From an uncultured Nitrososphaerota archaeon (GTDB lineage Archaea; Thermoproteota; Nitrososphaeria; Nitrososphaerales; Gagatemarchaeaceae), in the NCBI GenBank assembly GCA_963718895.1, contig CAVRAG010000004.1, positions 224,001 through 288,000 of the forward strand: a stretch of 64,000 bases of DNA, in the 5' to 3' direction. Under the pieces are notes generated by a model. It saw only the letters and a program-made list of their open reading frames with translations, did not search any database and was not told the DNA's origin. The translations under genes and the position numbers were made by a program. Within the stretch, counting starts at the first letter, position 1. Every line of letters starts with the position of its first letter. Below are positions 1 through 64,000 of this stretch, one piece after another.

Positions 1-402
1 CGTACACGCTGATCTGCTTCTCTGTGGTCACGGCTGTGCTGGTGGGGCTCGCGCTGAGGCTGGACGTCAGCGACTACAACAGCCTAGGGCTGGCGTCTAC
101 GACATTCCTCATCGCTCTGACACTGGTCATGCTGACCGCTTTGGGAGTCGGACTCAGCATCGCGATGCCGAACACCGTCATGTCGATCGTCGTTCTCCTT
201 GTCCTCTGGTACTCGATGGCGTTCTTCTTTCCGGTCGTCGGCCTTGGCGTCGCTCTCTCCTGGGAGCCTGCTGGGCAAGCTGCCGGACATCGCCAGGGGC
301 GCGTGGAGCCTGGGGGACTGGGAGACGGTCGCGGGCTTCATAGCGATTTCGGGGGCCGCCACAGCGCTCTCGTCAGCTTACTTCTACATGAAGGACATCT
401 GA
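1..402 (+). CDS. ABC-2 type permease, C-terminal part (truncated by window start; frameshift near 230-260)
   Basis: Hydrophobic helices in ORF 24..557 continue in the frame of ORF 199..402, which ends ...YFYMKDI, a typical ABC-2 permease C-terminus. Confidence 0.55.
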
Positions 403-921
403 AGGGGCCGGTAGATAGCGGAGGTGAGGGACATCGGGGAACGAGATGTCGACCGTCGCGTACCAAGACATTTGGAGCGAACGGCGAATCAGAGGCACGG
501 TCCTACATCAGGGCCAGATTCACTAATGATTTGGGAGAGTTCTCGGAATTCCGGTAAATACATCGCTGCCCTACCCTGATTCATGCGAAAGAACCGTTCC
601 AGCGACTACTTCCGAAGCTACCTAGCCCCGGCAGCGGTGAGTGAGCCAAGGGATTCCGGCGGGCCATCGAGGGAGAGCCGTCCTTCGTCTGGGGCGTCTG
701 AAGAGGAGCCGTGACCGCGCCACGGCTGTGCATGCATCTTTCCCGGAGAACACGAGCCGTCCGCTCTGTCGAGAGAGGAGGTTCGCACAGGTGACGGCGT
801 GCCTAGAGAACGTGATCTGCGAGAGCTGCCTCCTGATGCTCGACGGAAGGGGAGGCCCCGATGCCTCGCCGGCCGCCATGAATCTTGAAGCCCGCATGAC
901 CCCAGGGAGTGCCGCGAAGCA

Positions 922-1365
922 ATGAAAAGGGTCGACGCGGCAGACGAGACGCTGAGACCAGTCGCGAAGCCAGCTTCGAAGGGGATGAGGCCGCTAAGGG
1001 CGGGACGCGAACCGGGGGAGTCCCACACGCCAATCCCTCATGCTCCGTCGCCCCGTCTGTCCTCCCCCACCAGGGAGGCTGTGTCGTCAGCCGAGCGCCC
1101 CAGGAGCGCCCTCAAAATACGCCTCGATATCCTTGAGTCCGTGAGGGACGATGGTCCGAGCAGTTCCTCAAAGATCATCTGCATGGCGAACCTCTCGGTG
1201 AAGAGGTCGGCGAAGTACCTCGGGGAGCTCGTCATGGGGGGACTGCTGAGGGAGGATCGGGACGGCGCCGCAAAGACGTACACCCTCACCGTGGAGGGCC
1301 TCGACTTCGTGAATCAGGTGAAGGAGGCGGAGGCCTTCGCGGCCGACCTCGGGCTCGCGTTATAG
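922..1365 (+). CDS. Winged helix-turn-helix (HTH_45-like) regulator
   Basis: RSALKIRLDILE...ANLS...KYLGEL...GLL...YTLTVEG pattern; paralogs at 18369, 37532 and 58512. Confidence 0.75.
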   Translation: MKRVDAADETLRPVAKPASKGMRPLRAGREPGESHTPIPHAPSPRLSSPTREAVSSAERPRSALKIRLDILESVRDDGPSSSSKIICMANLSVKRSAKYLGELVMGGLLREDRDGAAKTYTLTVEGLDFVNQVKEAEAFAADLGLAL

Positions 1366-1466
1366 GCCGCTCGCGGAGAACCGCGTCTCACGCTCACTGG
1401 CAAGTCGGAACTGGGTCGTCCCGAAGCGAAGTGGCTCCAAGTGAGAGTACGAGAACAAATCGGGGC

Positions 1467-1487
1467 GTTCGGACAAACTATTAATCA
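1467..1487 (+). promoter_or_regulatory. Conserved GTTCGGACAAA-CTATTAATCA promoter motif (first of about 15 copies)
   Basis: TATA-like TATTAA about 30 nt upstream of the gene; same motif at 8721, 19017, 21323, 51751 (+) and 22741, 40934, 42248, 49803, 50439, 50995, 54277, 55769, 56503, 57436 (-). Confidence 0.75.
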
Positions 1488-1517
1488 GAAATCGCCCTTC
1501 TCGAGCAATGACGTAAG

Positions 1518-2663
1518 CTGGAACGTCGACGAAGCGCAATCGGAACGACAGTCATCGCCATGGTCGTAGCCATCATCGTCTCTGTCGCGGCATTAGGATT
1601 CGGTCTCTACACCGACGTCACGACCAACGATGAGGTTTCTTCGTTGAATGCGAGTCTGAGTTCGAGCGCGCAGATCAGCAGTCTCCAATCGAGTATCGGT
1701 TCGCTGCAGAGTGTCCTGACAGCAGCACAGCTCGCCGTCGCAGGACTCCAGACGGGCATGGCCGCCGAGCAGGGTACCGTCGCTGGGCTGCAGTCCACCG
1801 TGACTTCTCTCCAGGTCGAGGTCATTCCCCTAGGTGACAGGCTGAATTCGTCACCAACGGGCGACGCCATCGCGATCCAACAGCTCGCGGCCGAAGTCCA
1901 GAACCTCGAGACCACCGTGCAGATCCTGTCGAACGAACTAGCCGCTCTGACGGCTCCCTCGACGGTCCCTGCTCTCATAGAGCAGTCCGAATCGACCTGT
2001 TCGTACGTCTGCGGCGGCATGAGCACGTTTACGGGCACGGTTACCATCACTTCGACAAGCGTCTCGACCACACCCGTCTCAACCGTTATCACGACCGGTA
2101 CCTTCCCATCGAACGGCTCCAGCGGACAGACCGTGACGGCCTTCCCCTCCGATGTCAGGGCCGGCGACATGCTCGTGGTCACTGTGCAGGAGGACGACCT
2201 CCCACTGCTGACTGTCTCGGATTCTCTCGGGACTGCGCTTCAGCTAGCGGTGAGGCTGACCACCTCCACCTGTGGCTCGCCTTCCGGTTACTGCCAAGAC
2301 GACATCTACTGGGGCGTGCTCTCCTCTGCAGGAGCGGACTCCGTGACGGTCATGGAGCCCGGTTTGGACGCGGCCATCAGGGTTGAGATAAGGGAGTTCA
2401 GCGGCGTGGACGGTGTAGGGAATACGGCGTCCTGCACACCGATGTGTGCGTCCGCACCATACCCAGCGTCCTCGATCCTTCTGGCTTCGGCGAAGGATGG
2501 TACCGGACCGGGCGCGGGGTTCTACGGCTACCTCTACGCCGCGTCAAAGGGTCCCATAAGCGAGTATCAGGTGGAAACGAGTTCAGGGACGACGACTTTC
2601 CCGTTCGCCACGAGCGTGACCCAGATCGAGGTCGGGGTAGTTCTCTTCCGGACGCCTAGCTAG
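1518..2663 (+). CDS. Membrane-anchored surface protein: coiled-coil stalk, Thr-rich linker, beta-rich C-terminal domain
   Basis: ORF 1560..2663 extends in frame to CTG 1518, giving (M)ERRRSAIGTTVIAMVVAII, which matches the N-terminus of ORF 39708..40898; heptad-like Q/L repeats follow. Confidence 0.65.
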   Translation: MERRRSAIGTTVIAMVVAIIVSVAALGFGLYTDVTTNDEVSSLNASLSSSAQISSLQSSIGSLQSVLTAAQLAVAGLQTGMAAEQGTVAGLQSTVTSLQVEVIPLGDRLNSSPTGDAIAIQQLAAEVQNLETTVQILSNELAALTAPSTVPALIEQSESTCSYVCGGMSTFTGTVTITSTSVSTTPVSTVITTGTFPSNGSSGQTVTAFPSDVRAGDMLVVTVQEDDLPLLTVSDSLGTALQLAVRLTTSTCGSPSGYCQDDIYWGVLSSAGADSVTVMEPGLDAAIRVEIREFSGVDGVGNTASCTPMCASAPYPASSILLASAKDGTGPGAGFYGYLYAASKGPISEYQVETSSGTTTFPFATSVTQIEVGVVLFRTPS

Positions 2664-2731
2664 TCGCGTCTCGGCAGGTCAAGGCAGGCACCTAGCTGCA
2701 TGCGACGCAGATACGAGATGACCCCGTCATC

Positions 2732-3100
2732 ATGAGGGCCTCGAAGGTCATCGCCAAGGGGCAGGTGCAAGTCCCTCTCGAGGCAAGGGAGAAGCCAGAC
2801 CTGAAGTTTGGGACGAGTGATAACCGCGCCCGGGACGGAGGAGGGTGCGAGCCCTACTGGCCGAGAGAAGACTTGTCCATGTATGGGCATCCATATAGGC
2901 ATCGTATGACCTCCCAAGAACATATCCATAACCCAAGAGGCCTACGAGGCGCTCCGACGGGAGAGGAGGGGGACGAGAGCTTCACCGAGGCGGTTCTCCG
3001 CCTGACGCGGAGTGGTGGCAGGCTCTCGGATTGCTTTGGGACCTGGAGAATGACGGATGAAGAGCAATACGCGTTCCAGGGTGAACTAGCGAAAGGATGA
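2732..3100 (+). pseudogene. Antitoxin remnants: AbrB-like fragment followed by a DUF217/VapB-like antitoxin with two compensating indels
   Basis: MRASKVIAKGQVQVP (AbrB-like); from ATG 2906 a +1 frame reads KNISITQEAYEALRRE, then returns to GDESFTEAVLRL; no toxin follows. Confidence 0.55.
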
Positions 3101-3182
3101 CGTCGCTCGGAGAGGTGTAAACCAAGGTGGTTGACTGACCGTCGATTGGGCTCGCTTACGTCGTGCTCGTCTGTCCGGAGGG

Positions 3183-4719
3183 TTATGTCCGGACAGTGAA
3201 GATGGTCAGGGGTCCGAAATCCATCCGCGGGTTGGCGGAAAGCTGCTGCAGAAGAGAGGTATCTATCCCTGAAAGGTTGTCCACGACGACGTAGTTGAGG
3301 TTCGCGGAGGAAGAGGGCGTCTTGTTGTACAGGCTCAGCAGGTAGTCGTACTCGGTGCCAATCTGCCCGGGCGTCAGGTTTGACGATATCGTGAAGCTGC
3401 TGCCGTTCGAGTCGTGCGCGATGTACGAGGCCACGTCCATCTTGTACTGGACTCCCACCCCGTAGTCCCCGGCAGTGCCTCCCTGGGAGTTCAGGAAGGC
3501 GAGGAAGCCGAGCCCGAATGTGACCTGCACCAGGAGGGTCGAGACGAGGACCACTGCGGAAAGAATCCTTGCGATCTTCGGCCAGTCCGGATGCCACCTT
3601 CCAGACGGACCTGCCTTCTTCCTTCGGGTCATGGCGTAGTCGAAGAGCACCGCCACCATCAGGAAGTTGGCCGGGAAGAACATCACGAGCTCATGCGTGT
3701 AAAGACCATCCGTCGGGTTGAAGAAGAGGAGGATGAGCGTGGGGACTGCAATCCAAGCGAACAGCATCGAGTACTTCACGCTCTCGCCGAACGGGCTGCG
3801 AGCCGCGCGGATCAGGACGACGGCGAAGCCGAGGTAGAGGCAGACGTTCTCGACCACGAAGAAGTTGTTCATGTTGAAGATCGAGGAGAAGAACGAGGGC
3901 GCGCTGGACCCGAGGATGTAGTCGAAGCCGGTGCCGCTGGTGTCCGCGAAGATGAGGCCGACCACGCTCGGGTTCACGTTGTCAAGCGAGAAGTCCTTGA
4001 GCGTCGCCGCGAAGCTGCCGCCTTCGCCGAAGCTGCTGGTGGCTTGGCCGTAGATGAACGGGGCGAAGATGAGCGCGAAGAGGCCTATGCCGATGAGGAG
4101 GTACCTCGGCCTGATCCCGGAACGGGACTTCCAGAGGAAGAACAGGATCACGGGGGCGAGGAACAGGGTTATTGGATGGATCTGGAGTATCACCGCGTAG
4201 AGGACGAAGACCGGGACGAGGTACCTCGGCTTGCCCTTGATGACGAAGGTGTAGAGGCAGTAGAGGAGGATTACTGTGAAGGGGAAGATCAGGTCGGGGT
4301 TCCAGATCTTCCGCGAGAAGAGGATGGCGAACGGCGATACCGCTTCGAGGGCGGTCGCGATCGAGCGCGATCCTCTCGTTGAAGAATTCCCTCGCGAACT
4401 TGAAGGTGAAGGCGACCCCTACGATATTGAGGCAGGCGACGAATGCCGAGGCCACCATCGGGTTGGTCGAGACCAGGAACGGGATTGCGAGGATGTAGTA
4501 GTAGATCGGGCCGGCGCTGCCGCCCGTGCTTAGAGCTGGCCCAAGGAATGGAATCGTCCCATGCTCCACGAGTGCCCTGAGGACGACGGAAGTCCCGGCC
4601 TCGTCGCCCTTGAACTCCGCCAAGTTCAGCGAGGCCAGCCTGAAGTAGGCCGCGACGAGGACGATGAGCAAGAAGGATATCCAGAGTAGTTCAGATTGCC
4701 GGTTCCTGGACCCCGCCAA
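3183..4719 (-). CDS. ArnT/PMT (GT39/GT83-like) membrane glycosyltransferase, frameshifted near 4362
   Basis: FRLASL..EFKGDEA, GPIYYY and SPFAILFSRKIWNPD motifs split over ORFs 3982..4719 and 3183..4193. Confidence 0.75.
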
Positions 4720-4731
4720 AGGTCAGCCCAC

Positions 4732-6210
4732 TCACCGGGTCGAGTTCGTCACGCCGACTATCTGGAAGTAGATGTCGCCGTCTACCAGAGGATAGGGTAT
4801 CCCGGGGATGGAGGGAGAGCTCGAGGCACTCTCTGACGCACAGGGGCAGGCCGCGGGCGCGGTGGGGCAGAGACAGGTCGTGGTGGAATGCGCAGTGGTA
4901 TAGGCCATGGTTATGCAGTGCGTTATCTGCGCGTAGTTCGGCAGTCCGTCTCCGGCCACGAGCCCGGCGTAGTAGCCGCACTGTTCCGGCTCTTGGGCAC
5001 CGAGCATCCACGTGTTCAAGCCGCTTGAAGGCAGGAAGCCGAGCTGGTATGTGCCGCTGGCGCCCGCCTTGGCCGTCAGGTTGTAGATCACGACCGTCCC
5101 CTCGTTCTCATTCGTGGGTCCCCCGATGACAAGCTGGGACTGGCTCACGCTCACCGTGAAGTTCGGTCCGCCGCTGAACGACCTCGGGGTGCCGATGCTG
5201 CCGTTGTAGATGTACTGGAGCGCTTGGATCGATAACGCGCTGGTGAGGTTGAGCGTCAGCGGGGTGGCCGAGTAGTAGTAGAGCTGAAAGCAGAGCACGG
5301 CGGGCGAGCTTGTCCCGGTAACTATCTCTCCCAAGCCGGAGGCAGAACTCGGGGTTCCGCGGCATTCGGCAGGTGCGGTGCTGTTCCCGGTCGATGTGGA
5401 GCTGCTGGTAGTAACCGAGAAGTGGAGCAGGAGGACGTTGCCCCACTCATCGGCGCCGAGCACGGTGTACGATCCTGCGAACGCATTGAAGGTGGCCGGG
5501 CTGGGCGTGTCAGCGCCCCCCGTCCAGTAGCCACTCGTCGACAGAGTGATGGAGGCGGTGGTGTTGACCTCGAACTGGTGGTCGTTGTAGACCGAGACAT
5601 TGTCGCTCTTGGGCGAGAACAGGTACACGTCCGGGAAGTAGTTCACCGTGCAGCTGAACATGATGGTAGTGTTGTACAAAGGCAGCGCTTTTCCCGAGGT
5701 GTAGTTGTTCATGCCGTAGTATCCTCTGAAGATCGCGAATCCGACGGGGCTGTCTCCCGGGGCGCAGTTGTTGAACGGGTCCAGCAGGCTGGCACCGTAC
5801 TTCCACTGGTTGGCCTCCGTGACGTTGTTCACCGAGCTCAGGAGGTTGAACTCCTCGGCGGTCACCGTGAAGTTAGGGCCTCCGTCGGGCTTGACCTGGA
5901 GCCTGAACTGGAGACCCTGGGACGAGTTGGAAGTGGAGGCGGACGCGGAATCCAAGGAAGTGCCGGATGAGGACGATGGGGAGGCGGTGGGGCTTGCAGA
6001 CGTGCTCGATTGCGACGTGAGCGTCACGAACGCTATCGTAGCTGCTATCAGGATGATGACAACCGCAGCGACAATCACGGTCGCCCCGGCTCCCTTGCGC
6101 CCGGGCATCAAGCCACTTCTTCGGCCGCGCGCGTGCTCTGTGACTGGTACTCTTGTCCGTACAGGTTTCCGTGAAGTCTCTTTCGCAGCTTTTGGATTCC
6201 GTTTCGCCAA
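4732..6210 (-). CDS. Membrane-anchored Ser/Thr-rich surface protein (DEWG-domain family)
   Basis: N-terminal TM helix, S/T linker, domain ending YTVLGADEWGNVLLLHFSV shared with 39708..40898 and 53141..53988. Confidence 0.65.
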   Translation of the reverse strand: MAKRNPKAAKETSRKPVRTRVPVTEHARGRRSGLMPGRKGAGATVIVAAVVIILIAATIAFVTLTSQSSTSASPTASPSSSSGTSLDSASASTSNSSQGLQFRLQVKPDGGPNFTVTAEEFNLLSSVNNVTEANQWKYGASLLDPFNNCAPGDSPVGFAIFRGYYGMNNYTSGKALPLYNTTIMFSCTVNYFPDVYLFSPKSDNVSVYNDHQFEVNTTASITLSTSGYWTGGADTPSPATFNAFAGSYTVLGADEWGNVLLLHFSVTTSSSTSTGNSTAPAECRGTPSSASGLGEIVTGTSSPAVLCFQLYYYSATPLTLNLTSALSIQALQYIYNGSIGTPRSFSGGPNFTVSVSQSQLVIGGPTNENEGTVVIYNLTAKAGASGTYQLGFLPSSGLNTWMLGAQEPEQCGYYAGLVAGDGLPNYAQITHCITMAYTTAHSTTTCLCPTAPAACPCASESASSSPSIPGIPYPLVDGDIYFQIVGVTNSTR

Positions 6211-6223
6211 GGGTTCTCACACA

Positions 6224-6688
6224 TCAAGGGTGATAGGTGCAGATCGTCACAGTCCACCCGTCCGAAGGTCGGTCGTTCAGGTCGTCGGAGGTGGCGGTTA
6301 CCACCAGAGTGGTCGTGCCGTTTACGAAGGTGGAGGCCGAGTAAGTGCTCGTGCCTATAGTGGAGTTATGGTACACGGTGGTGTAGGTCACGCTGTAGGA
6401 GGTGACGCTTCCCGACGTTGTGGTCATGGTGGAGGGTGCCACCTCGACCGTGTCAGGAACGAAGTAGCTTGCTGCGGTACATTCTCCTATCAACTCGACG
6501 TTCTCGTAGACCGAGAGCGCAGTCGTGTGATTGACTATGGTCGTGACTGTGATCGTCGATGTCGTGGTGCTCGTGAACCGCTCCGTGCTCGTAGTCGTAC
6601 GCAAGCCCGACTCATACGAGCCGATGGCTGCCGCACCCACGACCAGCGCCATGGCCAGCACAGCGGCTCCGACTCGTCCTCGCCTCAT
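6224..6688 (-). CDS. Membrane-anchored Thr-rich protein
   Basis: MRRGRVG plus hydrophobic helix, poly-Thr tracts, two Cys. Confidence 0.6.
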   Translation of the reverse strand: MRRGRVGAAVLAMALVVGAAAIGSYESGLRTTTSTERFTSTTTSTITVTTIVNHTTALSVYENVELIGECTAASYFVPDTVEVAPSTMTTTSGSVTSYSVTYTTVYHNSTIGTSTYSASTFVNGTTTLVVTATSDDLNDRPSDGWTVTICTYHP

Positions 6689-7186
6689 CTATCCGTCGGA
6701 CTCCCGAAGCAATCGAAGCAGTGATTCTCCCAGGCTCGTGAGCTGGAACATCCTCACTCGTCCGGAGGCGGAGTCCTCGTGCACCAGACCGCACTTGTTG
6801 AGCAGAACGACATGATAGTCAACGGCGTTCCAGTCGAGGCCGAGCTCCTGGGCGAGCTGGAGCCTGTCCTTCGGGCTCGACAGCGCGTACAGGAGGTTCG
6901 ACCTCGTCCTTGCCCCCTTCATCCGCACGAACAGGTCAAACATTCCCGAATCGAACCCCAAGCTCTGCCAGCGTGACCTCAACGTGCCCCGCCAAATCTG
7001 GATGTTGGGAGACGCGAGCCGTCCACAGGATTCGAGCTCTGGATTCCCCGAAATCATGGGAGAAGGCCCCTGGGCGTGGTTGTGCAGTAGAGAGTTGCTC
7101 CGCTCGGCGATACAGTGACATCGATAGTGGTTGCATCTGCAATAACAGCCGGGTCCCTGTTTTGGGGGTCGCTCGTCAAATCCCAC
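6689..7186 (-). CDS. ArsR-like wHTH regulator (start uncertain)
   Basis: KGARTRSNLL...QLAQELGLDWNAVDYHV..L...GLV...FQLTSLG in the C-terminal 85 aa. Confidence 0.7.
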   Translation of the reverse strand: MGFDERPPKQGPGCYCRCNHYRCHCIAERSNSLLHNHAQGPSPMISGNPELESCGRLASPNIQIWRGTLRSRWQSLGFDSGMFDLFVRMKGARTRSNLLYALSSPKDRLQLAQELGLDWNAVDYHVVLLNKCGLVHEDSASGRVRMFQLTSLGESLLRLLRESDG

Positions 7187-7365
7187 GACCTCCGGCGATG
7201 GAGAAGACTGCTCGCGGTGTCATGAGACAGTCTTCGCGAGGGAGTCGGATAGTCCTACGCTTTAGGCAAGGACCTGTCAGCCGTCCTAAAGTTTAGGACG
7301 GGGCCGGCATCGAATAAATGGATGTTCGCGGAGCCTATGGTCCATTTCTTCGGAGCGACCTCAGG

Positions 7366-7848
7366 TCAGGCGCCCCTCGTGGCGACATATGTCTTGGCGG
7401 CCTCGTAGGTGGTGACGATAACTGCTCCCGAGTTCACCAGCAGAGCGAAGAAGTAGAGTGACGTGACCGATGCGGGTCGGAATACGGTCAGCAGAATCGC
7501 CAGCGTGCTCAGGAAGAAGGCCATGTAGGCGGTCTGAAGCGGTATGAGCATCCTCCGTATCCGGATCACGTTCTCGAAGATGACCCTGTCGACCACGAAG
7601 CCGCCTTCCCTCTCCTGGACGAGCCCTGCTCGGACGAGCTTCTTGATGTGATACTCGGCCACCGAGGGCGAGCTGAGCTCGAGCCCCCTCTGGATGTCGC
7701 GGATGCTCATCGCAGTCCCGGCCCTGTACATGTAGCGATAGACCCGGAGCGTGGTGCCGGTGACGTAGTCCTTGAAATCCTCGCTCATGGCATCCCGCGT
7801 CCACACTGTGCTGCCGGATTGCGGACTTATCCTTATGGAACGGGCCAT
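7366..7848 (-). CDS. wHTH regulator with two C-terminal TM helices
   Basis: GTTLRVYRY...DIQRGLELSSPSVAEYHIKKL plus TM hairpin; close paralog of 20760..21197. Confidence 0.7.
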   Translation of the reverse strand: MARSIRISPQSGSTVWTRDAMSEDFKDYVTGTTLRVYRYMYRAGTAMSIRDIQRGLELSSPSVAEYHIKKLVRAGLVQEREGGFVVDRVIFENVIRIRRMLIPLQTAYMAFFLSTLAILLTVFRPASVTSLYFFALLVNSGAVIVTTYEAAKTYVATRGA

Positions 7849-7892
7849 CCTAAAACGTAGGACTATATCGAGCGCTCTCGAGGTGTCTCAGG

Positions 7893-8627
7893 ATGTCTCA
7901 GTTCGGGAAGGTCGGCGCCAGTGCGGGGGCTGCGGTCATTGTGGCAGTCCTGCTCGGGCTGGTGGCGAGCGCCAGCTTCCCGTCAGGGGCGCCATCGATG
8001 ACCTCGACGACTACCTCCCCGGCGTCAGCGTCTTCGTCCACCGCTATCACAACCTCCACGGTCACGACCGCTACCGGCGTCTCGTCCAGCGTTTCCAGTG
8101 CAAGCGAACAGAGTTCGACCTCGACAACGCCAGCCACATCCGCCTCCACCTCCAGCTCCATGACGGTGAGTTCCACGAGCATGACAACGAGTTCCACGAG
8201 TACGGCAACGGTCACTACCTCGACCACGACGAACACGGTATCCGCGACAACAACTGCAGCTTGCACAGGGACGAACGCGGCCGATTGCGGCGGTGTTCAG
8301 GTCATCGACGCCTCCCTCGTCGTTGTGAGGTCTCCCAATTCGGCGGTGGGGCCCGGCTCCAATCTCAACGTAACCATCCAGAACACGGGAAATCTGGTCT
8401 CCGTGGCTCTGACCATCACTCTTTCACGCGTTGTAATCCTGAATGCGACGTTCCTTTGGGCGCCGGGGAACCAGATGACGAGCTCGGTGTTCATCCCGTC
8501 GAGCCAACTCGCGGTCACTGCGGGATCCACGTATCAGCTGGAGGCTGATGTCTTCTACGGAACAAACAACCTCCCCAATCACATCTGGGGGGATGCGCTC
8601 GACCTAGTCAATGTAACAGCGACGTAG
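7893..8627 (+). CDS. Membrane-anchored Ser/Thr-rich surface protein
   Basis: N-terminal TM, about 90 aa S/T tract, Ig-like C-terminus (NVTIQNTGN). Confidence 0.65.
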   Translation: MSQFGKVGASAGAAVIVAVLLGLVASASFPSGAPSMTSTTTSPASASSSTAITTSTVTTATGVSSSVSSASEQSSTSTTPATSASTSSSMTVSSTSMTTSSTSTATVTTSTTTNTVSATTTAACTGTNAADCGGVQVIDASLVVVRSPNSAVGPGSNLNVTIQNTGNLVSVALTITLSRVVILNATFLWAPGNQMTSSVFIPSSQLAVTAGSTYQLEADVFYGTNNLPNHIWGDALDLVNVTAT

Positions 8628-8773
8628 CGGAGAAAACCACAGTTCCGCTTGACTTTGGCCCTCTCGCACTCCGAAAGTAAGCCGGCTGGGCAGGATGTTC
8701 CCGACGGCGGTCGCCATCGCGTTCGGACAAAGGCGTATATGAGAACGCCCCTGCGAATCGTATGTGATGCAAG

Positions 8774-9052
8774 TTGAAGCGAGTAGTGCAGGTGGCGATA
8801 GGCCTAGGTGCGACAGCCTTCGTCTTGGGCCTCTTCCTTTTCCCGGTCGTGCCTGTGACGTTCGAGATAGCTTGCACTAACGACATGACGGGCTGTCCCC
8901 ATCTCCAGAATTTGGGTTCCGCCTCGATTACCTACTCGTTCTTCGGCGTCGGCGCGGTCCAAGTGCAAGATTACTACGGAGGCCACGCGTATTGCCTAAT
9001 GCACGGGAGTCCCAGTACCGTGTGCGGCATACCCCTCATTCTTCAGCGATGA
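8774..9052 (+). CDS. Small variable-loop membrane protein, family member 1
   Basis: MKR..TM..PVVP-loop-SASITYSFFGVGAVQV..GHAYCLMHGSPSTVCG; promoter motif at 8721. Confidence 0.7.
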   Translation: MKRVVQVAIGLGATAFVLGLFLFPVVPVTFEIACTNDMTGCPHLQNLGSASITYSFFGVGAVQVQDYYGGHAYCLMHGSPSTVCGIPLILQR

Positions 9053-9067
9053 TGGAGAGCCATGGCC

Positions 9068-9349
9068 ATGAAGCGAACGGCGAAGTTGGCTCTGGGCCTG
9101 GCGGCGGTACTGGTTGTCTTGGGCCTCTTCCTGCTTCCGGTTGTGCCGATTACGGTCTCTTGGGGTTGCGAGGGCACTTTCGCTCCGACTTGTTTCACTT
9201 CTAGTGCTTCGGCCTCGGTGATGTACGCCTACTCTGGTATCGGGGCCGTTCAAGTACCTGTACTGGGTGAGCTAGGCGGACATACGTACTGTCTAATGAA
9301 CGGCAACCCAGGTACGATGTGTGGCTACACTATGCAGCGAATGGGTTAG
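9068..9349 (+). CDS. Small variable-loop membrane protein, family member 2
   Basis: Tandem paralog; SASVMYAYSGIGAVQV..GHTYCLMNGNPGTMCG. Confidence 0.7.
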   Translation: MKRTAKLALGLAAVLVVLGLFLLPVVPITVSWGCEGTFAPTCFTSSASASVMYAYSGIGAVQVPVLGELGGHTYCLMNGNPGTMCGYTMQRMG

Positions 9350-9576
9350 ACTGTCTCTGCCCCGGAAGTGGGTTGTTTGGTTGCCTTTGTCTTAGACCAG
9401 CGCGCTTATCGAGAATTCTTCGAAACTGGCGTGAGAACCATCTTTGCTCAGAGCATAGTAGCAAGCAAGTTGATAGGTCGTGCTAGCGGTCACGTTCGCG
9501 ACCCCTCTCGGCCCGCTCGGTCCGGAAGCAGCGGGACGCGTCGCGAGATAACATGGTCTATAGCCTATTCAAATCT

Positions 9577-10533
9577 TTATTTCGAACCGATTAGCACAAG
9601 GGGAACCTCGGTCGGAATATTAGTTTCTGCTAGTTTCAATGATTGGTCATCAGCCCCCATGATGCCGGAACTGACTGAGGGTGGACTCGGCCCGGTATGG
9701 TCGGTTCCCCCTTCGGATGGCGGACTAGATTCCCACACGTCGAAGAAGAGAATCCTAAACATTGCAACCAGGTTCCTGCTGTTGGTCCATATCGCCGCGG
9801 CATTCTTGGAATGGACCGATATCGATTCTTCTTTTTCAAAACCCAATATCATCTGCGATCCGTCAAAGATGACCATTCTGGCAGGCATCGTTCTCTTTGG
9901 TTGCCGGACTTCCGCATGGAGTCCTTTCAGATGTTTGGCCGTAGAGGGAACAATAGGAAGCAGAAGCTTCACGTCTACCCCTTCGTTCTTCTTATGCTCA
10001 ATACTCTCCAGAAATCCAGAAAGCGACCAGCGTGCTACGGAATGCTCAGTTCCGATAGCCAAAATCTCAGAGCCGGTCCGCTGCATGAGATCGCTATACT
10101 TTGCCAGAATTGCGTGCTCTCCGGTTAGTAGCTGTATTCTGTCACTCTCAATATCCTGCTCGTTGTTCTCCATCCTCAATTGACCGAGGCTAGAGGCAAC
10201 CTTCTCAAGCTGTGAAAGTGCAGCCTTCTGCTTTGTCACATCTTGGTCCAGCTTCTTTCTCTCTGTCTCTAGGAACTTCTCAAACGCCACGGCAGTGAAT
10301 ATCATTGGCCTGGTCATCGTTCCCTCCACCATTTGCCTCGTTTGCAACCTCTTCAGAGCGGCGTAAACATCGAATCTGTGGATCTTTAGGTCTGCAGCCA
10401 GTTGGCTGGCCTTAGAACCTCCGCTGATGAGTAGACTAAGATAGATATCAACGTCATGTCGACTCAGGTGAAATGACCTCAGAAGTCGAGCTGTTTCCTT
10501 GACATTCTTGTCCAGCGGGGCGTGATGGGGCAA
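9577..10533 (-). CDS. TrmB-family transcriptional regulator
   Basis: N-terminal TrmB HTH (LS..DVDIYLSL..ASQLA..IHRFDVYAALKRL..RPMIFTAV), coiled coil, C-terminal effector domain. Confidence 0.8.
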   Translation of the reverse strand: MPHHAPLDKNVKETARLLRSFHLSRHDVDIYLSLLISGGSKASQLAADLKIHRFDVYAALKRLQTRQMVEGTMTRPMIFTAVAFEKFLETERKKLDQDVTKQKAALSQLEKVASSLGQLRMENNEQDIESDRIQLLTGEHAILAKYSDLMQRTGSEILAIGTEHSVARWSLSGFLESIEHKKNEGVDVKLLLPIVPSTAKHLKGLHAEVRQPKRTMPARMVIFDGSQMILGFEKEESISVHSKNAAAIWTNSRNLVAMFRILFFDVWESSPPSEGGTDHTGPSPPSVSSGIMGADDQSLKLAETNIPTEVPLVLIGSK

Positions 10534-10572
10534 TCTATTCCCGACTGACGTATCTCCCAGACATGTAAGTCA

Positions 10573-12477
10573 ATGCGTGAGAATTTTACACATACAATAA
10601 TTCATAAGATAGCTCCATGCAAGTTGCAAGTGACGCTGATTCTGCAAATGAATCGTGAGAGTCCTTCAGATGGCCGTACCGAAGTCCTGACAAATCAGAA
10701 GGAAGCAATTAACAGGGCTCTCGCAATCTTCGCTAGGAGTAGGACCGGGATTGACATCCTGACGGAAGAGTTAACCTCCCCTGAACCAGCTCCGTCGCAA
10801 GAGACAAACAGAGCAGCCGAGGCGTACTTCGACATCAAGAAGAGGGGAGGACGCCTCAGGATCCTGACGAGGATAGACGCGGAGGATGTCGCGTACTGCA
10901 AAGAGCTGATGAAGAGGATAGAGGTTCGTCATCTTGATGATGTAAAGGGGAACTTTGCCGTCAGCGACAGCGAGTACATGTCTTCTCCCGGCAGTGCAGC
11001 CTTCCAGCCCGGAGCCATGGTCATGGTCATCTACAGCAACGCCAAACCCGTGGTCGAGCAGAATAGGGTCGTGTTCGAGTCTCTCTGGAGCAGGGCTGAA
11101 CCGGCGGAAGAGCGAATCAGGGAGATCGAGGAAGGCACCCTTCACCCTAAGATCGAGGTGATACGCGCTCCTCACCAAATCCGAAGGCTGTATCTCGACC
11201 TGATCAAGCAGGCGAAGGCGGAAATCCTGATGATCGTGCCGACCGCCAACGCCTTCCATCGCCAGGCGAGGATAGGGGTGGTCGAGGCTCTGCAGGCAGC
11301 CGCATCTGAACGGGGGGTGAAGGTCAGCATAGTCTCCCCTAACTCTGTTGTTCAGGAGTCACTCGAGACCCTGAGCAAGGCGGTTCAGGCGAAGGTTGGT
11401 GCAAGACTGATCGAACACAGGCGCATTCTGGAAGCCAAGACGCCAATCCCGGTTACCATCCTCATTGTCGACAGGAGAGCCTCTCTCGTCATCGAGCTGA
11501 AGGACGACTCTCAGCGAGACTTTGACAAGGCAAACGATGTTGCCACCTACTCCACCAGGAACTCGACGGTAACGGCGAACGTCAGGTTCTTCGAAAGGAT
11601 GTGGGAGGACGTCGAGCTCAGGGAGAGGGAAGGGGCCGTCCTGGAGAAGGAGAAACGCATCAGGAAGACTGCGGAGCTCCTGCAGGACATACTCTCCCAC
11701 GACATAAGGAACTACAACCAGATATCCAGGACCAGCGCCGAGATGCTTCAGGGCAGCCTCGAAGGGAACGCCAAGGTGCTGAGCGAGGCAACGACGCTCG
11801 TCGACGCAATCATCAAGGAGACGGGTCAGTCGAGCGAGCTCAACCAGAAGGCACAGAGACTGAGAGTGGGCCTGAGCGGTAACCTGAAGGTCCTGAACGA
11901 TGTGAACGGTCTCATAGATGGCATCGTCAAGGCGACCGAAGGCTCGACCAACCTGATCGACAGGGCGAAGAAGCTGGGTCGAGTGATCACGCAGGACGAA
12001 ATCCAACTACGCCCTGTTGACCTCGAAAGCTCGATAAGAAGGTCGATAGCGCTGGTAACAGCATCCCACCCGGACAGGAGGATCAACCCGACCTTCTCGG
12101 TGGAGAAGGGCGCGCAGGTCGTCGCCGATGACATGCTGGAAGAAGTATTCACAAACATACTGTCAAACTCGGTCAACTACACCGAAAAAGACGAGGTGCC
12201 GGTCGAGATCGAGGTGGAGGGAGCGACCCTCGAGGGGAAGCCCGGGACGTACTGGAAGATAATGTTCACCGACCAGGGGAAGGGCATACCGGAGTCGCTA
12301 AAGGAGCAGGTGTTCGCGCGCTACCTGAAGACAGCCAGCGGGACCGGGCTCGGATTGTCCATAGTTTACGCCCTCGCGGTTGAGAGGTATTCCGGTAAAG
12401 TGAAGCTCACGAACAGAGTGGAGGGAGACCACACGAAGGGGACAAGGATAGAACTATGGCTTCCAAGAGTGGCTTGA
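10573..12477 (+). CDS. Cytoplasmic sensor histidine kinase with two TrmB/PLD-like input domains
   Basis: H-box ILSHDIRNYNQ, N-box EVFTNILSNSVNY, G1 DQGKGIP, G2 GTGLGL. Confidence 0.9.
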   Translation: MRENFTHTIIHKIAPCKLQVTLILQMNRESPSDGRTEVLTNQKEAINRALAIFARSRTGIDILTEELTSPEPAPSQETNRAAEAYFDIKKRGGRLRILTRIDAEDVAYCKELMKRIEVRHLDDVKGNFAVSDSEYMSSPGSAAFQPGAMVMVIYSNAKPVVEQNRVVFESLWSRAEPAEERIREIEEGTLHPKIEVIRAPHQIRRLYLDLIKQAKAEILMIVPTANAFHRQARIGVVEALQAAASERGVKVSIVSPNSVVQESLETLSKAVQAKVGARLIEHRRILEAKTPIPVTILIVDRRASLVIELKDDSQRDFDKANDVATYSTRNSTVTANVRFFERMWEDVELREREGAVLEKEKRIRKTAELLQDILSHDIRNYNQISRTSAEMLQGSLEGNAKVLSEATTLVDAIIKETGQSSELNQKAQRLRVGLSGNLKVLNDVNGLIDGIVKATEGSTNLIDRAKKLGRVITQDEIQLRPVDLESSIRRSIALVTASHPDRRINPTFSVEKGAQVVADDMLEEVFTNILSNSVNYTEKDEVPVEIEVEGATLEGKPGTYWKIMFTDQGKGIPESLKEQVFARYLKTASGTGLGLSIVYALAVERYSGKVKLTNRVEGDHTKGTRIELWLPRVA

Positions 12478-12965
12478 CCGTCCCGGAGGCCATCCTTCGG
12501 ACTGGCTCAGGCCTCGCTAGGGCATCGGACGAGCATCCCGATCAATCGGATTCAATCGGACAGCACGTGCAGTCTGGAGAAGCAGCCCAAGGAAAGGGAA
12601 AACTGGTCGCCAGAGGAATCGCGATTGCAGAGGATGAATCAAACCTGTCTTCGCTGTTCTCGATGCTGATAAGGAGCCTTGGATATCGCGTGGAGTTCGT
12701 CGCCGATGATGGGAATCAGATGGTCCACGCCGTACTGGAGGAGGGCATCCATCCAGACCTCATACTCATGGACTACCGAATGCCCGTTATGAATGGCCTG
12801 GAGGCAGCAGCGAAGATAAAGGAGGCGAGGCCCTTAATCAAGATAATCATAGTGACCGCCGACGACTCGGTCAGGGGAGAGGTTACCGCCGCAGGGCTGC
12901 TCTTCATACAGAAGCCCTTCTCGATACAGGCGCTCGCCAAGATTCTCGAGGACGTTCTTCACTAA
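12456..12965 (+). CDS. Stand-alone response regulator receiver (true start probably near 12567)
   Basis: IAIAEDE, PDLILMDYRMPVMNG, VTA, FIQKPF. Confidence 0.9.
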   Translation: MASKSGLTVPEAILRTGSGLARASDEHPDQSDSIGQHVQSGEAAQGKGKLVARGIAIAEDESNLSSLFSMLIRSLGYRVEFVADDGNQMVHAVLEEGIHPDLILMDYRMPVMNGLEAAAKIKEARPLIKIIIVTADDSVRGEVTAAGLLFIQKPFSIQALAKILEDVLH

Positions 12966-13160
12966 TCCGAGGCGCCCGCTGGGGGAAGGCGAACTCGCAT
13001 AGGACCACCGTAGTTCATCACTTGAGCCGTCGAGTCATCTTGCCCAGGCCGCGTCACAGGTTCTCAATGAGGCGTTCAACCTCAGCGACGGAGAGGAGAA
13101 GTTCATCATTGACGCCAAGATGGGTCAAGGGGTATCGAACGAAGACCCTTTGCGGCTAGC

Positions 13161-13502
13161 TTGATATCCCCGGGTTCACCCGTGGGGGTGGCTAGCAAGT
13201 TGGTGTTGGACCCACTGGAGGCATTGATCATCGCCGTCCCTGTGGGAGCCGTGGTCATCGTCGCTTTCTTCGACTGGCTCTACCCGAAGCTGCAGCAAAG
13301 GAGGTACTGGAGGTTCATTGAAGCGTGGACGGCCTTCTGGCTGGCCGCGGGAGTCGTGGGTCTGGTCCTCGGCTCGGTCACGATTGGCATCGGCCTGGTC
13401 ACTGCTCTCGAGTACTTCCTCGTGGCGCAGGTCGCTTCTCTGGCTTTGGCCACCGTTGTCTTCAGGTTGCAGACCCGCCGTCCGTCCCCGAAATCTCCTT
13501 AG
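13161..13502 (+). CDS. Small integral membrane protein
   Basis: Three hydrophobic segments. Confidence 0.5.
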   Translation: MISPGSPVGVASKLVLDPLEALIIAVPVGAVVIVAFFDWLYPKLQQRRYWRFIEAWTAFWLAAGVVGLVLGSVTIGIGLVTALEYFLVAQVASLALATVVFRLQTRRPSPKSP

Positions 13503-13774
13503 TTGGGGCTTCTGCTCCTGCGCTGAAGCAGGAAAGCCCAGAGTCGGACTCTGGGCTGGGAGGGATCCCGACCAAGTCGTGCTGGTCCTGCGTCCATGAA
13601 GTAACCCTCTCCGTCGCCCCCTATCAATTCAGAAAGGTAGTGAGCTGACGAAACATCGCAATCCAGACTTCCAATCTGAGTACGGTGGCCGGACATCACA
13701 CTTTAAGTTCAAATCCCGTGAGTGCAGGGGACGCGTGGAAGCATTCCGCGATGGGGTGCAAGGGCCTGGGGGCT

Positions 13775-13993
13775 CTATGAGCGAGCCTTGCAACTTCTCC
13801 TCGCGAGCACCAGGACAGCTAGGGTCAAAGGCACGAGGACGCCGAATGCGAGAATCTCCGTCCATTCTAAGAGATTGGTCGAGCCTGCCAGGAAGGCCCA
13901 GATGTCAAGCAAAATCAGGGCCACGCCTAAACCCAAAGCGGGCCCACGTAGTCTTTCAGCTCGCCTTTTCCTCCGGATTAGATTAGATACCAT
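13775..13993 (-). CDS. Small two-TM protein
   Basis: Basic N-terminus and two hydrophobic helices; co-oriented with the PadR genes. Confidence 0.4.
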   Translation of the reverse strand: MVSNLIRRKRRAERLRGPALGLGVALILLDIWAFLAGSTNLLEWTEILAFGVLVPLTLAVLVLARRSCKARS

Positions 13994-14005
13994 CTTCCCG
14001 CTGAC

Positions 14006-14338
14006 CTAGCGCCCATAATCCTGATAGCGCGCTCTTGGTGATTCGAAGTACTTCTGCTGAAGATTTTCTAGCCTAGAAAGCAGTTCGAGCCCACGATCGT
14101 TCACAGACATCCGGAGCTCGGCTCCATCGCTAAGGACCTGCACGAAGCCCCTTCCGATGAGAGATTGAGTCATCCGTTCAAGCTCACCCTCTTCGGGCAT
14201 CAAGCCTAGTCCGCCGTAGATTTCATCCATCAGCTCCCACTTGCTCATGGGTTGACTTCGCAGGGCCGACAGGATAATCAGTTGCAGGTTGGCTTTCAAC
14301 AGCTTCGAGCGTATCCTGAACTGCATCCAGTTGATCAT
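14006..14338 (-). CDS. PadR-like wHTH protein
   Basis: LQLIILSALRSQPMSKWELMDEI pattern. Confidence 0.65.
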   Translation of the reverse strand: MINWMQFRIRSKLLKANLQLIILSALRSQPMSKWELMDEIYGGLGLMPEEGELERMTQSLIGRGFVQVLSDGAELRMSVNDRGLELLSRLENLQQKYFESPRARYQDYGR

Positions 14339-14366
14339 GCTACCACCATCGGATGCCTTCTCTGAA

Positions 14367-14732
14367 TCATCGGACGCGCGCTGTGGGAGAGTGTACCACG
14401 CTGAGGCGTAGCTGCATGAGGCCGAGTTCGTCTCTCCACGCCTTGAGCAAGATACGGCCGAGAGGGGTCAATCGTAGGGAGGTTCTTCGTCCGTTCTTCT
14501 CCTTCGTGATTACGCCGCTTTCTTCCATAGCATCGATAACGGGATATACCTGTCCAGGGCTGAGCAGGACCTCAAAGTCGACACAGAGCGTCGCGATGAT
14601 GTCGTAGCCACACACGTCCCGTCTCTCGACGTTGTCCAGTATCAGGTACTCCAGCATGGAATTGACCAGGCCCCGCCTGTACCGCCTCACCATCGATTCC
14701 ACGCCATCGTTCCTTATCGATTCAGTGAGCAT
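14367..14732 (-). CDS. PadR-family regulator
   Basis: LEYLIL...CGYDII...LSPGQVYPVIDAMEESGVI...LTPLG. Confidence 0.8.
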   Translation of the reverse strand: MLTESIRNDGVESMVRRYRRGLVNSMLEYLILDNVERRDVCGYDIIATLCVDFEVLLSPGQVYPVIDAMEESGVITKEKNGRRTSLRLTPLGRILLKAWRDELGLMQLRLSVVHSPTARVR

Positions 14733-14826
14733 TTGTGATTTCTATGATGGAAACGATAACTGCCGGGTAATAAACATTTCACGAAAATAGGAGCGATTAT
14801 TAGGGTATTCGTTAACGGCATCTCCG

Positions 14827-15919
14827 TTGAGCGCGAGAATTGCTGACTTGATTCAGGCAGTCGACCGCATCGGAGTCAAGAACGTCGCTGCCCTGTCACG
14901 CATGACTGGTATGCCCAAGGAGACCATAAGATACACGCTCAAGAGGAGATTTCCCCAGCTTGACCTGAGGGTCGACACAGTGTTCAACGTTGGCGAGCTG
15001 GGACTGCAGAGATACTCTGCAACCGTCAGGTTCGCCCCTAGCGCGCTGCCACACGCCAACTCAATCCTCGACAAGCTCGCGAGCGTAGCGTTCCTGACCT
15101 ATCGCTCTGGGACGCTCCTCGAACCGTTGCACGTCGCGTTGTTCGCTGTGCCAGTGCTCGTAGAAGACCAGTTCCAGTCATTTATGAGAGACCTCGTGGA
15201 CCAAGGAGTCCTGAGCGCCGTGGAGCTCAAGAGGATGGAATGGGCCAGGAACCCAGAGTTGAAGTGCGGCTACTACGACTTCGATTCCGGGCGCTGGAAT
15301 ATCGACTGGAGGGAGGTCGGGACAAATCTCGAGGCCCCTCCTTCTCCGGCCGTCGTGGACCAGCCGCGCCCGAGACCCGTCATCGACCAGACCGATCTAC
15401 TTCTAATCAAGGAACTCGAGGCAGGCTCGCTGAGGCACCTTACGGAAGATCTCCAAGAAACTCAAGATTAACCCGGTGACGCTCAGGTGGCACTACAGGA
15501 AGCACATCCCCCCGTTCATCTCCCATTACAGGGTGCATTGGATCCCGGCGCGCGGCGGGAACACGGCCAAGGTCGCAGAGGTCTCCTTCGGCTTCAGCCA
15601 ACTGACCAGGTCACAACTCGGGAAGATCAGACTCCTCTTCAACAACTTTCCCTTTGCTTGGTACGAGGCCGGTTCGCACGACGGAAGCTACAGAGCGGAC
15701 CTTGCGATTCCAACAGAGGAACTGATTCTTTCGCTAGAGTTCCTGAACGCCAGATTGGGGGAGATATCTCTCCCGCCGTGGAAGAGTTACCTCCTCGATC
15801 TCCCAACAGGCATGCACTATACCGTGCCCTTTGAGAACTTCAGCGACGAAAGGGGGTGGACGTTCGACCCGGAGACGGCCATGAGCTCGATTCTCTCAGT
15901 CGCGAAAGCGGGAGGGTGA
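14827..15919 (+). CDS. Archaeal duplicated-HTH Lrp/AsnC-like regulator, frameshifted near 15450
   Basis: N-terminal HTH (NVAALSRMTGMPKETIRY); second HTH IDQTDLLLIKELE..ISKKLKINPVTLRWHYRKH spans ORFs 14827..15471 and 15476..15919. Confidence 0.6.
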
Positions 15920-16526
15920 GGCCTTCAGACTATCAGGTCGGCCCGCCCGGCCCTATCGGATCTCCGCTGAGGACGCCGATGTGGGGTGCCTGCATCCCGT
16001 GAGTCGCGAGCACGATCGCGACCACTCCGAACAGGACGGGAACCCACAGGTAGAGGTTGTTCCGTAGCGATATTCTCATGACCGCGGGGTGCGGCGAGGA
16101 ATATTAGCACACTATTCAGAACAAAGTTACTGAATTCGTAAGGTCTGAGCGGTCGGATTGTGGCTGTCCTAGAGGAATGCGGTGGTCGAAACTCTATGGT
16201 GCTGGTTCAGTTGGTTGAACTTCTCGATACAAACATCCAAGCACAGCTGGTTGGGAATACACCAATTCGGAACCTAAGCTCATCTCCTTTGCAGCCAAGT
16301 CAGTTGTAAGTTCGAAGTCCGAAAGCATGCCTTCACGCGTTCGTAATCTGCAGGCTGCCCTGAGCATCATTGGAGTAGAATCTAAGTCCCGTTCCGCTCA
16401 CACCATTTGAAGAAAGCAACCTCTGAGCTTCTTGAACGAGGCGCGAAGGAACGTACAGGTAGAACGGTACTTTCAGCCCAGCGTAGCTCCTCCATTGCTG
16501 GACGTGGTCCTGGGCGCTTTAGGTAA

Positions 16527-17543
16527 TCAGTTGTCGCTTCGCTGTCTTGTAGGTAGCAGAGCTAACCTGCCCAGATGGTGTGAGCCTACCGCATGGTAGG
16601 CGTCGACTGCCTGACCAAGCGTGAAGGTCTTGCCAACATACACCTCGAACGCGCCGGCTTCGATCAGTTTGTTGAGTTTGATTACCAAAGCTCGATCCAT
16701 GCCCCCCATGTAGCCATGCAGACGAACGTTTGAGGGGGCTCTCGGGGGTGGCCTAATACTGTCTGTCCAGGGATATGCCACACGCCCACCTTCGCGCATG
16801 GTGGTGAGAGCGCTTTCAGCTGCCTCGACCGCCCCTTCAGCCTGCCCTCGAACTGTTATCAGGGCCGCATCGAAACCATCCGGGGCGAACTCTCGAGCCG
16901 GAGCGCCTATGTCTCCGCCATGTCCATCCACGGCAGCCTCAGCTCCCAACCTTCGAGCAAGAGCTACGCCGTCCTCCCCCGAGGCTATGGCAAACACCCT
17001 GGCCCCGAGTCGCTTGCCAAGTTGGATGGCCAGGTGCCCCAAACCGCCGCTCGCGCCGAAGACCATCAGTTTTTCGCCCTTCTTCAGATTCAGAGTGTCG
17101 TCCAGCCCTCGCAGGGCGGTACCTCCATCGACGAGCAGGGCCCCCGCCTGTTCGACCGTTATTGTCGAGGGAATCGGCCACGCCTGGTCCGCGTTTAGGG
17201 CCGTATATTCAGCGTAGAATCCTGCCTTTGGATTTGTCCCCCACACATGGCCGTAAACCAGGTCTCCCTTCCTAAACCCGGTGACCTTCTCTCCGACCGC
17301 TACGATCTTGCCCGCACCTTCCGAGCCAAGCACCCATGGGAACTTGGGCTGGATACCGAGCCTCGCCACAAGCATTCCCTCTCGTTCTGCAACATCCCAT
17401 ACACCTATTCCTGCGGACTCGACCTGGACAAGGATTTGATTTGGCCCGACTTCCGGCACAGGGACATTTCTAACCGAAAGAGCCTCAGGACCGCCGAAAC
17501 TGTCTATTGTTACCGCGCGCATCTCGTCTTTGGGCATGGCCAA
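16527..17543 (-). CDS. NADP-dependent oxidoreductase (MDR/quinone reductase family)
   Basis: MRAV.IDSFGGPE, PWVLGSEGAG, GFYAEY, GASGGLG nucleotide-binding motif. Confidence 0.9.
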   Translation of the reverse strand: MAMPKDEMRAVTIDSFGGPEALSVRNVPVPEVGPNQILVQVESAGIGVWDVAEREGMLVARLGIQPKFPWVLGSEGAGKIVAVGEKVTGFRKGDLVYGHVWGTNPKAGFYAEYTALNADQAWPIPSTITVEQAGALLVDGGTALRGLDDTLNLKKGEKLMVFGASGGLGHLAIQLGKRLGARVFAIASGEDGVALARRLGAEAAVDGHGGDIGAPAREFAPDGFDAALITVRGQAEGAVEAAESALTTMREGGRVAYPWTDSIRPPPRAPSNVRLHGYMGGMDRALVIKLNKLIEAGAFEVYVGKTFTLGQAVDAYHAVGSHHLGRLALLPTRQRSDN

Positions 17544-17569
17544 TCGTTAATATCTAAACTATTTAAGTC

Positions 17570-18109
17570 TTGATTATCAGTCGTCATACGGTATACGTCT
17601 TAACCAGCGATAGCCTAACTATTTATATCGTAAACAACCACTTGCGCCCTGTGCCCGCGCGAGGGGAAACGGCCGACATATATCAGGCAGCCTACAACGC
17701 CATCATTGCGACGTCCAAAGCGATGAGGCACGCTACCCTGAGACTCTTCGTCGATGAGGGAATGACGGACTCTCAGTTCCTGGCGCTCGGGCTGCTCGTG
17801 AGCAACGGGTCCATGCTGATGAGGAAGATGAGTGACGAGATGCTCGTTACTCCCGCCAATGTTACGGGTATAGTCGACCGGCTGGAGGAAAGGAGATTGG
17901 CTAGGAGAGCGCCCGTCAAGGGAGACAGAAGAGCGACCGCAATTGAAATTACCGCCGACGGAAAGGCTCTGTACGAGAGGGTTGCTGTAAAGAAAGCAGC
18001 CATGGTTCAGAAAGCCCTTGCGACGTTCACAAAGGACGAACTGATGACCCTGCATGGCCTCCTCGAAAAATTCCAAAGGGAAATGTCCCGCTCAATCGGC
18101 GAGCGCTAG
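17570..18109 (+). CDS. MarR-family regulator
   Basis: GMTDSQF, TPANVTGIVDRLEE, GDRRA..IEITADG; divergent from the oxidoreductase. Confidence 0.9.
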   Translation: MIISRHTVYVLTSDSLTIYIVNNHLRPVPARGETADIYQAAYNAIIATSKAMRHATLRLFVDEGMTDSQFLALGLLVSNGSMLMRKMSDEMLVTPANVTGIVDRLEERRLARRAPVKGDRRATAIEITADGKALYERVAVKKAAMVQKALATFTKDELMTLHGLLEKFQREMSRSIGER

Positions 18110-18197
18110 GATTATTCCTGACGGTTGGTTCAAAATCCATCGAGCGAAAGTATCCTAGTCGAAGCTCACCGGCCCCAACCGATTTCTCGATTCCCTT

Positions 18198-18291
18198 TAG
18201 GTCCGAGATCATGGTCCGGTACGCTTCCATCAAAGGAAGACTGACGCCCATGTATTCGACGGTGCTCTTGTCTGCTTCCTCATCGACGCCC
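18198..18291 (-). pseudogene. Diverged fragment of the 3' end of the Cas1-fusion gene
   Basis: Translates GVDEEADKSTVEYMGVSLPLMEAYRTMISDL versus GVGEEADKSMVEYKGVKLPLMEAYRTTVSDL at about 33140-33234. Confidence 0.85.
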
Positions 18292-18368
18292 GAAACAGGA
18301 TATCCGATACCGAAGAGAGAGACGACCGCAGTAGCAAGCCGGCATACGCCGCCGATGCGCAGGTGAAG

Positions 18369-18665
18369 CTACCATTGGCGCTGTGCGACGACTTCTGCTT
18401 TCTCGGACGAGTTGTTATCGTCGAGAGAAATCACGTCGTTTATCTCTTCCAGCGTGCCCATGAACTGAAGGCCCTTGGCGGTCAACCTGTAGATGCCCGT
18501 CCCTTCTTCGTACGTGAGAAGCTCCTTTGACTGTAAGAAAGAGAGGTATTCCTTGACCTGGGAGTAGGAGATGTATGCGCCGTACATGATCCTGGTCTTG
18601 GTCGCGCCGTTGTTCGCGCACTGCAGTATCAGGCCTATGATCTCGGACCTGCTGCGATACTTCAC
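18369..18665 (-). CDS. wHTH (HTH_45-like) protein
   Basis: MKYRSRSEII..IL..GATKTRIMYGAYISYSQVKEYL..YRLTAKG. Confidence 0.85.
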   Translation of the reverse strand: MKYRSRSEIIGLILQCANNGATKTRIMYGAYISYSQVKEYLSFLQSKELLTYEEGTGIYRLTAKGLQFMGTLEEINDVISLDDNNSSEKAEVVAQRQW

Positions 18666-19057
18666 GGCATTTAGAGAGGTATTCTCCTATTTAGCGCTTC
18701 ATAACATTGTTCTAGTCTCGGTCTTGTTGCGTCGGTTTGGATGATGCTGCTTGGCAGCAAGTTGACGCCTCGCAGGCAAAGGAGCCTGCGATGGGGAGGT
18801 GCAGATTAGATGGGAATGATGGATGACGCCTACGACTGGTAGGAGCGGCCACAATCGTGGTAATCGGCCTCTTCATCATCGCGGAGCTGGTTGTCAGTCT
18901 TGTTGCGCAAAAACGGCCTGTTTGGAGACCTGTTGATCGGTGGAGGCGAACTGGCAGCTATAGTCGCGGCGGCAAAGGAAATCTTCAATCGGTAACTTAC
19001 GACAGTCGACAGAACCGTTCGGACAAAGGCGTATATCACGTGGCCCGGCAATAGATT

Positions 19058-19387
19058 GTGAGCTCGTTGAAGCGAAGGGCGAAGCTGGTCTTGAGCCTGG
19101 CCGGGGCGCTCGTCATCCTAGGTCTCTTCCTGCTCCCGGTGGTACCCATCTCGGTCGCCTCTGTCGTCACACTGGACTGCGGCACTCCCTCTGGGCCGAT
19201 CAGCTGTACGTCGTACTATCCCCTTCAGGGAGGATCCGTCTCAGCTTCGGTGATGTACGCATACTTCGGTGTGGGCGCGGTCCAGATCCCGAGCGCGAGC
19301 GGACACACGTACTGCCTGATGTACGACAGCCCTGGTACCATGTGCGGCTTCGCCATGGAGCAGATGAGCTACGAGCCCCATGGCTGA
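19058..19387 (+). CDS. Small variable-loop membrane protein, family member 3
   Basis: SASVMYAYFGVGAVQI..GHTYCLMYDSPGTMCG; promoter motif at 19017. Confidence 0.7.
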   Translation: MSSLKRRAKLVLSLAGALVILGLFLLPVVPISVASVVTLDCGTPSGPISCTSYYPLQGGSVSASVMYAYFGVGAVQIPSASGHTYCLMYDSPGTMCGFAMEQMSYEPHG

Positions 19388-19931
19388 CGCTCCCGACCTC
19401 AAGAGGAGGCGCAGAAGGATCGTCCTCGCTTCCGCGCTTGTCCTCGTCATCGCTGCAGCGGGCCTAGGAATCTACGTGTTTGAGCAAGCGACATGTTCGT
19501 GGGCCTGTGGAGGCATCCCGAGCCCGGTGATCCAGAGCGCCCAGGCGAGCACTTCGCTGGCAGAGAGCAGCTGCCAGTTCGGGAGAGCGACCGACATCTC
19601 GTGGAACGTGGTGTGCGCCGTCTATGCCAATGGGGGAGACTCTGGTATGGTCACCCTGACCGTGGCCGATCACGGACCGGGAGACGCAGGTTCTGACATC
19701 GACTTTCTCGTGTATTCCTCCGAGCCGCAGTACATCAACTTCACTGCGATTCCCGCCTGCGCCCACACGACAGCTCCCCCTTTGAATGACGAAGCCCCCT
19801 GCCCTGTCTCCGGCAGCTCGCCCCAGGCCTTCCAGTTCGCCTTCGCCACGGCCCAGAGCTATGGCGCCTCTTCTCTCAGGGAACTGGTCAGCGTCACCAT
19901 TGTGATGTACCAGACTTGCTGCTTTCCCTAG
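19380..19931 (+). CDS. Membrane-anchored Cys-rich extracellular protein
   Basis: KRRRRR plus TM helix, 8 Cys; overlaps the upstream gene. Confidence 0.6.
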   Translation: MADAPDLKRRRRRIVLASALVLVIAAAGLGIYVFEQATCSWACGGIPSPVIQSAQASTSLAESSCQFGRATDISWNVVCAVYANGGDSGMVTLTVADHGPGDAGSDIDFLVYSSEPQYINFTAIPACAHTTAPPLNDEAPCPVSGSSPQAFQFAFATAQSYGASSLRELVSVTIVMYQTCCFP

Positions 19932-20125
19932 GCTAGCGGAACTCTCTGCGATATGAGAAGTATGATGCTTTCAGCAGGACAGACCCGAACAAGGTAGCAA
20001 GCATCCCGGCGACGAAGGCTGACAAGCCGCTTGCAGCCCTGTGGGCGGTGGGCAGGCCCAGAAGAGGAAAGGCTCCAAAGATGCCTAATCATCAAGTATG
20101 TACTAGGCAGTTCTCGTTTCAGTAA

Positions 20126-20632
20126 TCATGGCACCGTGACCGTCGTTGTGGTGGTGGTTATGGTCGTCTGGCAACCTGTCACGGTCACCGTGGAGCCGTA
20201 GTTTGTTGCTGTTGAAGTTGCAGTCGTCGTTACGGTGACTGTGCCTTGCGTTGTCTCCGCCACCGTCTGGAAGATAGTTTCGGTAGTCGTAGTGCTGCAT
20301 TCTGTCGTCGTGGTGGTTCCTGCAGGATAGTTGACTGTAGACGTTACAATAACGGTTTCAGTCTCCACTCCCTGTTGAGTACTCGAAACAACCGACGGTG
20401 TCGTGGAGCCTGGAGTTGTAATGGTGTAGGTGATGGTGGGGGCGGGCCCCGTCGTTACGGTGATGGAAGGTCCAGTTGTAGTAGTTATTGACCCAGTTAT
20501 TGACGATGTGCTGTTCGTAGTCTTGGGATTCGTCGAACTCGGGAAGGCAGAGATTGCGAGAATCCCCACCATTGCTGCAAGAAGCACTCCCACAACGACC
20601 ATCCTTCCGATCTCCTTCTTGTACTCAGACAA
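20126..20632 (-). CDS. Membrane-anchored Thr-rich protein
   Basis: N-terminal TM followed by mostly Thr/Val, two Cys. Confidence 0.6.
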   Translation of the reverse strand: MSEYKKEIGRMVVVGVLLAAMVGILAISAFPSSTNPKTTNSTSSITGSITTTTGPSITVTTGPAPTITYTITTPGSTTPSVVSSTQQGVETETVIVTSTVNYPAGTTTTTECSTTTTETIFQTVAETTQGTVTVTTTATSTATNYGSTVTVTGCQTTITTTTTTVTVP

Positions 20633-20759
20633 ATCGAGTCACATCAGCCTATGTATGGGCAGGCTGACTATACATTGCTACGTCTTAGGAGGGTACTTCT
20701 CATCCTTACTAACGTGTAGTAATATATCCTCGAAACACGAATGAATACCGACGCGATTC

Positions 20760-21197
20760 ATGGCGGAGATAGCCCCTAGCGATGCAAGTAGGGACTCTGA
20801 CGCATACCTGAAAGGTACGACCTACAGAGTTTACCGCTACTTGCTCAAGCAGGCGGGGCCGGTGGGAATCTCCGACGTGCAGAGGGGGATGAATCTCAGT
20901 TCTCCCTCAGTCGCTCAGTACCACATCAGGAAACTCCTGCGGCTCGGCCTCATCCGAGAGGAGCAGGAAGGGTACGTCATAGACAAGATGGTGTTAGAGA
21001 ATGTCATTAGGATAAGGAGGATCTCAATCCCCACGCAGACGGCATACCTAGCCTTCTTTGGCGTCACATTCTTCGTTCTGTTGGTCTTTCTCAGACCCGC
21101 GACGATAAACTCGCTCTATTTCTTTGCGGTTGTCGTAAATGTCGCCGCACTTGCAGTGTCGTTGTATGAAGTGGGCAAGACATTGAAGCGGCTGTAG
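20760..21197 (+). CDS. wHTH regulator with two C-terminal TM helices
   Basis: Paralog of 7366..7848 (GTTYRVYRY..LSSPSVAQYHIRKL..ENVIRIRR..QTAY). Confidence 0.75.
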   Translation: MAEIAPSDASRDSDAYLKGTTYRVYRYLLKQAGPVGISDVQRGMNLSSPSVAQYHIRKLLRLGLIREEQEGYVIDKMVLENVIRIRRISIPTQTAYLAFFGVTFFVLLVFLRPATINSLYFFAVVVNVAALAVSLYEVGKTLKRL

Positions 21198-21368
21198 AAG
21201 AACACCTAGGAAGAGATGTCCAGTGGGCTATCGGTTGCCTTTTGCCACATTTGGTATGACGGCCAGCGAATGTATTCTACCCTCCTAGGCTTGCTTGCAT
21301 GTCCAACTGGCATACAGTGGGTGTTCGGACAAAGGTGTATTACAATGGGGACGGCTAATGCGACTGAC

Positions 21369-21686
21369 ATGAAGCGAGCATCGAAGTTGGCTCTGGGACT
21401 GGCGGCCTTAGTGGTTGTCTTGGCTCTCTTCCTGCTTCCGATTATACCTATTCAGGTATCACCTACGGATACACCCTCGTGTGCGACTAAACCTCCCGTT
21501 GATGTGTATCCCTGCACCGTGTTCTTCGAGGGTTCGGCCCGAGCCTCAGTGATGTACGCTTATCTTGGTATGGGGACAGTCCAGATAGCAAACTCCAGCA
21601 GCTATGCATACTGTCTCGTGTACGGCAATCCCGGCACGATGTGTGGTCAGCCAGTGCAGAGAATGAATCAGATGACGGCTCCATGA
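21369..21686 (+). CDS. Small variable-loop membrane protein, family member 4
   Basis: MKRASKLALGL..PIIP-loop-ASVMYAYLGMG..YCLVYGNPGTMCG; motif at 21323 supports ATG 21369. Confidence 0.7.
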   Translation: MKRASKLALGLAALVVVLALFLLPIIPIQVSPTDTPSCATKPPVDVYPCTVFFEGSARASVMYAYLGMGTVQIANSSSYAYCLVYGNPGTMCGQPVQRMNQMTAP

Positions 21687-21910
21687 AACGAAAATCGGCA
21701 GTGGTGCTGACGATCGGGTTCACACTGATCTTCGTCACTCTTGTTCCCGCTGTCTACAACTCGAGCTATCAGCACGGCGTCATCGGCATAGGAATCGGCG
21801 GGAGTGTCTGCTTTGGCTCACCAGACCAGTTTCGTTCGATATCTCTAGTGGTCTTCGGTGGTGGCGCGGCCGTCCGCTGGGGGACCTACGTTCCTTTCAC
21901 TTTCTGTTAG
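21683..21910 (+). CDS. Small membrane protein, distant variable-loop family member
   Basis: MKR+TM+P, loop, SISLVVFGGG; ATGA overlap with the upstream gene. Confidence 0.55.
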   Translation: MKRKSAVVLTIGFTLIFVTLVPAVYNSSYQHGVIGIGIGGSVCFGSPDQFRSISLVVFGGGAAVRWGTYVPFTFC

Positions 21911-21955
21911 CCTTTATTCAGGACCGCATATCCGGGGCAATCTACGCGACCACGG

Positions 21956-22123
21956 TTAGCACGAGTTAGGCAGTTTCTTCTGGTATCGGGCCAGCGTTCC
22001 CAAGAGAACCTCTTCAACGTCGACGTCCATCTCGTTTGCCATGGACATTGACGAAAAGATGGCGTCTCCCAGCTCTGCCACGGTCTTGTCGCTCACGTTT
22101 TCGATTCCGCATTTTCCATAGTC
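21956..22123 (-). pseudogene. MazG-like NTP pyrophosphohydrolase 3' fragment, copy 1
   Basis: DYGK...ELGDAIFSSMSMANEMDVDVEEVLLGTLARYQKK. Confidence 0.6.
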
Positions 22124-22218
22124 AAACTGCGTTCACCTTCGGGAGTCCTGACCTTGCGGTCGGGGACGCCCGGCCCTACCTACTGTAGTGTAGAGTGGCC
22201 GTCTCGTTGTCTCCGAAC

Positions 22219-22710
22219 TTAAGGTGCAACACCGAGACAGGCTGTCGCGCTGCCATATGGCGCACTAGCGCTGTTCGATTGGGTTGCGGCTCCATAACTC
22301 ACCGAGACGGTCAACGTACCGTCGCTGGAGTCGAATTTGTTCGCCCAAGCGCATAGGTATGACTCTCCAGTTGGATTCCAGCTCGGAATGACGAATGTAG
22401 CGTTTCCACTAATACTAGGTATGCACTGATTCACTGTGAGAGTGCCAAGACCCTCCTTTAATGAGGAGAAGCCCTGTATCTTTGAACTCGACTGTCCAGC
22501 GTAATTGACTTGGACATAGAAGTTGCTCGCGCTTTGGTTTTGGGGCCCTGCGGATGCGGATGTTCCAAGTGTACAGGTTCCAATAGCAATGATTGTACCC
22601 GTAGTTGTACGAGATGTAAGTGCGATGACGGTTATTGCGCCGACTACAATGACTGTGAGCGCAATTGTGGCAATAACGACTTTTCCAATTGCCCGTCTTT
22701 GCGTTATCAC
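22219..22710 (-). CDS. Pilin-like secreted protein (class III-like signal peptide)
   Basis: MITQRRAIG plus hydrophobic helix; four Cys; promoter motif at 22741. Confidence 0.6.
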   Translation of the reverse strand: MITQRRAIGKVVIATIALTVIVVGAITVIALTSRTTTGTIIAIGTCTLGTSASAGPQNQSASNFYVQVNYAGQSSSKIQGFSSLKEGLGTLTVNQCIPSISGNATFVIPSWNPTGESYLCAWANKFDSSDGTLTVSVSYGAATQSNSASAPYGSATACLGVAP

Positions 22711-22898
22711 GTCAGAACGGTATTCAGAGTGGGCATTTCGTCATTAATACGTTTGTCCGAATGACGCTGATTGTACTGGGGTGCTTATGATGGCTGAAGG
22801 TAGATAGTCCTGTTGTTTAGGACGGCCATCTTGATGTGTGTTTGAGCTATGTGAGCATGACTCGATATGTCTCACTACAGTCCTTCAGGCATTGCTTC

Positions 22899-25149
22899 TT
22901 ACCTGTAGAATGGCACTCCTGCTCTCTCCATCGGGTTGCTCTCCCTGGAGGACCTCACCTTCTTCGCTGCCTCCTGGAAGTGCTCGTAGGTCACGATCGG
23001 TTCACTCAGGTGCTTCTTCGCGTCTTCGGGCTTCGGATACTTGGCGATGTATGCTTGAAGAACGATGGAGAGCGCCGTGTTCACAAGCGCGGCCAGAGTC
23101 TGCCCCATTGAAGCCCTCGGTCATCTCAACGAGACGGTCAACCCCCACGTCCTTTGAGATTGGCTTCCCCTTCAGCTGTATCTGCAATATGCCCTTCCTC
23201 GCCTCCTTGTCGGGCAGCGGGACGTTGACGATCTTGTCGAATCTGCCCGGCCTGAGTAGGGCCGGGTCTACCATGTCAATCCTGTTCGTGGCTGCGAGCA
23301 CCACAACACCCTGTAGCGCCTGGATACCGTCCAGTTCCGTGAGCAGCTGACTGACCACCCTCTCGGTCACATTGCTGTCTCCCCCCATTCCCCTCACTGG
23401 AGCGAGAGCGTCTATCTCGTCGAAGAAGATTATGCATGGAGACGCTTGTCTTGCTCGTTTGAAGACCTCTCGCACACCCCTTTCCGATTCACCCACCCAC
23501 TTGCTGAGCAGCTCGGGTCCCCTGACGCTGATGAAGTTCGCCTCACTCTCGGTCGCAACCGCCTTGGCCAAGAGCGTCTTTCCAGTCCCGGATGGACCGA
23601 ATAGAAGGACCCCCTTCGGCATGCTGTAGCCTATCGCCTTGTACAGGTCAGAGAACTTGAGCGGCCACTCCACAGCCTCCTGAAGTTCCCTCTTTACGTC
23701 CTCCAACCCTCCAATCTCGGACCACTTCACGTCGGGCGTTTCGAGATACACCTCTCTCATTGCCGATGGCACGATTTCTTTCAGCGCGTTCTCGAAGTCG
23801 CCCCCCGTGACAATCAGTTTGTCGAGCAACTCAGGGCTCAGCCGTTCTTCCTGGAGGTTCAGCTCTGGCAGCATCCTCCTGAGGGTCTTCATGGCGGCCT
23901 CTTTGCAGAGATACTCGAGGTCGGCCCCGACGAACCCGTGCGACACTGAGGCGAGCCTCTCCAGGTCGACGTCCTGCAGCAGTGGCATGTGACGAGTGTG
24001 GATCTGCAGTATCTCGTACCTCCCCTTCTTGTCTGGGACCTTGATCTCGATCTCTCGGTCAAACCTGCCTGGTCTTCGGAGGGCTGGGTCCAGCGCGTTG
24101 GGCCGATTGGTGGCTGCTATCACTATGACCTTGCCCCTGGCCTCGAGGCCGTCCATCAAGGAGAGCAACTGGCTGACGACCCTCCTCTCGACTTCACCGG
24201 TCACCTCCTCCCGCTTCGGAGCTATCGAGTCGATCTCGTCGATGAAGACGATGGTAGGCGCCTTCTCCTTTGCCTCCTTGAATATCTCCCTGAGCCTCGC
24301 CTCCGACTCGCCGTAGAACTTGCTCATGATCTCCGGGCCACCTATCGGGATGAAGTGAGCGTTGCTCTCAGTGGATACAGCCTTCGCCAGGAGCGTCTTG
24401 CCGGTTCCCGGAGGGCCGTAGAGGAGGACTCCCTTCGGTGCTTCGACGCCCAACTTCTCGAAAATCTCCGGATGTCTGAGAGGGAGCTCGATCATCTCCC
24501 TTACTTTCTGAATCTCGTCTTTTATGCCACCGATATCTTCGTAGGTTACCTCCGGTACTCCCCTTAGAACCGCGCCCTTCTCAGAAATGACGAAGACCGT
24601 CCTCTGGGTTATCAGCGCCGCTTCTGCTGCGGGACTTATCTCAGTAACCTGAAAAGTGAGCCTACCTCCGAAGTACGGTATCATGACGTTATCCCCCTTC
24701 GTCACCGGAATCCCGTCGAGGGCATCCGCCAGGTATCTTTCGTCGATGGGCGGTGTAGCCACGAGCGGAGCGACCACGACCTTCTCAGCCGGCAGGGCCT
24801 TGACCTTCTTTACGACAACCGTGTCACCGATGGCGACGCCAGCGTTGTTCCTGATGATACCGTCGGTCCTCATTATTCCTCTGCCCTCGTCTGAGGGGTA
24901 GAGGGGGAGGCACCTCGCGACCGTCCGTCTCTTTCCGTTGACCTCGATCACGTCTCCCGTGGACGCGTCCAAACCATCCATCGCGTGATAGTCCAGCCTG
25001 GCCACACCTCGACCCACATCGCGAGTGTATGCCTCCAGAACCTTAAGCTGGACTGGCTGCTGGCTCACTCGTTTGTCACTGGTGGACAATCTTGACGTTC
25101 CTTTGCTATCAATGAGTCTTCCCATGAGATAGGTGTTGCTATCATGCAC
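22899..25149 (-). CDS. cdc48: CDC48/VCP-family AAA ATPase (frameshift near 23097; start probably near 25067)
   Basis: N-domain RDVGRG, two Walker A motifs ([16 protein letters not shown]), Walker [21 protein letters not shown]; C-terminus continues in ORF 22899..23108. Confidence 0.95.
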
Positions 25150-25445
25150 TTAGGAATACAAGTTTAGATGGCATCTTTCGTGAGTGCTAACTTGAAGAGC
25201 TCTCTAACTCAGTACTAAGCTTTCGGCTGATGCTTGAACGTCTTTAGATATTCGGCCGGGTCAACGGATTCTGGGTTGACTCCAGCATGCCCTACTCTTC
25301 AGCCAAGTTCAGCTCGATTTGCTGACTCATGTCGCTTCTTCCAGCTAACAAAAGCAGGAGGCGGATCATGCTCTCAACCCCAGGATGTCGTTGCGCTCGC
25401 TGAGGAGCGCGTAAAGCGGTTGCAGGTTGAGTAGCCGGGGCCGCC

Positions 25446-25502
25446 TTATTTGGTTGCTTTTTTCTTGACAGCCTTCTTCTTGACCGTCTTCGACTTTGCC
25501 AT
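25446..25502 (-). CDS. Candidate 18-aa lysine-rich microprotein MAKSKTVKKKAVKKKATK
   Basis: ATG..TAA ORF with 9 Lys; TATA-like AATTTAAG about 25 nt upstream. Confidence 0.4.
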   Translation of the reverse strand: MAKSKTVKKKAVKKKATK

Positions 25503-25631
25503 CTAGCTGAAGGTCCGTGGCGTTGCTTAAATTGTTTGCAGCCCGCACGCGCGGGCCAGAGCCTCCGGCCTGCCCTTCCCGCGTTTGAGTCGCCGCGAGA
25601 AGGCGAGCGAATGCGTTCTCTATCTTATCCC

Positions 25632-28133
25632 CTAGGACGTGACTATCACGAAGGTGTCGCCACTGGAGCTCGGTGCCGGACTGAAGCCCGCTGTTGTGGC
25701 CGTGGTAGCTGTGTTGGCGGTGATGAGTTGTGCCTCACCTGCTGCAGGACCTGAAGTGTATAGCAGGTAATAGCCGATCCACTCGTTTGTGGTCCAGGAG
25801 GCGCTCGTGTCATTGAGCAGCACGTTCGTGGTCCCAGCCGTGGTGGTCCCGAAGAAGGTGCTGGCGTGTTCGACACAGAAGGTCAAGGGTATGTTTTCGT
25901 AGTCCCGGTCGTCGAGCCCGGTCGTGAGTCCGGGTCTCGTCGAGAGCGTCACCATGTAGGAGCAGGAGTACCATGTGGTCGTGTCCTCAGTGATTGTTCC
26001 GAAACCGCCCCGAGGGGTGGCCCATGGGGCTATTCCCGTGCCCGCGATAGTCCCCGGTGCGGATGTGCTGCAACTGGTGATTGCCAGACTCCAATTCCCG
26101 GCGGCCATCAGTTCATGGTCGACGGTGAATTCTACGCCGAGGGAATCGTCGATTGGGGTGCAACAACCGCTTGAGAACTCGACGAGGTTTAGCTGGTTGA
26201 CCTCGTTCCAGTTGTTCAAGTGGAGTTGGGTGGGGGCCTGGGAGGTATCCGCAGTGGTGCCTGGTGGGAATGTCGTTACCCGGGTGGCTTCGAACGTTAT
26301 CAACGCGTCTATCCCATCTTTCTGCTGGGCCGCAGGTACGGGGTTCCCGGCCCCAGGCAGGGGAGGGGTGCCTCCGATGATAACCTGGGTTGTGTCGAAG
26401 CCAAGGAGATTCGTAAATGAGGAACCAGACAGGAAACTCGGGTCAAAGGTGACCCAGCCGTCGGCGTCCGGCACCAGGTAGTGCGTATTCGGCCAGTACC
26501 ACGGATTACCCACCGTTGGTGGAGGCACATCCGCCACAAGCGTCGGCCCGATGGCCACGGTTTGGGGGGTAGAAGCAGAGCCGGCGGTCGTTATCCAGGC
26601 CGCGTCGTGGGTGGGCCAGGCGATCTCTCGGGTATCCTCTATCTGCCAAAGCAGCGTGCTGGTGATTGGCGCAAGGGTGGAGAGCGCGGCTCCTGCAGCT
26701 GCCGTTCGTGCCACCGTGCCGTTCACGCCGCGGGTCACCGTCAACGTGGTTCCCGCGTAGTTGGTCACAGTCATGATCTCGCCTGTGCTGATGACCACCA
26801 CATTGAACGGAGTGCCCGGAAGGCCGGCGACCGGAAGACCTGCGACGCTCGCCAGGGTGATAGAGGTCGCAAGGGAGGAGATGGCAGCGGTCAGGGTTGT
26901 TTCAGTGGTGAGCGAGGTCGATGTGGAGGCGCCAAAGAGGAAGCGATACTTCATCAGCGTGCCCGGGGTGACCGGGGAGTATGCCGGACAGAGCCCGCTC
27001 AGTTGCAGTTGTCCGGTGAACGCAAAGTTCGGGCCGCCCCCGTAGGACAGACCAGGGAAGGCGGTACACGTAGTCAGACCCGTTGCGGGAGTGCCAGAGT
27101 TGGGCTGGCTATTGACGTCCGTGAAGATGCTGAGGAAGCCCACCTGGGTGAACCACGGGACGAGGGCGCTGGGGGTGGGATGGCAGATGACTATGCACCA
27201 GCGCGAGCATATCTCGTAGCAGAACCAGTGACAGAGCTGGAGACAGTACCTCTCCGCCTTGTATTCCGTCACCAAGGCTGCGAAGGACTTTGAGTCTCCG
27301 GATTGTAGGGCCGACAGAAGGCGGGGGAATGCATCCTTATTCTCAGCGAGCTGCGCTGAGAACAGCGCGAACTCGCGCATCTCCTCGATTGGATCCTTTA
27401 TCTCAGGAATGGGGAAGGACTGACAGAGGGGAAGGCAGATCCACACGCAGCGCCAGCTGCAGAACCATTCGCAGATCAGATAACAGTCAACGAAGCCGCC
27501 GACGATGTCACTTAGTGAGTCGACGTCAGACGCTACGGCCGCCGCAATCGCGCTCCGAAGTGTCACGCTCTTCTTGGCCAGCTGCCCGACGGCCGCCCCC
27601 ACGCGAGCTAGTTCGGCAACGACCTGGTCCGTCTGCACGTCCTCTTCACCGCAAACAACTTCGCAAATGAGCCGGTAGCGAATTGCGGAGACCCAGTGGC
27701 AGAGCAGGTGACAGTATTGTTCAGCCCCGAGTTCGGCCACGACCGTCTTGAACGCCACCGAATCTCTGTCCTGCACAGCGTCGACCAAGCGCCTGATCAG
27801 AAACTCGTCCTGGCTGAGATTTGACACGACGTCTGCAAAGCCGACGACCTGTTCGACCGTCACGGGTTGTCGGGGTGGCGGTCCGCAGACAAGCAAGCAT
27901 TCAAGCACGCTCTCCTTGCTCCGCAACCACGAGCAGATCACATCACAGTCATCGTCGACCCTTAGGTCTGCCAACAGGTGCTGGAACAGCTTGCTGTCCC
28001 CGGCCTCGAAGGCATCAACGACGGAACGAAATACGACGGGGTTTCTCGCGACTATGCCGATGACTTTGCTCGCACGGGAAAAACGGTCAGGAACTCGAGT
28101 TTCAGCAGTAGGAGTCTTGCTTGGAGAGGACAC
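25632..28133 (-). CDS. 833-aa hypothetical protein with four Cys/Trp-rich helical repeats and a Thr-rich beta C-terminus
   Basis: CxxxCxW-x8-9-CxxxC motif repeated four times at about 70-aa spacing. Confidence 0.75.
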   Translation of the reverse strand: MSSPSKTPTAETRVPDRFSRASKVIGIVARNPVVFRSVVDAFEAGDSKLFQHLLADLRVDDDCDVICSWLRSKESVLECLLVCGPPPRQPVTVEQVVGFADVVSNLSQDEFLIRRLVDAVQDRDSVAFKTVVAELGAEQYCHLLCHWVSAIRYRLICEVVCGEEDVQTDQVVAELARVGAAVGQLAKKSVTLRSAIAAAVASDVDSLSDIVGGFVDCYLICEWFCSWRCVWICLPLCQSFPIPEIKDPIEEMREFALFSAQLAENKDAFPRLLSALQSGDSKSFAALVTEYKAERYCLQLCHWFCYEICSRWCIVICHPTPSALVPWFTQVGFLSIFTDVNSQPNSGTPATGLTTCTAFPGLSYGGGPNFAFTGQLQLSGLCPAYSPVTPGTLMKYRFLFGASTSTSLTTETTLTAAISSLATSITLASVAGLPVAGLPGTPFNVVVISTGEIMTVTNYAGTTLTVTRGVNGTVARTAAAGAALSTLAPITSTLLWQIEDTREIAWPTHDAAWITTAGSASTPQTVAIGPTLVADVPPPTVGNPWYWPNTHYLVPDADGWVTFDPSFLSGSSFTNLLGFDTTQVIIGGTPPLPGAGNPVPAAQQKDGIDALITFEATRVTTFPPGTTADTSQAPTQLHLNNWNEVNQLNLVEFSSGCCTPIDDSLGVEFTVDHELMAAGNWSLAITSCSTSAPGTIAGTGIAPWATPRGGFGTITEDTTTWYSCSYMVTLSTRPGLTTGLDDRDYENIPLTFCVEHASTFFGTTTAGTTNVLLNDTSASWTTNEWIGYYLLYTSGPAAGEAQLITANTATTATTAGFSPAPSSSGDTFVIVTS

Positions 28134-28294
28134 AAAATATCAATTTTTAGAAGACGAATGAAGTATAAAGGTCTTTAATAATGTAAAATATTACATTTCG
28201 ATTACTTTTCCCGAGGATTCGACTCATTATGAAGTTCGGGGGAGGAGATCCCATCCACTTTCCAGCGTATCCGAGGCAGTCAAAGTGAGCGCGG

Positions 28295-28602
28295 TTAGCG
28301 CGAGGCAGGCAGCTTCTTCCGGTATCGGACCAGTGTTGCCAAGAGAACCTCCTCAACGTCGACATCCATCTCGTTCGCCATTGACAACAACGAAAAGACG
28401 GCATCTCCAAGTTCTGGCGAATGTATTCCCGTATCGCCTTCTTGCCGGCCATGGCGGGCTGATCTGGCGGCAGGACGACTGCGTCATCCGCCCAGAAGGA
28501 TACGATCAGGTCTACGTCCCCGGTGGCGGTGGCCCACGCCCAGTCTCGGCTCACTTGCATGAGGGATGCGCGCTCGGCTTCGGAGGAATCCTTGATGTCC
28601 AC
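28295..28602 (-). pseudogene. Truncated SnoaL/DUF4440-like gene joined to MazG-like 3' fragment copy 2
   Basis: GDVDLIVSFWADDAVVLPPDQP..GKKAIR breaks at about 28415; another frame gives ELGDAVFSLLSMANEMDVDVEEVLLATLVRYRKK. Confidence 0.65.
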
Positions 28603-28759
28603 GCGGGACTCTAGAAAGCCAACCAGCTTAAAGACATGCAGAACCCTACTAATCGGAGCGAGGGAGCTACGCTACTTTCACTGACTGTTAGCTTTCATTC
28701 AGGACCGCATGTCCGGAGCAGTCGACGCGACCCGCGGGCCAATTCCAAGCGCCGTGCGG

Positions 28760-29275
28760 TCACATCTGGCGACTCTGCGGGAGAGACCTCCTTCTCAATG
28801 GGAACTCTTCAGTCGGCCAAATGTCCGGCGGTCTGAAGCAACCGCGATGATAGCCCCTGGGACTGAAGAAGTCCAACGCCCTTTCAGCCTCCCTTAGTTT
28901 CTCGCCCATGAGGAAGGGATGCACTTCTTGCACGATTCTTAGGGCTCTCAGACCAACAGCTCTCTTGACCCACACCGGCTGGAAGACGTGGTCGTCTTTC
29001 GGTCTAGAGGGTCTCGACATCCCGACAAGGGCGCAGAACTTGAAGATTGGGTCGGGATCGGTCATTCCGAATGCGAGCTGAATGGCCGTACTGTCCATGG
29101 ACTTCACGTAGTGGCTTTCTATGCAGCCTTCTCCCTGAATCAACCCTCCCACCCAGGATCTTCCCTCGGCTGATGTGATGACGACTCCGGGGACGATTCG
29201 CTGACGCGGTGATACTATGTCCACTCGCAATGACCTCCCTGATGTCCCCTTCATCGCAATTCTGTCCATCTTCAC
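28760..29275 (-). CDS. Single-motif LAGLIDADG endonuclease-like protein B
   Basis: SWVGGLIQGEGCI motif, MTDPDPI, VHPFLMGEK; paralog of the upstream gene. Confidence 0.7.
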   Translation of the reverse strand: MKMDRIAMKGTSGRSLRVDIVSPRQRIVPGVVITSAEGRSWVGGLIQGEGCIESHYVKSMDSTAIQLAFGMTDPDPIFKFCALVGMSRPSRPKDDHVFQPVWVKRAVGLRALRIVQEVHPFLMGEKLREAERALDFFSPRGYHRGCFRPPDIWPTEEFPLRRRSLPQSRQM

Positions 29276-29856
29276 ACCCCCCGTTTCGACCCGCGATGTT
29301 TCGTTCTTTGCGGGAAATCTTTCGGGGTCCAGATGTCACCGTTCCTGAAACATCCGCGATGGGAACCCTCGGGCTCAAAGAAACTCAGCGCTCTTTCAGC
29401 TTCCCTCCGCTTCGTGCCGACGAGAAATGGTAGGATCTCGTGCAGGACACGAAGGGCTCTCAGGACAGCGATGTTCTTGTGCCATAACGGCTTCCACTGG
29501 TGATTCTTGACTGGCTTCGTGGGTGGCTCAAGTCCAACATACTCTGACAGTCGGAAGATAGGGGCGGAATCCACCATTGACACGTGAAGAGCCAGGTAAG
29601 TTGTATTACTCTTCTTGAGGTAACCGCTCTGAATACAACCTTCTCCCTGGATTATTGAGGCGACCCAGGATCTTCTCTCCTCCGTAGGGATGACAACATC
29701 AGGAATGTCCTTTCGCATAACTACAGCCAAGTTCGGTCGCCGGTGCCATTCCTCAGGCGCCTTGATTCCCAGCTTTCGCATGTGACACCACACAGTCGTC
29801 GCTTGGCTGTATCCCATCCTCTTGGCTGCTTCAGTCCGGGTCTTGCTAGTCTTCAC
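29272..29856 (-). CDS. HTH plus single-motif LAGLIDADG endonuclease-like protein A
   Basis: N-terminal TRTEAAKRMGYS..TVWCHMRKLGI HTH; SWVASIIQGEGCI; ILPFLVGTK. Confidence 0.7.
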   Translation of the reverse strand: MKTSKTRTEAAKRMGYSQATTVWCHMRKLGIKAPEEWHRRPNLAVVMRKDIPDVVIPTEERRSWVASIIQGEGCIQSGYLKKSNTTYLALHVSMVDSAPIFRLSEYVGLEPPTKPVKNHQWKPLWHKNIAVLRALRVLHEILPFLVGTKRREAERALSFFEPEGSHRGCFRNGDIWTPKDFPQRTKHRGSKRGV

Positions 29857-30018
29857 TACCTCCTCGAAATACGCCGGAAACTCTGGACTTTCGAAGGGCG
29901 GTCTTGTTCCATAGGGAAACTTGTCCCAATTCTTACCTGCTTGCTGATCTGTGAGTCCGTGCTCGTTCTATCATTAACTTCCTCCGTCCTCTTATCCACC
30001 ACTGCATCATCGGTCATC

Positions 30019-30450
30019 TCAGACGCCTCCCAGCTCCCTGACCACGGACCCGAACTCCTCCATCGAGTAGGCCATGAAATCGGCGTCCTCCATGACCGCC
30101 CCGACGACGCTCCGGAGGGACTCCATGTCCACCTGCGGGAACTCGGCCAGCCCTAGGCACCTCACCCCCGGACGTACCGCCTTCAGCCTCCTGAACTTCA
30201 GGTTGACGTAGAGCGCGTTCCTCTCCGCCCAGCCCAAGGCAACCCCCCTCCGGCTCTCGCTCCTCCAGCACTCGATTACCGCGTCGAGCTTGGGTAGGAA
30301 GAAGTCAGGGACCATCAGCCGGGCGCCGACCTGGAATGTCACGTGCACCGAATACTCAAGGCGGAGGCCTTGGAGAAGGTCCCTCACTTCCTCTTCCTGC
30401 ATAGTCATCGGCGCACGGGCGTGCACCTTGCTCATCCATTTTGCAGACAT
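30019..30450 (-). CDS. PD-(D/E)xK (Vsr/DUF559-like) nuclease
   Basis: QEEEVRDLL..LEY..F..VPDFFLPKLDAVIECW. Confidence 0.65.
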   Translation of the reverse strand: MSAKWMSKVHARAPMTMQEEEVRDLLQGLRLEYSVHVTFQVGARLMVPDFFLPKLDAVIECWRSESRRGVALGWAERNALYVNLKFRRLKAVRPGVRCLGLAEFPQVDMESLRSVVGAVMEDADFMAYSMEEFGSVVRELGGV

Positions 30451-30481
30451 CTCTATCGCAAATAGATGGTAATGGGCTTAT

Positions 30482-30568
30482 TAAACACCACAAGGGATTT
30501 ATCTTGCGATTCTAAAGTAATAGAGTCTATTTTGGGCTAATCAGTCCCCATATCCGGCGTGGTGTTTA
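30482..30568. promoter_or_regulatory. Divergent promoters sharing an identical GTGGTGTTTA element (10-bp inverted repeat)
   Basis: TAAACACCAC 30482-30491 and GTGGTGTTTA 30559-30568, each about 30 nt upstream of a start codon. Confidence 0.7.
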
Positions 30569-30596
30569 TTGCCGAATCCGGCCTGTACACCCTGAG

Positions 30597-33287
30597 TTGG
30601 AGCGTCTCACCCGACCTTCCAAGCTCGTGCTGCTTGCGGCCGGTACCGACAAGGGGAGCCCGGTCCGCGTAGCCGACGCCATCTACGACTCCTTCAGGAG
30701 CTACCGGAACGACCGCTGCGCCGTCTTCACGCGGGACGACGAGATCGAACGGTTCCTGCAAGACTCGGGCATCGACGCGGAGCGCCTCGAGCCGGGAGAG
30801 AACCTCCACTGGCAGGGTGTGCAAACGAGCCTGAAGAGGAAGTGGAAACGCATTATCATCGGAGACTACGTCGACTGGTTCAGCTGGTGCATGCAGTGGC
30901 AGAGGTTCAACGCGTTCCACACCGTGATTCTCTTCAGGCCCCTCAGCCGGATGGCCGATGACGAGGGCAGAGGGTACATCGACGGCTTCCTGACGAGGCT
31001 GTTGAACAAGCCCAGCCTGCACAGGGTCATCGTAATCGAGGAGACTGGCCTCCTGCCTGTGGTCGAGCAATGGATGGGAGATGGCCCTTCAATCTCTCAC
31101 CCGGGACTCTCGGGTCGCTTCGGCACAGACGAGGTCCGCGAAGCAATCCTCGCTACACTCTTCGGGACCAGACTCTCACATACGGACCTGAACCGTGCGG
31201 TAGGCAGGACGCTGTCGGCCAAGCTGAACCCGGACTGGCCCTCCATCTTGCAGAAGACGGAATCATCTCCGAGGATTCTGAGGCGCAACAACTTCCGCTT
31301 GCTCACAGATGAAGCGATGGAGAGGGTTCAGAGTCTTAGCAAGATTTCAACTAAGACTGCCGAACAGGGGCCCGGACATGAGGAGCTCTTCCGGCTCTCC
31401 CGGAAGCGGGAGCATCTGCGGGCCGACGACCAGTGGATCGAGGAGCGGATTCTCACCCTGGTGGAGGAGCGCGGCTGGTTCACCACTCCTGTGCTGTACG
31501 ACTATGCAAGAAGCCAGCTCGAGGAAGTCCTGCGGAGCAGCACGCCGCCTCCCTGGGCTATCCTGGACCAGTTCGAGAGGGCCCCGAACGACCCGCCAAT
31601 GGTGAACCTCCCGAGCAGGGCTACGCTGAGGCGGGTCGCAGAGCGCATGATCACGGAGGGGCGGCTGGCCAGGTCGACCTGGTTCAGGGAGGTAGGGCGG
31701 CCGAGCACCGTGTACCACAAGCCCGGGTCAGGTGAGTTCGCCCAAGACAATCGATGTGGCCAGTGCGCGTTCTACGTCCCGCTGAGAAGACGCTGCCGGC
31801 TCTGGTGGCTCCTCGACAAGGCCTTCGGCACCCACGACCCGCGCTGGAGCAAGGAGGGGGCGCACCCCCTCTCCGAGTTCGAACTCTACAAGATGAGGAA
31901 CTCGTGGCGGATAAGCCCGCACTCCTCGGCCTGCGCCCGTTTCACCGACAAGAAGAAGGACCATTCGCGGAAGGAGGTCCCTGAGAGCTGCGAGATCTGC
32001 AGCGAACCCCTACCAGAATCCAAGTCCAGCCTAGTTATCTGCAGAAAATGCAGGACAAGGTACGCCACGGTCAAACGCCACGTCAGGGTGTTGACCGCGT
32101 ACGAGCACGAGTTCGAGAGGAACTACCGGGACCTCGCGGGCAGGGATTCTACGTCCGATGTCACGAGGCTGGAAGAGGAGAGACAAGGTTCCACTTCTAG
32201 AATCCTGGAACGCATCTACTATGATGAGCACCGTCCAGCGTCCGACGACAAAGACGAGCGCAGGACGCTGACGATCTATCCCGGGGACAGGATGCTGGTA
32301 AAGGAAGGTAAGCTCTACATCTTCAAGAGACGGAATGTCGAGGCTGTCCCACTGACAGGCACGACGCTCGTCGACAACGGCGTGATAGGTGAGGAACAGC
32401 TCAAGGCGCTCGAAGATGCGGGGGCGACCGTCCGGAAGGCAACAAGCTCCAATGCACCTCCCATGGAAGCGAAAGAACCAAGGTTTGACATCAGTCCACT
32501 CGTAGAAAGGGCCGTCCTCGAGCGCCCCGAACTCGCCCGCGGATTCGCCTTGGCCATGGCCAAGAGCGCAATCGACGCCACCGAGAGAATAGCCGCCCTC
32601 CCGCAGACGCAGGAGGCGGAGGCCATACCTTTGAAGAGGGAAGAGCTCCGGCTTTTCGGGCGTCTGGAGAGATCCGGCCCGAACGGGTTCCTGACCTTCG
32701 AGGCGCGGATCATGATTCAATACTGGAAGTGCTTCAACCTGCCGCTCCGACGCGTCTTCGAAAGGTTCGGGCCCCGCAAGCGCTCACGTTTCGTGAGAGA
32801 GAGCGTGACGGCTGCGTCGGGCAGGGCCAGGGGGTACTCCGCGGTGGACGCGGCGATAAACTACCTGCACCAGAGGCGGCTCTTCAAGTGCAGACAGGTC
32901 AACATCCAGCTGGGGCTCGAATACAACCCGGGGGAGGGCTTTTTGCACAGGAGGAGGTGGAACTCGGATGGCCTAGGCCTGCTTCTCGACCTCATCGACC
33001 CCTTCAAGTTCGCTGACAGGGAGAAGCTCCTGAGCGCGATACTGGATTCAAGAGTCAACTGGAGGGACTTCTACAGCTCGACGGACAGGCACGGAGTCCG
33101 GTTCTACTATCCGAAACCGGAGGCGATAGGCACGCTCGAGGGCGTGGGCGAGGAAGCAGACAAGAGCATGGTGGAGTACAAAGGCGTCAAGCTCCCGCTT
33201 ATGGAAGCTTACCGGACCACGGTCTCCGATCTGATTGAGAACCTTCAGAAGGACGGGAAACCGTCTTTCACACCTTTCGCATACTGA
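30597..33287 (+). CDS. cas1: Multidomain Cas1 fusion: degenerate Hel308/Ski2-like region, wHTH, Cys clusters, C-terminal Cas1 domain
   Basis: Cas1 beta domain TLTIYPGDRMLVKEGKLYI..VPL (from about aa 555); catalytic-type motifs FE702ARIMIQYW, DAAINYLH, GLEYNPGEGFLH784, LLD798LIDPFKFAD. Confidence 0.8.
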   Translation: MERLTRPSKLVLLAAGTDKGSPVRVADAIYDSFRSYRNDRCAVFTRDDEIERFLQDSGIDAERLEPGENLHWQGVQTSLKRKWKRIIIGDYVDWFSWCMQWQRFNAFHTVILFRPLSRMADDEGRGYIDGFLTRLLNKPSLHRVIVIEETGLLPVVEQWMGDGPSISHPGLSGRFGTDEVREAILATLFGTRLSHTDLNRAVGRTLSAKLNPDWPSILQKTESSPRILRRNNFRLLTDEAMERVQSLSKISTKTAEQGPGHEELFRLSRKREHLRADDQWIEERILTLVEERGWFTTPVLYDYARSQLEEVLRSSTPPPWAILDQFERAPNDPPMVNLPSRATLRRVAERMITEGRLARSTWFREVGRPSTVYHKPGSGEFAQDNRCGQCAFYVPLRRRCRLWWLLDKAFGTHDPRWSKEGAHPLSEFELYKMRNSWRISPHSSACARFTDKKKDHSRKEVPESCEICSEPLPESKSSLVICRKCRTRYATVKRHVRVLTAYEHEFERNYRDLAGRDSTSDVTRLEEERQGSTSRILERIYYDEHRPASDDKDERRTLTIYPGDRMLVKEGKLYIFKRRNVEAVPLTGTTLVDNGVIGEEQLKALEDAGATVRKATSSNAPPMEAKEPRFDISPLVERAVLERPELARGFALAMAKSAIDATERIAALPQTQEAEAIPLKREELRLFGRLERSGPNGFLTFEARIMIQYWKCFNLPLRRVFERFGPRKRSRFVRESVTAASGRARGYSAVDAAINYLHQRRLFKCRQVNIQLGLEYNPGEGFLHRRRWNSDGLGLLLDLIDPFKFADREKLLSAILDSRVNWRDFYSSTDRHGVRFYYPKPEAIGTLEGVGEEADKSMVEYKGVKLPLMEAYRTTVSDLIENLQKDGKPSFTPFAY

Positions 33288-33696
33288 GCAGACAGCCCTT
33301 CGCCCAAACGGCCTCGAGTTTAGGGTCTGTCACCGTCCTCCAGAAATCGAAATGCTTCAGCGTCTCCTCTCTCGTCATGAACTGCACCGGCCTCGTCACG
33401 CTAACCATCTTTTCGTGGAACAGCTCATGCACAGGAATGGGCCGGGCGAGGGCATGGTTCACTTCGACGCCGACGCCAGAGGTGATCCTGTTCAGGAGCC
33501 TGCTGAAGACCAGCCCGTCGCAGCAGTCTATCAGTCCAAACCAGTACGCCATCCCATCCTTCTTACCCTGATCGTTCTGAAGAGTTCCTGGATTCACTAT
33601 CTCGCAACCGGGCAAGTGGGTAGCTATCGCAAGCATCTCGGCTTTCTCGAGCGCGGTCCCGTAGAGGCACATGGCATGGGCGTAGTAGACCCGCAC
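33268..33696 (-). CDS. Nucleoside 2-deoxyribosyltransferase-like protein
   Basis: VYYAH, IVNP, IDCCDGLVF, TSGVGVEVNHA..IPV. Confidence 0.6.
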   Translation of the reverse strand: MRVYYAHAMCLYGTALEKAEMLAIATHLPGCEIVNPGTLQNDQGKKDGMAYWFGLIDCCDGLVFSRLLNRITSGVGVEVNHALARPIPVHELFHEKMVSVTRPVQFMTREETLKHFDFWRTVTDPKLEAVWAKGCLLSMRKV

Positions 33697-33864
33697 ACAT
33701 CATCCTAGTACAAAGAAACTCGGGCCTATAATCGCCATGGTGCATCTGCGAATGCGACCAGAAGGTGCACCAAACAATCAAAGTATATTTAACCAACCAG
33801 ATTTGGTCGTGGCCACCCGAGGTTAGAGAAAATCAAAGGACGCAATTACCGCGAAGTTAAGTCA

Positions 33865-34347
33865 ATGGCTTACACCAGCAAGTACTACGCACCCGGCGCA
33901 CCCAACTCCAAGGTCGCCAGGTTCACCACAGGAAAGGCGAACCCCGACTACAACTACTGCATCAACCTGGTCTCCAGGGGAAGGGTCCAGATCAGGCACA
34001 ACGCCCTCGAGGCGGCCCGTGTGGCTGCGAACAAGAAATTGGTCAGCCTTGGAGAAGAGGGGTACCTTCTCACCGTGAAGACATACCCTCATATAATTTT
34101 GAGAGAGAACAAGATGATCGCCACCGCAGGCGCAGACAGGCTCCAGGAGGGTATGAGGAAGGCCTTCGGCAAGCCGATAGGTCTGGCCGCCCGCGTGGAC
34201 ATAGGCAGCACGATACTCGAGCTCCAGGTCAAGACGGCCGACCTCCAGCTGGGCAAGAACGCGCTCCACGCGGCGAAGGCGAAGCTGGGCGTGCTCACGG
34301 ACGTCGTAGCCGTAGAGATCCCGAAGGCCCCCACGCCCGCTGCCTAG
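33865..34347 (+). CDS. rpl10e: 50S ribosomal protein uL16 (L10e)
   Basis: [49 protein letters not shown]. Confidence 0.97.
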   Translation: MAYTSKYYAPGAPNSKVARFTTGKANPDYNYCINLVSRGRVQIRHNALEAARVAANKKLVSLGEEGYLLTVKTYPHIILRENKMIATAGADRLQEGMRKAFGKPIGLAARVDIGSTILELQVKTADLQLGKNALHAAKAKLGVLTDVVAVEIPKAPTPAA

Positions 34348-34538
34348 CCGCTGACCAGTCGGCATAGTCAAGGCGTTAATCGACAGAGGATTTCAAGCAG
34401 GTAGATGCTGCGCACAGGATTCATCACTCATCCGGGGACTCATCCAGGTACGTCGGTTGTGATAGGATGTCAAGGCGGGAATTCCAGTTGCTCTCCGGGC
34501 TTTTACGTGCGAACCGCGTCGGACCCCGAGGCCCTCTC
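34304..34538 (+). repeat. rpl10e 3' end plus first array repeat (copy A)
   Basis: Directly repeated at 38386..38618; ends CTTTTACGTGCGAACCGCGTCGGACCCCGAGGCC. Confidence 0.85.
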
Positions 34539-34675
34539 TCGTCCCACCTCCGTCCCGCGCGACGCTACCAAGAGGCGACTCTGGAACTTCGGCAAGGCAG
34601 AGAGTGTTCCTCTATTCCTACATGAGTTGCCCCGAATAATCTTGGGTTGACGGCTGCCTTCGGAGGTTAGTCTAT

Positions 34676-36289
34676 CTAATCTCTCCTTATCGCCATGTAC
34701 AGGAAACAGGCGAGGGGAACGAGTATCCATAAGACCGCCGCTGCAACGATGGTGGGGATAGTTATCCCGTAAGCTTGGGGCACTATGGAAAAGCTCTGTC
34801 CGGCTAGAACCGGAAGCCCAACGGAAGATATTGTTCCAGTGAGGTATGTGCCTACGAGGCTCACGAATGCAGCGGGATTCACAAACTCCAAACTCACAGA
34901 GAGCTGGTAGAACCCCACAGAGCCGCTCTGAATCCCCAGTACTGACGTAACTAGAGTGGCAATCACGCCTTGGAAGAAGTCGATTACCAGGAACAGTCCC
35001 ACGCCTATTCCAATCAGCGAACCCGAAGACCTCACGAGATGCGAGAGAAGCATCATTGTCCCGATGAAGGCAGCTAGCTCCACCAGAAGACCCGCGGTTG
35101 ACGATATCAGAATCGAAGCATCGATGAACAACCCAGAGAAATGTTGGGCGATTAGGTCCAGCGCGGCCACCGAGGCGAGCGTGGCCACGGATATCCCGGC
35201 GAAGCTCGAGACGTACCTGGAAAGAGACAGTCCCCTTCGCGTGACGGGTTGGGCGAGCACGGACTCGAGGACTCCTGAAACGCGGTCCTTGCCGTATACG
35301 CTGTACACCGTGACTATCGTCAAGAGAGGGATGAAGAGACCGAAGAAGGTCTCGAAGAACGAGACGGCGACCTGATTGTTCAGCGCCCTCGTGAGCGCCG
35401 AATCAGGATACACCTGTCCAAGCGGCAAGTTAGAGGTTGACGTGGCGACGCTCGTGCCGTTCGGATACGCTAGACCTATTGCAACTATGTCGCCGGAAGC
35501 AGCAATAGTTGCTGGAGCTTCAGAGAGATTCCCAGTCAGTTGAGGAGAGGGGAGGACCTGGACGTAGGACCTCATCGTGCCGAGAAGCTGGGCGTTCGAC
35601 TGGTTCAGCTCGGCTGGAATAAGGGTCTCGGCTTGTACGCCTCCGCAGTCCTGCACGAACGCCCCGTTCTGGCACGGGGTCCCGCTGAGGAATCGGTAAT
35701 AGACGAGGTACCCGCTTGGTGAAGAGCCATTGAAACCGGCCCAGGACACCAGAATGTCCCTGGATGATGTATTCGTGAGGCCCGTGACGGTCGCGGGCGT
35801 GGCAGGCGATTGGTAACGGGTCGTGTGGAACACCGAGACGGTCTGACCGGGAGGGGTACTGCTTGAGAATGGCGCGTAATCACCACTAACTATGACGGAA
35901 GAACCGGAGGCCGTCACGACCACGCCGACTGAGTAGCTATTGCTCTCTGGAACGGCTATCGTGAACTGGGTCGAGCCGCTCGAGTTGGTGACCGCTGACC
36001 CAGATACTGTACGGGGCGGAACGGCTGGGATGGTCACGTTCAAGTCGAACTTCACCCCCGCCGCGGGTTGGCCGAACTCGGTCCACGCGAGTGCGATGAA
36101 GTGATATCCGCTCGAGTTATAGTAGACAAAGATCTGGCTGGTGTTGTTGTTGTTCGGGGGGATGGCGTTCGCGGAGAAGCTCCCAAAGGCTGCGAGGCTC
36201 AGGAGCACCATCGCAGCCATCGCAATCAGGACGGACTTGCTGGTCAGAGTCCTTCTAGTGTCGTAGAGGAACGGGCCCAGCATGCTCAC
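34676..36289 (-). CDS. ABC-2 permease with large extracellular domain
   Basis: N-terminal TM; YGKDRVSGVLESVLAQPVTRR; ends RRD. Confidence 0.85.
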   Translation of the reverse strand: MSMLGPFLYDTRRTLTSKSVLIAMAAMVLLSLAAFGSFSANAIPPNNNNTSQIFVYYNSSGYHFIALAWTEFGQPAAGVKFDLNVTIPAVPPRTVSGSAVTNSSGSTQFTIAVPESNSYSVGVVVTASGSSVIVSGDYAPFSSSTPPGQTVSVFHTTRYQSPATPATVTGLTNTSSRDILVSWAGFNGSSPSGYLVYYRFLSGTPCQNGAFVQDCGGVQAETLIPAELNQSNAQLLGTMRSYVQVLPSPQLTGNLSEAPATIAASGDIVAIGLAYPNGTSVATSTSNLPLGQVYPDSALTRALNNQVAVSFFETFFGLFIPLLTIVTVYSVYGKDRVSGVLESVLAQPVTRRGLSLSRYVSSFAGISVATLASVAALDLIAQHFSGLFIDASILISSTAGLLVELAAFIGTMMLLSHLVRSSGSLIGIGVGLFLVIDFFQGVIATLVTSVLGIQSGSVGFYQLSVSLEFVNPAAFVSLVGTYLTGTISSVGLPVLAGQSFSIVPQAYGITIPTIVAAAVLWILVPLACFLYMAIRRD

Positions 36290-37227
36290 TTCGCCTGCTC
36301 CGGACCACTCGACGCGCCGACCAGCCTGAAGAAGTACTCCTCAAGGTCGGATTTCTGGACCGAGAACTCCCGGAGGAGGTACCCCTTCTTCATCAGCTCA
36401 GCGCTCACTTCCGAGGGATCGGCCTCAAACCCGGAGAGAACGATGCTGGACTCGCTCTCGACGCTGACCGTACCGAGAGTGCGAAGGTAGTCCAAGCCGC
36501 TCTCGTTTAGGTTCGGAATCGTCATTCGCAGGACGCCGTTGCCGCGCTCTATGGCGGCCAGCTCGCCTCTCGTGAGAGTCTTGATTACCTTCCCCCTGTG
36601 GATGAAGATGATTCTGTCGGAGACGGCTTCGATCTCGGAGAGTATGTGAGAGGAGAGGAGGACGGACTTGCTCTGCTTCCTCAGGTCCGTCAGGAGGGCA
36701 CGGACAGACCTTATGCCCTGTGGATCCAGCCCGTTCAGCAACTCATCGAAAAGAAGGTCCTTCGGTTCAGGAAGCAGAGCTAGCGCGAGGGAGAAACGCT
36801 TCTTCATCCCCTGTGAGTAGTCTCGGAGACGTTCCCTTTCGTGTCCCGAAAGCTCGAGGAGCTGGAAGAGCTCTTTGGCTCTTCTTTCGGCGGCGTCTCT
36901 TTCGATCCGGCGGAAACCCGCAAAGTAGAGTAGCAGACTCTCAGCCTTGGCGTTCTGCTCATAGTTCGGAAACTCCGGTACCCAGCCAATCTGCTCGGAG
37001 GCTTTGCGCTTGTCCGCGACTATGTCGTGGCCGTCAATCGTGACCGCTCCCGACGTGGGGAGAGACACGCCGCTCGCGACTCTGATGGTCGTCGTCTTGC
37101 CTGCCCCGTTCAGTCCGACGAAACCCACCACCTCGCCATCTTCCACCGAGAACGATACGTCGTCCAACGCGGAGACTTTCGTCTCCCCCCTCCCGTAGTG
37201 CTTTGTCAGATTCGCGACCCTTATCAT
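36286..37227 (-). CDS. ABC transporter ATP-binding protein
   Basis: GLNGAGKTT, YSQGMKKR, LLFDE, SSH. Confidence 0.95.
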   Translation of the reverse strand: MIRVANLTKHYGRGETKVSALDDVSFSVEDGEVVGFVGLNGAGKTTTIRVASGVSLPTSGAVTIDGHDIVADKRKASEQIGWVPEFPNYEQNAKAESLLLYFAGFRRIERDAAERRAKELFQLLELSGHERERLRDYSQGMKKRFSLALALLPEPKDLLFDELLNGLDPQGIRSVRALLTDLRKQSKSVLLSSHILSEIEAVSDRIIFIHRGKVIKTLTRGELAAIERGNGVLRMTIPNLNESGLDYLRTLGTVSVESESSIVLSGFEADPSEVSAELMKKGYLLREFSVQKSDLEEYFFRLVGASSGPEQAK

Positions 37228-37531
37228 AGGAAAGAGATCGCCTGGTCGAACCGGTGATTTCCTCCGGGTGGCCTAGAAAGCGAGAATTTCGCTAGGATAG
37301 GATCGAGAGTTACAGCCACCGAATGAAGTCCTGTCGGTGAGGTCTGGTCAAGCCCGAGGTGGATTCTCGATCGATGGCGGCGCGGGCAGGGCATGGAAGA
37401 GAGGAAGCCCATTCAAGCGATAATATACTCTGTTTAACGTAAGGACGTACTTTCGATACACCAGATTCATAACAGAGGTCTCGGGCATGAGGATGGCCTC
37501 GCGGTCTGAATAACGCTATTATAGTCGCTGG

Positions 37532-38179
37532 GTGGAGTTTTCGAGTGTGCCAGAACAACGAGCCGGAATAGCTTACCAGACGCGATTGGCCGTCGTTCTA
37601 TCAGCCTTCTTGCTCATTTCTTCTGGCTTCGTGCCCGCGATTTCAGCGAGCAGCGAGTCCGTCCTGACCGGCGTTCAACCAGGGAGCTTCCTGCTCATCT
37701 TGTTCAGCTTGCTCGATCCTTTCATGACAGTGACCTCCACGCACCCTGCTCCGGGGGTTGAGGGGGTCGCGGTTCAGCAGGAACCGACCTCGAGCGAGGT
37801 CCAGTCGGAAAGCCCGGCTGCCTCGACTCCAACTTACTCTTCTCCCTCCTCCACAACGTTGCCGTTGGCAGTGGTCCCACGCCTTTGGACCGACTCCGCA
37901 AGAAAGCGGTCGAGATTCCAGATATACATCGAGATACTCGAGTTGCTGAGGCGCGGCCCTCTGACTCCATTCGAAGTAGCATTCTATGCGAGACTGAATC
38001 ACAAGAAGGCAAAGGAATACCTCAAGTTCCTAGAAGAGAAGGGATACATCGAATTGGTCGACGAAGATGGCAGAAGGATGTGGGTTCTTTCAACGAGCGG
38101 GGGAAGCATCGTTGAGAAGGTGAGGGCCATCTACGGGTTGTTCGAGAGCGATTTCCCGACCAGAAGAGCCTACACGTAG
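37532..38179 (+). CDS. Membrane-tethered wHTH (HTH_45-like) protein
   Basis: Two N-terminal hydrophobic segments, S/P/T linker, KRSRFQIYIEIL..ARLNHKKAKEYL. Confidence 0.7.
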   Translation: MEFSSVPEQRAGIAYQTRLAVVLSAFLLISSGFVPAISASSESVLTGVQPGSFLLILFSLLDPFMTVTSTHPAPGVEGVAVQQEPTSSEVQSESPAASTPTYSSPSSTTLPLAVVPRLWTDSARKRSRFQIYIEILELLRRGPLTPFEVAFYARLNHKKAKEYLKFLEEKGYIELVDEDGRRMWVLSTSGGSIVEKVRAIYGLFESDFPTRRAYT

Positions 38180-38385
38180 GTCGAGCAGATTATTCATTAT
38201 ATCAGATTCTTTTCGGATGGGACGGTGTGATAGATATTAGGGCTAATGCTTCGCAAATCGCCTTGACCGCATCGGAGGATTCCATCGTCTCATTGGTGAC
38301 CTCAATCCAGCGGATGTTGCGCCTGTAACAAGAAATTTCACCCTTGATTGGTCGTGAATAGAGCTTTCCCACCTGATATATCTAC

Positions 38386-38618
38386 TCGTGGCCGTAGAGA
38401 TCCCGAAGGCCCCCACACCCGCTGCTTAGCCCCTGCCCGGTCGCCCCAACATCTCAGCCGCTCATCGGCAGGGGATTTCAAGTAGGTGGATTGCTGCGCA
38501 CAGGGCTCATCGCGCATCCGGTGACTCATTCCGATACGTCGGTGGTGATAGAATGTCAAGGTAGGTATTCCGATTGCTTTCCGGCTTTTACGTGCGAACC
38601 GAGCCAGGCCCCGAGGCC
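38386..38618 (+). repeat. Duplicated rpl10e 3' end plus array repeat (copy B)
   Basis: GCCGTAGAGATCCCGAAGGCCCCCACACCCGCTGCTTAG followed by a diverged copy of the rpl10e downstream region. Confidence 0.85.
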
Positions 38619-38707
38619 GAAGCTATTGTGAATCGAGTCTGACGCTCGCTAGCCCGCTCATGAAGAAGGATAGTTCCGTGTAGCCAACGACGCGGAAGCG
38701 CTCGATT

Positions 38708-39115
38708 CTAGCCCACCATCAGAAAGTCGTTCGCTGTCAATATTCTGGTTCCGTCGACCTTCCCAAGAGAGAGCAGGTGTTCATCGCCAGAAACTATGAA
38801 GTCTGCTTTTGCAGCCACAGCGCTCTCCAGAATCACGTTGTCTGCTGGATCTTCCTTGACAACATCCAGTCTTGCGGGAGTATCGACGAAAATCGCGATG
38901 GCTGACACAAGAGCCTTGAATCTCGATTTCTGTTCTTCCTCGAATTCGAACTTTGGATAGTCGAGCACTCTCGAGAGCTCATCGAACTGAGCCTGGGAGA
39001 TGAAGAGCTCAATATCCCCGCTGACTATCTGCGCCAGTATCTTGTGCGGCTTCCCGTTCCACCCTAGGGCAGAGATGAGTATGTTTGTGTCGAGGACTAC
39101 TTTGCTCTTGCCCAC
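38708..39115 (-). CDS. vapC: PIN-domain toxin
   Basis: VVLDTNILISAL, DPADNVILESA, IVSGDEHLL. Confidence 0.9.
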   Translation of the reverse strand: MGKSKVVLDTNILISALGWNGKPHKILAQIVSGDIELFISQAQFDELSRVLDYPKFEFEEEQKSRFKALVSAIAIFVDTPARLDVVKEDPADNVILESAVAAKADFIVSGDEHLLSLGKVDGTRILTANDFLMVG

Positions 39116-39357
39116 TTGACGGCCTCGTCGATGTCATCCTGCTTAACCTTGCGTTTCTTCATGTGAGACTGGATGTCTCTGGAGAGAGACTCGAACTCGA
39201 TCTTGACCTTTGGTATGTCTACTCGCTTGAACAGCACACCATCCTTTACCTCTATGGCCACGAATCTGTCGCTGCTGGTGAAGCCTTCGTTCTCTCTTAT
39301 TCGACGAGGGACCACTAATTGCCCCTTGCCTGACATCTTGACCAGTGGCTCCTCCAC
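39097..39357 (-). CDS. vapB: AbrB/MazE-type antitoxin
   Basis: KMSGKGQLVVPRRIRE; overlaps the toxin; GTTGAAC direct repeats in its promoter. Confidence 0.85.
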   Translation of the reverse strand: MEEPLVKMSGKGQLVVPRRIRENEGFTSSDRFVAIEVKDGVLFKRVDIPKVKIEFESLSRDIQSHMKKRKVKQDDIDEAVKWARAK

Positions 39358-39464
39358 CTTGACCGACTCCCATTGAGTCGTTGAACAGTTGAACTATTTA
39401 ACCGTTCGACCCAATCGGGCGCTACTCTTTCCTGCTCCTGCGAGCCGACGCATCGTCCGGTGAA

Positions 39465-39690
39465 CTCCCGGCTTCCTACGTGCGAACCGCGCCAGGGCCT
39501 CGAGGCCCTCTCCCCCGTCCGAGCTACGTCTTGTCTTAGATGCGGAATGGGCCTGAAGCCGTGCAAAGGGTTCATTGAGCCTCCGCCGGTCCACTTTATC
39601 CAGGTTCGTCAGCTATTGTAAGTGAGCCGGGGTGGGTATTCCAATTGCTCTCCGGGCTTCTACTTGCGAACCGCGCCGGGCCCCGAGGCC
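39465..39690 (+). repeat. Array repeat copy C: full unit of about 185 bp bounded by two cores
   Basis: GCGAACCGCGCC cores at about 39482 and 39666. Confidence 0.9.
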
Positions 39691-39707
39691 GCTCGAATCG
39701 ACCGCTT

Positions 39708-40898
39708 TCACGGACTTAGGGCGAACGAGGTGGCGTTTACCATGAAGCAGTAGGCGTACGGAGACGCCGTGTCGTCGGGCACGTTGAACATGCAGTTGGC
39801 GCTCGCCGGCTCTCCTTGCTGGCCGACGTATGGGTACCTCACAGTTATGGTGTAGCTCGTAGCGCTCCACGGCCCTGAGGAGGGGACTTGGGCGGTGCAG
39901 CCAGAGGCCGTGGCGGCTTGAGCGGCGCAGTTGAAGATGAACGCCTGGGAGAACCCGGAGGTCACGCACGGAACGGGATTGTTGTTCTCGGCACACCCTC
40001 CACCGTTGTCCAGGAAGCTCCCCACCGTCGGCAGGTTGCCGGACCGGACGACCGAGAAGTGCAGCAGGGTCACCTGGCCCAATTCGTCGCCGGCGACCAG
40101 AGTGTAGCTCGCGGGCAGGGCTGAGTGGAGCGAGTTGTAGAAGCCGGTGCCGTTCGCGGCGTAGATGGAGTCCTGGAAGGAAATCCGCGTTGTGAAGGTC
40201 CCCTTGGCGAGGGTCTCCGGGGTCTGGGTGTACGTGCACACCCCCGAGTTGCACACGGGCGGCGGAGGGGTGCCTGGGACGTCGTAGTAGCCGGCGTAGG
40301 TCCCGTTGTCGCTGCCCGGGAGCAGCGAGTAGCTTGTGATGTTGTGCAGGCCGTAGGATTGGTTGCCGATGAACACGAGATCGACCAGGCATTCGACCGT
40401 GGCCCACACAAACAGCGGCTTGCCCGCCGCGGAGATGTTGTTCAGCCCATAGGTCCCCGTAAAGACGCCTACGCCGACTGGATAGTACAGCTTGTTGGTG
40501 GCGTCGCCCAGGTCGCATGGTCCTGCGGACAGACCATCGATCGCCCAGGCGCTTGAGGCGGTCAGATTGTTCGCCGTCGGCAATGTGTTCAGGATTGAGG
40601 CGGTGATATCGATGGCGTCCTGGCTCGGTATCGTCGTCGCGTTGACCGACAGCGTCAGTTTCAGGCCCAACGACGAATTTGCCGTTTCCGCGCTGGCCGT
40701 GACCATCTCGGCGCCTTGGGAGGATGAGGCGGTGGTAGCCCCCGAAGAAGATGTGGAGCTCGAAGCGCTCGTATCGCTCGAGGTCGCGGACTGAGAGGAG
40801 AGTACAGCATATGTGATTCCGGCCAAGGCAGCCATTGCGACGATGACCACGGTCGCGAGGGTGGCTGTCGTCCCGATGGCGCTTCGCCGACTCACCAA
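39708..40898 (-). CDS. Pilin-signal-like surface protein (DEWG-domain family)
   Basis: MVSRRSAIG plus TM, S/T linker, YTLVAGDELGQVTLLHFSV, Cys-rich C-terminus; motif at 40934. Confidence 0.65.
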   Translation of the reverse strand: MVSRRSAIGTTATLATVVIVAMAALAGITYAVLSSQSATSSDTSASSSTSSSGATTASSSQGAEMVTASAETANSSLGLKLTLSVNATTIPSQDAIDITASILNTLPTANNLTASSAWAIDGLSAGPCDLGDATNKLYYPVGVGVFTGTYGLNNISAAGKPLFVWATVECLVDLVFIGNQSYGLHNITSYSLLPGSDNGTYAGYYDVPGTPPPPVCNSGVCTYTQTPETLAKGTFTTRISFQDSIYAANGTGFYNSLHSALPASYTLVAGDELGQVTLLHFSVVRSGNLPTVGSFLDNGGGCAENNNPVPCVTSGFSQAFIFNCAAQAATASGCTAQVPSSGPWSATSYTITVRYPYVGQQGEPASANCMFNVPDDTASPYAYCFMVNATSFALSP

Positions 40899-41004
40899 AC
40901 ATAGGTCACGCGATTCGCGAAGAGGCTCCCCTCGTGATTAATAGTTTTGTCCGAGTACACCCGAAGTCCCGGTCTTGGGCGGCTACTCATCGATGTTTAA
41001 ATAG

Positions 41005-41020
41005 GTATTACGCGTAATAC
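41005..41020. promoter_or_regulatory. Perfect 16-bp palindrome, probable antitoxin operator
   Basis: GTATTACGCGTAATAC between the TATA box (TTTAAATA) and ATG 41027. Confidence 0.7.
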
Positions 41021-41026
41021 TTTTCG

Positions 41027-41263
41027 ATGAAACGGGAGGAGACTACGGTTACCCGGAAATTCCAGACCACGATCCCAAAAGCGATAAGGAAGAACCTGGA
41101 AGTCAAGGCCGGTCAGAAGGTGACCTGGCATATCGTGAAGAGCCTCGTAGTCGTTGATACGCACAAGAGGGTGAAGGACCCGGTGGCGTTCCTCACATCT
41201 CAGACGAAACTCAACCTGGACGCCACAGCACTCGTCAGGGAGACCAGAGAAGAACTCACTTGA
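41027..41263 (+). CDS. vapB: AbrB/MazE-type antitoxin
   Basis: TVTRKFQTTIPKAIRKNLEVKAG. Confidence 0.85.
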   Translation: MKREETTVTRKFQTTIPKAIRKNLEVKAGQKVTWHIVKSLVVVDTHKRVKDPVAFLTSQTKLNLDATALVRETREELT

Positions 41264-41688
41264 AGTACCTGGACACCAACGTCATAGTCTACGCGATAGA
41301 GAACCATCCAAAGTACGGAGAGAGGTGCAAGAGAATCCTCGAAGACGTTGAGAGCGGGAAGCTGAAAGTCTCTTGTTCGATGTTGGTCCTGGTGGAACTG
41401 ATAAACGTCCTGAAGAAGCTGAACCGAGTTCTCTCGAAGCAAAAGAGGAAGGAGCTCGAACTTGAGGACAATGTTGATGCGGTGTTGTCGTTGGGAATTA
41501 CCTGGATTGACTTGGACTTTCTCATAGTAGAGAGAGCGTCCACTTACTCTTTCGATATCAACGGCGTGGACTACATCCACGCCGCGTCCATGGAGGTCAA
41601 CTCGATAACTGAAGTTCTCTCGGCGGATGCAGATTTTGACAAGGTTCCGATGGTCAAACGCCTGGATCCGTTGGGCTATGAAGGCTAG
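41260..41688 (+). CDS. vapC: PIN-domain toxin
   Basis: YLDTNVIVY, DYIHAAS, SADADFD. Confidence 0.9.
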   Translation: MKYLDTNVIVYAIENHPKYGERCKRILEDVESGKLKVSCSMLVLVELINVLKKLNRVLSKQKRKELELEDNVDAVLSLGITWIDLDFLIVERASTYSFDINGVDYIHAASMEVNSITEVLSADADFDKVPMVKRLDPLGYEG

Positions 41689-41786
41689 CCAAGAAAGTCA
41701 CATCTGGGTTCGTTGCGCCTCGCTTGTAGCTGCTCTTTACCCCAAAGGGTCGCTACCGCGTGATGGGTCAGGCGTCGCTGACAAGG

Positions 41787-42212
41787 CTAGCAGGAGATGC
41801 TCTCGAACTGGGTCCGGTTGGAGAAGGTCGCCGTGTTGTTGGTCACCGTGGTGAAGGAGGTCACGGTGCCGCTGACGTTGGCGGGATAGATGTACGTTAT
41901 CGTGGTCGTCTGGCCTCCGACCGGGCTCACGTAGGTCGTGCTCGTCTGTCCGGAAATCGTGACGCACTCGGGTATGTAGACGTAGACGACCACGACCTTC
42001 TGCGTCACCGTCTCCACGCCCGACTGGCCAAGGGAAGTCACGGTTATCGTGGTCGGCACGGTCTGGATTACGGTTGTGGGTAGCGTCCGGGTCTCGATAA
42101 GCGTGGTCGTCCGGGTCGTTATGGGGGAGGCGCTGTACCCAATTGATACGCCTAGGCCCAGGGCTACGAAGACGAGCGCGACCGAGACTAGGAAGGTTCT
42201 TCCGAATCGCAA
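41787..42212 (-). CDS. Membrane-anchored Thr-rich protein
   Basis: N-terminal TM, Thr/Val-rich, two Cys; motif at 42248. Confidence 0.6.
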   Translation of the reverse strand: MRFGRTFLVSVALVFVALGLGVSIGYSASPITTRTTTLIETRTLPTTVIQTVPTTITVTSLGQSGVETVTQKVVVVYVYIPECVTISGQTSTTYVSPVGGQTTTITYIYPANVSGTVTSFTTVTNNTATFSNRTQFESISC

Positions 42213-42299
42213 GGCACCAAAGGACCTGACTGCGAAGTTACTGAATCGTGATTAATAGTTATGTCCGAACACCGAGGGAAAGGAAAATCTGTTCTTTCG

Positions 42300-42436
42300 T
42301 CGGCTTTTACGTGCGAACCGCACCAGGTCCCGAGGCCGGAGCCAAGGCGCACTTCTTTCACAGCCCAACGTGTGGATGAAATGGCCCGGCGGAGGCGCGA
42401 TGAACCCTAGACGTGGCACGCCTTGGGCATTCTCGA
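42300..42436. repeat. Array repeat core (copy D, +) followed by an inverted internal fragment (about 42372-42436, -)
   Basis: CGGCTTTTACGTGCGAACCGCACCAGGTCCCGAGGCC; GGATGAAATGGCCCGGCGGAGGCGCGATGAACCCT is the reverse complement of the unit's middle. Confidence 0.8.
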
Positions 42437-42670
42437 GCATGAATCGGCCGAGCCGCTCAAGATTCCCTCACTGACTCGACAATCATTAGTTCCAATCTGG
42501 CGCCGGAGTAGCATCATCTAGTTTCTCAACCAACACTTTGGAGGTCAGGTGCAGGACCGGCCTAGCTCGCAATCTCAGAGCTTTCGAACCCATATACGCC
42601 TGAATTCGCCCAAATAAGAGAAAATACTGGGAGCAGTGGAGATGGATGCTCCACTGCATGCAATCGCCTC

Positions 42671-43468
42671 TCACAGGATGAATATCAGAGACAGCAGTCC
42701 AACGACATCAGCTGTGTAGTGTGTCACCCATGTCACGGCGAGGTTGTGGGTCTTGGCATAGATCAGCCCGAAGAAGGCACCATCTATGGCGACTCCAAGG
42801 ACGTCAATCAGTGTCACCTGCAAGCTCCCTGCGACGCCGACCGCGTGGACCAGAGCGAACATGCATGTGGTTACCAGAATTGCGGCTCGCGTCCCAATGA
42901 ACCAGCTCAGCCTCTCCTGTATCGTGACTCGGAAGACCAACTCCTCCATCAGGGTTAGCACAGCCATCAGGACCAGCATGCCCCCAAACACAGAAACCCC
43001 TCCAACGGAGGCGAAATCTGAGGCGAGCCTGCCGGAAATTTGCTGGAGCTCTTGACCGTAGTATCCGAATACGTATGCGACTCCCAGGGTCGGCGGCAGA
43101 ATCTGGAAGAGCAGGCCGTCGATTCCGAAATAGTACCAGACTCGCCGGAAGTCCTTACGGAAGCCGCGCTTGATCCCCAGGTCGCTCCAAGGGCGGTTGC
43201 GCCGAAGCGGCCCATCAACAGCATAGACAACGGCCATGATGTACCCGAAAATGTAGAGTTGACCATATCGCTGCCCGTCGTACAGGCCGACAGTAGTGGT
43301 GAAGATGAGGATCGCCATCACCCCTGCCAGTTGATAGAGAGCCTTTCTGTCATGGAGAGCGGGCATCCTTCGGGTGTGGTTTACTGCTGGACTCGAAGGA
43401 AGTTCTGCCGAGGAACTAGAAGCTCTCGCAGAATGCAGGTTGCCGTTCTCTGCTGGTTTCTTCTTCAT
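42671..43468 (-). CDS. CPBP (CAAX/Abi) intramembrane metalloprotease
   Basis: EELVFR, FALVH, H-x3-D motifs. Confidence 0.9.
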   Translation of the reverse strand: MKKKPAENGNLHSARASSSSAELPSSPAVNHTRRMPALHDRKALYQLAGVMAILIFTTTVGLYDGQRYGQLYIFGYIMAVVYAVDGPLRRNRPWSDLGIKRGFRKDFRRVWYYFGIDGLLFQILPPTLGVAYVFGYYGQELQQISGRLASDFASVGGVSVFGGMLVLMAVLTLMEELVFRVTIQERLSWFIGTRAAILVTTCMFALVHAVGVAGSLQVTLIDVLGVAIDGAFFGLIYAKTHNLAVTWVTHYTADVVGLLSLIFIL

Positions 43469-43476
43469 TTCGTTTT

Positions 43477-43722
43477 TCAGCTCCCCTTGGATTTCTCCAG
43501 GTCATCCCTTGCAAGGTCAATCCTCAGAACGCCGCTGGTCCCGGTCACTTCCAGGACCGCATCCTCCACAAATTCTGCGTGTTTCAAGACCCCAATGGTC
43601 CCCTCCACGAGTACGCGCCGAGTTTCGTCCGGGACGCTCACTCTCCTCAAGTCAATTCCCGAATCGAGTTCTATTGTAAAGATGCGTTCCGTCCCAGGTT
43701 GTCTTACGTCCAGCTTCCCCAT
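43477..43722 (-). CDS. Small hypothetical protein
   Basis: Coherent ORF (VLVEGTIG..VLEVTGTSGVLRIDL) co-oriented with the protease. Confidence 0.55.
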   Translation of the reverse strand: MGKLDVRQPGTERIFTIELDSGIDLRRVSVPDETRRVLVEGTIGVLKHAEFVEDAVLEVTGTSGVLRIDLARDDLEKSKGS

Positions 43723-43798
43723 TTTTCCACGACTTGTGGAAAGGTGGGAAAATGAGATAACCCTTGTTTGACGAAGAGGCTTAAGAACACACAAAACT

Positions 43799-44575
43799 GT
43801 GTCAGGCTTACAAATGGAGAAAAGGACGCAGCCTGAAGACAGGGCGGCAGAACTCCACCTTCAACTGGCCAGTGTAGATAGAAGGCGCATAATGTCAGAG
43901 TTGGAGAAAGAGAACCTGAACCTCAGCGAGCTAGCTCGGCGGGTCGGCGTGAGCGCGACGGAGGCCTTCAGACAGGTTCAGAGGATGACAGAGGCCAGAG
44001 TCCTCGAGAGGATGTCCGACGGGAAGTACAGACTAACGCCATACGCGAAACTCGCACTCGAGATGTCATCGCCCTTGGACTTCGTCTCCAAGTATAGAGA
44101 CGGCTTTATGCAGAATGATGCCTTCCTCCTCCCTAAAGAGTATCGAGCAAGGCTCGGGGAGCTGCTCGGCGGCGAGCGGGTAACGGACGACACCGAAGTA
44201 TACAACAGGGCCGCAGAGATGCAAAAAGGCGCGGAGGGGAGCATATACGCGACTGTGATGGGCAACCAGCTCCTCCTCGACATAACCATGCAACGCCTCC
44301 GGCAGGGAGTGAAGGTCAGGTGGCTCATGCATGAGAGCTTCCTCGACAAGGCCAGGTCAATCCTCCGCTCCGCCGAGCAGCGTCCCGAGACGAGATCGGC
44401 ATCGAGTTTCCCTGTTCACATGGTCGTGACAGAAAAGATGGCCGGCGTCGTTTTCCTTCCAAACAGGAGTGGCGCGTCCAGCTGGGCTTTGTTCGGCAGT
44501 GACTCTTCCTTCCTCAAATGGGCGGGCGACCTGTTCATGCATGAGTGGCAGAAGGCAAAGATTTGGTATCCCTGA
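43799..44575 (+). CDS. ArsR-wHTH plus DUF1724/FilR1-like regulator
   Basis: LASVDRRRI..YRLTPY..LPKEY..RLGEL..FLKWAGDLFMHEW; paralog of 47300..48049. Confidence 0.8.
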   Translation: MSGLQMEKRTQPEDRAAELHLQLASVDRRRIMSELEKENLNLSELARRVGVSATEAFRQVQRMTEARVLERMSDGKYRLTPYAKLALEMSSPLDFVSKYRDGFMQNDAFLLPKEYRARLGELLGGERVTDDTEVYNRAAEMQKGAEGSIYATVMGNQLLLDITMQRLRQGVKVRWLMHESFLDKARSILRSAEQRPETRSASSFPVHMVVTEKMAGVVFLPNRSGASSWALFGSDSSFLKWAGDLFMHEWQKAKIWYP

Positions 44576-44660
44576 ACGCGAGAGTACATGTGTCGCGTAT
44601 ACGCTCTCCATCACGGTAAGACATCCCGAGGTCAGGCGTAATGAACCCCAACACGGGAAC

Positions 44661-44826
44661 TTATATCCTCCGCGAGAACAAGATGATCGCCACCGCAGGC
44701 GCAGACAGGCTCCAGGAGGGGATGAGGAAGGCCTTCGGCAAGCCTATAGGTCTGGCCGCCCGTGTGGACATCGGCTCCACGATACTCGAGCTCCAGGTCA
44801 AGACGGCGGACCTCCAGCTGGGCAAT
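44661..44826 (+). pseudogene. Internal fragment of a second rpl10e allele
   Basis: [53 protein letters not shown] is identical in protein to about 34095-34255, with synonymous DNA differences. Confidence 0.9.
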
Positions 44827-44865
44827 GAACGCTCTCACACTGCTTCGAAGAGACGATGAACGAGC

Positions 44866-45513
44866 TTGGTCGCCTCGATTTTGCTCACAAGATGTATATG
44901 TCTGGGACACCCAGACACTACCATGTCATCGATGCGTGACTCGCAGTTTCGCAGGCCTGACATCGGCACGATTGGGGCAAGCCTGCTCGTCATGGTGGGC
45001 TTCGCCGTCTACCTTGCCGGACGCTACTTGGGGTCACTGCCTGGGTACCAGTACAACGGGCCGATACCCCCTGATATCGCCTACTCCATCATGGGCTTCT
45101 ATTCCGCCATCGTCGGCATCGTAATCTTGACTGCCAGGTTCCTCTGGCAGGTGTTCGCGCTCCCGGCCCGGGGGAGGATTGCGCTGCTGGCAGGATGGTC
45201 GCTTGTGATAGCAGGGCTGGTCGCCATGCCCACTGGCGCTCTTCAGGAGACCACCTGCTCCAACTGCTACTTCAACCTGAACGGCTCGTTTGTAATCTTC
45301 TGGGCCGGGGCCGTCGCCCTTCCTGCCGGCCTGACCGTAGTGGCATCCGTCCTCCTCGCGTCGCAGTCGCGGCCTCCCGGCCACAAGCAGCTTGTCCGTA
45401 TCGCGCTCGCCGCGGTGGTGATCATCCTGGCGGGTGTCACTCTCTGGACTGCCTTCGAAGCCTATTCCGCATATCTGAGCTACACCAGCTTACGTTTCAA
45501 CCTAGCGCTCTAG
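44866..45513 (+). CDS. Integral membrane protein
   Basis: Five hydrophobic helices, CxxC loop. Confidence 0.6.
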   Translation: MVASILLTRCICLGHPDTTMSSMRDSQFRRPDIGTIGASLLVMVGFAVYLAGRYLGSLPGYQYNGPIPPDIAYSIMGFYSAIVGIVILTARFLWQVFALPARGRIALLAGWSLVIAGLVAMPTGALQETTCSNCYFNLNGSFVIFWAGAVALPAGLTVVASVLLASQSRPPGHKQLVRIALAAVVIILAGVTLWTAFEAYSAYLSYTSLRFNLAL

Positions 45514-45550
45514 ACCGGACGACCCGAAGACGGCACCCAAGTACAGAGGT

Positions 45551-47155
45551 TCATTGCGTCTCCGCCGTGATCAGAACGTTGACTGGGTCTTCCCGGGTTC
45601 GTTTAGCACTCGATGGGTCAGTCAGCTCGCGAGATGGGAGAACGCGACCTACCAGATCATTGAGCAGGTTCGTGTCTCTGAGTATGATCTGCGCCGTCTG
45701 GATTCCTGAGACGAGGACGCCGTACACGCCGCCCCCTGGCTGGGTCCAGTGGCCAGAAAGGTAGAGACCACGTATCGGTGTCTCGTGGGGCATCCTGCCC
45801 AGTCCCACTTGAGCGGGGGTAGGCTCCCAGCCATAGATTGCACCTGACAGGTTCAGGGTGTACCGTTCCATGGTCCTCGGCGAAGCACCCTCGGCGAAGA
45901 GTGTGTGTTCGTGCAGTCCTGGGAAGAGCGTCTCCAGCTCTTTCACTATCAGCGCTGAATATCGTGCTTTCTTCTCTCTCCAGGAGCCCTCAATCTCGTA
46001 GGGGATCAGCGAGGTGGCTATGATGATGTGCTCGCCGGGGGGAGCCAGAGATGGGTCGATGAGGGTCGGAATGTCCACTCCCAGCATTGCGGGAGTCCCG
46101 TCCTGAATCATCCTGTACGTCTCATCGTGGTCCCACGTCTTGTAGAGAAACGTCTCGTGCGACGCTCCGAGCTTCCTCAGGTCGAGGTCGGTCGCAAGGA
46201 AGAGCACGAAAGCGGAGACGGATGGCGTCATGCTGTGAATCTTGCTAACGAAGCGTGTTGGGAGTTCATTTACGCCGACGAGTTCTTCGAACGTCTGCAC
46301 GGGGTCTGCGTTCGAGATCACCAGTTCGGCCTCTATCCGCTGGCCGTTCTCCAGGACGATCCCATTTACGGCTCCCTCGTGAACGATTATCCTCCTCACG
46401 CTGCTCAACAACATCACCTCGCCCTTGCACCTCCTGATGGCCTCCACCAAGGCGTTCGCGAGGTTCTGGAAGGTCCCCCGGCAGTAGAACGCGCCCCCGT
46501 CCATGAAGCTCATGAACATGGCGGACCAGTACAGGAACGAGATCTTCGAGGGAGGGAGGCCGAGGTAGGGCCACAGAGTCGCGAAGAGCGCCTTGGCCTT
46601 CGGGTCGGCCAGGTGCTCGTCCATCACCTGCTGCAGCGTCGCGTTGCGATACTTGTACAGGACCGGCAAGTTGCTCGGCGTCCGGAGCAGGTCGAAGATG
46701 GATGGCTTGGAGGGGAACCTCCGGACCTCCTCGTCAATCTGGGCGCAGAGCTCGAGGAGCTTCAAGAAACCTCCCTCCTCTTCGGGGAACTGGACCGCAA
46801 GGGCCCGGACGAACTCCTCCTCTCCCGTCGGGACGTCGACCCTGACCCCTGGGAAGATGGCGGTGTAGAACGGAGAAGCCCGGAGGAACTCGCAGAGTTC
46901 CCTGACCCCGAGCGTGCTGAGAAGGTTGTCGACAAGACCGCCCTCGCATCCGCCCGTGAGATGTACCGCCGCATCGAAGTGGTACCTCTTCAGCTGGAAT
47001 GACTGGGCATACCCTCCGGCACGGTCGTGCCTCTCTATCACGAGGACCTTCTTTCCGTTCTTGGCGAGCAGGGCCGCAGCCGTGAGCCCGCCGATTCCGC
47101 TGCCAATGACGATGACGTCGTATCTCTGCTCGCGCGATTCCCTTAGTATGGTCAT
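45551..47155 (-). CDS. Phytoene desaturase-like FAD-dependent oxidoreductase
   Basis: YDVIVIGSGIGGL..E..GGY, SPRTMERYT..GAIYG, GLYLSGHWTQPGGGV. Confidence 0.9.
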   Translation of the reverse strand: MTILRESREQRYDVIVIGSGIGGLTAAALLAKNGKKVLVIERHDRAGGYAQSFQLKRYHFDAAVHLTGGCEGGLVDNLLSTLGVRELCEFLRASPFYTAIFPGVRVDVPTGEEEFVRALAVQFPEEEGGFLKLLELCAQIDEEVRRFPSKPSIFDLLRTPSNLPVLYKYRNATLQQVMDEHLADPKAKALFATLWPYLGLPPSKISFLYWSAMFMSFMDGGAFYCRGTFQNLANALVEAIRRCKGEVMLLSSVRRIIVHEGAVNGIVLENGQRIEAELVISNADPVQTFEELVGVNELPTRFVSKIHSMTPSVSAFVLFLATDLDLRKLGASHETFLYKTWDHDETYRMIQDGTPAMLGVDIPTLIDPSLAPPGEHIIIATSLIPYEIEGSWREKKARYSALIVKELETLFPGLHEHTLFAEGASPRTMERYTLNLSGAIYGWEPTPAQVGLGRMPHETPIRGLYLSGHWTQPGGGVYGVLVSGIQTAQIILRDTNLLNDLVGRVLPSRELTDPSSAKRTREDPVNVLITAETQ

Positions 47156-47299
47156 ATCGGACGATGGATGCAGCGAAGGGCACCCTACATCTTGGTTGCT
47201 CAACACGGACGATGTGACCTCAACACCCGTGTTGACGCTGGGAGGCTCTGTGCCGACCAAGGTTTAAGATTCGCGCCATCATGGACGGGGTGACAGCGC

Positions 47300-48049
47300 A
47301 TGCAAGAGACCGGCGAACTGATGTTTCTTTTGTCGAGCGCGGACAGGTTGAGGCTGCTCGAGGTGCTCCGAGAGGAGAAACTCAGAACGAGCAGGTTGTC
47401 GTCGAAGCTCTCCATGACGGTCCAGGAGACGTCCAGGCAGCTCTCTCGCCTGGAGGCGGCGAGCCTGGTCGAGAGGGACTCGCAGGGCCTCTACAGCCTC
47501 ACCGGCTACGGGACGGTCGTGCTGAAGCTCATACCATCGTTCGACTTTCTAGTCCACCGCAAAGAGTACCTCCTCTCCCACGACCTCTCGTTCATCCCCC
47601 CGGAGTTCGTAGAGAGGATAGGCGAGCTGGCGAAGAACGAATACAGGGCGACGGTGGGGTCGGTCCTCGACCACTTCGAGCAGGTGATGAGCGAGGCCCG
47701 CGAGTACGTCTGGCTGATGGCCGACCAGACTCTGATGGTGGACTCGATCGCCATGAAGCTGCTCGACGACGGTCCGGTGACGTGGAGGATAATCATCCCT
47801 GCTGCCGTCACCAAGGAGGAGGACTACCGGCTTCCGCCCAGCGATTTGAGGGGAAAGGTCGAGCTGGGCCTGGTCGAAGACGTCAGGATGGGGATGTCGC
47901 TCAACGAGACGCTGGCGGGCGTCACCCTCCCCGACAAGGGCGGGAAAGTGGATTTCGACAGAGGACTTCGCAGCAGCGATCCAGACTTCCACAGGTGGTC
48001 CAGAGACCTCTTTCTTTTCAACTGGAGCAAGTCGAAGAAGCTCCTCTGA
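47300..48049 (+). CDS. ArsR-wHTH plus DUF1724/FilR1-like regulator
   Basis: LSSADRLRLL..QETSRQLSRL..LSHDLSFIPPEFVERIGEL..FHRWSRDLF. Confidence 0.85.
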   Translation: MQETGELMFLLSSADRLRLLEVLREEKLRTSRLSSKLSMTVQETSRQLSRLEAASLVERDSQGLYSLTGYGTVVLKLIPSFDFLVHRKEYLLSHDLSFIPPEFVERIGELAKNEYRATVGSVLDHFEQVMSEAREYVWLMADQTLMVDSIAMKLLDDGPVTWRIIIPAAVTKEEDYRLPPSDLRGKVELGLVEDVRMGMSLNETLAGVTLPDKGGKVDFDRGLRSSDPDFHRWSRDLFLFNWSKSKKLL

Positions 48050-48099
48050 CCTCCTTGTCTGGCAAGCCTAGTACCAGCGCGAGACCAAAAGATAATCCC

Positions 48100-48222
48100 G
48101 GGTTCATTGAGCCTCCGCCGGTCCACCCTATCCAGGTTCGTCAGCTATTGTAGGTGAGCTGAGGTGGGTATTCCATCTGCTCTCCGCGCTTCTACGTGCG
48201 AACCGCGCCGGGCCCCGAGGCC
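48100..48222 (+). repeat. Array repeat copy E
   Basis: Near-identical to 39568-39690. Confidence 0.9.
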
Positions 48223-48321
48223 GAAACCTCGACCTTGGCAGTGCGCTACCTCCTTTCTCCCAGTTCACACTCCGTCCCGACCGTGGAAGTATGCGATTTG
48301 AATGCCGCTCAATCCAAACAC

Positions 48322-48753
48322 CTAGTCTGCGATCTTCGGACTAAACTTCCGAGGATCCACCCTCGTGAGTCCTGGCACCCTGTCGTATACTTCGTCTGTG
48401 GACAGGATCGTCCTGTCCGAATCCTGATTCAGCGCAGTCGCCGCGTAAATCGCATCGAAGAGGCCTGTGACCTTGAACGACTTCATGATGGATTGTGCCG
48501 CCAGCAGGACCTCTGCCGTAACCGGAAGGATGGAGAGACCATCGATCCCCGCGATTTCGGCCTGCTTGCCAAGCACCGCCGCCTTATCGAATCCGAAATC
48601 CTCCAAGACATAATAGAGTTCGATGAGCACGGCCGCTGAGGTGTTCAGCTTCAGCTTGTTCCGTCGCAGCGATTCGAAGATGGGGTCGGCGTACTGCTTC
48701 AACCAGTCGGTCTTCTTCGAGTACGCCACGAAGAGGTCCGATTCGATGATCAT
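48322..48753 (-). CDS. vapC: PIN-domain toxin
   Basis: IIESDLFVAY, FDAIYAATAL, STDEVYD. Confidence 0.85.
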   Translation of the reverse strand: MIIESDLFVAYSKKTDWLKQYADPIFESLRRNKLKLNTSAAVLIELYYVLEDFGFDKAAVLGKQAEIAGIDGLSILPVTAEVLLAAQSIMKSFKVTGLFDAIYAATALNQDSDRTILSTDEVYDRVPGLTRVDPRKFSPKIAD

Positions 48754-48983
48754 CTCTGTCGTCGCCTCGTTGCGCGCGCTCTGACCTCTTCGGCAAGCTT
48801 TCTCTCCGCCCGCTCCTTGGCCGACTTTCCTGTCACCTTCGTGTCCGACTCAACCGGCGCTCTCGCTATCGGAATCACCATGTACGAGTCGCCCATGTGG
48901 ATTACCAGCGCCCTGTCTGCCTCTATCCGCATCTCCTTCGGGATGGTGACCCGTCCACGTGCGTCAATCTCGACTACCGACAT
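48750..48983 (-). CDS. vapB: AbrB-type antitoxin
   Basis: MSVVEIDARGRVTIPKEMR; ATGA overlap with the toxin. Confidence 0.85.
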   Translation of the reverse strand: MSVVEIDARGRVTIPKEMRIEADRALVIHMGDSYMVIPIARAPVESDTKVTGKSAKERAERKLAEEVRARATRRRQR

Positions 48984-49152
48984 TAGCCCAAAAACGGGGA
49001 CTGCGCCCATATTTATCATTTGTGGGTAGAAATGAACTATTGCCCACGGAGCGATTTTTGGACCGGGGATCTCCGCCTGACCAGCCACGGCCAGCATGAA
49101 AGTTAGCCCATCCAGCAATCCCAACTCGGTCTGAGGGCTCTTGTTCAATGAG

Positions 49153-49275
49153 CTCCGGGCTTTTGCGTGCGAACCGCGTTAGGCCCCGAGGCCTCTCCAT
49201 CCGTCCGAGCTGCGTCTTGTCCTGGATGCGGAAGAGGCCTGAAGCCATGAATAGGGTTCATTGCGCCTCAGCCGG
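49153..49275 (+). repeat. Array repeat copy F
   Basis: Matches 39465-39590. Confidence 0.9.
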
Positions 49276-49283
49276 AGCATGCC

Positions 49284-49765
49284 TCAAGCCGTGGAGGCCG
49301 TGGAAGAACCTGACGCCATGGTTAATGGGCCAGATTCAGACTGGATGTAGTTCGACAGAGACGCAAGACACCCAGTCGCCTGCAAGGTGGGCTCCGGTAC
49401 CACGACCCAGACTGTTCCATTGGTCACGTACATGACAACCCAGTCAGGATACGTCTGACCGTTCATGTAATCGAGGACGGTCTCTGAGTAGTTCTGAACG
49501 GCTTGGGCAGACGCTCTATCGAAGACTTGTAGGCCGCCCTGGCTTGAATTTCTGAGAAGCTGGCTCGCGGAGGGCAGGTTCGGGCATGAGGAACTCACCA
49601 CACTGGAGGGCAAAAAATTATCGTGCCTGGTGAGGAGGCTGAGCGAGTCACGGTCGTCGCAGCACCGAAGTAGGACGCGGCAAAGACGCCAGCACCGATT
49701 ACCACCCCGGCTATGATAACGGCCACGGCCAGGCGAGTGCAACTTCGAGTTGGTGGGGCGTTCAT
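49284..49765 (-). CDS. Membrane-anchored protein, frameshifted
   Basis: ATG 49765 gives MNAPPTRSCTRLAVAVIIAGVVIGAGVF; the extracellular part continues in ORF 49284..49742, with the shift at or before the homopolymer near 49615; motif at 49803. Confidence 0.5.
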
Positions 49766-49835
49766 TCAGTAAGGACTTCGAAAGCCTTCGAGGGGCTCAT
49801 TGTTATCGATAGTTATTTCCGAATACCGCATCTCG

Positions 49836-50436
49836 CTACTTTCTGAATAGCCGGAACCGAACGAGCGCGTAGACGTAGACGGGTAGCGTGAACGCGACCG
49901 CGCTGACCCCGATGGCTCGAAAGGCGGCGAAGTAGAAGCCGGCGGCGTCCAAGAGGGGCGCTATGCCGACGACCCACATTGAAAGGGGCAATGAGGCCTT
50001 TGGCATAGAAGAAGACGCCGAACAGCGCCCCTGTGGCAAGGAGCACGGTCGCGCAGGCGACCAGCGAGTACAGGGTCCTCTTCCGCACCGCGAGAGCAGA
50101 CGCGATGAACTTCATGATCTGGTACGAGATTATCGGAGAGGAAATCAGCAGGGCCAGCATCACCGAGGCCGTCACGTAAATCTCGGTCGGCACCCCCGGG
50201 CTCCCAGCGATAAGGGTCCAACCGGCCGGCAGGACCTCGCTCTTTATGCCCGAGACGAATAGTGAGACGAGTGGGGAATAGGAGCCGCCTGAAGTCAGCA
50301 TCAGCACAGGGTTGGGTATCAAGAGGAGCGCCGCGAGGATCGCCGAGAATGCAAGGAAGGGCGCCCTGAATGTACTGAACGAGCCGATCTGTTCAGCGAC
50401 CCAAGGTCGCGAGTTCATGTGTCTTGGAGCCACCAT
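49836..50436 (-). CDS. Truncated TatC-like membrane protein (frameshift near 49980)
   Basis: LIAGSPGVPTEIYVTAS..SSPIISYQIMKFI..GALFG resembles the TatC TM1-3 region; C-terminus in ORF 49836..50039. Confidence 0.55.
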
Positions 50437-50480
50437 CTGTGATTGATAGTTATGTCCGAATCAGATGGGTTCGTCGTCGG

Positions 50481-50921
50481 TCATGCCCCCATAGGTTGGA
50501 AGGGTGGCGAGCACCCGAACGTCACCATGAACTCGACCGAGGGAGGAAGCGCGATGTTGTACTCAGTCCCCCAGCACCAGAGGTATTCCGTGACCGATTG
50601 TAGCTGAGTGACGCCGGAGCAGCCGGCGCCACTGCCGTTGCAGATGGAGCCACTGTCCTGACCGTTCGGGAGCGTTCCCGTTCGCACGTCGGGGCCGAAG
50701 AACACCAGGAAAATCCCGATGATTATGCAGGCCGCGATGATCTTGCTTCTCCTCCATGGCTTCATCTTCCTGGTGACGAAGTCAAGACTGAACATGAGAC
50801 CGCTCAGAAGAAAGAGCATTACAGAGGTGAACCCGGTATTGAAGTAGCCGAAAACTGCGGAGACAAAGAGAATCGAGGCAGCAACGAACAGTGCCGAGCC
50901 GACCTTCACAGCTAGGCCCAT
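50481..50921 (-). CDS. Three-TM protein with C-terminal Cys loop (distant variable-loop family)
   Basis: TM-P-loop(CNGSGAGC)-SVTEYLWCWG; motif at 50995. Confidence 0.55.
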   Translation of the reverse strand: MGLAVKVGSALFVAASILFVSAVFGYFNTGFTSVMLFLLSGLMFSLDFVTRKMKPWRRSKIIAACIIIGIFLVFFGPDVRTGTLPNGQDSGSICNGSGAGCSGVTQLQSVTEYLWCWGTEYNIALPPSVEFMVTFGCSPPFQPMGA

Positions 50922-51063
50922 GAATCCCGCCCAACGACGGTCTTGGAGCTCTGGGGCATGTCAGACCAATTCGCAGCCCGCGACAGCAATTCCCGATTAA
51001 TAGTTATGTCCGAACGACGTTCGATACCGCTTGTTTTTATCTCGGGGACTATCCTAACCGTTC

Positions 51064-51651
51064 ATGGGGGCTCCGCTTCCCGCTACGGCCCACAGGGTCA
51101 AGGTCGCGCTCACCAGTCTGTCCGCCCCGTTCCTCGTCCTGTTCCTCGTACCCGTCAACCTCCAATCGGTCCTCTTCGGTGGGGCGAGCGATGTGCCTCT
51201 GGCCTCGCTCTTCACGACGTGGGTCTGGAGTCAGTTGCTGCCACCGGGATGGGTTCTGACTAGTCCGGGCGGGCTCGGCGAACCTGCCGTGATCTTCGCT
51301 GAGGCTTCCCTGGCGCTCACTCTAATCATAGGGTACCCCCTCATCGCCTTCCTGCTCTTCGAGAGAATCGTCCGGTACGGAGGCGGTCGACGCCGGAGGA
51401 CGGTTTACACGCTGACATCGCTAGCCTCGGCCGCGTTCTTTGTCGGCGTGCTGTTCGGCGCCTTCTTCATGGCAAAGTTCTACATCGCCTCGCTCCCTCC
51501 GTACTTTGGGGCTGCTGCGGTGTTCGACTCTGGGGGCTTCTACCTGGCCGGGCTGGGCGTCGTATGCATCCTCGCTCTCGTCTCGACCCTACCGTTCGTC
51601 CTGTTGGGGGTCGCGCGGTTCCGGAGTTCCACGCTGTTGCGAATCCCCTGA
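51064..51651 (+). CDS. Truncated TatC-like membrane protein, paralog of 49836..50436
   Basis: LLPPGWVL..EP..IFAEASLAL..YPLI..RRTVY..FDSGGFY shared with the paralog. Confidence 0.55.
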   Translation: MGAPLPATAHRVKVALTSLSAPFLVLFLVPVNLQSVLFGGASDVPLASLFTTWVWSQLLPPGWVLTSPGGLGEPAVIFAEASLALTLIIGYPLIAFLLFERIVRYGGGRRRRTVYTLTSLASAAFFVGVLFGAFFMAKFYIASLPPYFGAAAVFDSGGFYLAGLGVVCILALVSTLPFVLLGVARFRSSTLLRIP

Positions 51652-51806
51652 TTTGTTAGATTCGTGCCGCTACCGCCGTCATGATAATTTTCTCTAGGTG
51701 AAGGATCAAGGGCGGCGCTTGGTGACCGGCCCGCCGTAGTCCTCCAGCCCGTTCGGACAAAGGTGTATTACAAAGTGCATCCGGCTGCAGACGAAAGGCG
51801 ATCGGC

Positions 51807-52100
51807 TTGAAGCGATGGGTGATTCTTAGTCTAGGCCTGGTGGCTGTGTTGCTCGTCGTGGTCCTCTTCCTGCTTCCGGTTGTGTCGATCGGTGTGGAAG
51901 CAGCCACAGGTACACCAAACTCTTCCGTCGAACGCGTGACCTCAGCTTCGGCCTCGATGATGTACGCCTACTTCGGCGTGGGAGTAGTGCAGGTACCGCA
52001 CCCGTATGACAGTGGTCATACATACTGCTTCATGTACGGGAACCCCGGTACGATGTGCGGCTTCGCCATGCAGCGGATGAACCAGATGATGGCTCCGTGA
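51807..52100 (+). CDS. Small variable-loop membrane protein, family member 5
   Basis: SASMMYAYFGVGVVQV..GHTYCFMYGNPGTMCG; motif at 51751. Confidence 0.7.
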   Translation: MKRWVILSLGLVAVLLVVVLFLLPVVSIGVEAATGTPNSSVERVTSASASMMYAYFGVGVVQVPHPYDSGHTYCFMYGNPGTMCGFAMQRMNQMMAP

Positions 52101-53272
52101 GTTCTCCGGAAGCCGAGAACATTCCTGACTCTGACGGGTGGACCTATTCGGCTCTGATCCTCCTCCTCACGATTCCCCTTTCGGCGGTTGTGTCGAATGC
52201 GTTTCCTCTGAGCGGTGTCATCGCATCGGTGACCGGAGCCAACAGCTATGACCTCGGTCCGTACTTCGTCCTCTGGCAGCTGGCCTTCACCGTCGTGATG
52301 CTCTACGTCTTCTACAAAGTCGGTGAGAGGGTGGACTTCCCCGGGACATACCGCCGCCTTGCGTTTATGGCGTTCGTTGGGGCGCTCATCGGGAACCTCC
52401 CGGGCTTGTACGTCTACAACTTCAACGTCTACAACAACGGCCCCTTCATTGGATTCGGTCAGGAGTGGGGCTACGGCTTCGGCTATGTCACGAGCTTCGG
52501 TATCGCGGAGCCGAGCTCCCTGATCGACCTCCTCACCGCTGCTGTCGCCTCGTTCATGATCCCGCTGGCAGGCCTGGCGCTCGCCCACTTCAGGTTGCAG
52601 TTCCTCTCTCCGGCCGGCGATGTGAGCCCCGGCGAAGGCCCGAAGAAGACCCGGGGTCCTCTCTCGCCTTTCGTCGTAACCTTCCTTGTGGTCGTGGCTT
52701 TCCTGCCGGTCACTCGAATTGCATCCAGCCTCTTCGCGACCGCACCGCCCCCTACTTTCCCCTATCGGTTCACCATCCAGCAGCTCATCCCCGGGTACGC
52801 AGGCTTCCTGGTCTATCCCTTCCTTCTGCTAGTAGCTTTCTACGCGATGGGGGCCACGCTGGACATGGGCCTGTGGGGCGCCCGGAGCTTCAGGAGGTTC
52901 GCGCTCTCCGTGTTTGAGGGTGCGGTGGCGGGGCTGTTCGTCATCGATGTGATTGATGGGTGGATCGAGAGTTCTTCGTTGGCTGTTGTTCTGAGCCCAT
53001 ACAATCTGGCAAGGTTGGGCGCGTTTCTCCTCTCCGGCGGCGTCATGGTGGTCATCCTGGCTTTCGCCGCCCTATCCCTCGGGTACGTTGCGAGGAACAG
53101 ACCCCATCTTACTGCTGCTGAGGGACTTCCAAACTCTTGCCTAGACCGTGAAGTAGGCGAACGCAGAGTGCCCCCATTCGTCCTCCGCCAGCACCGTGTA
53201 CGTCCCCTTCGGGAGGGTCGTGAAGGCCCCTCCCTGGCTCCAATACCCGGTGACCGCCCCCCACGAAGATGA
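52097..53272 (+). CDS. Polytopic membrane protein with internal duplication (3' end uncertain)
   Basis: About 8 TM helices; VFYKVG and AFYAMG halves. Confidence 0.6.
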   Translation: MSSPEAENIPDSDGWTYSALILLLTIPLSAVVSNAFPLSGVIASVTGANSYDLGPYFVLWQLAFTVVMLYVFYKVGERVDFPGTYRRLAFMAFVGALIGNLPGLYVYNFNVYNNGPFIGFGQEWGYGFGYVTSFGIAEPSSLIDLLTAAVASFMIPLAGLALAHFRLQFLSPAGDVSPGEGPKKTRGPLSPFVVTFLVVVAFLPVTRIASSLFATAPPPTFPYRFTIQQLIPGYAGFLVYPFLLLVAFYAMGATLDMGLWGARSFRRFALSVFEGAVAGLFVIDVIDGWIESSSLAVVLSPYNLARLGAFLLSGGVMVVILAFAALSLGYVARNRPHLTAAEGLPNSCLDREVGERRVPPFVLRQHRVRPLREGREGPSLAPIPGDRPPRR

Positions 53273-53988
53273 TGTCCGTCCGGTCGACGCGCTCCCCGAC
53301 ATGCACGTCTGCTGGTTGCAGCCGTACGAGTCAGCCATGTGGCTCAGGGGCTGGAAGGCGAACCCTGTCGGGTTTCCGTACCCCAGATACAGCGGGCAGC
53401 TATAGGTGACTCCCGGGTTGACAAGATCCAGGAACTTGGCCGCGGTGACGTTCGAAGAGGTGTAGTGCCCCTCGGCTATTGCGAAGCCGACTGTGAAGTC
53501 ATTCACCCAGCAGGGGGCGCCGTCCAGGTAACTGAGCGCAACGGGCCAGTCGTTCGCGGCCGTGACGTTGTTCGTTGAAGCGAGTGTGTTGTAGACGTCG
53601 GCCATGATGCTCACGGCAGCGCCGCTCGCGTTGACGGCCAGCTGCAGCTTGAGGGCATTCGCGGAGCCGCTCAGGCTGGTTGTGGTCGCAGTCTGCGTGC
53701 TCGTCGCAGTGGTGCAGGATACAACTGGACCGCCGACTCGGGCTGGATGACCGCGCTGAGTAGGAGGCCACCCGCGACCGGGGAGTAGAACACGTTGGAA
53801 GGGGAAATCGTAGTCGTGGTTACGTCGGTCACAGTTGTGGTGGACGTCGTCGTTGCGGTTGCGGTCGTACTAATGGTAGTGGTCTTAGCTCCTCCGATTG
53901 CCACGAAGAGGCTCGCAGATATCAGCACCCCCGCTATCACTATCGCCGCAGCGATCACCACGTAGCTCGGGTTGGCCTGGCCGCTCAT
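53141..53988 (-). CDS. Surface protein (DEWG-domain family), frameshifted near 53720
   Basis: TM and Thr tract in ORF 53671..54006; domain ending YTVLAEDEWGHSAFAYFTV in ORF 53141..53614. Confidence 0.6.
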
Positions 53989-54002
53989 GGGAGCCGGACC
54001 GC

Positions 54003-54248
54003 TCAAACGAACCTCACCAGCGGCCCGTTCGGCTCGGAGACGACGACGACTCCGTGATGGACCAGCGCGTAGGAAATCGAGCCGTGCAGGGGATACAGAA
54101 GTTCAAACGGGCAGAAGCACTGAGGACAGGAGACTCCGCAGGGGGTGGACTGGCCCATCGGGAATATCGGGACGAGGAGTACAAAGAGAAAGACTGCGAC
54201 GGCGGCTATGGTGATTGCAATCGGACCGACCGCTCTCCGATGATGCAC
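54003..54248 (-). CDS. Small membrane protein with Cys-rich loop (distant variable-loop family)
   Basis: HRRAVG plus TM plus PIFP-CGVSCPQCFC-SISYALVHHG; motif at 54277. Confidence 0.55.
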   Translation of the reverse strand: MHHRRAVGPIAITIAAVAVFLFVLLVPIFPMGQSTPCGVSCPQCFCPFELLYPLHGSISYALVHHGVVVVSEPNGPLVRFV

Positions 54249-54317
54249 GGCAACTCGGCTGGTTAGAGTGCGATTGGTGATTAATAGTTTTGTCCGAACG
54301 CCGAAGAGGAAAGATTG

Positions 54318-54459
54318 ATTGTTTCCCCAGCTTTTGGGGGCGAACCACGCCGGGGCGCCGGGGCCCTCTCCCTCCGTCCGAGCTGGGTCTTGTTCTAGAT
54401 GCGGAAGAGACCTGAAGCCATGCAAAGGGGTCATTGCGCCTCCGCCGGTGCACTTCATC
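54318..54459 (+). repeat. Array repeat copy G
   Basis: Matches 39465-39600. Confidence 0.85.
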
Positions 54460-54497
54460 AGCGCGTTGTTCTACGCTCAGCGGCGGCCAATCAGCCT

Positions 54498-54722
54498 CTA
54501 GAGCAAATCGATGAATTGTTCCGTGGTGAGTCCTGAATCCTTGATGATTGCTCTGAGCGTACCCTTTGCGATTTCTTTGTGGTTTGGGATGGTTAGACGG
54601 CGATGAGGCGCTTCCTTGTGCCTCAGAATCATGTGGCTCCCGGTCTGATGGTCGAGTGAATATCCGGCCTTCGAGAGGGCCTTCACGACTTCCCTTCCTG
54701 AGACTACGGGAAGCTTAGGCAC
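54498..54722 (-). CDS. hicA: HicA toxin
   Basis: SGREVVKAL..GSHMIL..IPNHKEIAKGTLRAII. Confidence 0.92.
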   Translation of the reverse strand: MPKLPVVSGREVVKALSKAGYSLDHQTGSHMILRHKEAPHRRLTIPNHKEIAKGTLRAIIKDSGLTTEQFIDLL

Positions 54723-54927
54723 TGACCTCTACCACTTCCTCGTCTATTGAGGGTGGTATGGGCTCGCGGTGCTTCTTCAGACTTGCGAGATAACCGTTGA
54801 TGGCGTCCTTGATGTTCGCCAGCGCGTCGGCCCTCGTCGCTCCCTGAGAAACGCACCCCGGTAACGACGGACACCTGGCTACGAAGACTCCGTCCTCGTC
54901 CTGTTCGATGGTTACCCGGTACTTCAT
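54715..54927 (-). CDS. hicB: HicB antitoxin
   Basis: IEQDEDGVFVARCPSLPGCVSQGAT..ALANIKDAI. Confidence 0.92.
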   Translation of the reverse strand: MKYRVTIEQDEDGVFVARCPSLPGCVSQGATRADALANIKDAINGYLASLKKHREPIPPSIDEEVVEVSA

Positions 54928-55004
54928 GTTCTAGAATTCCAGACTGGCGGGTTAAAATCCTTTGGTCTGCTGGTGCACTTCTCACTGTGATGCGCGTGAG
55001 AGCA

Positions 55005-55123
55005 GTTCATCCTGACTTCGTCGGGCACTTCATCCAGGTAAATCAGCTATGGCAGGAGGGCCGAGGTGGGTACTCCAATTGCTCTCCGGCTTTTACGTGC
55101 GAACCCCGCCGCGCCCCGATGCC
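55005..55123 (+). repeat. Array repeat copy H
   Basis: CATCCAGG..GGTGGGTACTCCAATTGCTCTCCGGCTTTTACGTGCGAACC. Confidence 0.85.
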
Positions 55124-55134
55124 GATGTACATTA

Positions 55135-55395
55135 TCACCGCAAAAGCTGGCTCAGGTCGAGGATCTCGACTGCCACCGCTTGATCGCCGTGGTCTTCGTA
55201 GAAGAAGACTGCCAATCCGTCCTTTGATGGCTCCCCGACCGGCTTCTCCACGTGTCTGAACCTGAGGTACAGGTCGTCGTGTTCGCCGTAATCCACGGCC
55301 AGAACGGTCCTGGGGAGCTTCACCTTGTATCTCTGCTCCAGCTTCGACAGTATCTTCCTCAGGTCCAAGTCCAAGATTGTCGTTCTGCTCGTCAT
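55135..55395 (-). CDS. DUF2283-like putative antitoxin
   Basis: DYGEHDDLYLRF...AVEILD. Confidence 0.65.
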   Translation of the reverse strand: MTSRTTILDLDLRKILSKLEQRYKVKLPRTVLAVDYGEHDDLYLRFRHVEKPVGEPSKDGLAVFFYEDHGDQAVAVEILDLSQLLR

Positions 55396-55700
55396 TGTGC
55401 CCAGTACCTCCTGTTCTTCCTCTTCTCGTTGATTATGAATGCCGTCTTAATTAAGCCTCTATCTGCTTCTGCGACTCTGTAGATCACGACGAGGAAATGG
55501 CTCTTGTCGATGCGCTTCAAAGCGTGGCACCCGCCGCGCTCGTCTTTGTGCAGCTCATCAGGGTCGGATACCGCCTGCATCAATACGCTCGGGTCGGTCC
55601 CCACCTCCGGGTGCCTGAATCGCACGTGGAGCCAGTCGTCTCTCGTCAGAGTGATCTTCTTCCCGTCTGGGGTTGTTGCGACCGCGGGAAGGCCTTCCAA
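55392..55700 (-). CDS. RelE/ParE-superfamily (BECR-like) putative RNase toxin
   Basis: ITLTRDDWLHVRFRHPE..SDPD..LVVIY..LIKTAF; ATGA overlap with the downstream gene. Confidence 0.65.
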   Translation of the reverse strand: MEGLPAVATTPDGKKITLTRDDWLHVRFRHPEVGTDPSVLMQAVSDPDELHKDERGGCHALKRIDKSHFLVVIYRVAEADRGLIKTAFIINEKRKNRRYWAQ

Positions 55701-55768
55701 GTCTGGTCTTCTGCGATTCCAATGCCGGGTGCGGCTATAAGCGCCTTGTGTCTTCCGGGGTTACTTTC

Positions 55769-55812
55769 TGATTGAGAGTTTTTTCCGAACCGCGTCAGGT
55801 CCCGAGGCCCTC
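55769..55812. repeat. Chimeric site: promoter motif joined to the array repeat tail at CGAAC (copy I)
   Basis: TGATTGAGAGTTTTTTCCGAAC (19/22 match to 54278-54299) followed by CGCGTCAGGTCCCGAGGCCCTC. Confidence 0.75.
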
Positions 55813-55900
55813 TTCAGCGGTAGCAAGCGCGACAAGCATGGGATCGAAAGGGTTGCGAGGACCATGGTCCAAGTGCGGCTTCTCCAGCGAAGGGGCCCCG

Positions 55901-56479
55901 CTAGGAGATCGTGGCACTCCCAGACCAGCCGCCGCCACAAGCAGTGATTACCTGGATTCCGTTGATGGCATCATTCACGCTTCCCCCAAAACCGGGAGCG
56001 ATGCCGGAGCGGGACCCGTTCACCGCGCCTGAAGGAAGGTTCAGCTCGACCGTAGCCGTACCGCCTCCGCAGATGGGGCCACTGAACTGATAGATGTGTC
56101 CCTCGTACGGGACGTTGAACGTGAAGGACCACCCGGCGAGGTCAGAAGATGGCACCGAGACGTAGCCGGTCGAGTTCGTCACGAAATCCCAGTTGCCGAG
56201 TATGGTACTCGTGGGTTTGGACGGTGTATTCTCCGAGGTACCTATCGGACAGAGCTCGTACAGCCAGCCCTTGACGCCCAGACCGCTCACCGGGTAGGCG
56301 GGCGTTGTCGTTACGATGTGGACGTACAGATTATCCCCCGGAGTGAACACACATTCGATGCTCGGTCTGGAGTAGGTCGAGTAGATGGAATAGCTCGCGC
56401 CCGCTACGACCAGAACCAGGACAAGGACGAGGGCGAGCATGACCCGTCGAGAAGGCCGTTTCTTCTGTGGCGCTTCCAT
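55901..56479 (-). CDS. Membrane-anchored extracellular protein
   Basis: Basic N-terminus, TM helix, four Cys; motif at 56503. Confidence 0.6.
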   Translation of the reverse strand: MEAPQKKRPSRRVMLALVLVLVLVVAGASYSIYSTYSRPSIECVFTPGDNLYVHIVTTTPAYPVSGLGVKGWLYELCPIGTSENTPSKPTSTILGNWDFVTNSTGYVSVPSSDLAGWSFTFNVPYEGHIYQFSGPICGGGTATVELNLPSGAVNGSRSGIAPGFGGSVNDAINGIQVITACGGGWSGSATIS

Positions 56480-56609
56480 GTCTCGCGCGCCCACTGATGA
56501 GAAGATTTACGCTTTTGTCCGAACGGTTCTACTAAGTCTTCGTCATTCGAGGCCTGACTTTAGGGCCGTTAACTGTGGTCAGTTATCGGGTCGTTACTCG
56601 AATCATCAA

Positions 56610-57053
56610 TCAGGGAGGGACTATTATTGTGATTGGGGTATTGGGATAGGACACTGCGGCGTTGGATATGGTTACGGCTGCGAACGTGACCGAATACACC
56701 CCCGGCGGGATTGACTGTAGGTCCATCAGGAACACAGGTAAGGTCTGATTGAACCCCATCGTCGTCGTACCGTCGGCCACATAGATCGCGGTGTCTCCCT
56801 TGAAGGTAGCAAAGACCACGACGGTCAAGGGAGGCTCAGGCTCCTCGCTCGTGACGTTGACTCTGATTCCTGAATAATACCCCAGAGTGACATATTGGGC
56901 GCTATTCGAGTTGAAGCAGACTCCACAGAGAGTTATGATGTGCTGAGTGCTACCGGATACTGCAGGACCACTTGCCAAGGCGGGAATCAGCGCCGCTGCT
57001 ATCACAATCGCTGCCGCGATGACGCGATAGCTTCGAACCGGCCGAGAGCTCAA
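56610..57053 (-). CDS. Secreted or membrane-anchored protein
   Basis: Signal-like helix, Ig-like PPGVYSVTF. Confidence 0.55.
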   Translation of the reverse strand: MSSRPVRSYRVIAAAIVIAAALIPALASGPAVSGSTQHIITLCGVCFNSNSAQYVTLGYYSGIRVNVTSEEPEPPLTVVVFATFKGDTAIYVADGTTTMGFNQTLPVFLMDLQSIPPGVYSVTFAAVTISNAAVSYPNTPITIIVPP

Positions 57054-57157
57054 ACCGAAGCGCCTTGAGACGTCGCGCCCGACTTCGTGATTAATAGCTA
57101 TGCCTCAGTGATTGGAATCCAGAACATTCGTGGCGGCTTCTGGCAAAGGGAGGAGCG

Positions 57158-57409
57158 TCAATCGGTCACTGGTATTGGCGGGTTACATGTCATGTAGATG
57201 GACCCCTTCCAGAGGGAATCACCGAATCCAAGAGTAGCGCAACTGACCGAACTATAGATAGCATTTGAGGCACCGTTGCCCTTTGTGCTTGTAATGCAAC
57301 TACCGCCGCACGATTGACCAGTTTTCACCACTGGAGCGAGGGAGAAGACAAGTAGGGATACACCCACAATCCCGACGACCAAAACAACGGCTTTTGACTG
57401 GCGCTTCAT
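57158..57409 (-). CDS. Small membrane protein, distant variable-loop family member
   Basis: MKR+TM+PVV-CGGSC loop-SVSCATLGFG; motif at 57436. Confidence 0.55.
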   Translation of the reverse strand: MKRQSKAVVLVVGIVGVSLLVFSLAPVVKTGQSCGGSCITSTKGNGASNAIYSSVSCATLGFGDSLWKGSIYMTCNPPIPVTD

Positions 57410-57501
57410 GCCAAGAACCTCAGCCACCGGATTCTTGACTAATAGTCTTGTCCGAACTGGATTGGGTTTGAAGCATCTGGAGCTCATTGGGCCTAAACGC
57501 G

Positions 57502-58359
57502 TCAATTGACGCTAACGTAGAAGGTGATGAAGTCCGAGCCAGCATTCCATTCGATGCCGGCAGAAGGATCGGTCTGCTCTGTGAACCACACGCCCTTCGG
57601 CGGTTGGGTGTAAGCGATGTAGGCGAACCCGGTGAAATTCGTGTCCAGTGTCACCGTAAAGGGATTCCAGTATTCAACAGCCCGCGTCCCAGACGTGACG
57701 GCGATCTCGGGGAGCCCTATCAAGAATTGGTGCGTGTCATTTGAGTTCGGCAGTGGATAATGGGTCACGTTGGTTACGTTGTATTCCGTTATCGTTCCTG
57801 AATAATTCTGTCCCAGATTTGGGGATATCGCAGTGAAATTGACCCCTTCGAATACGATGGATCTGGCGTCGAACACGCTCTGCAGAGGCACGCTCAGGTG
57901 TCTGTATTCTACACCCTTGATGGTGACCGTATCAGACGAGATTTCGTGGGTTAGAGCCCCAATCTGCTCCTGCTGGTAGACGGCCACAGAACCGAGCACG
58001 ATCAGGACCACTAGCAGGCCGGCAAGCATGGCCTTCTGGTGCGACAGGTGGAGGGCGGGCCTCGCACTCGGGTGCCCCTCGTCCTGCTTTCTGCCTGCAT
58101 CGATTATCCGGAGAGCCTCCTTCCCTTCGTCAGTGACCGTGTACAGACCCTGGCCATTCAGCTTGACCAGCCCCGACAGCCTGCCCAGGTGGAACGAGAG
58201 GAGCCCGTTGCTCTCGAGCCCTACCGCGTGCTTGAGCTCCGAGAAGGGGAGCGGCCTTTCGCTTACAGCCTGAAGTATCCTGATTCTTGTGGGATGCCCG
58301 AGGGCCTCGAACACCTCAGCCCTCGATGAGTTGAACGATTCGTCGCCATTCCCTGACAC
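57502..58359 (-). CDS. ArsR-wHTH with TM helix and extracellular domain (membrane-tethered one-component regulator)
   Basis: EVFEALGHPTRIRIL..FSELK..LSFHL..YTVTDEG, single TM, beta-rich outer domain. Confidence 0.8.
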   Translation of the reverse strand: MSGNGDESFNSSRAEVFEALGHPTRIRILQAVSERPLPFSELKHAVGLESNGLLSFHLGRLSGLVKLNGQGLYTVTDEGKEALRIIDAGRKQDEGHPSARPALHLSHQKAMLAGLLVVLIVLGSVAVYQQEQIGALTHEISSDTVTIKGVEYRHLSVPLQSVFDARSIVFEGVNFTAISPNLGQNYSGTITEYNVTNVTHYPLPNSNDTHQFLIGLPEIAVTSGTRAVEYWNPFTVTLDTNFTGFAYIAYTQPPKGVWFTEQTDPSAGIEWNAGSDFITFYVSVN

Positions 58360-58511
58360 TTTGGCATGCGCTCCCGTAGCAGCAATGGGTGTGTCGTGAT
58401 TTAATGCCTCGTTCGTTGACCTGCCGAATCTTCCGATTATTGCAGGACAACGTTTCTTGACCCTCGTCTGGACTGGATGTTCTGTTGTGGTCGACTCTCC
58501 GGTTCGCCCAG

Positions 58512-58811
58512 TCAAGACCCCGACCGCAGCCGAGACAGCTTCAGGCTTCCCACGTGGTCGACAATCCATCGGACGATTCCGTCGTAGGCCTCTGAACCCG
58601 ACCGGGTGAGCTGCACCTGGCCGTCCGCGTCGAGTCTGACGAACCCCTTCTCCGTCATCCAGTCCATGTACCTGACGAGGCGGTCGTACGAGAGCCCCGT
58701 CGCCGCCGCGAGCGCTGTCCTGTTCATCGCTCCCTTCTCTTTCAGGGTCTTGACGATGCGAGCGAAGACGTACAGGTCAGGCCTTGTTGAACTCGGCCCT
58801 CTTGAACTCAG
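58512..58811 (-). CDS. wHTH (HTH_45-like) protein
   Basis: RPDLYVFARIV..NRTALAAATGLSYDRLVRYMDWM; open frame extends to CTG 58811. Confidence 0.7.
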   Translation of the reverse strand: MSSRGPSSTRPDLYVFARIVKTLKEKGAMNRTALAAATGLSYDRLVRYMDWMTEKGFVRLDADGQVQLTRSGSEAYDGIVRWIVDHVGSLKLSRLRSGS

Positions 58812-59469
58812 AGTAGAATCCCCTCAGGTCCCAGAACAGAAGATCGAGCGAGCGCAACCGGTTGAAGCCCGTCTCGAGGCTCTTCTTGCTGAATATCAGG
58901 ACAATTATGATGGATGCCGGGACGAGAAACTCCAGGACTGCGGGAACCCAGTACATCAGCCCTGCGAATTCGGCGATGACTGAGAGTAAGAAGTAGGTCA
59001 CGAGTGAGTAGCCGGCGACCTTGAGGATAGAGTAGAACAGGTACGCGATTCTCGAGGTGCTGACCATGCCCAGCTGCGACTCCCAGTCCAGCTCGGAGAG
59101 AAGTTTGACGGCTCCCGGGACGCCCTCCTCCATGGTCTTCTTCCATTCGCCCATCTTGGTCCGGCTAACCCTCCGGTCGACCCAGAGTATACCTCCGAGG
59201 AAGCCTCCCAGGACGATGATGCCGACCGCGAGGGAGGCGAAATTGCTCGACGGGATTCCGCTGAACGAGAAGTTCGCGCCGTTGACGGGAAATCCGGAAG
59301 TCACCTCGTACACGCCATCGAAGAATACAATGAGGATCGAGGCGATAATTGTGACCACCAAGATTGCCAGGAAGTCGAGCATCGCATAGGCGAGCTCCCT
59401 GTACTTCCGTACGTCGTCGAGGGCCCGCATGAGGTCGCTGACCTGCTCGACCACCTCCGCTTCGCTCAT
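58777..59469 (-). CDS. Four-TM membrane protein
   Basis: Hydrophobic helices; operonic overlaps with both neighbours. Confidence 0.65.
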   Translation of the reverse strand: MSEAEVVEQVSDLMRALDDVRKYRELAYAMLDFLAILVVTIIASILIVFFDGVYEVTSGFPVNGANFSFSGIPSSNFASLAVGIIVLGGFLGGILWVDRRVSRTKMGEWKKTMEEGVPGAVKLLSELDWESQLGMVSTSRIAYLFYSILKVAGYSLVTYFLLSVIAEFAGLMYWVPAVLEFLVPASIIIVLIFSKKSLETGFNRLRSLDLLFWDLRGFYSEFKRAEFNKA

Positions 59470-59957
59470 AGGGACACGCCCAGCACGCGGACCGAGACCA
59501 TGGCAGCCCCGTTAATCACGAGGTAGAATACGTGAATCCCTTTGATGGGGACCGGAATGGCGTTGAACGTCAGGAAGTCCGTGGCGTTCTGTCCGGTGAG
59601 GACCGACGCGTCGAGCGGATGATTCCCGTAGACGGAGTATCCTTCGCCGCTCGTGCCGACGTCCTCGAACGTATAGTAGATGGTGTTGGGCAGGACGATG
59701 GACTCGCTCCGGGTGACCCCCTGGATGGTCGTGCTCGTCCCGTTCGGGAAGGTCACTGACGCCGACTGGTTCACCCCGTCAGGCTGGATTGTTATCAGGA
59801 CGCGCGCATAGACGTAGTCTTCCTTGGCAATCACGAGGACCGAGGTTCCAGAGTTCCCTGTCTGATAGAAAGAAGGTTGTGGGCTCTGGAACAACGATAG
59901 TGTGGGCGCGACCAACACGAGAATCAGAACCAGGACCAGGAGCCATCTGACTCTCAT
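59466..59957 (-). CDS. Secreted or membrane-anchored protein
   Basis: N-terminal signal helix; first gene of a three-gene operon. Confidence 0.6.
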   Translation of the reverse strand: MRVRWLLVLVLILVLVAPTLSLFQSPQPSFYQTGNSGTSVLVIAKEDYVYARVLITIQPDGVNQSASVTFPNGTSTTIQGVTRSESIVLPNTIYYTFEDVGTSGEGYSVYGNHPLDASVLTGQNATDFLTFNAIPVPIKGIHVFYLVINGAAMVSVRVLGVSL

Positions 59958-60028
59958 AAATCGCAGCGCCTCTCGAGTCTATTTAAGGCGGACTCACTCG
60001 GAGAGAGTCCCCAGGCGCTCGTTGGTCT

Positions 60029-60178
60029 GAGATGCCGAAGAATGGGAGTGCCACGTATTGGGTTCGTTGCGCCTCCGCCGGTCCACCCTATCCAGGTTCG
60101 TCAGCTACTGTGAGTGAGCCGTGGTGGGGGTTCCAATTGCTCTCCGGGTTTCTGCGTGCGAACCGCGCCGGGGCCCTC
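60029..60178 (+). repeat. Array repeat copy J
   Basis: GGGTTCGTTGCGCCTCCGCCGGTCCACCCTATCCAGGTTCGTCAGCTA...GTGCGAACCGCGCCGGGGCC. Confidence 0.9.
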
Positions 60179-60319
60179 TTGCTACCCAGAAGAAGTTGGC
60201 AGATCTCTCTGGGAATGATTGCGAGACCCAGCTCTCCCTTAAATACGTGAAGGTGCTCTCCGACATCGTGGCGCTCATCCGCGAGTTGACTCTTCCTCGT
60301 AAAACGGTGGATTCAGAGC

Positions 60320-60712
60320 TTGGATGATGCCGTGCTCAAGCGGAGACTTGCATCGATGTTGAGGTTCGATCCTGCAATCAGGTATGTCATGTTAATCGGA
60401 GAGGACGACAAGCCTCTGTCTTCCGTCTCTAGAAGAAGCGATAAGTCGGCCCTCGAGCCTCCTGGACAGGGGAACCTAGTGCTCAGGCGGTTCGCGATCG
60501 CTCGGGGCATGGCGTCGACATCTGATTCATTTTACGGCCCAGCGCGCTTCGTCATACTACTGCGAGAGAAACTGATCGAGATAGTCTACCTGTCAGCCGC
60601 GAATATGATTCTAGTGGGGGCTGACCCTGATTTCCCCCTCGAGAAGGTCAAGCGACTTGCCAAGGTCTTGGACAAGGTTCAAATCAGGAGTCGGGCAACT
60701 CCGAAGTCTTGA
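60320..60712 (+). CDS. Roadblock/profilin-like small protein (DUF6659-like)
   Basis: DPAIRYVMLI..FYGPARFVILLREKL. Confidence 0.55.
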   Translation: MDDAVLKRRLASMLRFDPAIRYVMLIGEDDKPLSSVSRRSDKSALEPPGQGNLVLRRFAIARGMASTSDSFYGPARFVILLREKLIEIVYLSAANMILVGADPDFPLEKVKRLAKVLDKVQIRSRATPKS

Positions 60713-60751
60713 CTGGGACGCGTAGTCGCCCCGCTTCGTCTGCCGCGAACA

Positions 60752-60870
60752 GGGTCTATCGCGCCACCGCCAAGCCACCCATCCAGATACATCGGCTTTG
60801 GCAAGAGGATGTTGGAGGGACGGTTCCATCTCTCTCGGGTCTTACGTGTGAACCGCGCCGAGGCCCTCTC
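60752..60870 (+). repeat. Degenerate array repeat copy K (distal)
   Basis: ATCCAGATAC...CTCGGGTCTTACGTGTGAACCGCGCCGAGGCCCTCTC. Confidence 0.7.
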
Positions 60871-61360
60871 GCTCCTTGTCCCTCAGAGGTACGCCATGCG
60901 ACCGAGACGGCTCTAAGGTTAAGGATACGGAGAGACCCGATTCATCAGCAGGCGATTATTGAGGGCGTTGCGCTGTGCTTATCTAGAACGAATGGCCCGA
61001 CGATCAGGGAAACTGGTTTGGACACAACCAGAAGAGGGACCACCACCTGGGTTGCTCTCGCCGCCCTTCGAGTCGCCTCGATACTGATAGGAGGGGTCGT
61101 CGCTTTTGCTCTGGGGACTTCTTCCCGTCTCAAGGGTCGAGCGTCGGCCTCCCAACTACGGTAATCACCGTCGTGCTGTTCGTCTTCTTCGTTGTCCTCC
61201 GGCAAAGAAGGGCGCGAGAAATCGAGTCCGAGTCCGACCAATCTGCCGTGGAAGTGAACGCTCTGAGTCATTCCAGCTCGTGACACAGAGGTTTGGCGCA
61301 CAGCCCGGCTTTAATCATAGCCTACGTTGGAAAGGCTTATGGGCGACTTATCCGGTCGTC

Positions 61361-61651
61361 ATGAATGACTTGACTGAATCACAGGGTCGGGCGATGATGA
61401 TTGGAGTGCCAACATTGGTGCTTCTGACTCTTGCTGGATTCATTGTCAGCGCAGTACTCGAAGGGGCTTCGCGTACCCCTGCCCCCATTCTCGTTCCACT
61501 TGCCTTGAATCTCGGTCTTGGGTATGTGCTACTCAGAGGTGGAAAGCATGCTGGAGCCGGGCGAGTGATCCTCTATGGCGGAATGCTTGCCTCAGCGGCG
61601 CTGTTCTTCGTCTTCATTGTGCTCTTTTCGCCAAATTCGCTGTTTGGTTAG
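61361..61651 (+). CDS. Small three-TM protein
   Basis: Hydrophobic C-terminal part of ORF 61106..61651. Confidence 0.5.
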   Translation: MNDLTESQGRAMMIGVPTLVLLTLAGFIVSAVLEGASRTPAPILVPLALNLGLGYVLLRGGKHAGAGRVILYGGMLASAALFFVFIVLFSPNSLFG

Positions 61652-61878
61652 CTAGGGGTCTGCAGAACTTTCAGTAGTCTTGTTAATCTTGGATAAAGAA
61701 AGAAGGACATGCCACGGATAGGGTCCATTGCGTTTCCCGGAAACTGGTGTAGAACGTGGGGTGGTCCTAGAGCCAGCGACTCGTCCCAACTCAGCCTGCG
61801 TTGTTGGCCATTCGATTAGACACCCGGCGAACTCAACCCAAACAGATGCCGATGAGGGTAGCATTCGGAAGGCTGCTG

Positions 61879-62496
61879 TCACTCCGTCGCATAGCCTTTC
61901 TCGATGAGGAACTTCTTGAAGTCCTCCGACTCGGTTATCATCAGATCGATAGAGCGGAGGAGCATCGCGTAGAAGAACTCCATTGCCTCGTGGCTGCGCT
62001 GGCAGTTCGGACAGATATTGGTCTGCTTGGTGGGGATGAACCTCTGGAGCTCCTTGGTTCGGAACTGCTCAAAAGCGCCCTGCAGGGCCCTCGTCACGGG
62101 CTCGCGCATCTCCCCGGTCATCTTCTCGAGGATGCCGCTCACCCTGAGCGCGGCGTCGAACTCCTGATCGATGCGATACTTCCCCCAGGTGCTCCTTTCG
62201 CAGACGAAGCGCTTCTTCCTCTCCCCCTTCCGCTTCTTCTCCCTCGGGTAGAGGAAGACGTATTCCAGGCGGTATAGCTCCTTGAGGGTCGAATAGACGA
62301 CGCTGGCGGGTATCATCTCCCGCCGCGTGATGTCCTCCACCGTGACCCCCTGGGCGCCTGCCTGGCGTATCTGGTCCATTATTCGCCAGGTCGTCTCCTT
62401 CGAGAGCAGGTCCGCCTCCAGGTACGACTTGACCGGAAGATGGGTCAGGTATGTCTTGATGTTCTTCGCCTTCGCGGTCCGCATCAGCGACCGCAT
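61879..62496 (-). CDS. wHTH protein with C-terminal CxxC-x3-H motif
   Basis: GVTVEDI..IPASVVYSTLKELYR; ICPNCQRSHE. Confidence 0.6.
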   Translation of the reverse strand: MRSLMRTAKAKNIKTYLTHLPVKSYLEADLLSKETTWRIMDQIRQAGAQGVTVEDITRREMIPASVVYSTLKELYRLEYVFLYPREKKRKGERKKRFVCERSTWGKYRIDQEFDAALRVSGILEKMTGEMREPVTRALQGAFEQFRTKELQRFIPTKQTNICPNCQRSHEAMEFFYAMLLRSIDLMITESEDFKKFLIEKGYATE

Positions 62497-62734
62497 CGTC
62501 GTGGCGGCCTTAAGACTTTCGAGATTTCTCTATTTCCCGAAATTAGCGCGATTCCAATCTTTCGGGTCAAAATATCTAATAGCTGAACCGGGTCGCGGGC
62601 CGCTCCTAGAATTGCCAGACCCGACCATGCAGAGCCTTCCGACCTCGAGCTTCGAGGAGACCGGGGAGACTGCTGCCAGTTGACAGCTATACGATTGTCA
62701 GAGTAGGACAGAGAAGAGAGAACCCGAGACTCAG

Positions 62735-64000
62735 TTGAACGTCAGCTACGCCGTCCCAGCCCTGTTTCTAGCGATCGTCGCGCTCTTCGTCGTTGGCGCG
62801 CTGCTGCCGCTCTTGCTCAGGGATGCGAGGCGTGCGACCATCGCCGCGTTCGTGCCGGCGGCCGTCGCCTCCGCGCTGACGGTGGCGCTCTCGGTCCTGG
62901 TATTGTCCTCGGGAGCCGTGGTCCTGTTCTCATCTCCTCTCGCCGCGCCCGCACCCTCAATCGGGATCACGTTCTACATCGACGGCGTCGCCGCCTTCTT
63001 CATGCTGATTATCGGGCTCGTCGCGGCAGCCGTATCCGTCTACTCGCTGGGCTACAGCGGCGCGTCTGGCGGAGGGCACAGCGGCAAGTCCCTCGGGCTG
63101 CTGCTCAACGTCTTCGTCCTGTCGATGATCCTGGTGACAGCCACGGACAACGTGTTCTCTTTCCTGTTGTTCTGGGAGCTCATGTCGCTTACCTCGTTCC
63201 TTCTGGTCATCCACGACGACGAGAAGCCGGCCAACCTCAAGTCGGGGATCACTTACCTTGTCATGACGCATGTCGGCACCGCGCTCATCACGGCCGCATT
63301 TCTCGTCCTCTACTTCCAGACCGGGAGCCTCTCGTTCGACGTGTTCAGGAACTCCGCCGGTCAGCTCGCCCCCCTCACCAAGGACGCCGTCTTCGTCCTG
63401 GCGCTGGCTCGGCTTCGGCACCAAGGCTGGGCTGGTCCCTATGCACATCTGGCTCCCCAAGGCGCATCCCTCCGCCCCGAGCAACGTCTCCGCCCTCATG
63501 TCGGGGGTGATGCTGAAGGTGGCCATCTACGGGCTGGTCAGGGTAACGCTGGACTTCGTCGTCCCGAGCTCCCCAGGAGACGCCTGGCTCGGCCTGCTCA
63601 TGGTGGGAGCCGGGGCCACCTCCGCGCTGGTCGGGGTCCTCTACGCTGCCGTAGAGCACGACATCAAGCGCGCCCTTGCGTACCACAGCGTAGAGAACAT
63701 CGGGATCATCGTCCTGGGTCTCGGGCTCACGGTGGTCTTCATGTCGTATGGGCTCGCAACTCTGGCAGCCCTCGCGCTGCTCGCCAGCATGTACCACTCG
63801 CTCAACCACGCGGTCTTCAAGGGGCTCCTGTTCATGGGGGCCGGGTCGGTCGTGGCCAGGACCGGTAACGCCGACATGAATCTGATGGGCGGACTGGCGA
63901 AGAGGATGCCGTGGACCGCCGCGTTCTTCCTCGTCGGGTCCATAGCCATCGCAGGTCTCCCTCCGCTCAACGGATTCGTCAGCGAGTGGCTCACGATGCA
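62735..64000 (+). CDS. hyfB: Group 4 hydrogenase/formate hydrogenlyase membrane subunit (HyfB/HycC-like); frameshift near 63407; truncated by window end
   Basis: FLLFWELMS, YLVMTHVGT, then shifted frame GFGTKAGLVPMHIWLPKAHPSAPSNVSALMSG, DIKRALAYHSVENIG, LPPLNGFVSEW. Confidence 0.85.

Follow-up and report, generated by a model that had tools for sequence, protein, structure and literature searches.

Repeats resembling ribosomal gene flanks as putative junction sites of integron-like cassette arrays in a genus of Nitrososphaerota

Integrons are the classic example of a system that stockpiles and shuffles genes, and their attC sites carry the consensus boxes RYYYAAC ... GTTRRRY. The integron sites and their enzyme have been taken to define this principle, and, to our knowledge, the archaeal examples so far use the same attC/IntI parts. 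Small modules without a recombinase of their own are found as pdif modules of Acinetobacter plasmids and other Xer-exploiting elements, in which short sites bound the module and the enzyme is encoded elsewhere. These sites are dif-like, with two inverted arms and alternating orientation, and the core sites of tyrosine recombinases usually show dyad symmetry. The available part of Ghaly et al. 2022 (PMC9668308) lists a genome of family UBA183 (class Nitrososphaeria) that lacks IntI and has 5 attCs, all on a single contig, and gives 12 on one contig as the longest archaeal array. Thaumarchaeal integrase-bearing elements, as presented in the accessible sections of Krupovic et al. 2019 (PMC6563490), integrate in tandem into tRNA or protein genes at their 3′ ends; they use a conserved gene, at its 3′ terminus or flank, as the target, leave a partial target duplication at the far end of the insert and form arrays by site reuse.

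Here, a repeat family is described from an uncultured Nitrososphaerota archaeon of the Gagatemarchaeaceae, together with related arrays in its genus. The window, i.e., the whole stretch of DNA that was analyzed, comprises 64,000 nt (GCA_963718895.1, contig CAVRAG010000004.1, positions 224,001–288,000, forward strand). Two short sites recur, a 24-nt motif (m21) and a 43-nt core. Like sedentary chromosomal integrons and CALINs (attC clusters without integrase), the arrays are long and one-directional, have one fixed end and hold one- or two-gene cassettes about 1 kb apart. Toxin-antitoxin pairs and unknown proteins are abundant, the same cassette occupies different positions across species, and the sites are more alike within a lineage than the cargo. 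Unlike in integrons, a conserved sequence of 24 or 43 nt serves as the site in place of a folded imperfect palindrome, R/L boxes and IntI are missing, the fixed end is formed by the 23S rRNA or L10e gene, at its 3′ terminus, where integrons have intI-attI, and many cassettes carry a promoter-like box of their own. With 81 sites on one contig, the longest array by far exceeds the archaeal maximum of 12 given in the available text of PMC9668308. The elements in the accessible sections of PMC6563490 share the 3′ target, its partial duplication and the reuse of the site, whereas the inserts here measure about 1 kb, lack an integrase and stand dozens in a row; neither the 23S processing stem nor the L10e flank was found as a target in those sections. 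The absence of an own recombinase and the short bounding sites are shared with pdif modules, but the sites here have no dyad symmetry and all point one way, and no Xer-type enzyme common to the array-bearing genomes was found. Finally, the m21 copy next to the 23S gene corresponds to the 3′ strand of archaeal bulge-helix-bulge pre-rRNA stems, as far as these are covered in the available portions of PMC7714728, PMC10351888 and bioRxiv 10.64898/2026.03.23.713588, while some 80 further copies lie between protein genes and have no partner strand. No description of cassette arrays behind 23S or L10e genes was found in the literature searched, including the accessible text of PMC10640624 and PMC6563490.

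Repeat units and their ribosomal anchors

A search of the window with a 34-nt core (≤3 mismatches) gave six matches, all on the plus strand, compared with 0/100 for shuffles. The repeat finder returned a family of 10 copies, to which the places at 42304 and 55785 were added. The repeat family is confirmed, well in excess of what chance would give, and the 12 plus-strand core places of the original prediction were recovered. The left 34 kb had been described as free of copies, and indeed BLAST of 39440–39720 against the window gave nothing left of 34404. The proximity of copies to minus-strand stop codons was likewise found, with ORF ends at 34676, 38708, 39708, 48322, 49284, 54498, 55135 and 55901 and distances of 9–143 nt. 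The copies differ by indels and therefore do not keep a fixed reading frame, which agrees with the earlier argument against coding. A coding reading (GGAGG, ATG, MNP...) was considered and rejected: 60 codons were reached in only 15 of 86 copies, ATG was often ACG and the 30–32 nt spacers were out of frame.

The family had been proposed as a single unit of about 185 bp. The family stands, but the unit is a compound of two short sites, and most copies in the window are halves, either m21, B and core or core, A and m21. The order in the one full unit (39464–39691) is core, A, m21, B, core. This unit, reported before as a cargo-free copy at 39465–39690, is present; it is read here as an empty compound site rather than an empty cassette. 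The features are as follows.

33865..34347, plus: ribosomal protein L10e gene, anchor of the window array (Pfam Ribosomal_L16/L10e, E 3e-23)
34404..34554, plus: first junction unit, with a decayed m21-like stretch, B, core (34491–34533) and the start of A (repeat finder, BLAST; alignment with the single G007 copy)
38386..38619, plus: duplicate of the L10e 3′ end (38386–38443) and downstream region, B, core (38576–38618) (repeat families D8–D10, 81–90% identical to 34304–34535)
38620..39463, minus: PIN cassette with PIN gene (38708–39115) and a core on either side (BLAST, Pfam)
39464..39691, plus: complete empty compound unit, with core (39464–39507), A (39508–39566), m21 (39567–39590), B (39591–39647) and core (39648–39690)
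40936..40956, plus: D4 box, a 21-mer that looks like a promoter on the minus strand, with more copies at 50441, 50995 and 57437
42250..42408, plus: D4 box (42250–42270), core (42295–42337) and one inverted m21 (42385–42408, minus)
45546..45569, plus: lone m21 site with 4 mismatches, at the stop of an amine oxidase gene
48099..48222, plus: m21, B and core, the left border of the second PIN cassette
48223..49150, minus: second PIN cassette with PIN gene (48322–48753), 132-aa ORF (48750–49148) and a core on either side (BLAST, Pfam)
49151..49276, plus: core, A and m21
54279..54449, plus: D4 box (54279–54299), core-like stretch (54322–54365), A and m21 (54426–54449)
54450..54987, minus: HicA cassette with HicA gene (54498–54722), inserted at the m21 of a compound unit (Pfam HicA, E 3e-20)
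54988..55123, plus: decayed m21, B and core, the right border of the HicA insert
55770..55810, plus: D4 box fused to the right half of a core at a common CCGAAC
60025..60182, plus: end of A, m21 (60059–60082), B and core (60140–60182)
60742..60873, plus: decayed m21 (60751–60774), B and core (60830–60873)

Since the usual order is D4, about 30 nt, core, the fusion at 55770..55810 is read as a deletion between two CCGAAC copies. A tRNA scan found none, and nothing relevant came from Rfam, which contains no attC family, in searches of the whole window at the gathering score and, with E values of up to 10, of the array and a single unit.

Outside the window, the family reaches as far as about C4:301 kb. 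Related copies occupy an array on contig C8 that spans 131 kb, about 4% of the genome. Scanning the genome and its relatives, as had been suggested, placed the copies in arrays behind two anchor genes and on one strand. In all five genomes with core matches, the home copy of the core lies 100–190 nt behind the L10e gene; G007 has this single core, whereas G000, G002 and G011 have arrays there. In the window, the L10e 3′ end and its flank are duplicated at 38386–38620 over about 230 nt with 82–90% identity. B and core could be aligned suggestively with the 23S 3′ end over about 45 nt, but neither the LSU models nor 16 other families of the order gave a match.

On C8, m21 was found at 81 sites (≤7 mismatches in 24) between C8:1437143 and 1567972, all on the plus strand and none on the minus strand. 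Neighboring sites lie a median of 1005 bp apart, and 76 of the 80 gaps are shorter than 4 kb. Such spacing below 4 kb in mostly one direction is that of an integron-like array. The 23S gene lies at C8:1568000–1572001 on the minus strand (Rfam), and the last m21 starts a few bases behind its 3′ end. Together with the adjoining A′, m21 pairs with the 23S 5′ leader at −82 kcal/mol, and the duplex at C8:1567972 consists of 10 bp, a 4-bp helix and 9 bp with small bulges between them. The home copy of m21 immediately follows the mature 23S end and forms the 3′ strand of the stem from which 23S rRNA is processed. Pairing of trailer and leader with a short central helix and bulges was found for the C8:1567972 copy only, and the complementary 5′ strand has one copy in the genome, the true 23S leader. 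This duplex may be a canonical 3-4-3 motif. A 23S-anchored array was present in all seven genus genomes checked, with the first m21 0–6 nt behind the end of the 23S model and 20–81 sites per array, none inverted.

At either edge of the 24-mer, conservation falls off steeply and reaches background within 2–3 nt, and many sites are alike only in the 24-mer. Positions 5 and 7, which vary most, belong to the stretch that forms the small bulge. Fragments of the 23S 3′ end of about 30–70 nt stand beside many m21 copies, and trailer pieces are variably present. The sites can be shown to be copied from the 3′ flanks of the two ribosomal genes. Decay of the sites with distance from the 23S gene was not significant (rho 0.17, p 0.12).

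Filled and empty sites and the sharing of cassettes

The window holds one empty and three filled units, and in each filled unit the site is duplicated on both sides of the insert. The PIN cassettes sit between two cores at 38493–39590 and 48100–49275. The HicA cassette (538 bp) lies within the unit 54322–55123, of which positions 115–161, including m21, are repeated on both sides. The 93-aa ORF upstream of HicA (54704–54985) and the 132-aa ORF of the second PIN cassette have no Pfam family and are read, by position only, as HicB and an antitoxin gene, respectively. A larger insert of 4.1 kb, with an ABC transporter and an HTH gene, is closed by the unit at 38386..38619.

Cassettes bounded by these sites are shared between species. 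The HicA cassette was also found in the 23S-linked arrays of G007 and G021, with 73–75% identity and its left border at m21. The coding part of 48223–49150 recurs at 70–73% identity in two other species; there, the match is limited to that part, and a search of about 1.5 kb around it gave none of the known sites. Among five 23S-linked arrays, 39 matches of at least 300 nt were obtained, and 53 of 156 ends fell within −15 to +30 nt of an m21 start, compared with 3.1% for random positions. Seven inter-array matches have m21 at both ends in both genomes, and the cassette order is not collinear. The shared cassettes, rich in PIN and HicA toxin-antitoxin genes, occupy different array positions across species, and their homology ends inside m21; for cassettes duplicated within an array, the switch from shared to unshared sequence lies inside m21 as well. 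Crossover mapping had two informative variants only, which placed the border between m21 positions 5 and 7. The match ends at m21 and the filled and empty units of the window mark the cassette as what is exchanged, with the site as its boundary.

A 60-kb part of the C8 array yielded 99 ORFs, of which 12 belong to PIN, 9 to other toxin-antitoxin families and 58 to no family. In 53 of 80 intervals of this array the longest ORF is on the minus strand, which is the direction of the rRNA operon.

Possible routes of cassette movement

With slightly more confidence than doubt, the repeats are read as attachment or junction sites that bound small, mobile cassettes of genes in an integron-like array specific to this lineage. 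Two site types would take part, the core with its home behind L10e and m21 with its home at the 23S processing stem. A cassette of 0.4–3 kb, usually with one or two genes opposite to the printed repeat strand, would enter as a circle with one site and recombine with a resident site, so that it becomes flanked by two site copies. Repeated insertions would stack cassettes downstream of the anchor gene, and the unit of about 185 bp would be a scaffold of alternating site types (core, A, m21, B, core), either of which may be occupied. Observed are the anatomy of the units, their anchoring, the filled and empty sites and the sharing of site-bounded cassettes; we infer that the intermediates are circles and that recombination is conservative and site-specific, with an enzyme whose gene lies elsewhere.

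Searches for such an enzyme gave no PF00589 match in or beside either array, no recombinase or transposase among the 99 C8 array ORFs and no own integrase in these or in 45 scanned window ORFs. The flanking direct repeats that copy the target 3′ end are as in integrase-bearing elements at gene 3′ ends, but an own integrase was not found. G010 (77% completeness) has no PF00589 match at all. G007, which is one contig, has a single one, and most genus genomes match only the first ∼35 residues of this protein, which is probably the integrase of an integrated element. A divergent family of ∼450 aa has nine matches in G000 and none in G007. PF00239 was found in G007 only, among five genomes searched, and the reverse transcriptase PF00078 in G000 and G007 only. 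The XerA model reached at best 100 bits against a cut-off of 220, the matching gene is absent from many carriers, and m21 and the core, read directly, show no dyad symmetry; a Xer/dif-type module, with a ∼28-bp site with inverted arms and a XerA-type enzyme in every carrier, was thus not found. Overall, no candidate recombinase common to the carriers emerged from PF00589, PF00239, PF00078, two protein queries and both array-end flanks in two genomes. In four public DNA runs (low-depth short contigs), no usable circle or deletion was seen; three joints had sides of 20–38 nt, and loose read ends at 42362–42407, 48188/48222 and 49244 correspond to sites in other contexts. The lack of an array-linked recombinase, of a dyad in m21, of circular or deleted forms in public reads and of a clear distance trend in site decay speaks against a site-specific reading.

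Movement by homologous recombination, with no dedicated enzyme, is possible, although we consider it rather unlikely. The repeats would be portable homology to the 23S and L10e 3′ flanks, through which circles or DNA of relatives integrate by Campbell-type single or double crossover. Unequal crossing-over would shuffle, duplicate and delete cassettes, and gene conversion from the selected 23S-adjacent copy would keep the motif uniform. In some cassettes the copied anchor flank is much longer than the site (23S end, 30–70 nt; L10e end, about 230 nt), a length that fits homologous recombination, as does the varying extent of the copies, with trailer pieces present or absent and the L10e end at 82–90% identity. 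A linked recombinase was not found in any genome, and strict direct orientation is expected of a repeat array that survives recombination. However, many sites share the 24-mer only, which is very short and unlike random crossovers in longer homology, and the borders of shared cassettes fall inside it.

A route at the RNA level appears improbable. The copies would be halves of the pre-23S bulge-helix-bulge signal, and cassettes would be defined or moved via RNA that the splicing endonuclease cuts and that is then rejoined, or the copies would process read-through transcripts. The conserved block coincides exactly with the 3′ strand of the processing stem, in which helices flank the 4-bp central helix, its most variable positions 5 and 7 lie in the small-bulge stretch, between them falls the border given by the two informative variants, and the longest ORF follows the operon direction in 53/80 C8 intervals. 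Against this, the genome has only one 23S leader strand, and therefore the array copies of m21 have no partner in cis. Furthermore, PF00078 was not found in G009, G018 or G021, the window array hangs on L10e without an rRNA operon and its genes oppose L10e, and no such RNA role is visible for the core.

The sites had been predicted to be like attC sites. For function this holds, with sites between cassettes of one to few genes, duplicated flanking sites and cassettes shared by species, but membership of the attC family is not supported. The RYYYAAC/GTTRRRY pair is absent from the unit ends, where three copies show TGCGAAC / GTTCGTC or a close variant and the remaining copies have different sequences, and the m21 block has AAC...AAC on one strand and no inverted pair. 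The imperfect hairpin can be drawn, but all 12 single-strand DNA folds of window units, on both strands, were no better than shuffles (z +0.22 to +2.47; 200 shuffles each); covariation, proposed as a check, was weak (4/19 pairs), and the C8 units have no common hairpin. The best score for an integron integrase was 33 bits with TIGR02249, against a cut-off of 265. Ordinary attC sites in a CALIN, as reported for archaea, would explain the equal array architecture and the toxin-antitoxin-rich content, and the UBA183 sites in the available part of Ghaly et al. 2022 (PMC9668308) might be of the same kind; without the R″/R′ consensus, better folds or IntI, and with sites that are copies of gene flanks, this is very improbable. 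A selfish short repeat (MITE, REP-like) or a decayed gene without a part in cassette movement can hardly account for the family, which has many copies with indel differences and a readable short ORF (MNP...), but shows no terminal inverted repeats on reading the copies, no short target duplications and no scattered copies, is restricted to one strand of arrays behind two anchor genes and gave nothing in Rfam.

A broader version of the junction-site reading is put forward tentatively, as a doubtful prospect. The arrays may represent a new gene-capture platform, with insertion at the splicing-endonuclease cut of pre-23S rRNA and a second site behind L10e, which would use an undescribed recombinase family or an RNA route and would be an independently arisen archaeal counterpart of the integron with ribosomal flanks as docking sites.

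Meaning for the genus

Across a genus of Nitrososphaerota from soil and peat, arrays that hold up to 81 cassettes combine integron-like architecture and cargo with unrelated sites from ribosomal flanks, and no integron enzyme. If the junction-site reading is true, cassette platforms would have evolved more than once and a new site-specific recombination system would await finding. It would also explain the exchange of accessory genes among these uncultured archaea, and the link to the rRNA processing stem raises the question whether rRNA maturation is tied to gene capture.

Compound repeat units in the window

According to the original prediction, a family of attC-like repeats lies at the 3' ends of cassette genes in the right part of the window. 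The predicted 34-nt core occurs six times with at most 3 mismatches, on the + strand throughout, and was found 0 times in 100 dinucleotide-preserving shuffles. Ten of the 12 proposed core places were grouped by a repeat finder (as a 44-nt version), and 42304 and 55785 come in addition. When 39440-39720 was used as BLAST query against the window, no copy was identified left of 34404. The minus-strand ORFs were present as well, with their stop codons 9-143 nt away from a repeat copy. Taken from the shuffles, the repeat finder, BLAST and the ORFs, the observation stands. The proposed unit of about 185 bp is indeed repeated, but the same BLAST query resolved it into a compound structure instead of a single unit.

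Repeat elements of the window (core, 43-nt site; A and B, segments between core and m21)
34404, 38493, 39555, 48100, 54988, 60025 and 60742: copies of the left part plus core
39465, 49149 and 54326: copies of the core plus right part
39464-39691: the only complete unit, in the order core, A, m21, B, core
m21: 24-nt motif AGGGTTCATTGCGCCTCCGCCGGG, central in the complete unit at 39464-39691
D4 box: GATTAATAGTTATGTCCGAAC, about 30 nt left of some cores

The 21-nt D4 box is nearly invariant, with window copies at 40936, 42250, 50441, 50995, 54279, 55770 and 57437. Genome-wide, 49 copies were counted. Along the reading direction of the cassette genes, an ORF of 60 codons or more is present within 200 nt downstream of every one of them (a raw count). 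The ORF starts 19-46 nt downstream of D4 in 30 of the 49 copies, most commonly at 30-35 nt. D4 looks like a promoter-like box, which may be a promoter or operator that the mobile genes bring with them in common. A 12-nt insertion, a local duplication, was observed at window position 34425 in a decayed m21-like stretch behind the L10e gene (one public contig).

The likeness to attC holds for the role of the repeats, which are unlike attC in structure and origin. The attC consensus box pair is RYYYAAC/GTTRRRY, and identity with attC is not supported, as the unit ends lack this pair. Nor was attC-like folding seen: when window units were folded as single-stranded DNA, z values ranged from +0.22 to +2.47 over 12 folds, none of them more stable than shuffled sequence. 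Of the hairpin that had been predicted, a consensus hairpin could be recovered, with compensatory changes in 4 of 19 pairs that come mainly from a single divergent copy. The best score for an integron integrase was 33 bits versus a cut-off of 265. For archaeal integrons, Ghaly et al. (2022, PMC9668308) give at most 12 attCs per contig, and they list one UBA183-family genome with 5 attCs on contig JACQFN010000023.1 and IntI absent; these five might be units of the present kind.

Anchoring of the arrays behind the 23S rRNA and L10e genes

In the host MAG (3.13 Mb, 11 contigs, 80.5% complete; the window is C4:224001-288000), a profile of the motif region identified 77 copies across the genome. 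On contig C8, between 1437143 and 1567972, m21 occurs 81 times on the + strand and 0 times on the - strand (at most 7 mismatches in 24). Neighbouring sites are a median of 1005 bp apart, and 53 of the 80 gaps have their longest ORF on the minus strand. On both sides of the 24-mer, conservation drops to background after a few bases. Starting from the ATG of m21, an ORF of 60 codons or more opens in just 15 of 86 copies; since the ORFs are mostly short and the ATG is often ACG, m21 was rejected as a gene start.

With Rfam, the single 23S rRNA gene was located downstream of the 16S gene, on the minus strand of C8 (1568000-1572001), and the last m21 site starts a few bases beyond the 23S 3' end. 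Together with the A' that follows it, m21 is complementary, in rRNA sense, to the 23S 5' leader. When leader and trailer were co-folded, a duplex of -82 kcal/mol was obtained, consisting of 10 bp, a 4-bp helix and 9 bp, with small bulges between. At the location of this duplex, archaeal pre-23S RNA carries a bulge-helix-bulge signal, as stated in three reports (PMC7714728, PMC10351888, bioRxiv 10.64898/2026.03.23.713588). The right part of many array repeats copies the final 30-70 nt of the 23S gene, and the leader strand has only one copy in the genome.

In the relatives G009, G010, G012, G018 and G021 the end of the 23S model is 0-6 nt from the first m21 site, which, with the source genome G000 and G007 of the same genus, amounts to 23S anchoring in 7 of 7 genomes checked. 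The 23S-linked arrays of these genomes hold 20-81 sites each, none of them inverted. To the right of the array, the rRNA operon and the sequence that follows it are syntenic between G000 and G007 at 80-93% identity, and the two arrays share almost none of their content. Ordinary metabolic and housekeeping genes adjoin the 23S array at either end. Within the 23S gene, a weak group I intron match was observed at L004:8445-8583 (a locus outside the window; E 0.016), and the 23S span of 3.7-6.2 kb among relatives suggests that 23S introns vary in number.

The core has its own anchor. The single-contig genome G007 contains one clear core and one weaker core-like match, and the clear core lies about 100 nt behind the L10e stop, oriented as in the window. 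All five genomes with core matches (G000, G001, G002, G007 and G011) have a core 100-190 nt behind L10e, and in G000, G002 and G011 additional cores are located farther downstream. In the sister species G002 (L011, G002:C10:24206-37399), each unit is a pair of cores separated by about 111 nt, and the spacer between them contains a central hairpin that varies; the changes in this hairpin are apparently compensatory, and the scaffold differs from that of the window. Inside the window array, 44674-44825 is a 152-nt internal L10e fragment, 95% identical to 34105-34256. Compared in translation with L10e of G007, the fragment is 88% identical and the resident gene 86%.

Of 22 other genomes of the genus, 19 contain the exact or near-exact 21-mer; it was also identified in one of two genomes from other genera of the family and in none of 16 from other families of the order. 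The sister genus (G024) is free of arrays. The exact motif is present in at least 157 public stretches, and more than 100 MAGs have it; the contigs are titled as Nitrososphaerota or Thaumarchaeota MAGs, including Candidatus Gagatemarchaeum stordalenia. It was also observed on the 5.6-kb contig DATLTI010000252.1 (L046), which is binned as an Acidimicrobiales bacterium and is probably a misbinned archaeal contig.

Cassettes as the probable mobile units and the search for a recombinase

The region 54322-55123 corresponds to the unit of 39464-39691 with a 538-bp HicA cassette inserted at m21 (54450-54987), and unit positions 115-161 are found on either side of the insert. The PIN cassettes 38620-39463 and 48223-49150 each lie between two cores, in the arrangement B-core-cassette-core-A. 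In duplicated cassettes of C8, the change from shared to unshared sequence falls inside m21. Among five 23S-linked arrays, 39 shared stretches of at least 300 nt were counted. For 53 of the 156 stretch ends, the distance from an m21 start is between -15 and +30 nt, versus 3.1% of random positions, and in seven stretches m21 forms both borders in each of the two genomes compared. The order of the common cassettes differs between species. G007 and G021 also have the HicA cassette of the window in their 23S arrays, with m21 as left border, from which it follows that cassettes pass between the two array types. A crossover switch may tentatively be placed between m21 positions 5 and 7, from two informative variants that are too thin to rely on.

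The window cargo includes four PIN genes, one HicA gene, an ABC transporter pair, HTH regulators, an amine oxidase and a CAAX protease. In 60 kb of the C8 array with 99 ORFs, 12 PIN genes and 9 of other toxin-antitoxin families were identified, 58 ORFs had no Pfam family, and none was a recombinase or transposase.

PF00589 gave four matches in G000, none of them in or beside the arrays, one in G007 and none in G010. L002:3879-5213 (G000:C8:1338882-1340213) encodes a tyrosine recombinase of 444 aa whose C-terminal part is a zinc ribbon. Most genomes of the genus match no more than the first ~35 residues of this protein (in G000 at C8:406249), which may indicate an element that had inserted at the beginning of a host gene. 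For the G007 match, too, most genomes of the genus match no more than the first ~35 residues, and it may likewise belong to an integrated element. A divergent tyrosine-recombinase family of ~450 aa had nine matches in G000, most of them missed by PF00589, and none in G007. Two such genes lie back to back at G000:C8:1190962-1193692 (L001:10962-13692), and a lone unit (D4, A', m21) is present 2 kb from this pair. Among five genomes searched, a serine recombinase was found only in G007, and reverse transcriptase only in G000 and G007. Two RVT_1 reverse-transcriptase genes, with frames of 607 and 623 aa, are located at G000:C8:1204372-1208734 in a region rich in D4 boxes, and are probably of the group II intron type.

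As no catalyst was found for the arrays, homologous recombination is kept as a serious, if rather unlikely, rival account of how the cassettes move, and a route through RNA as a remote one. Literature searches, and term look-ups in papers on the lineage and on mobile elements of thaumarchaea, found no description of a cassette platform docked at 23S and L10e. The repeats are best read as the sites at which cassettes join a genus-wide platform, which is docked at the 3' end of the 23S rRNA gene and at that of the L10e gene.
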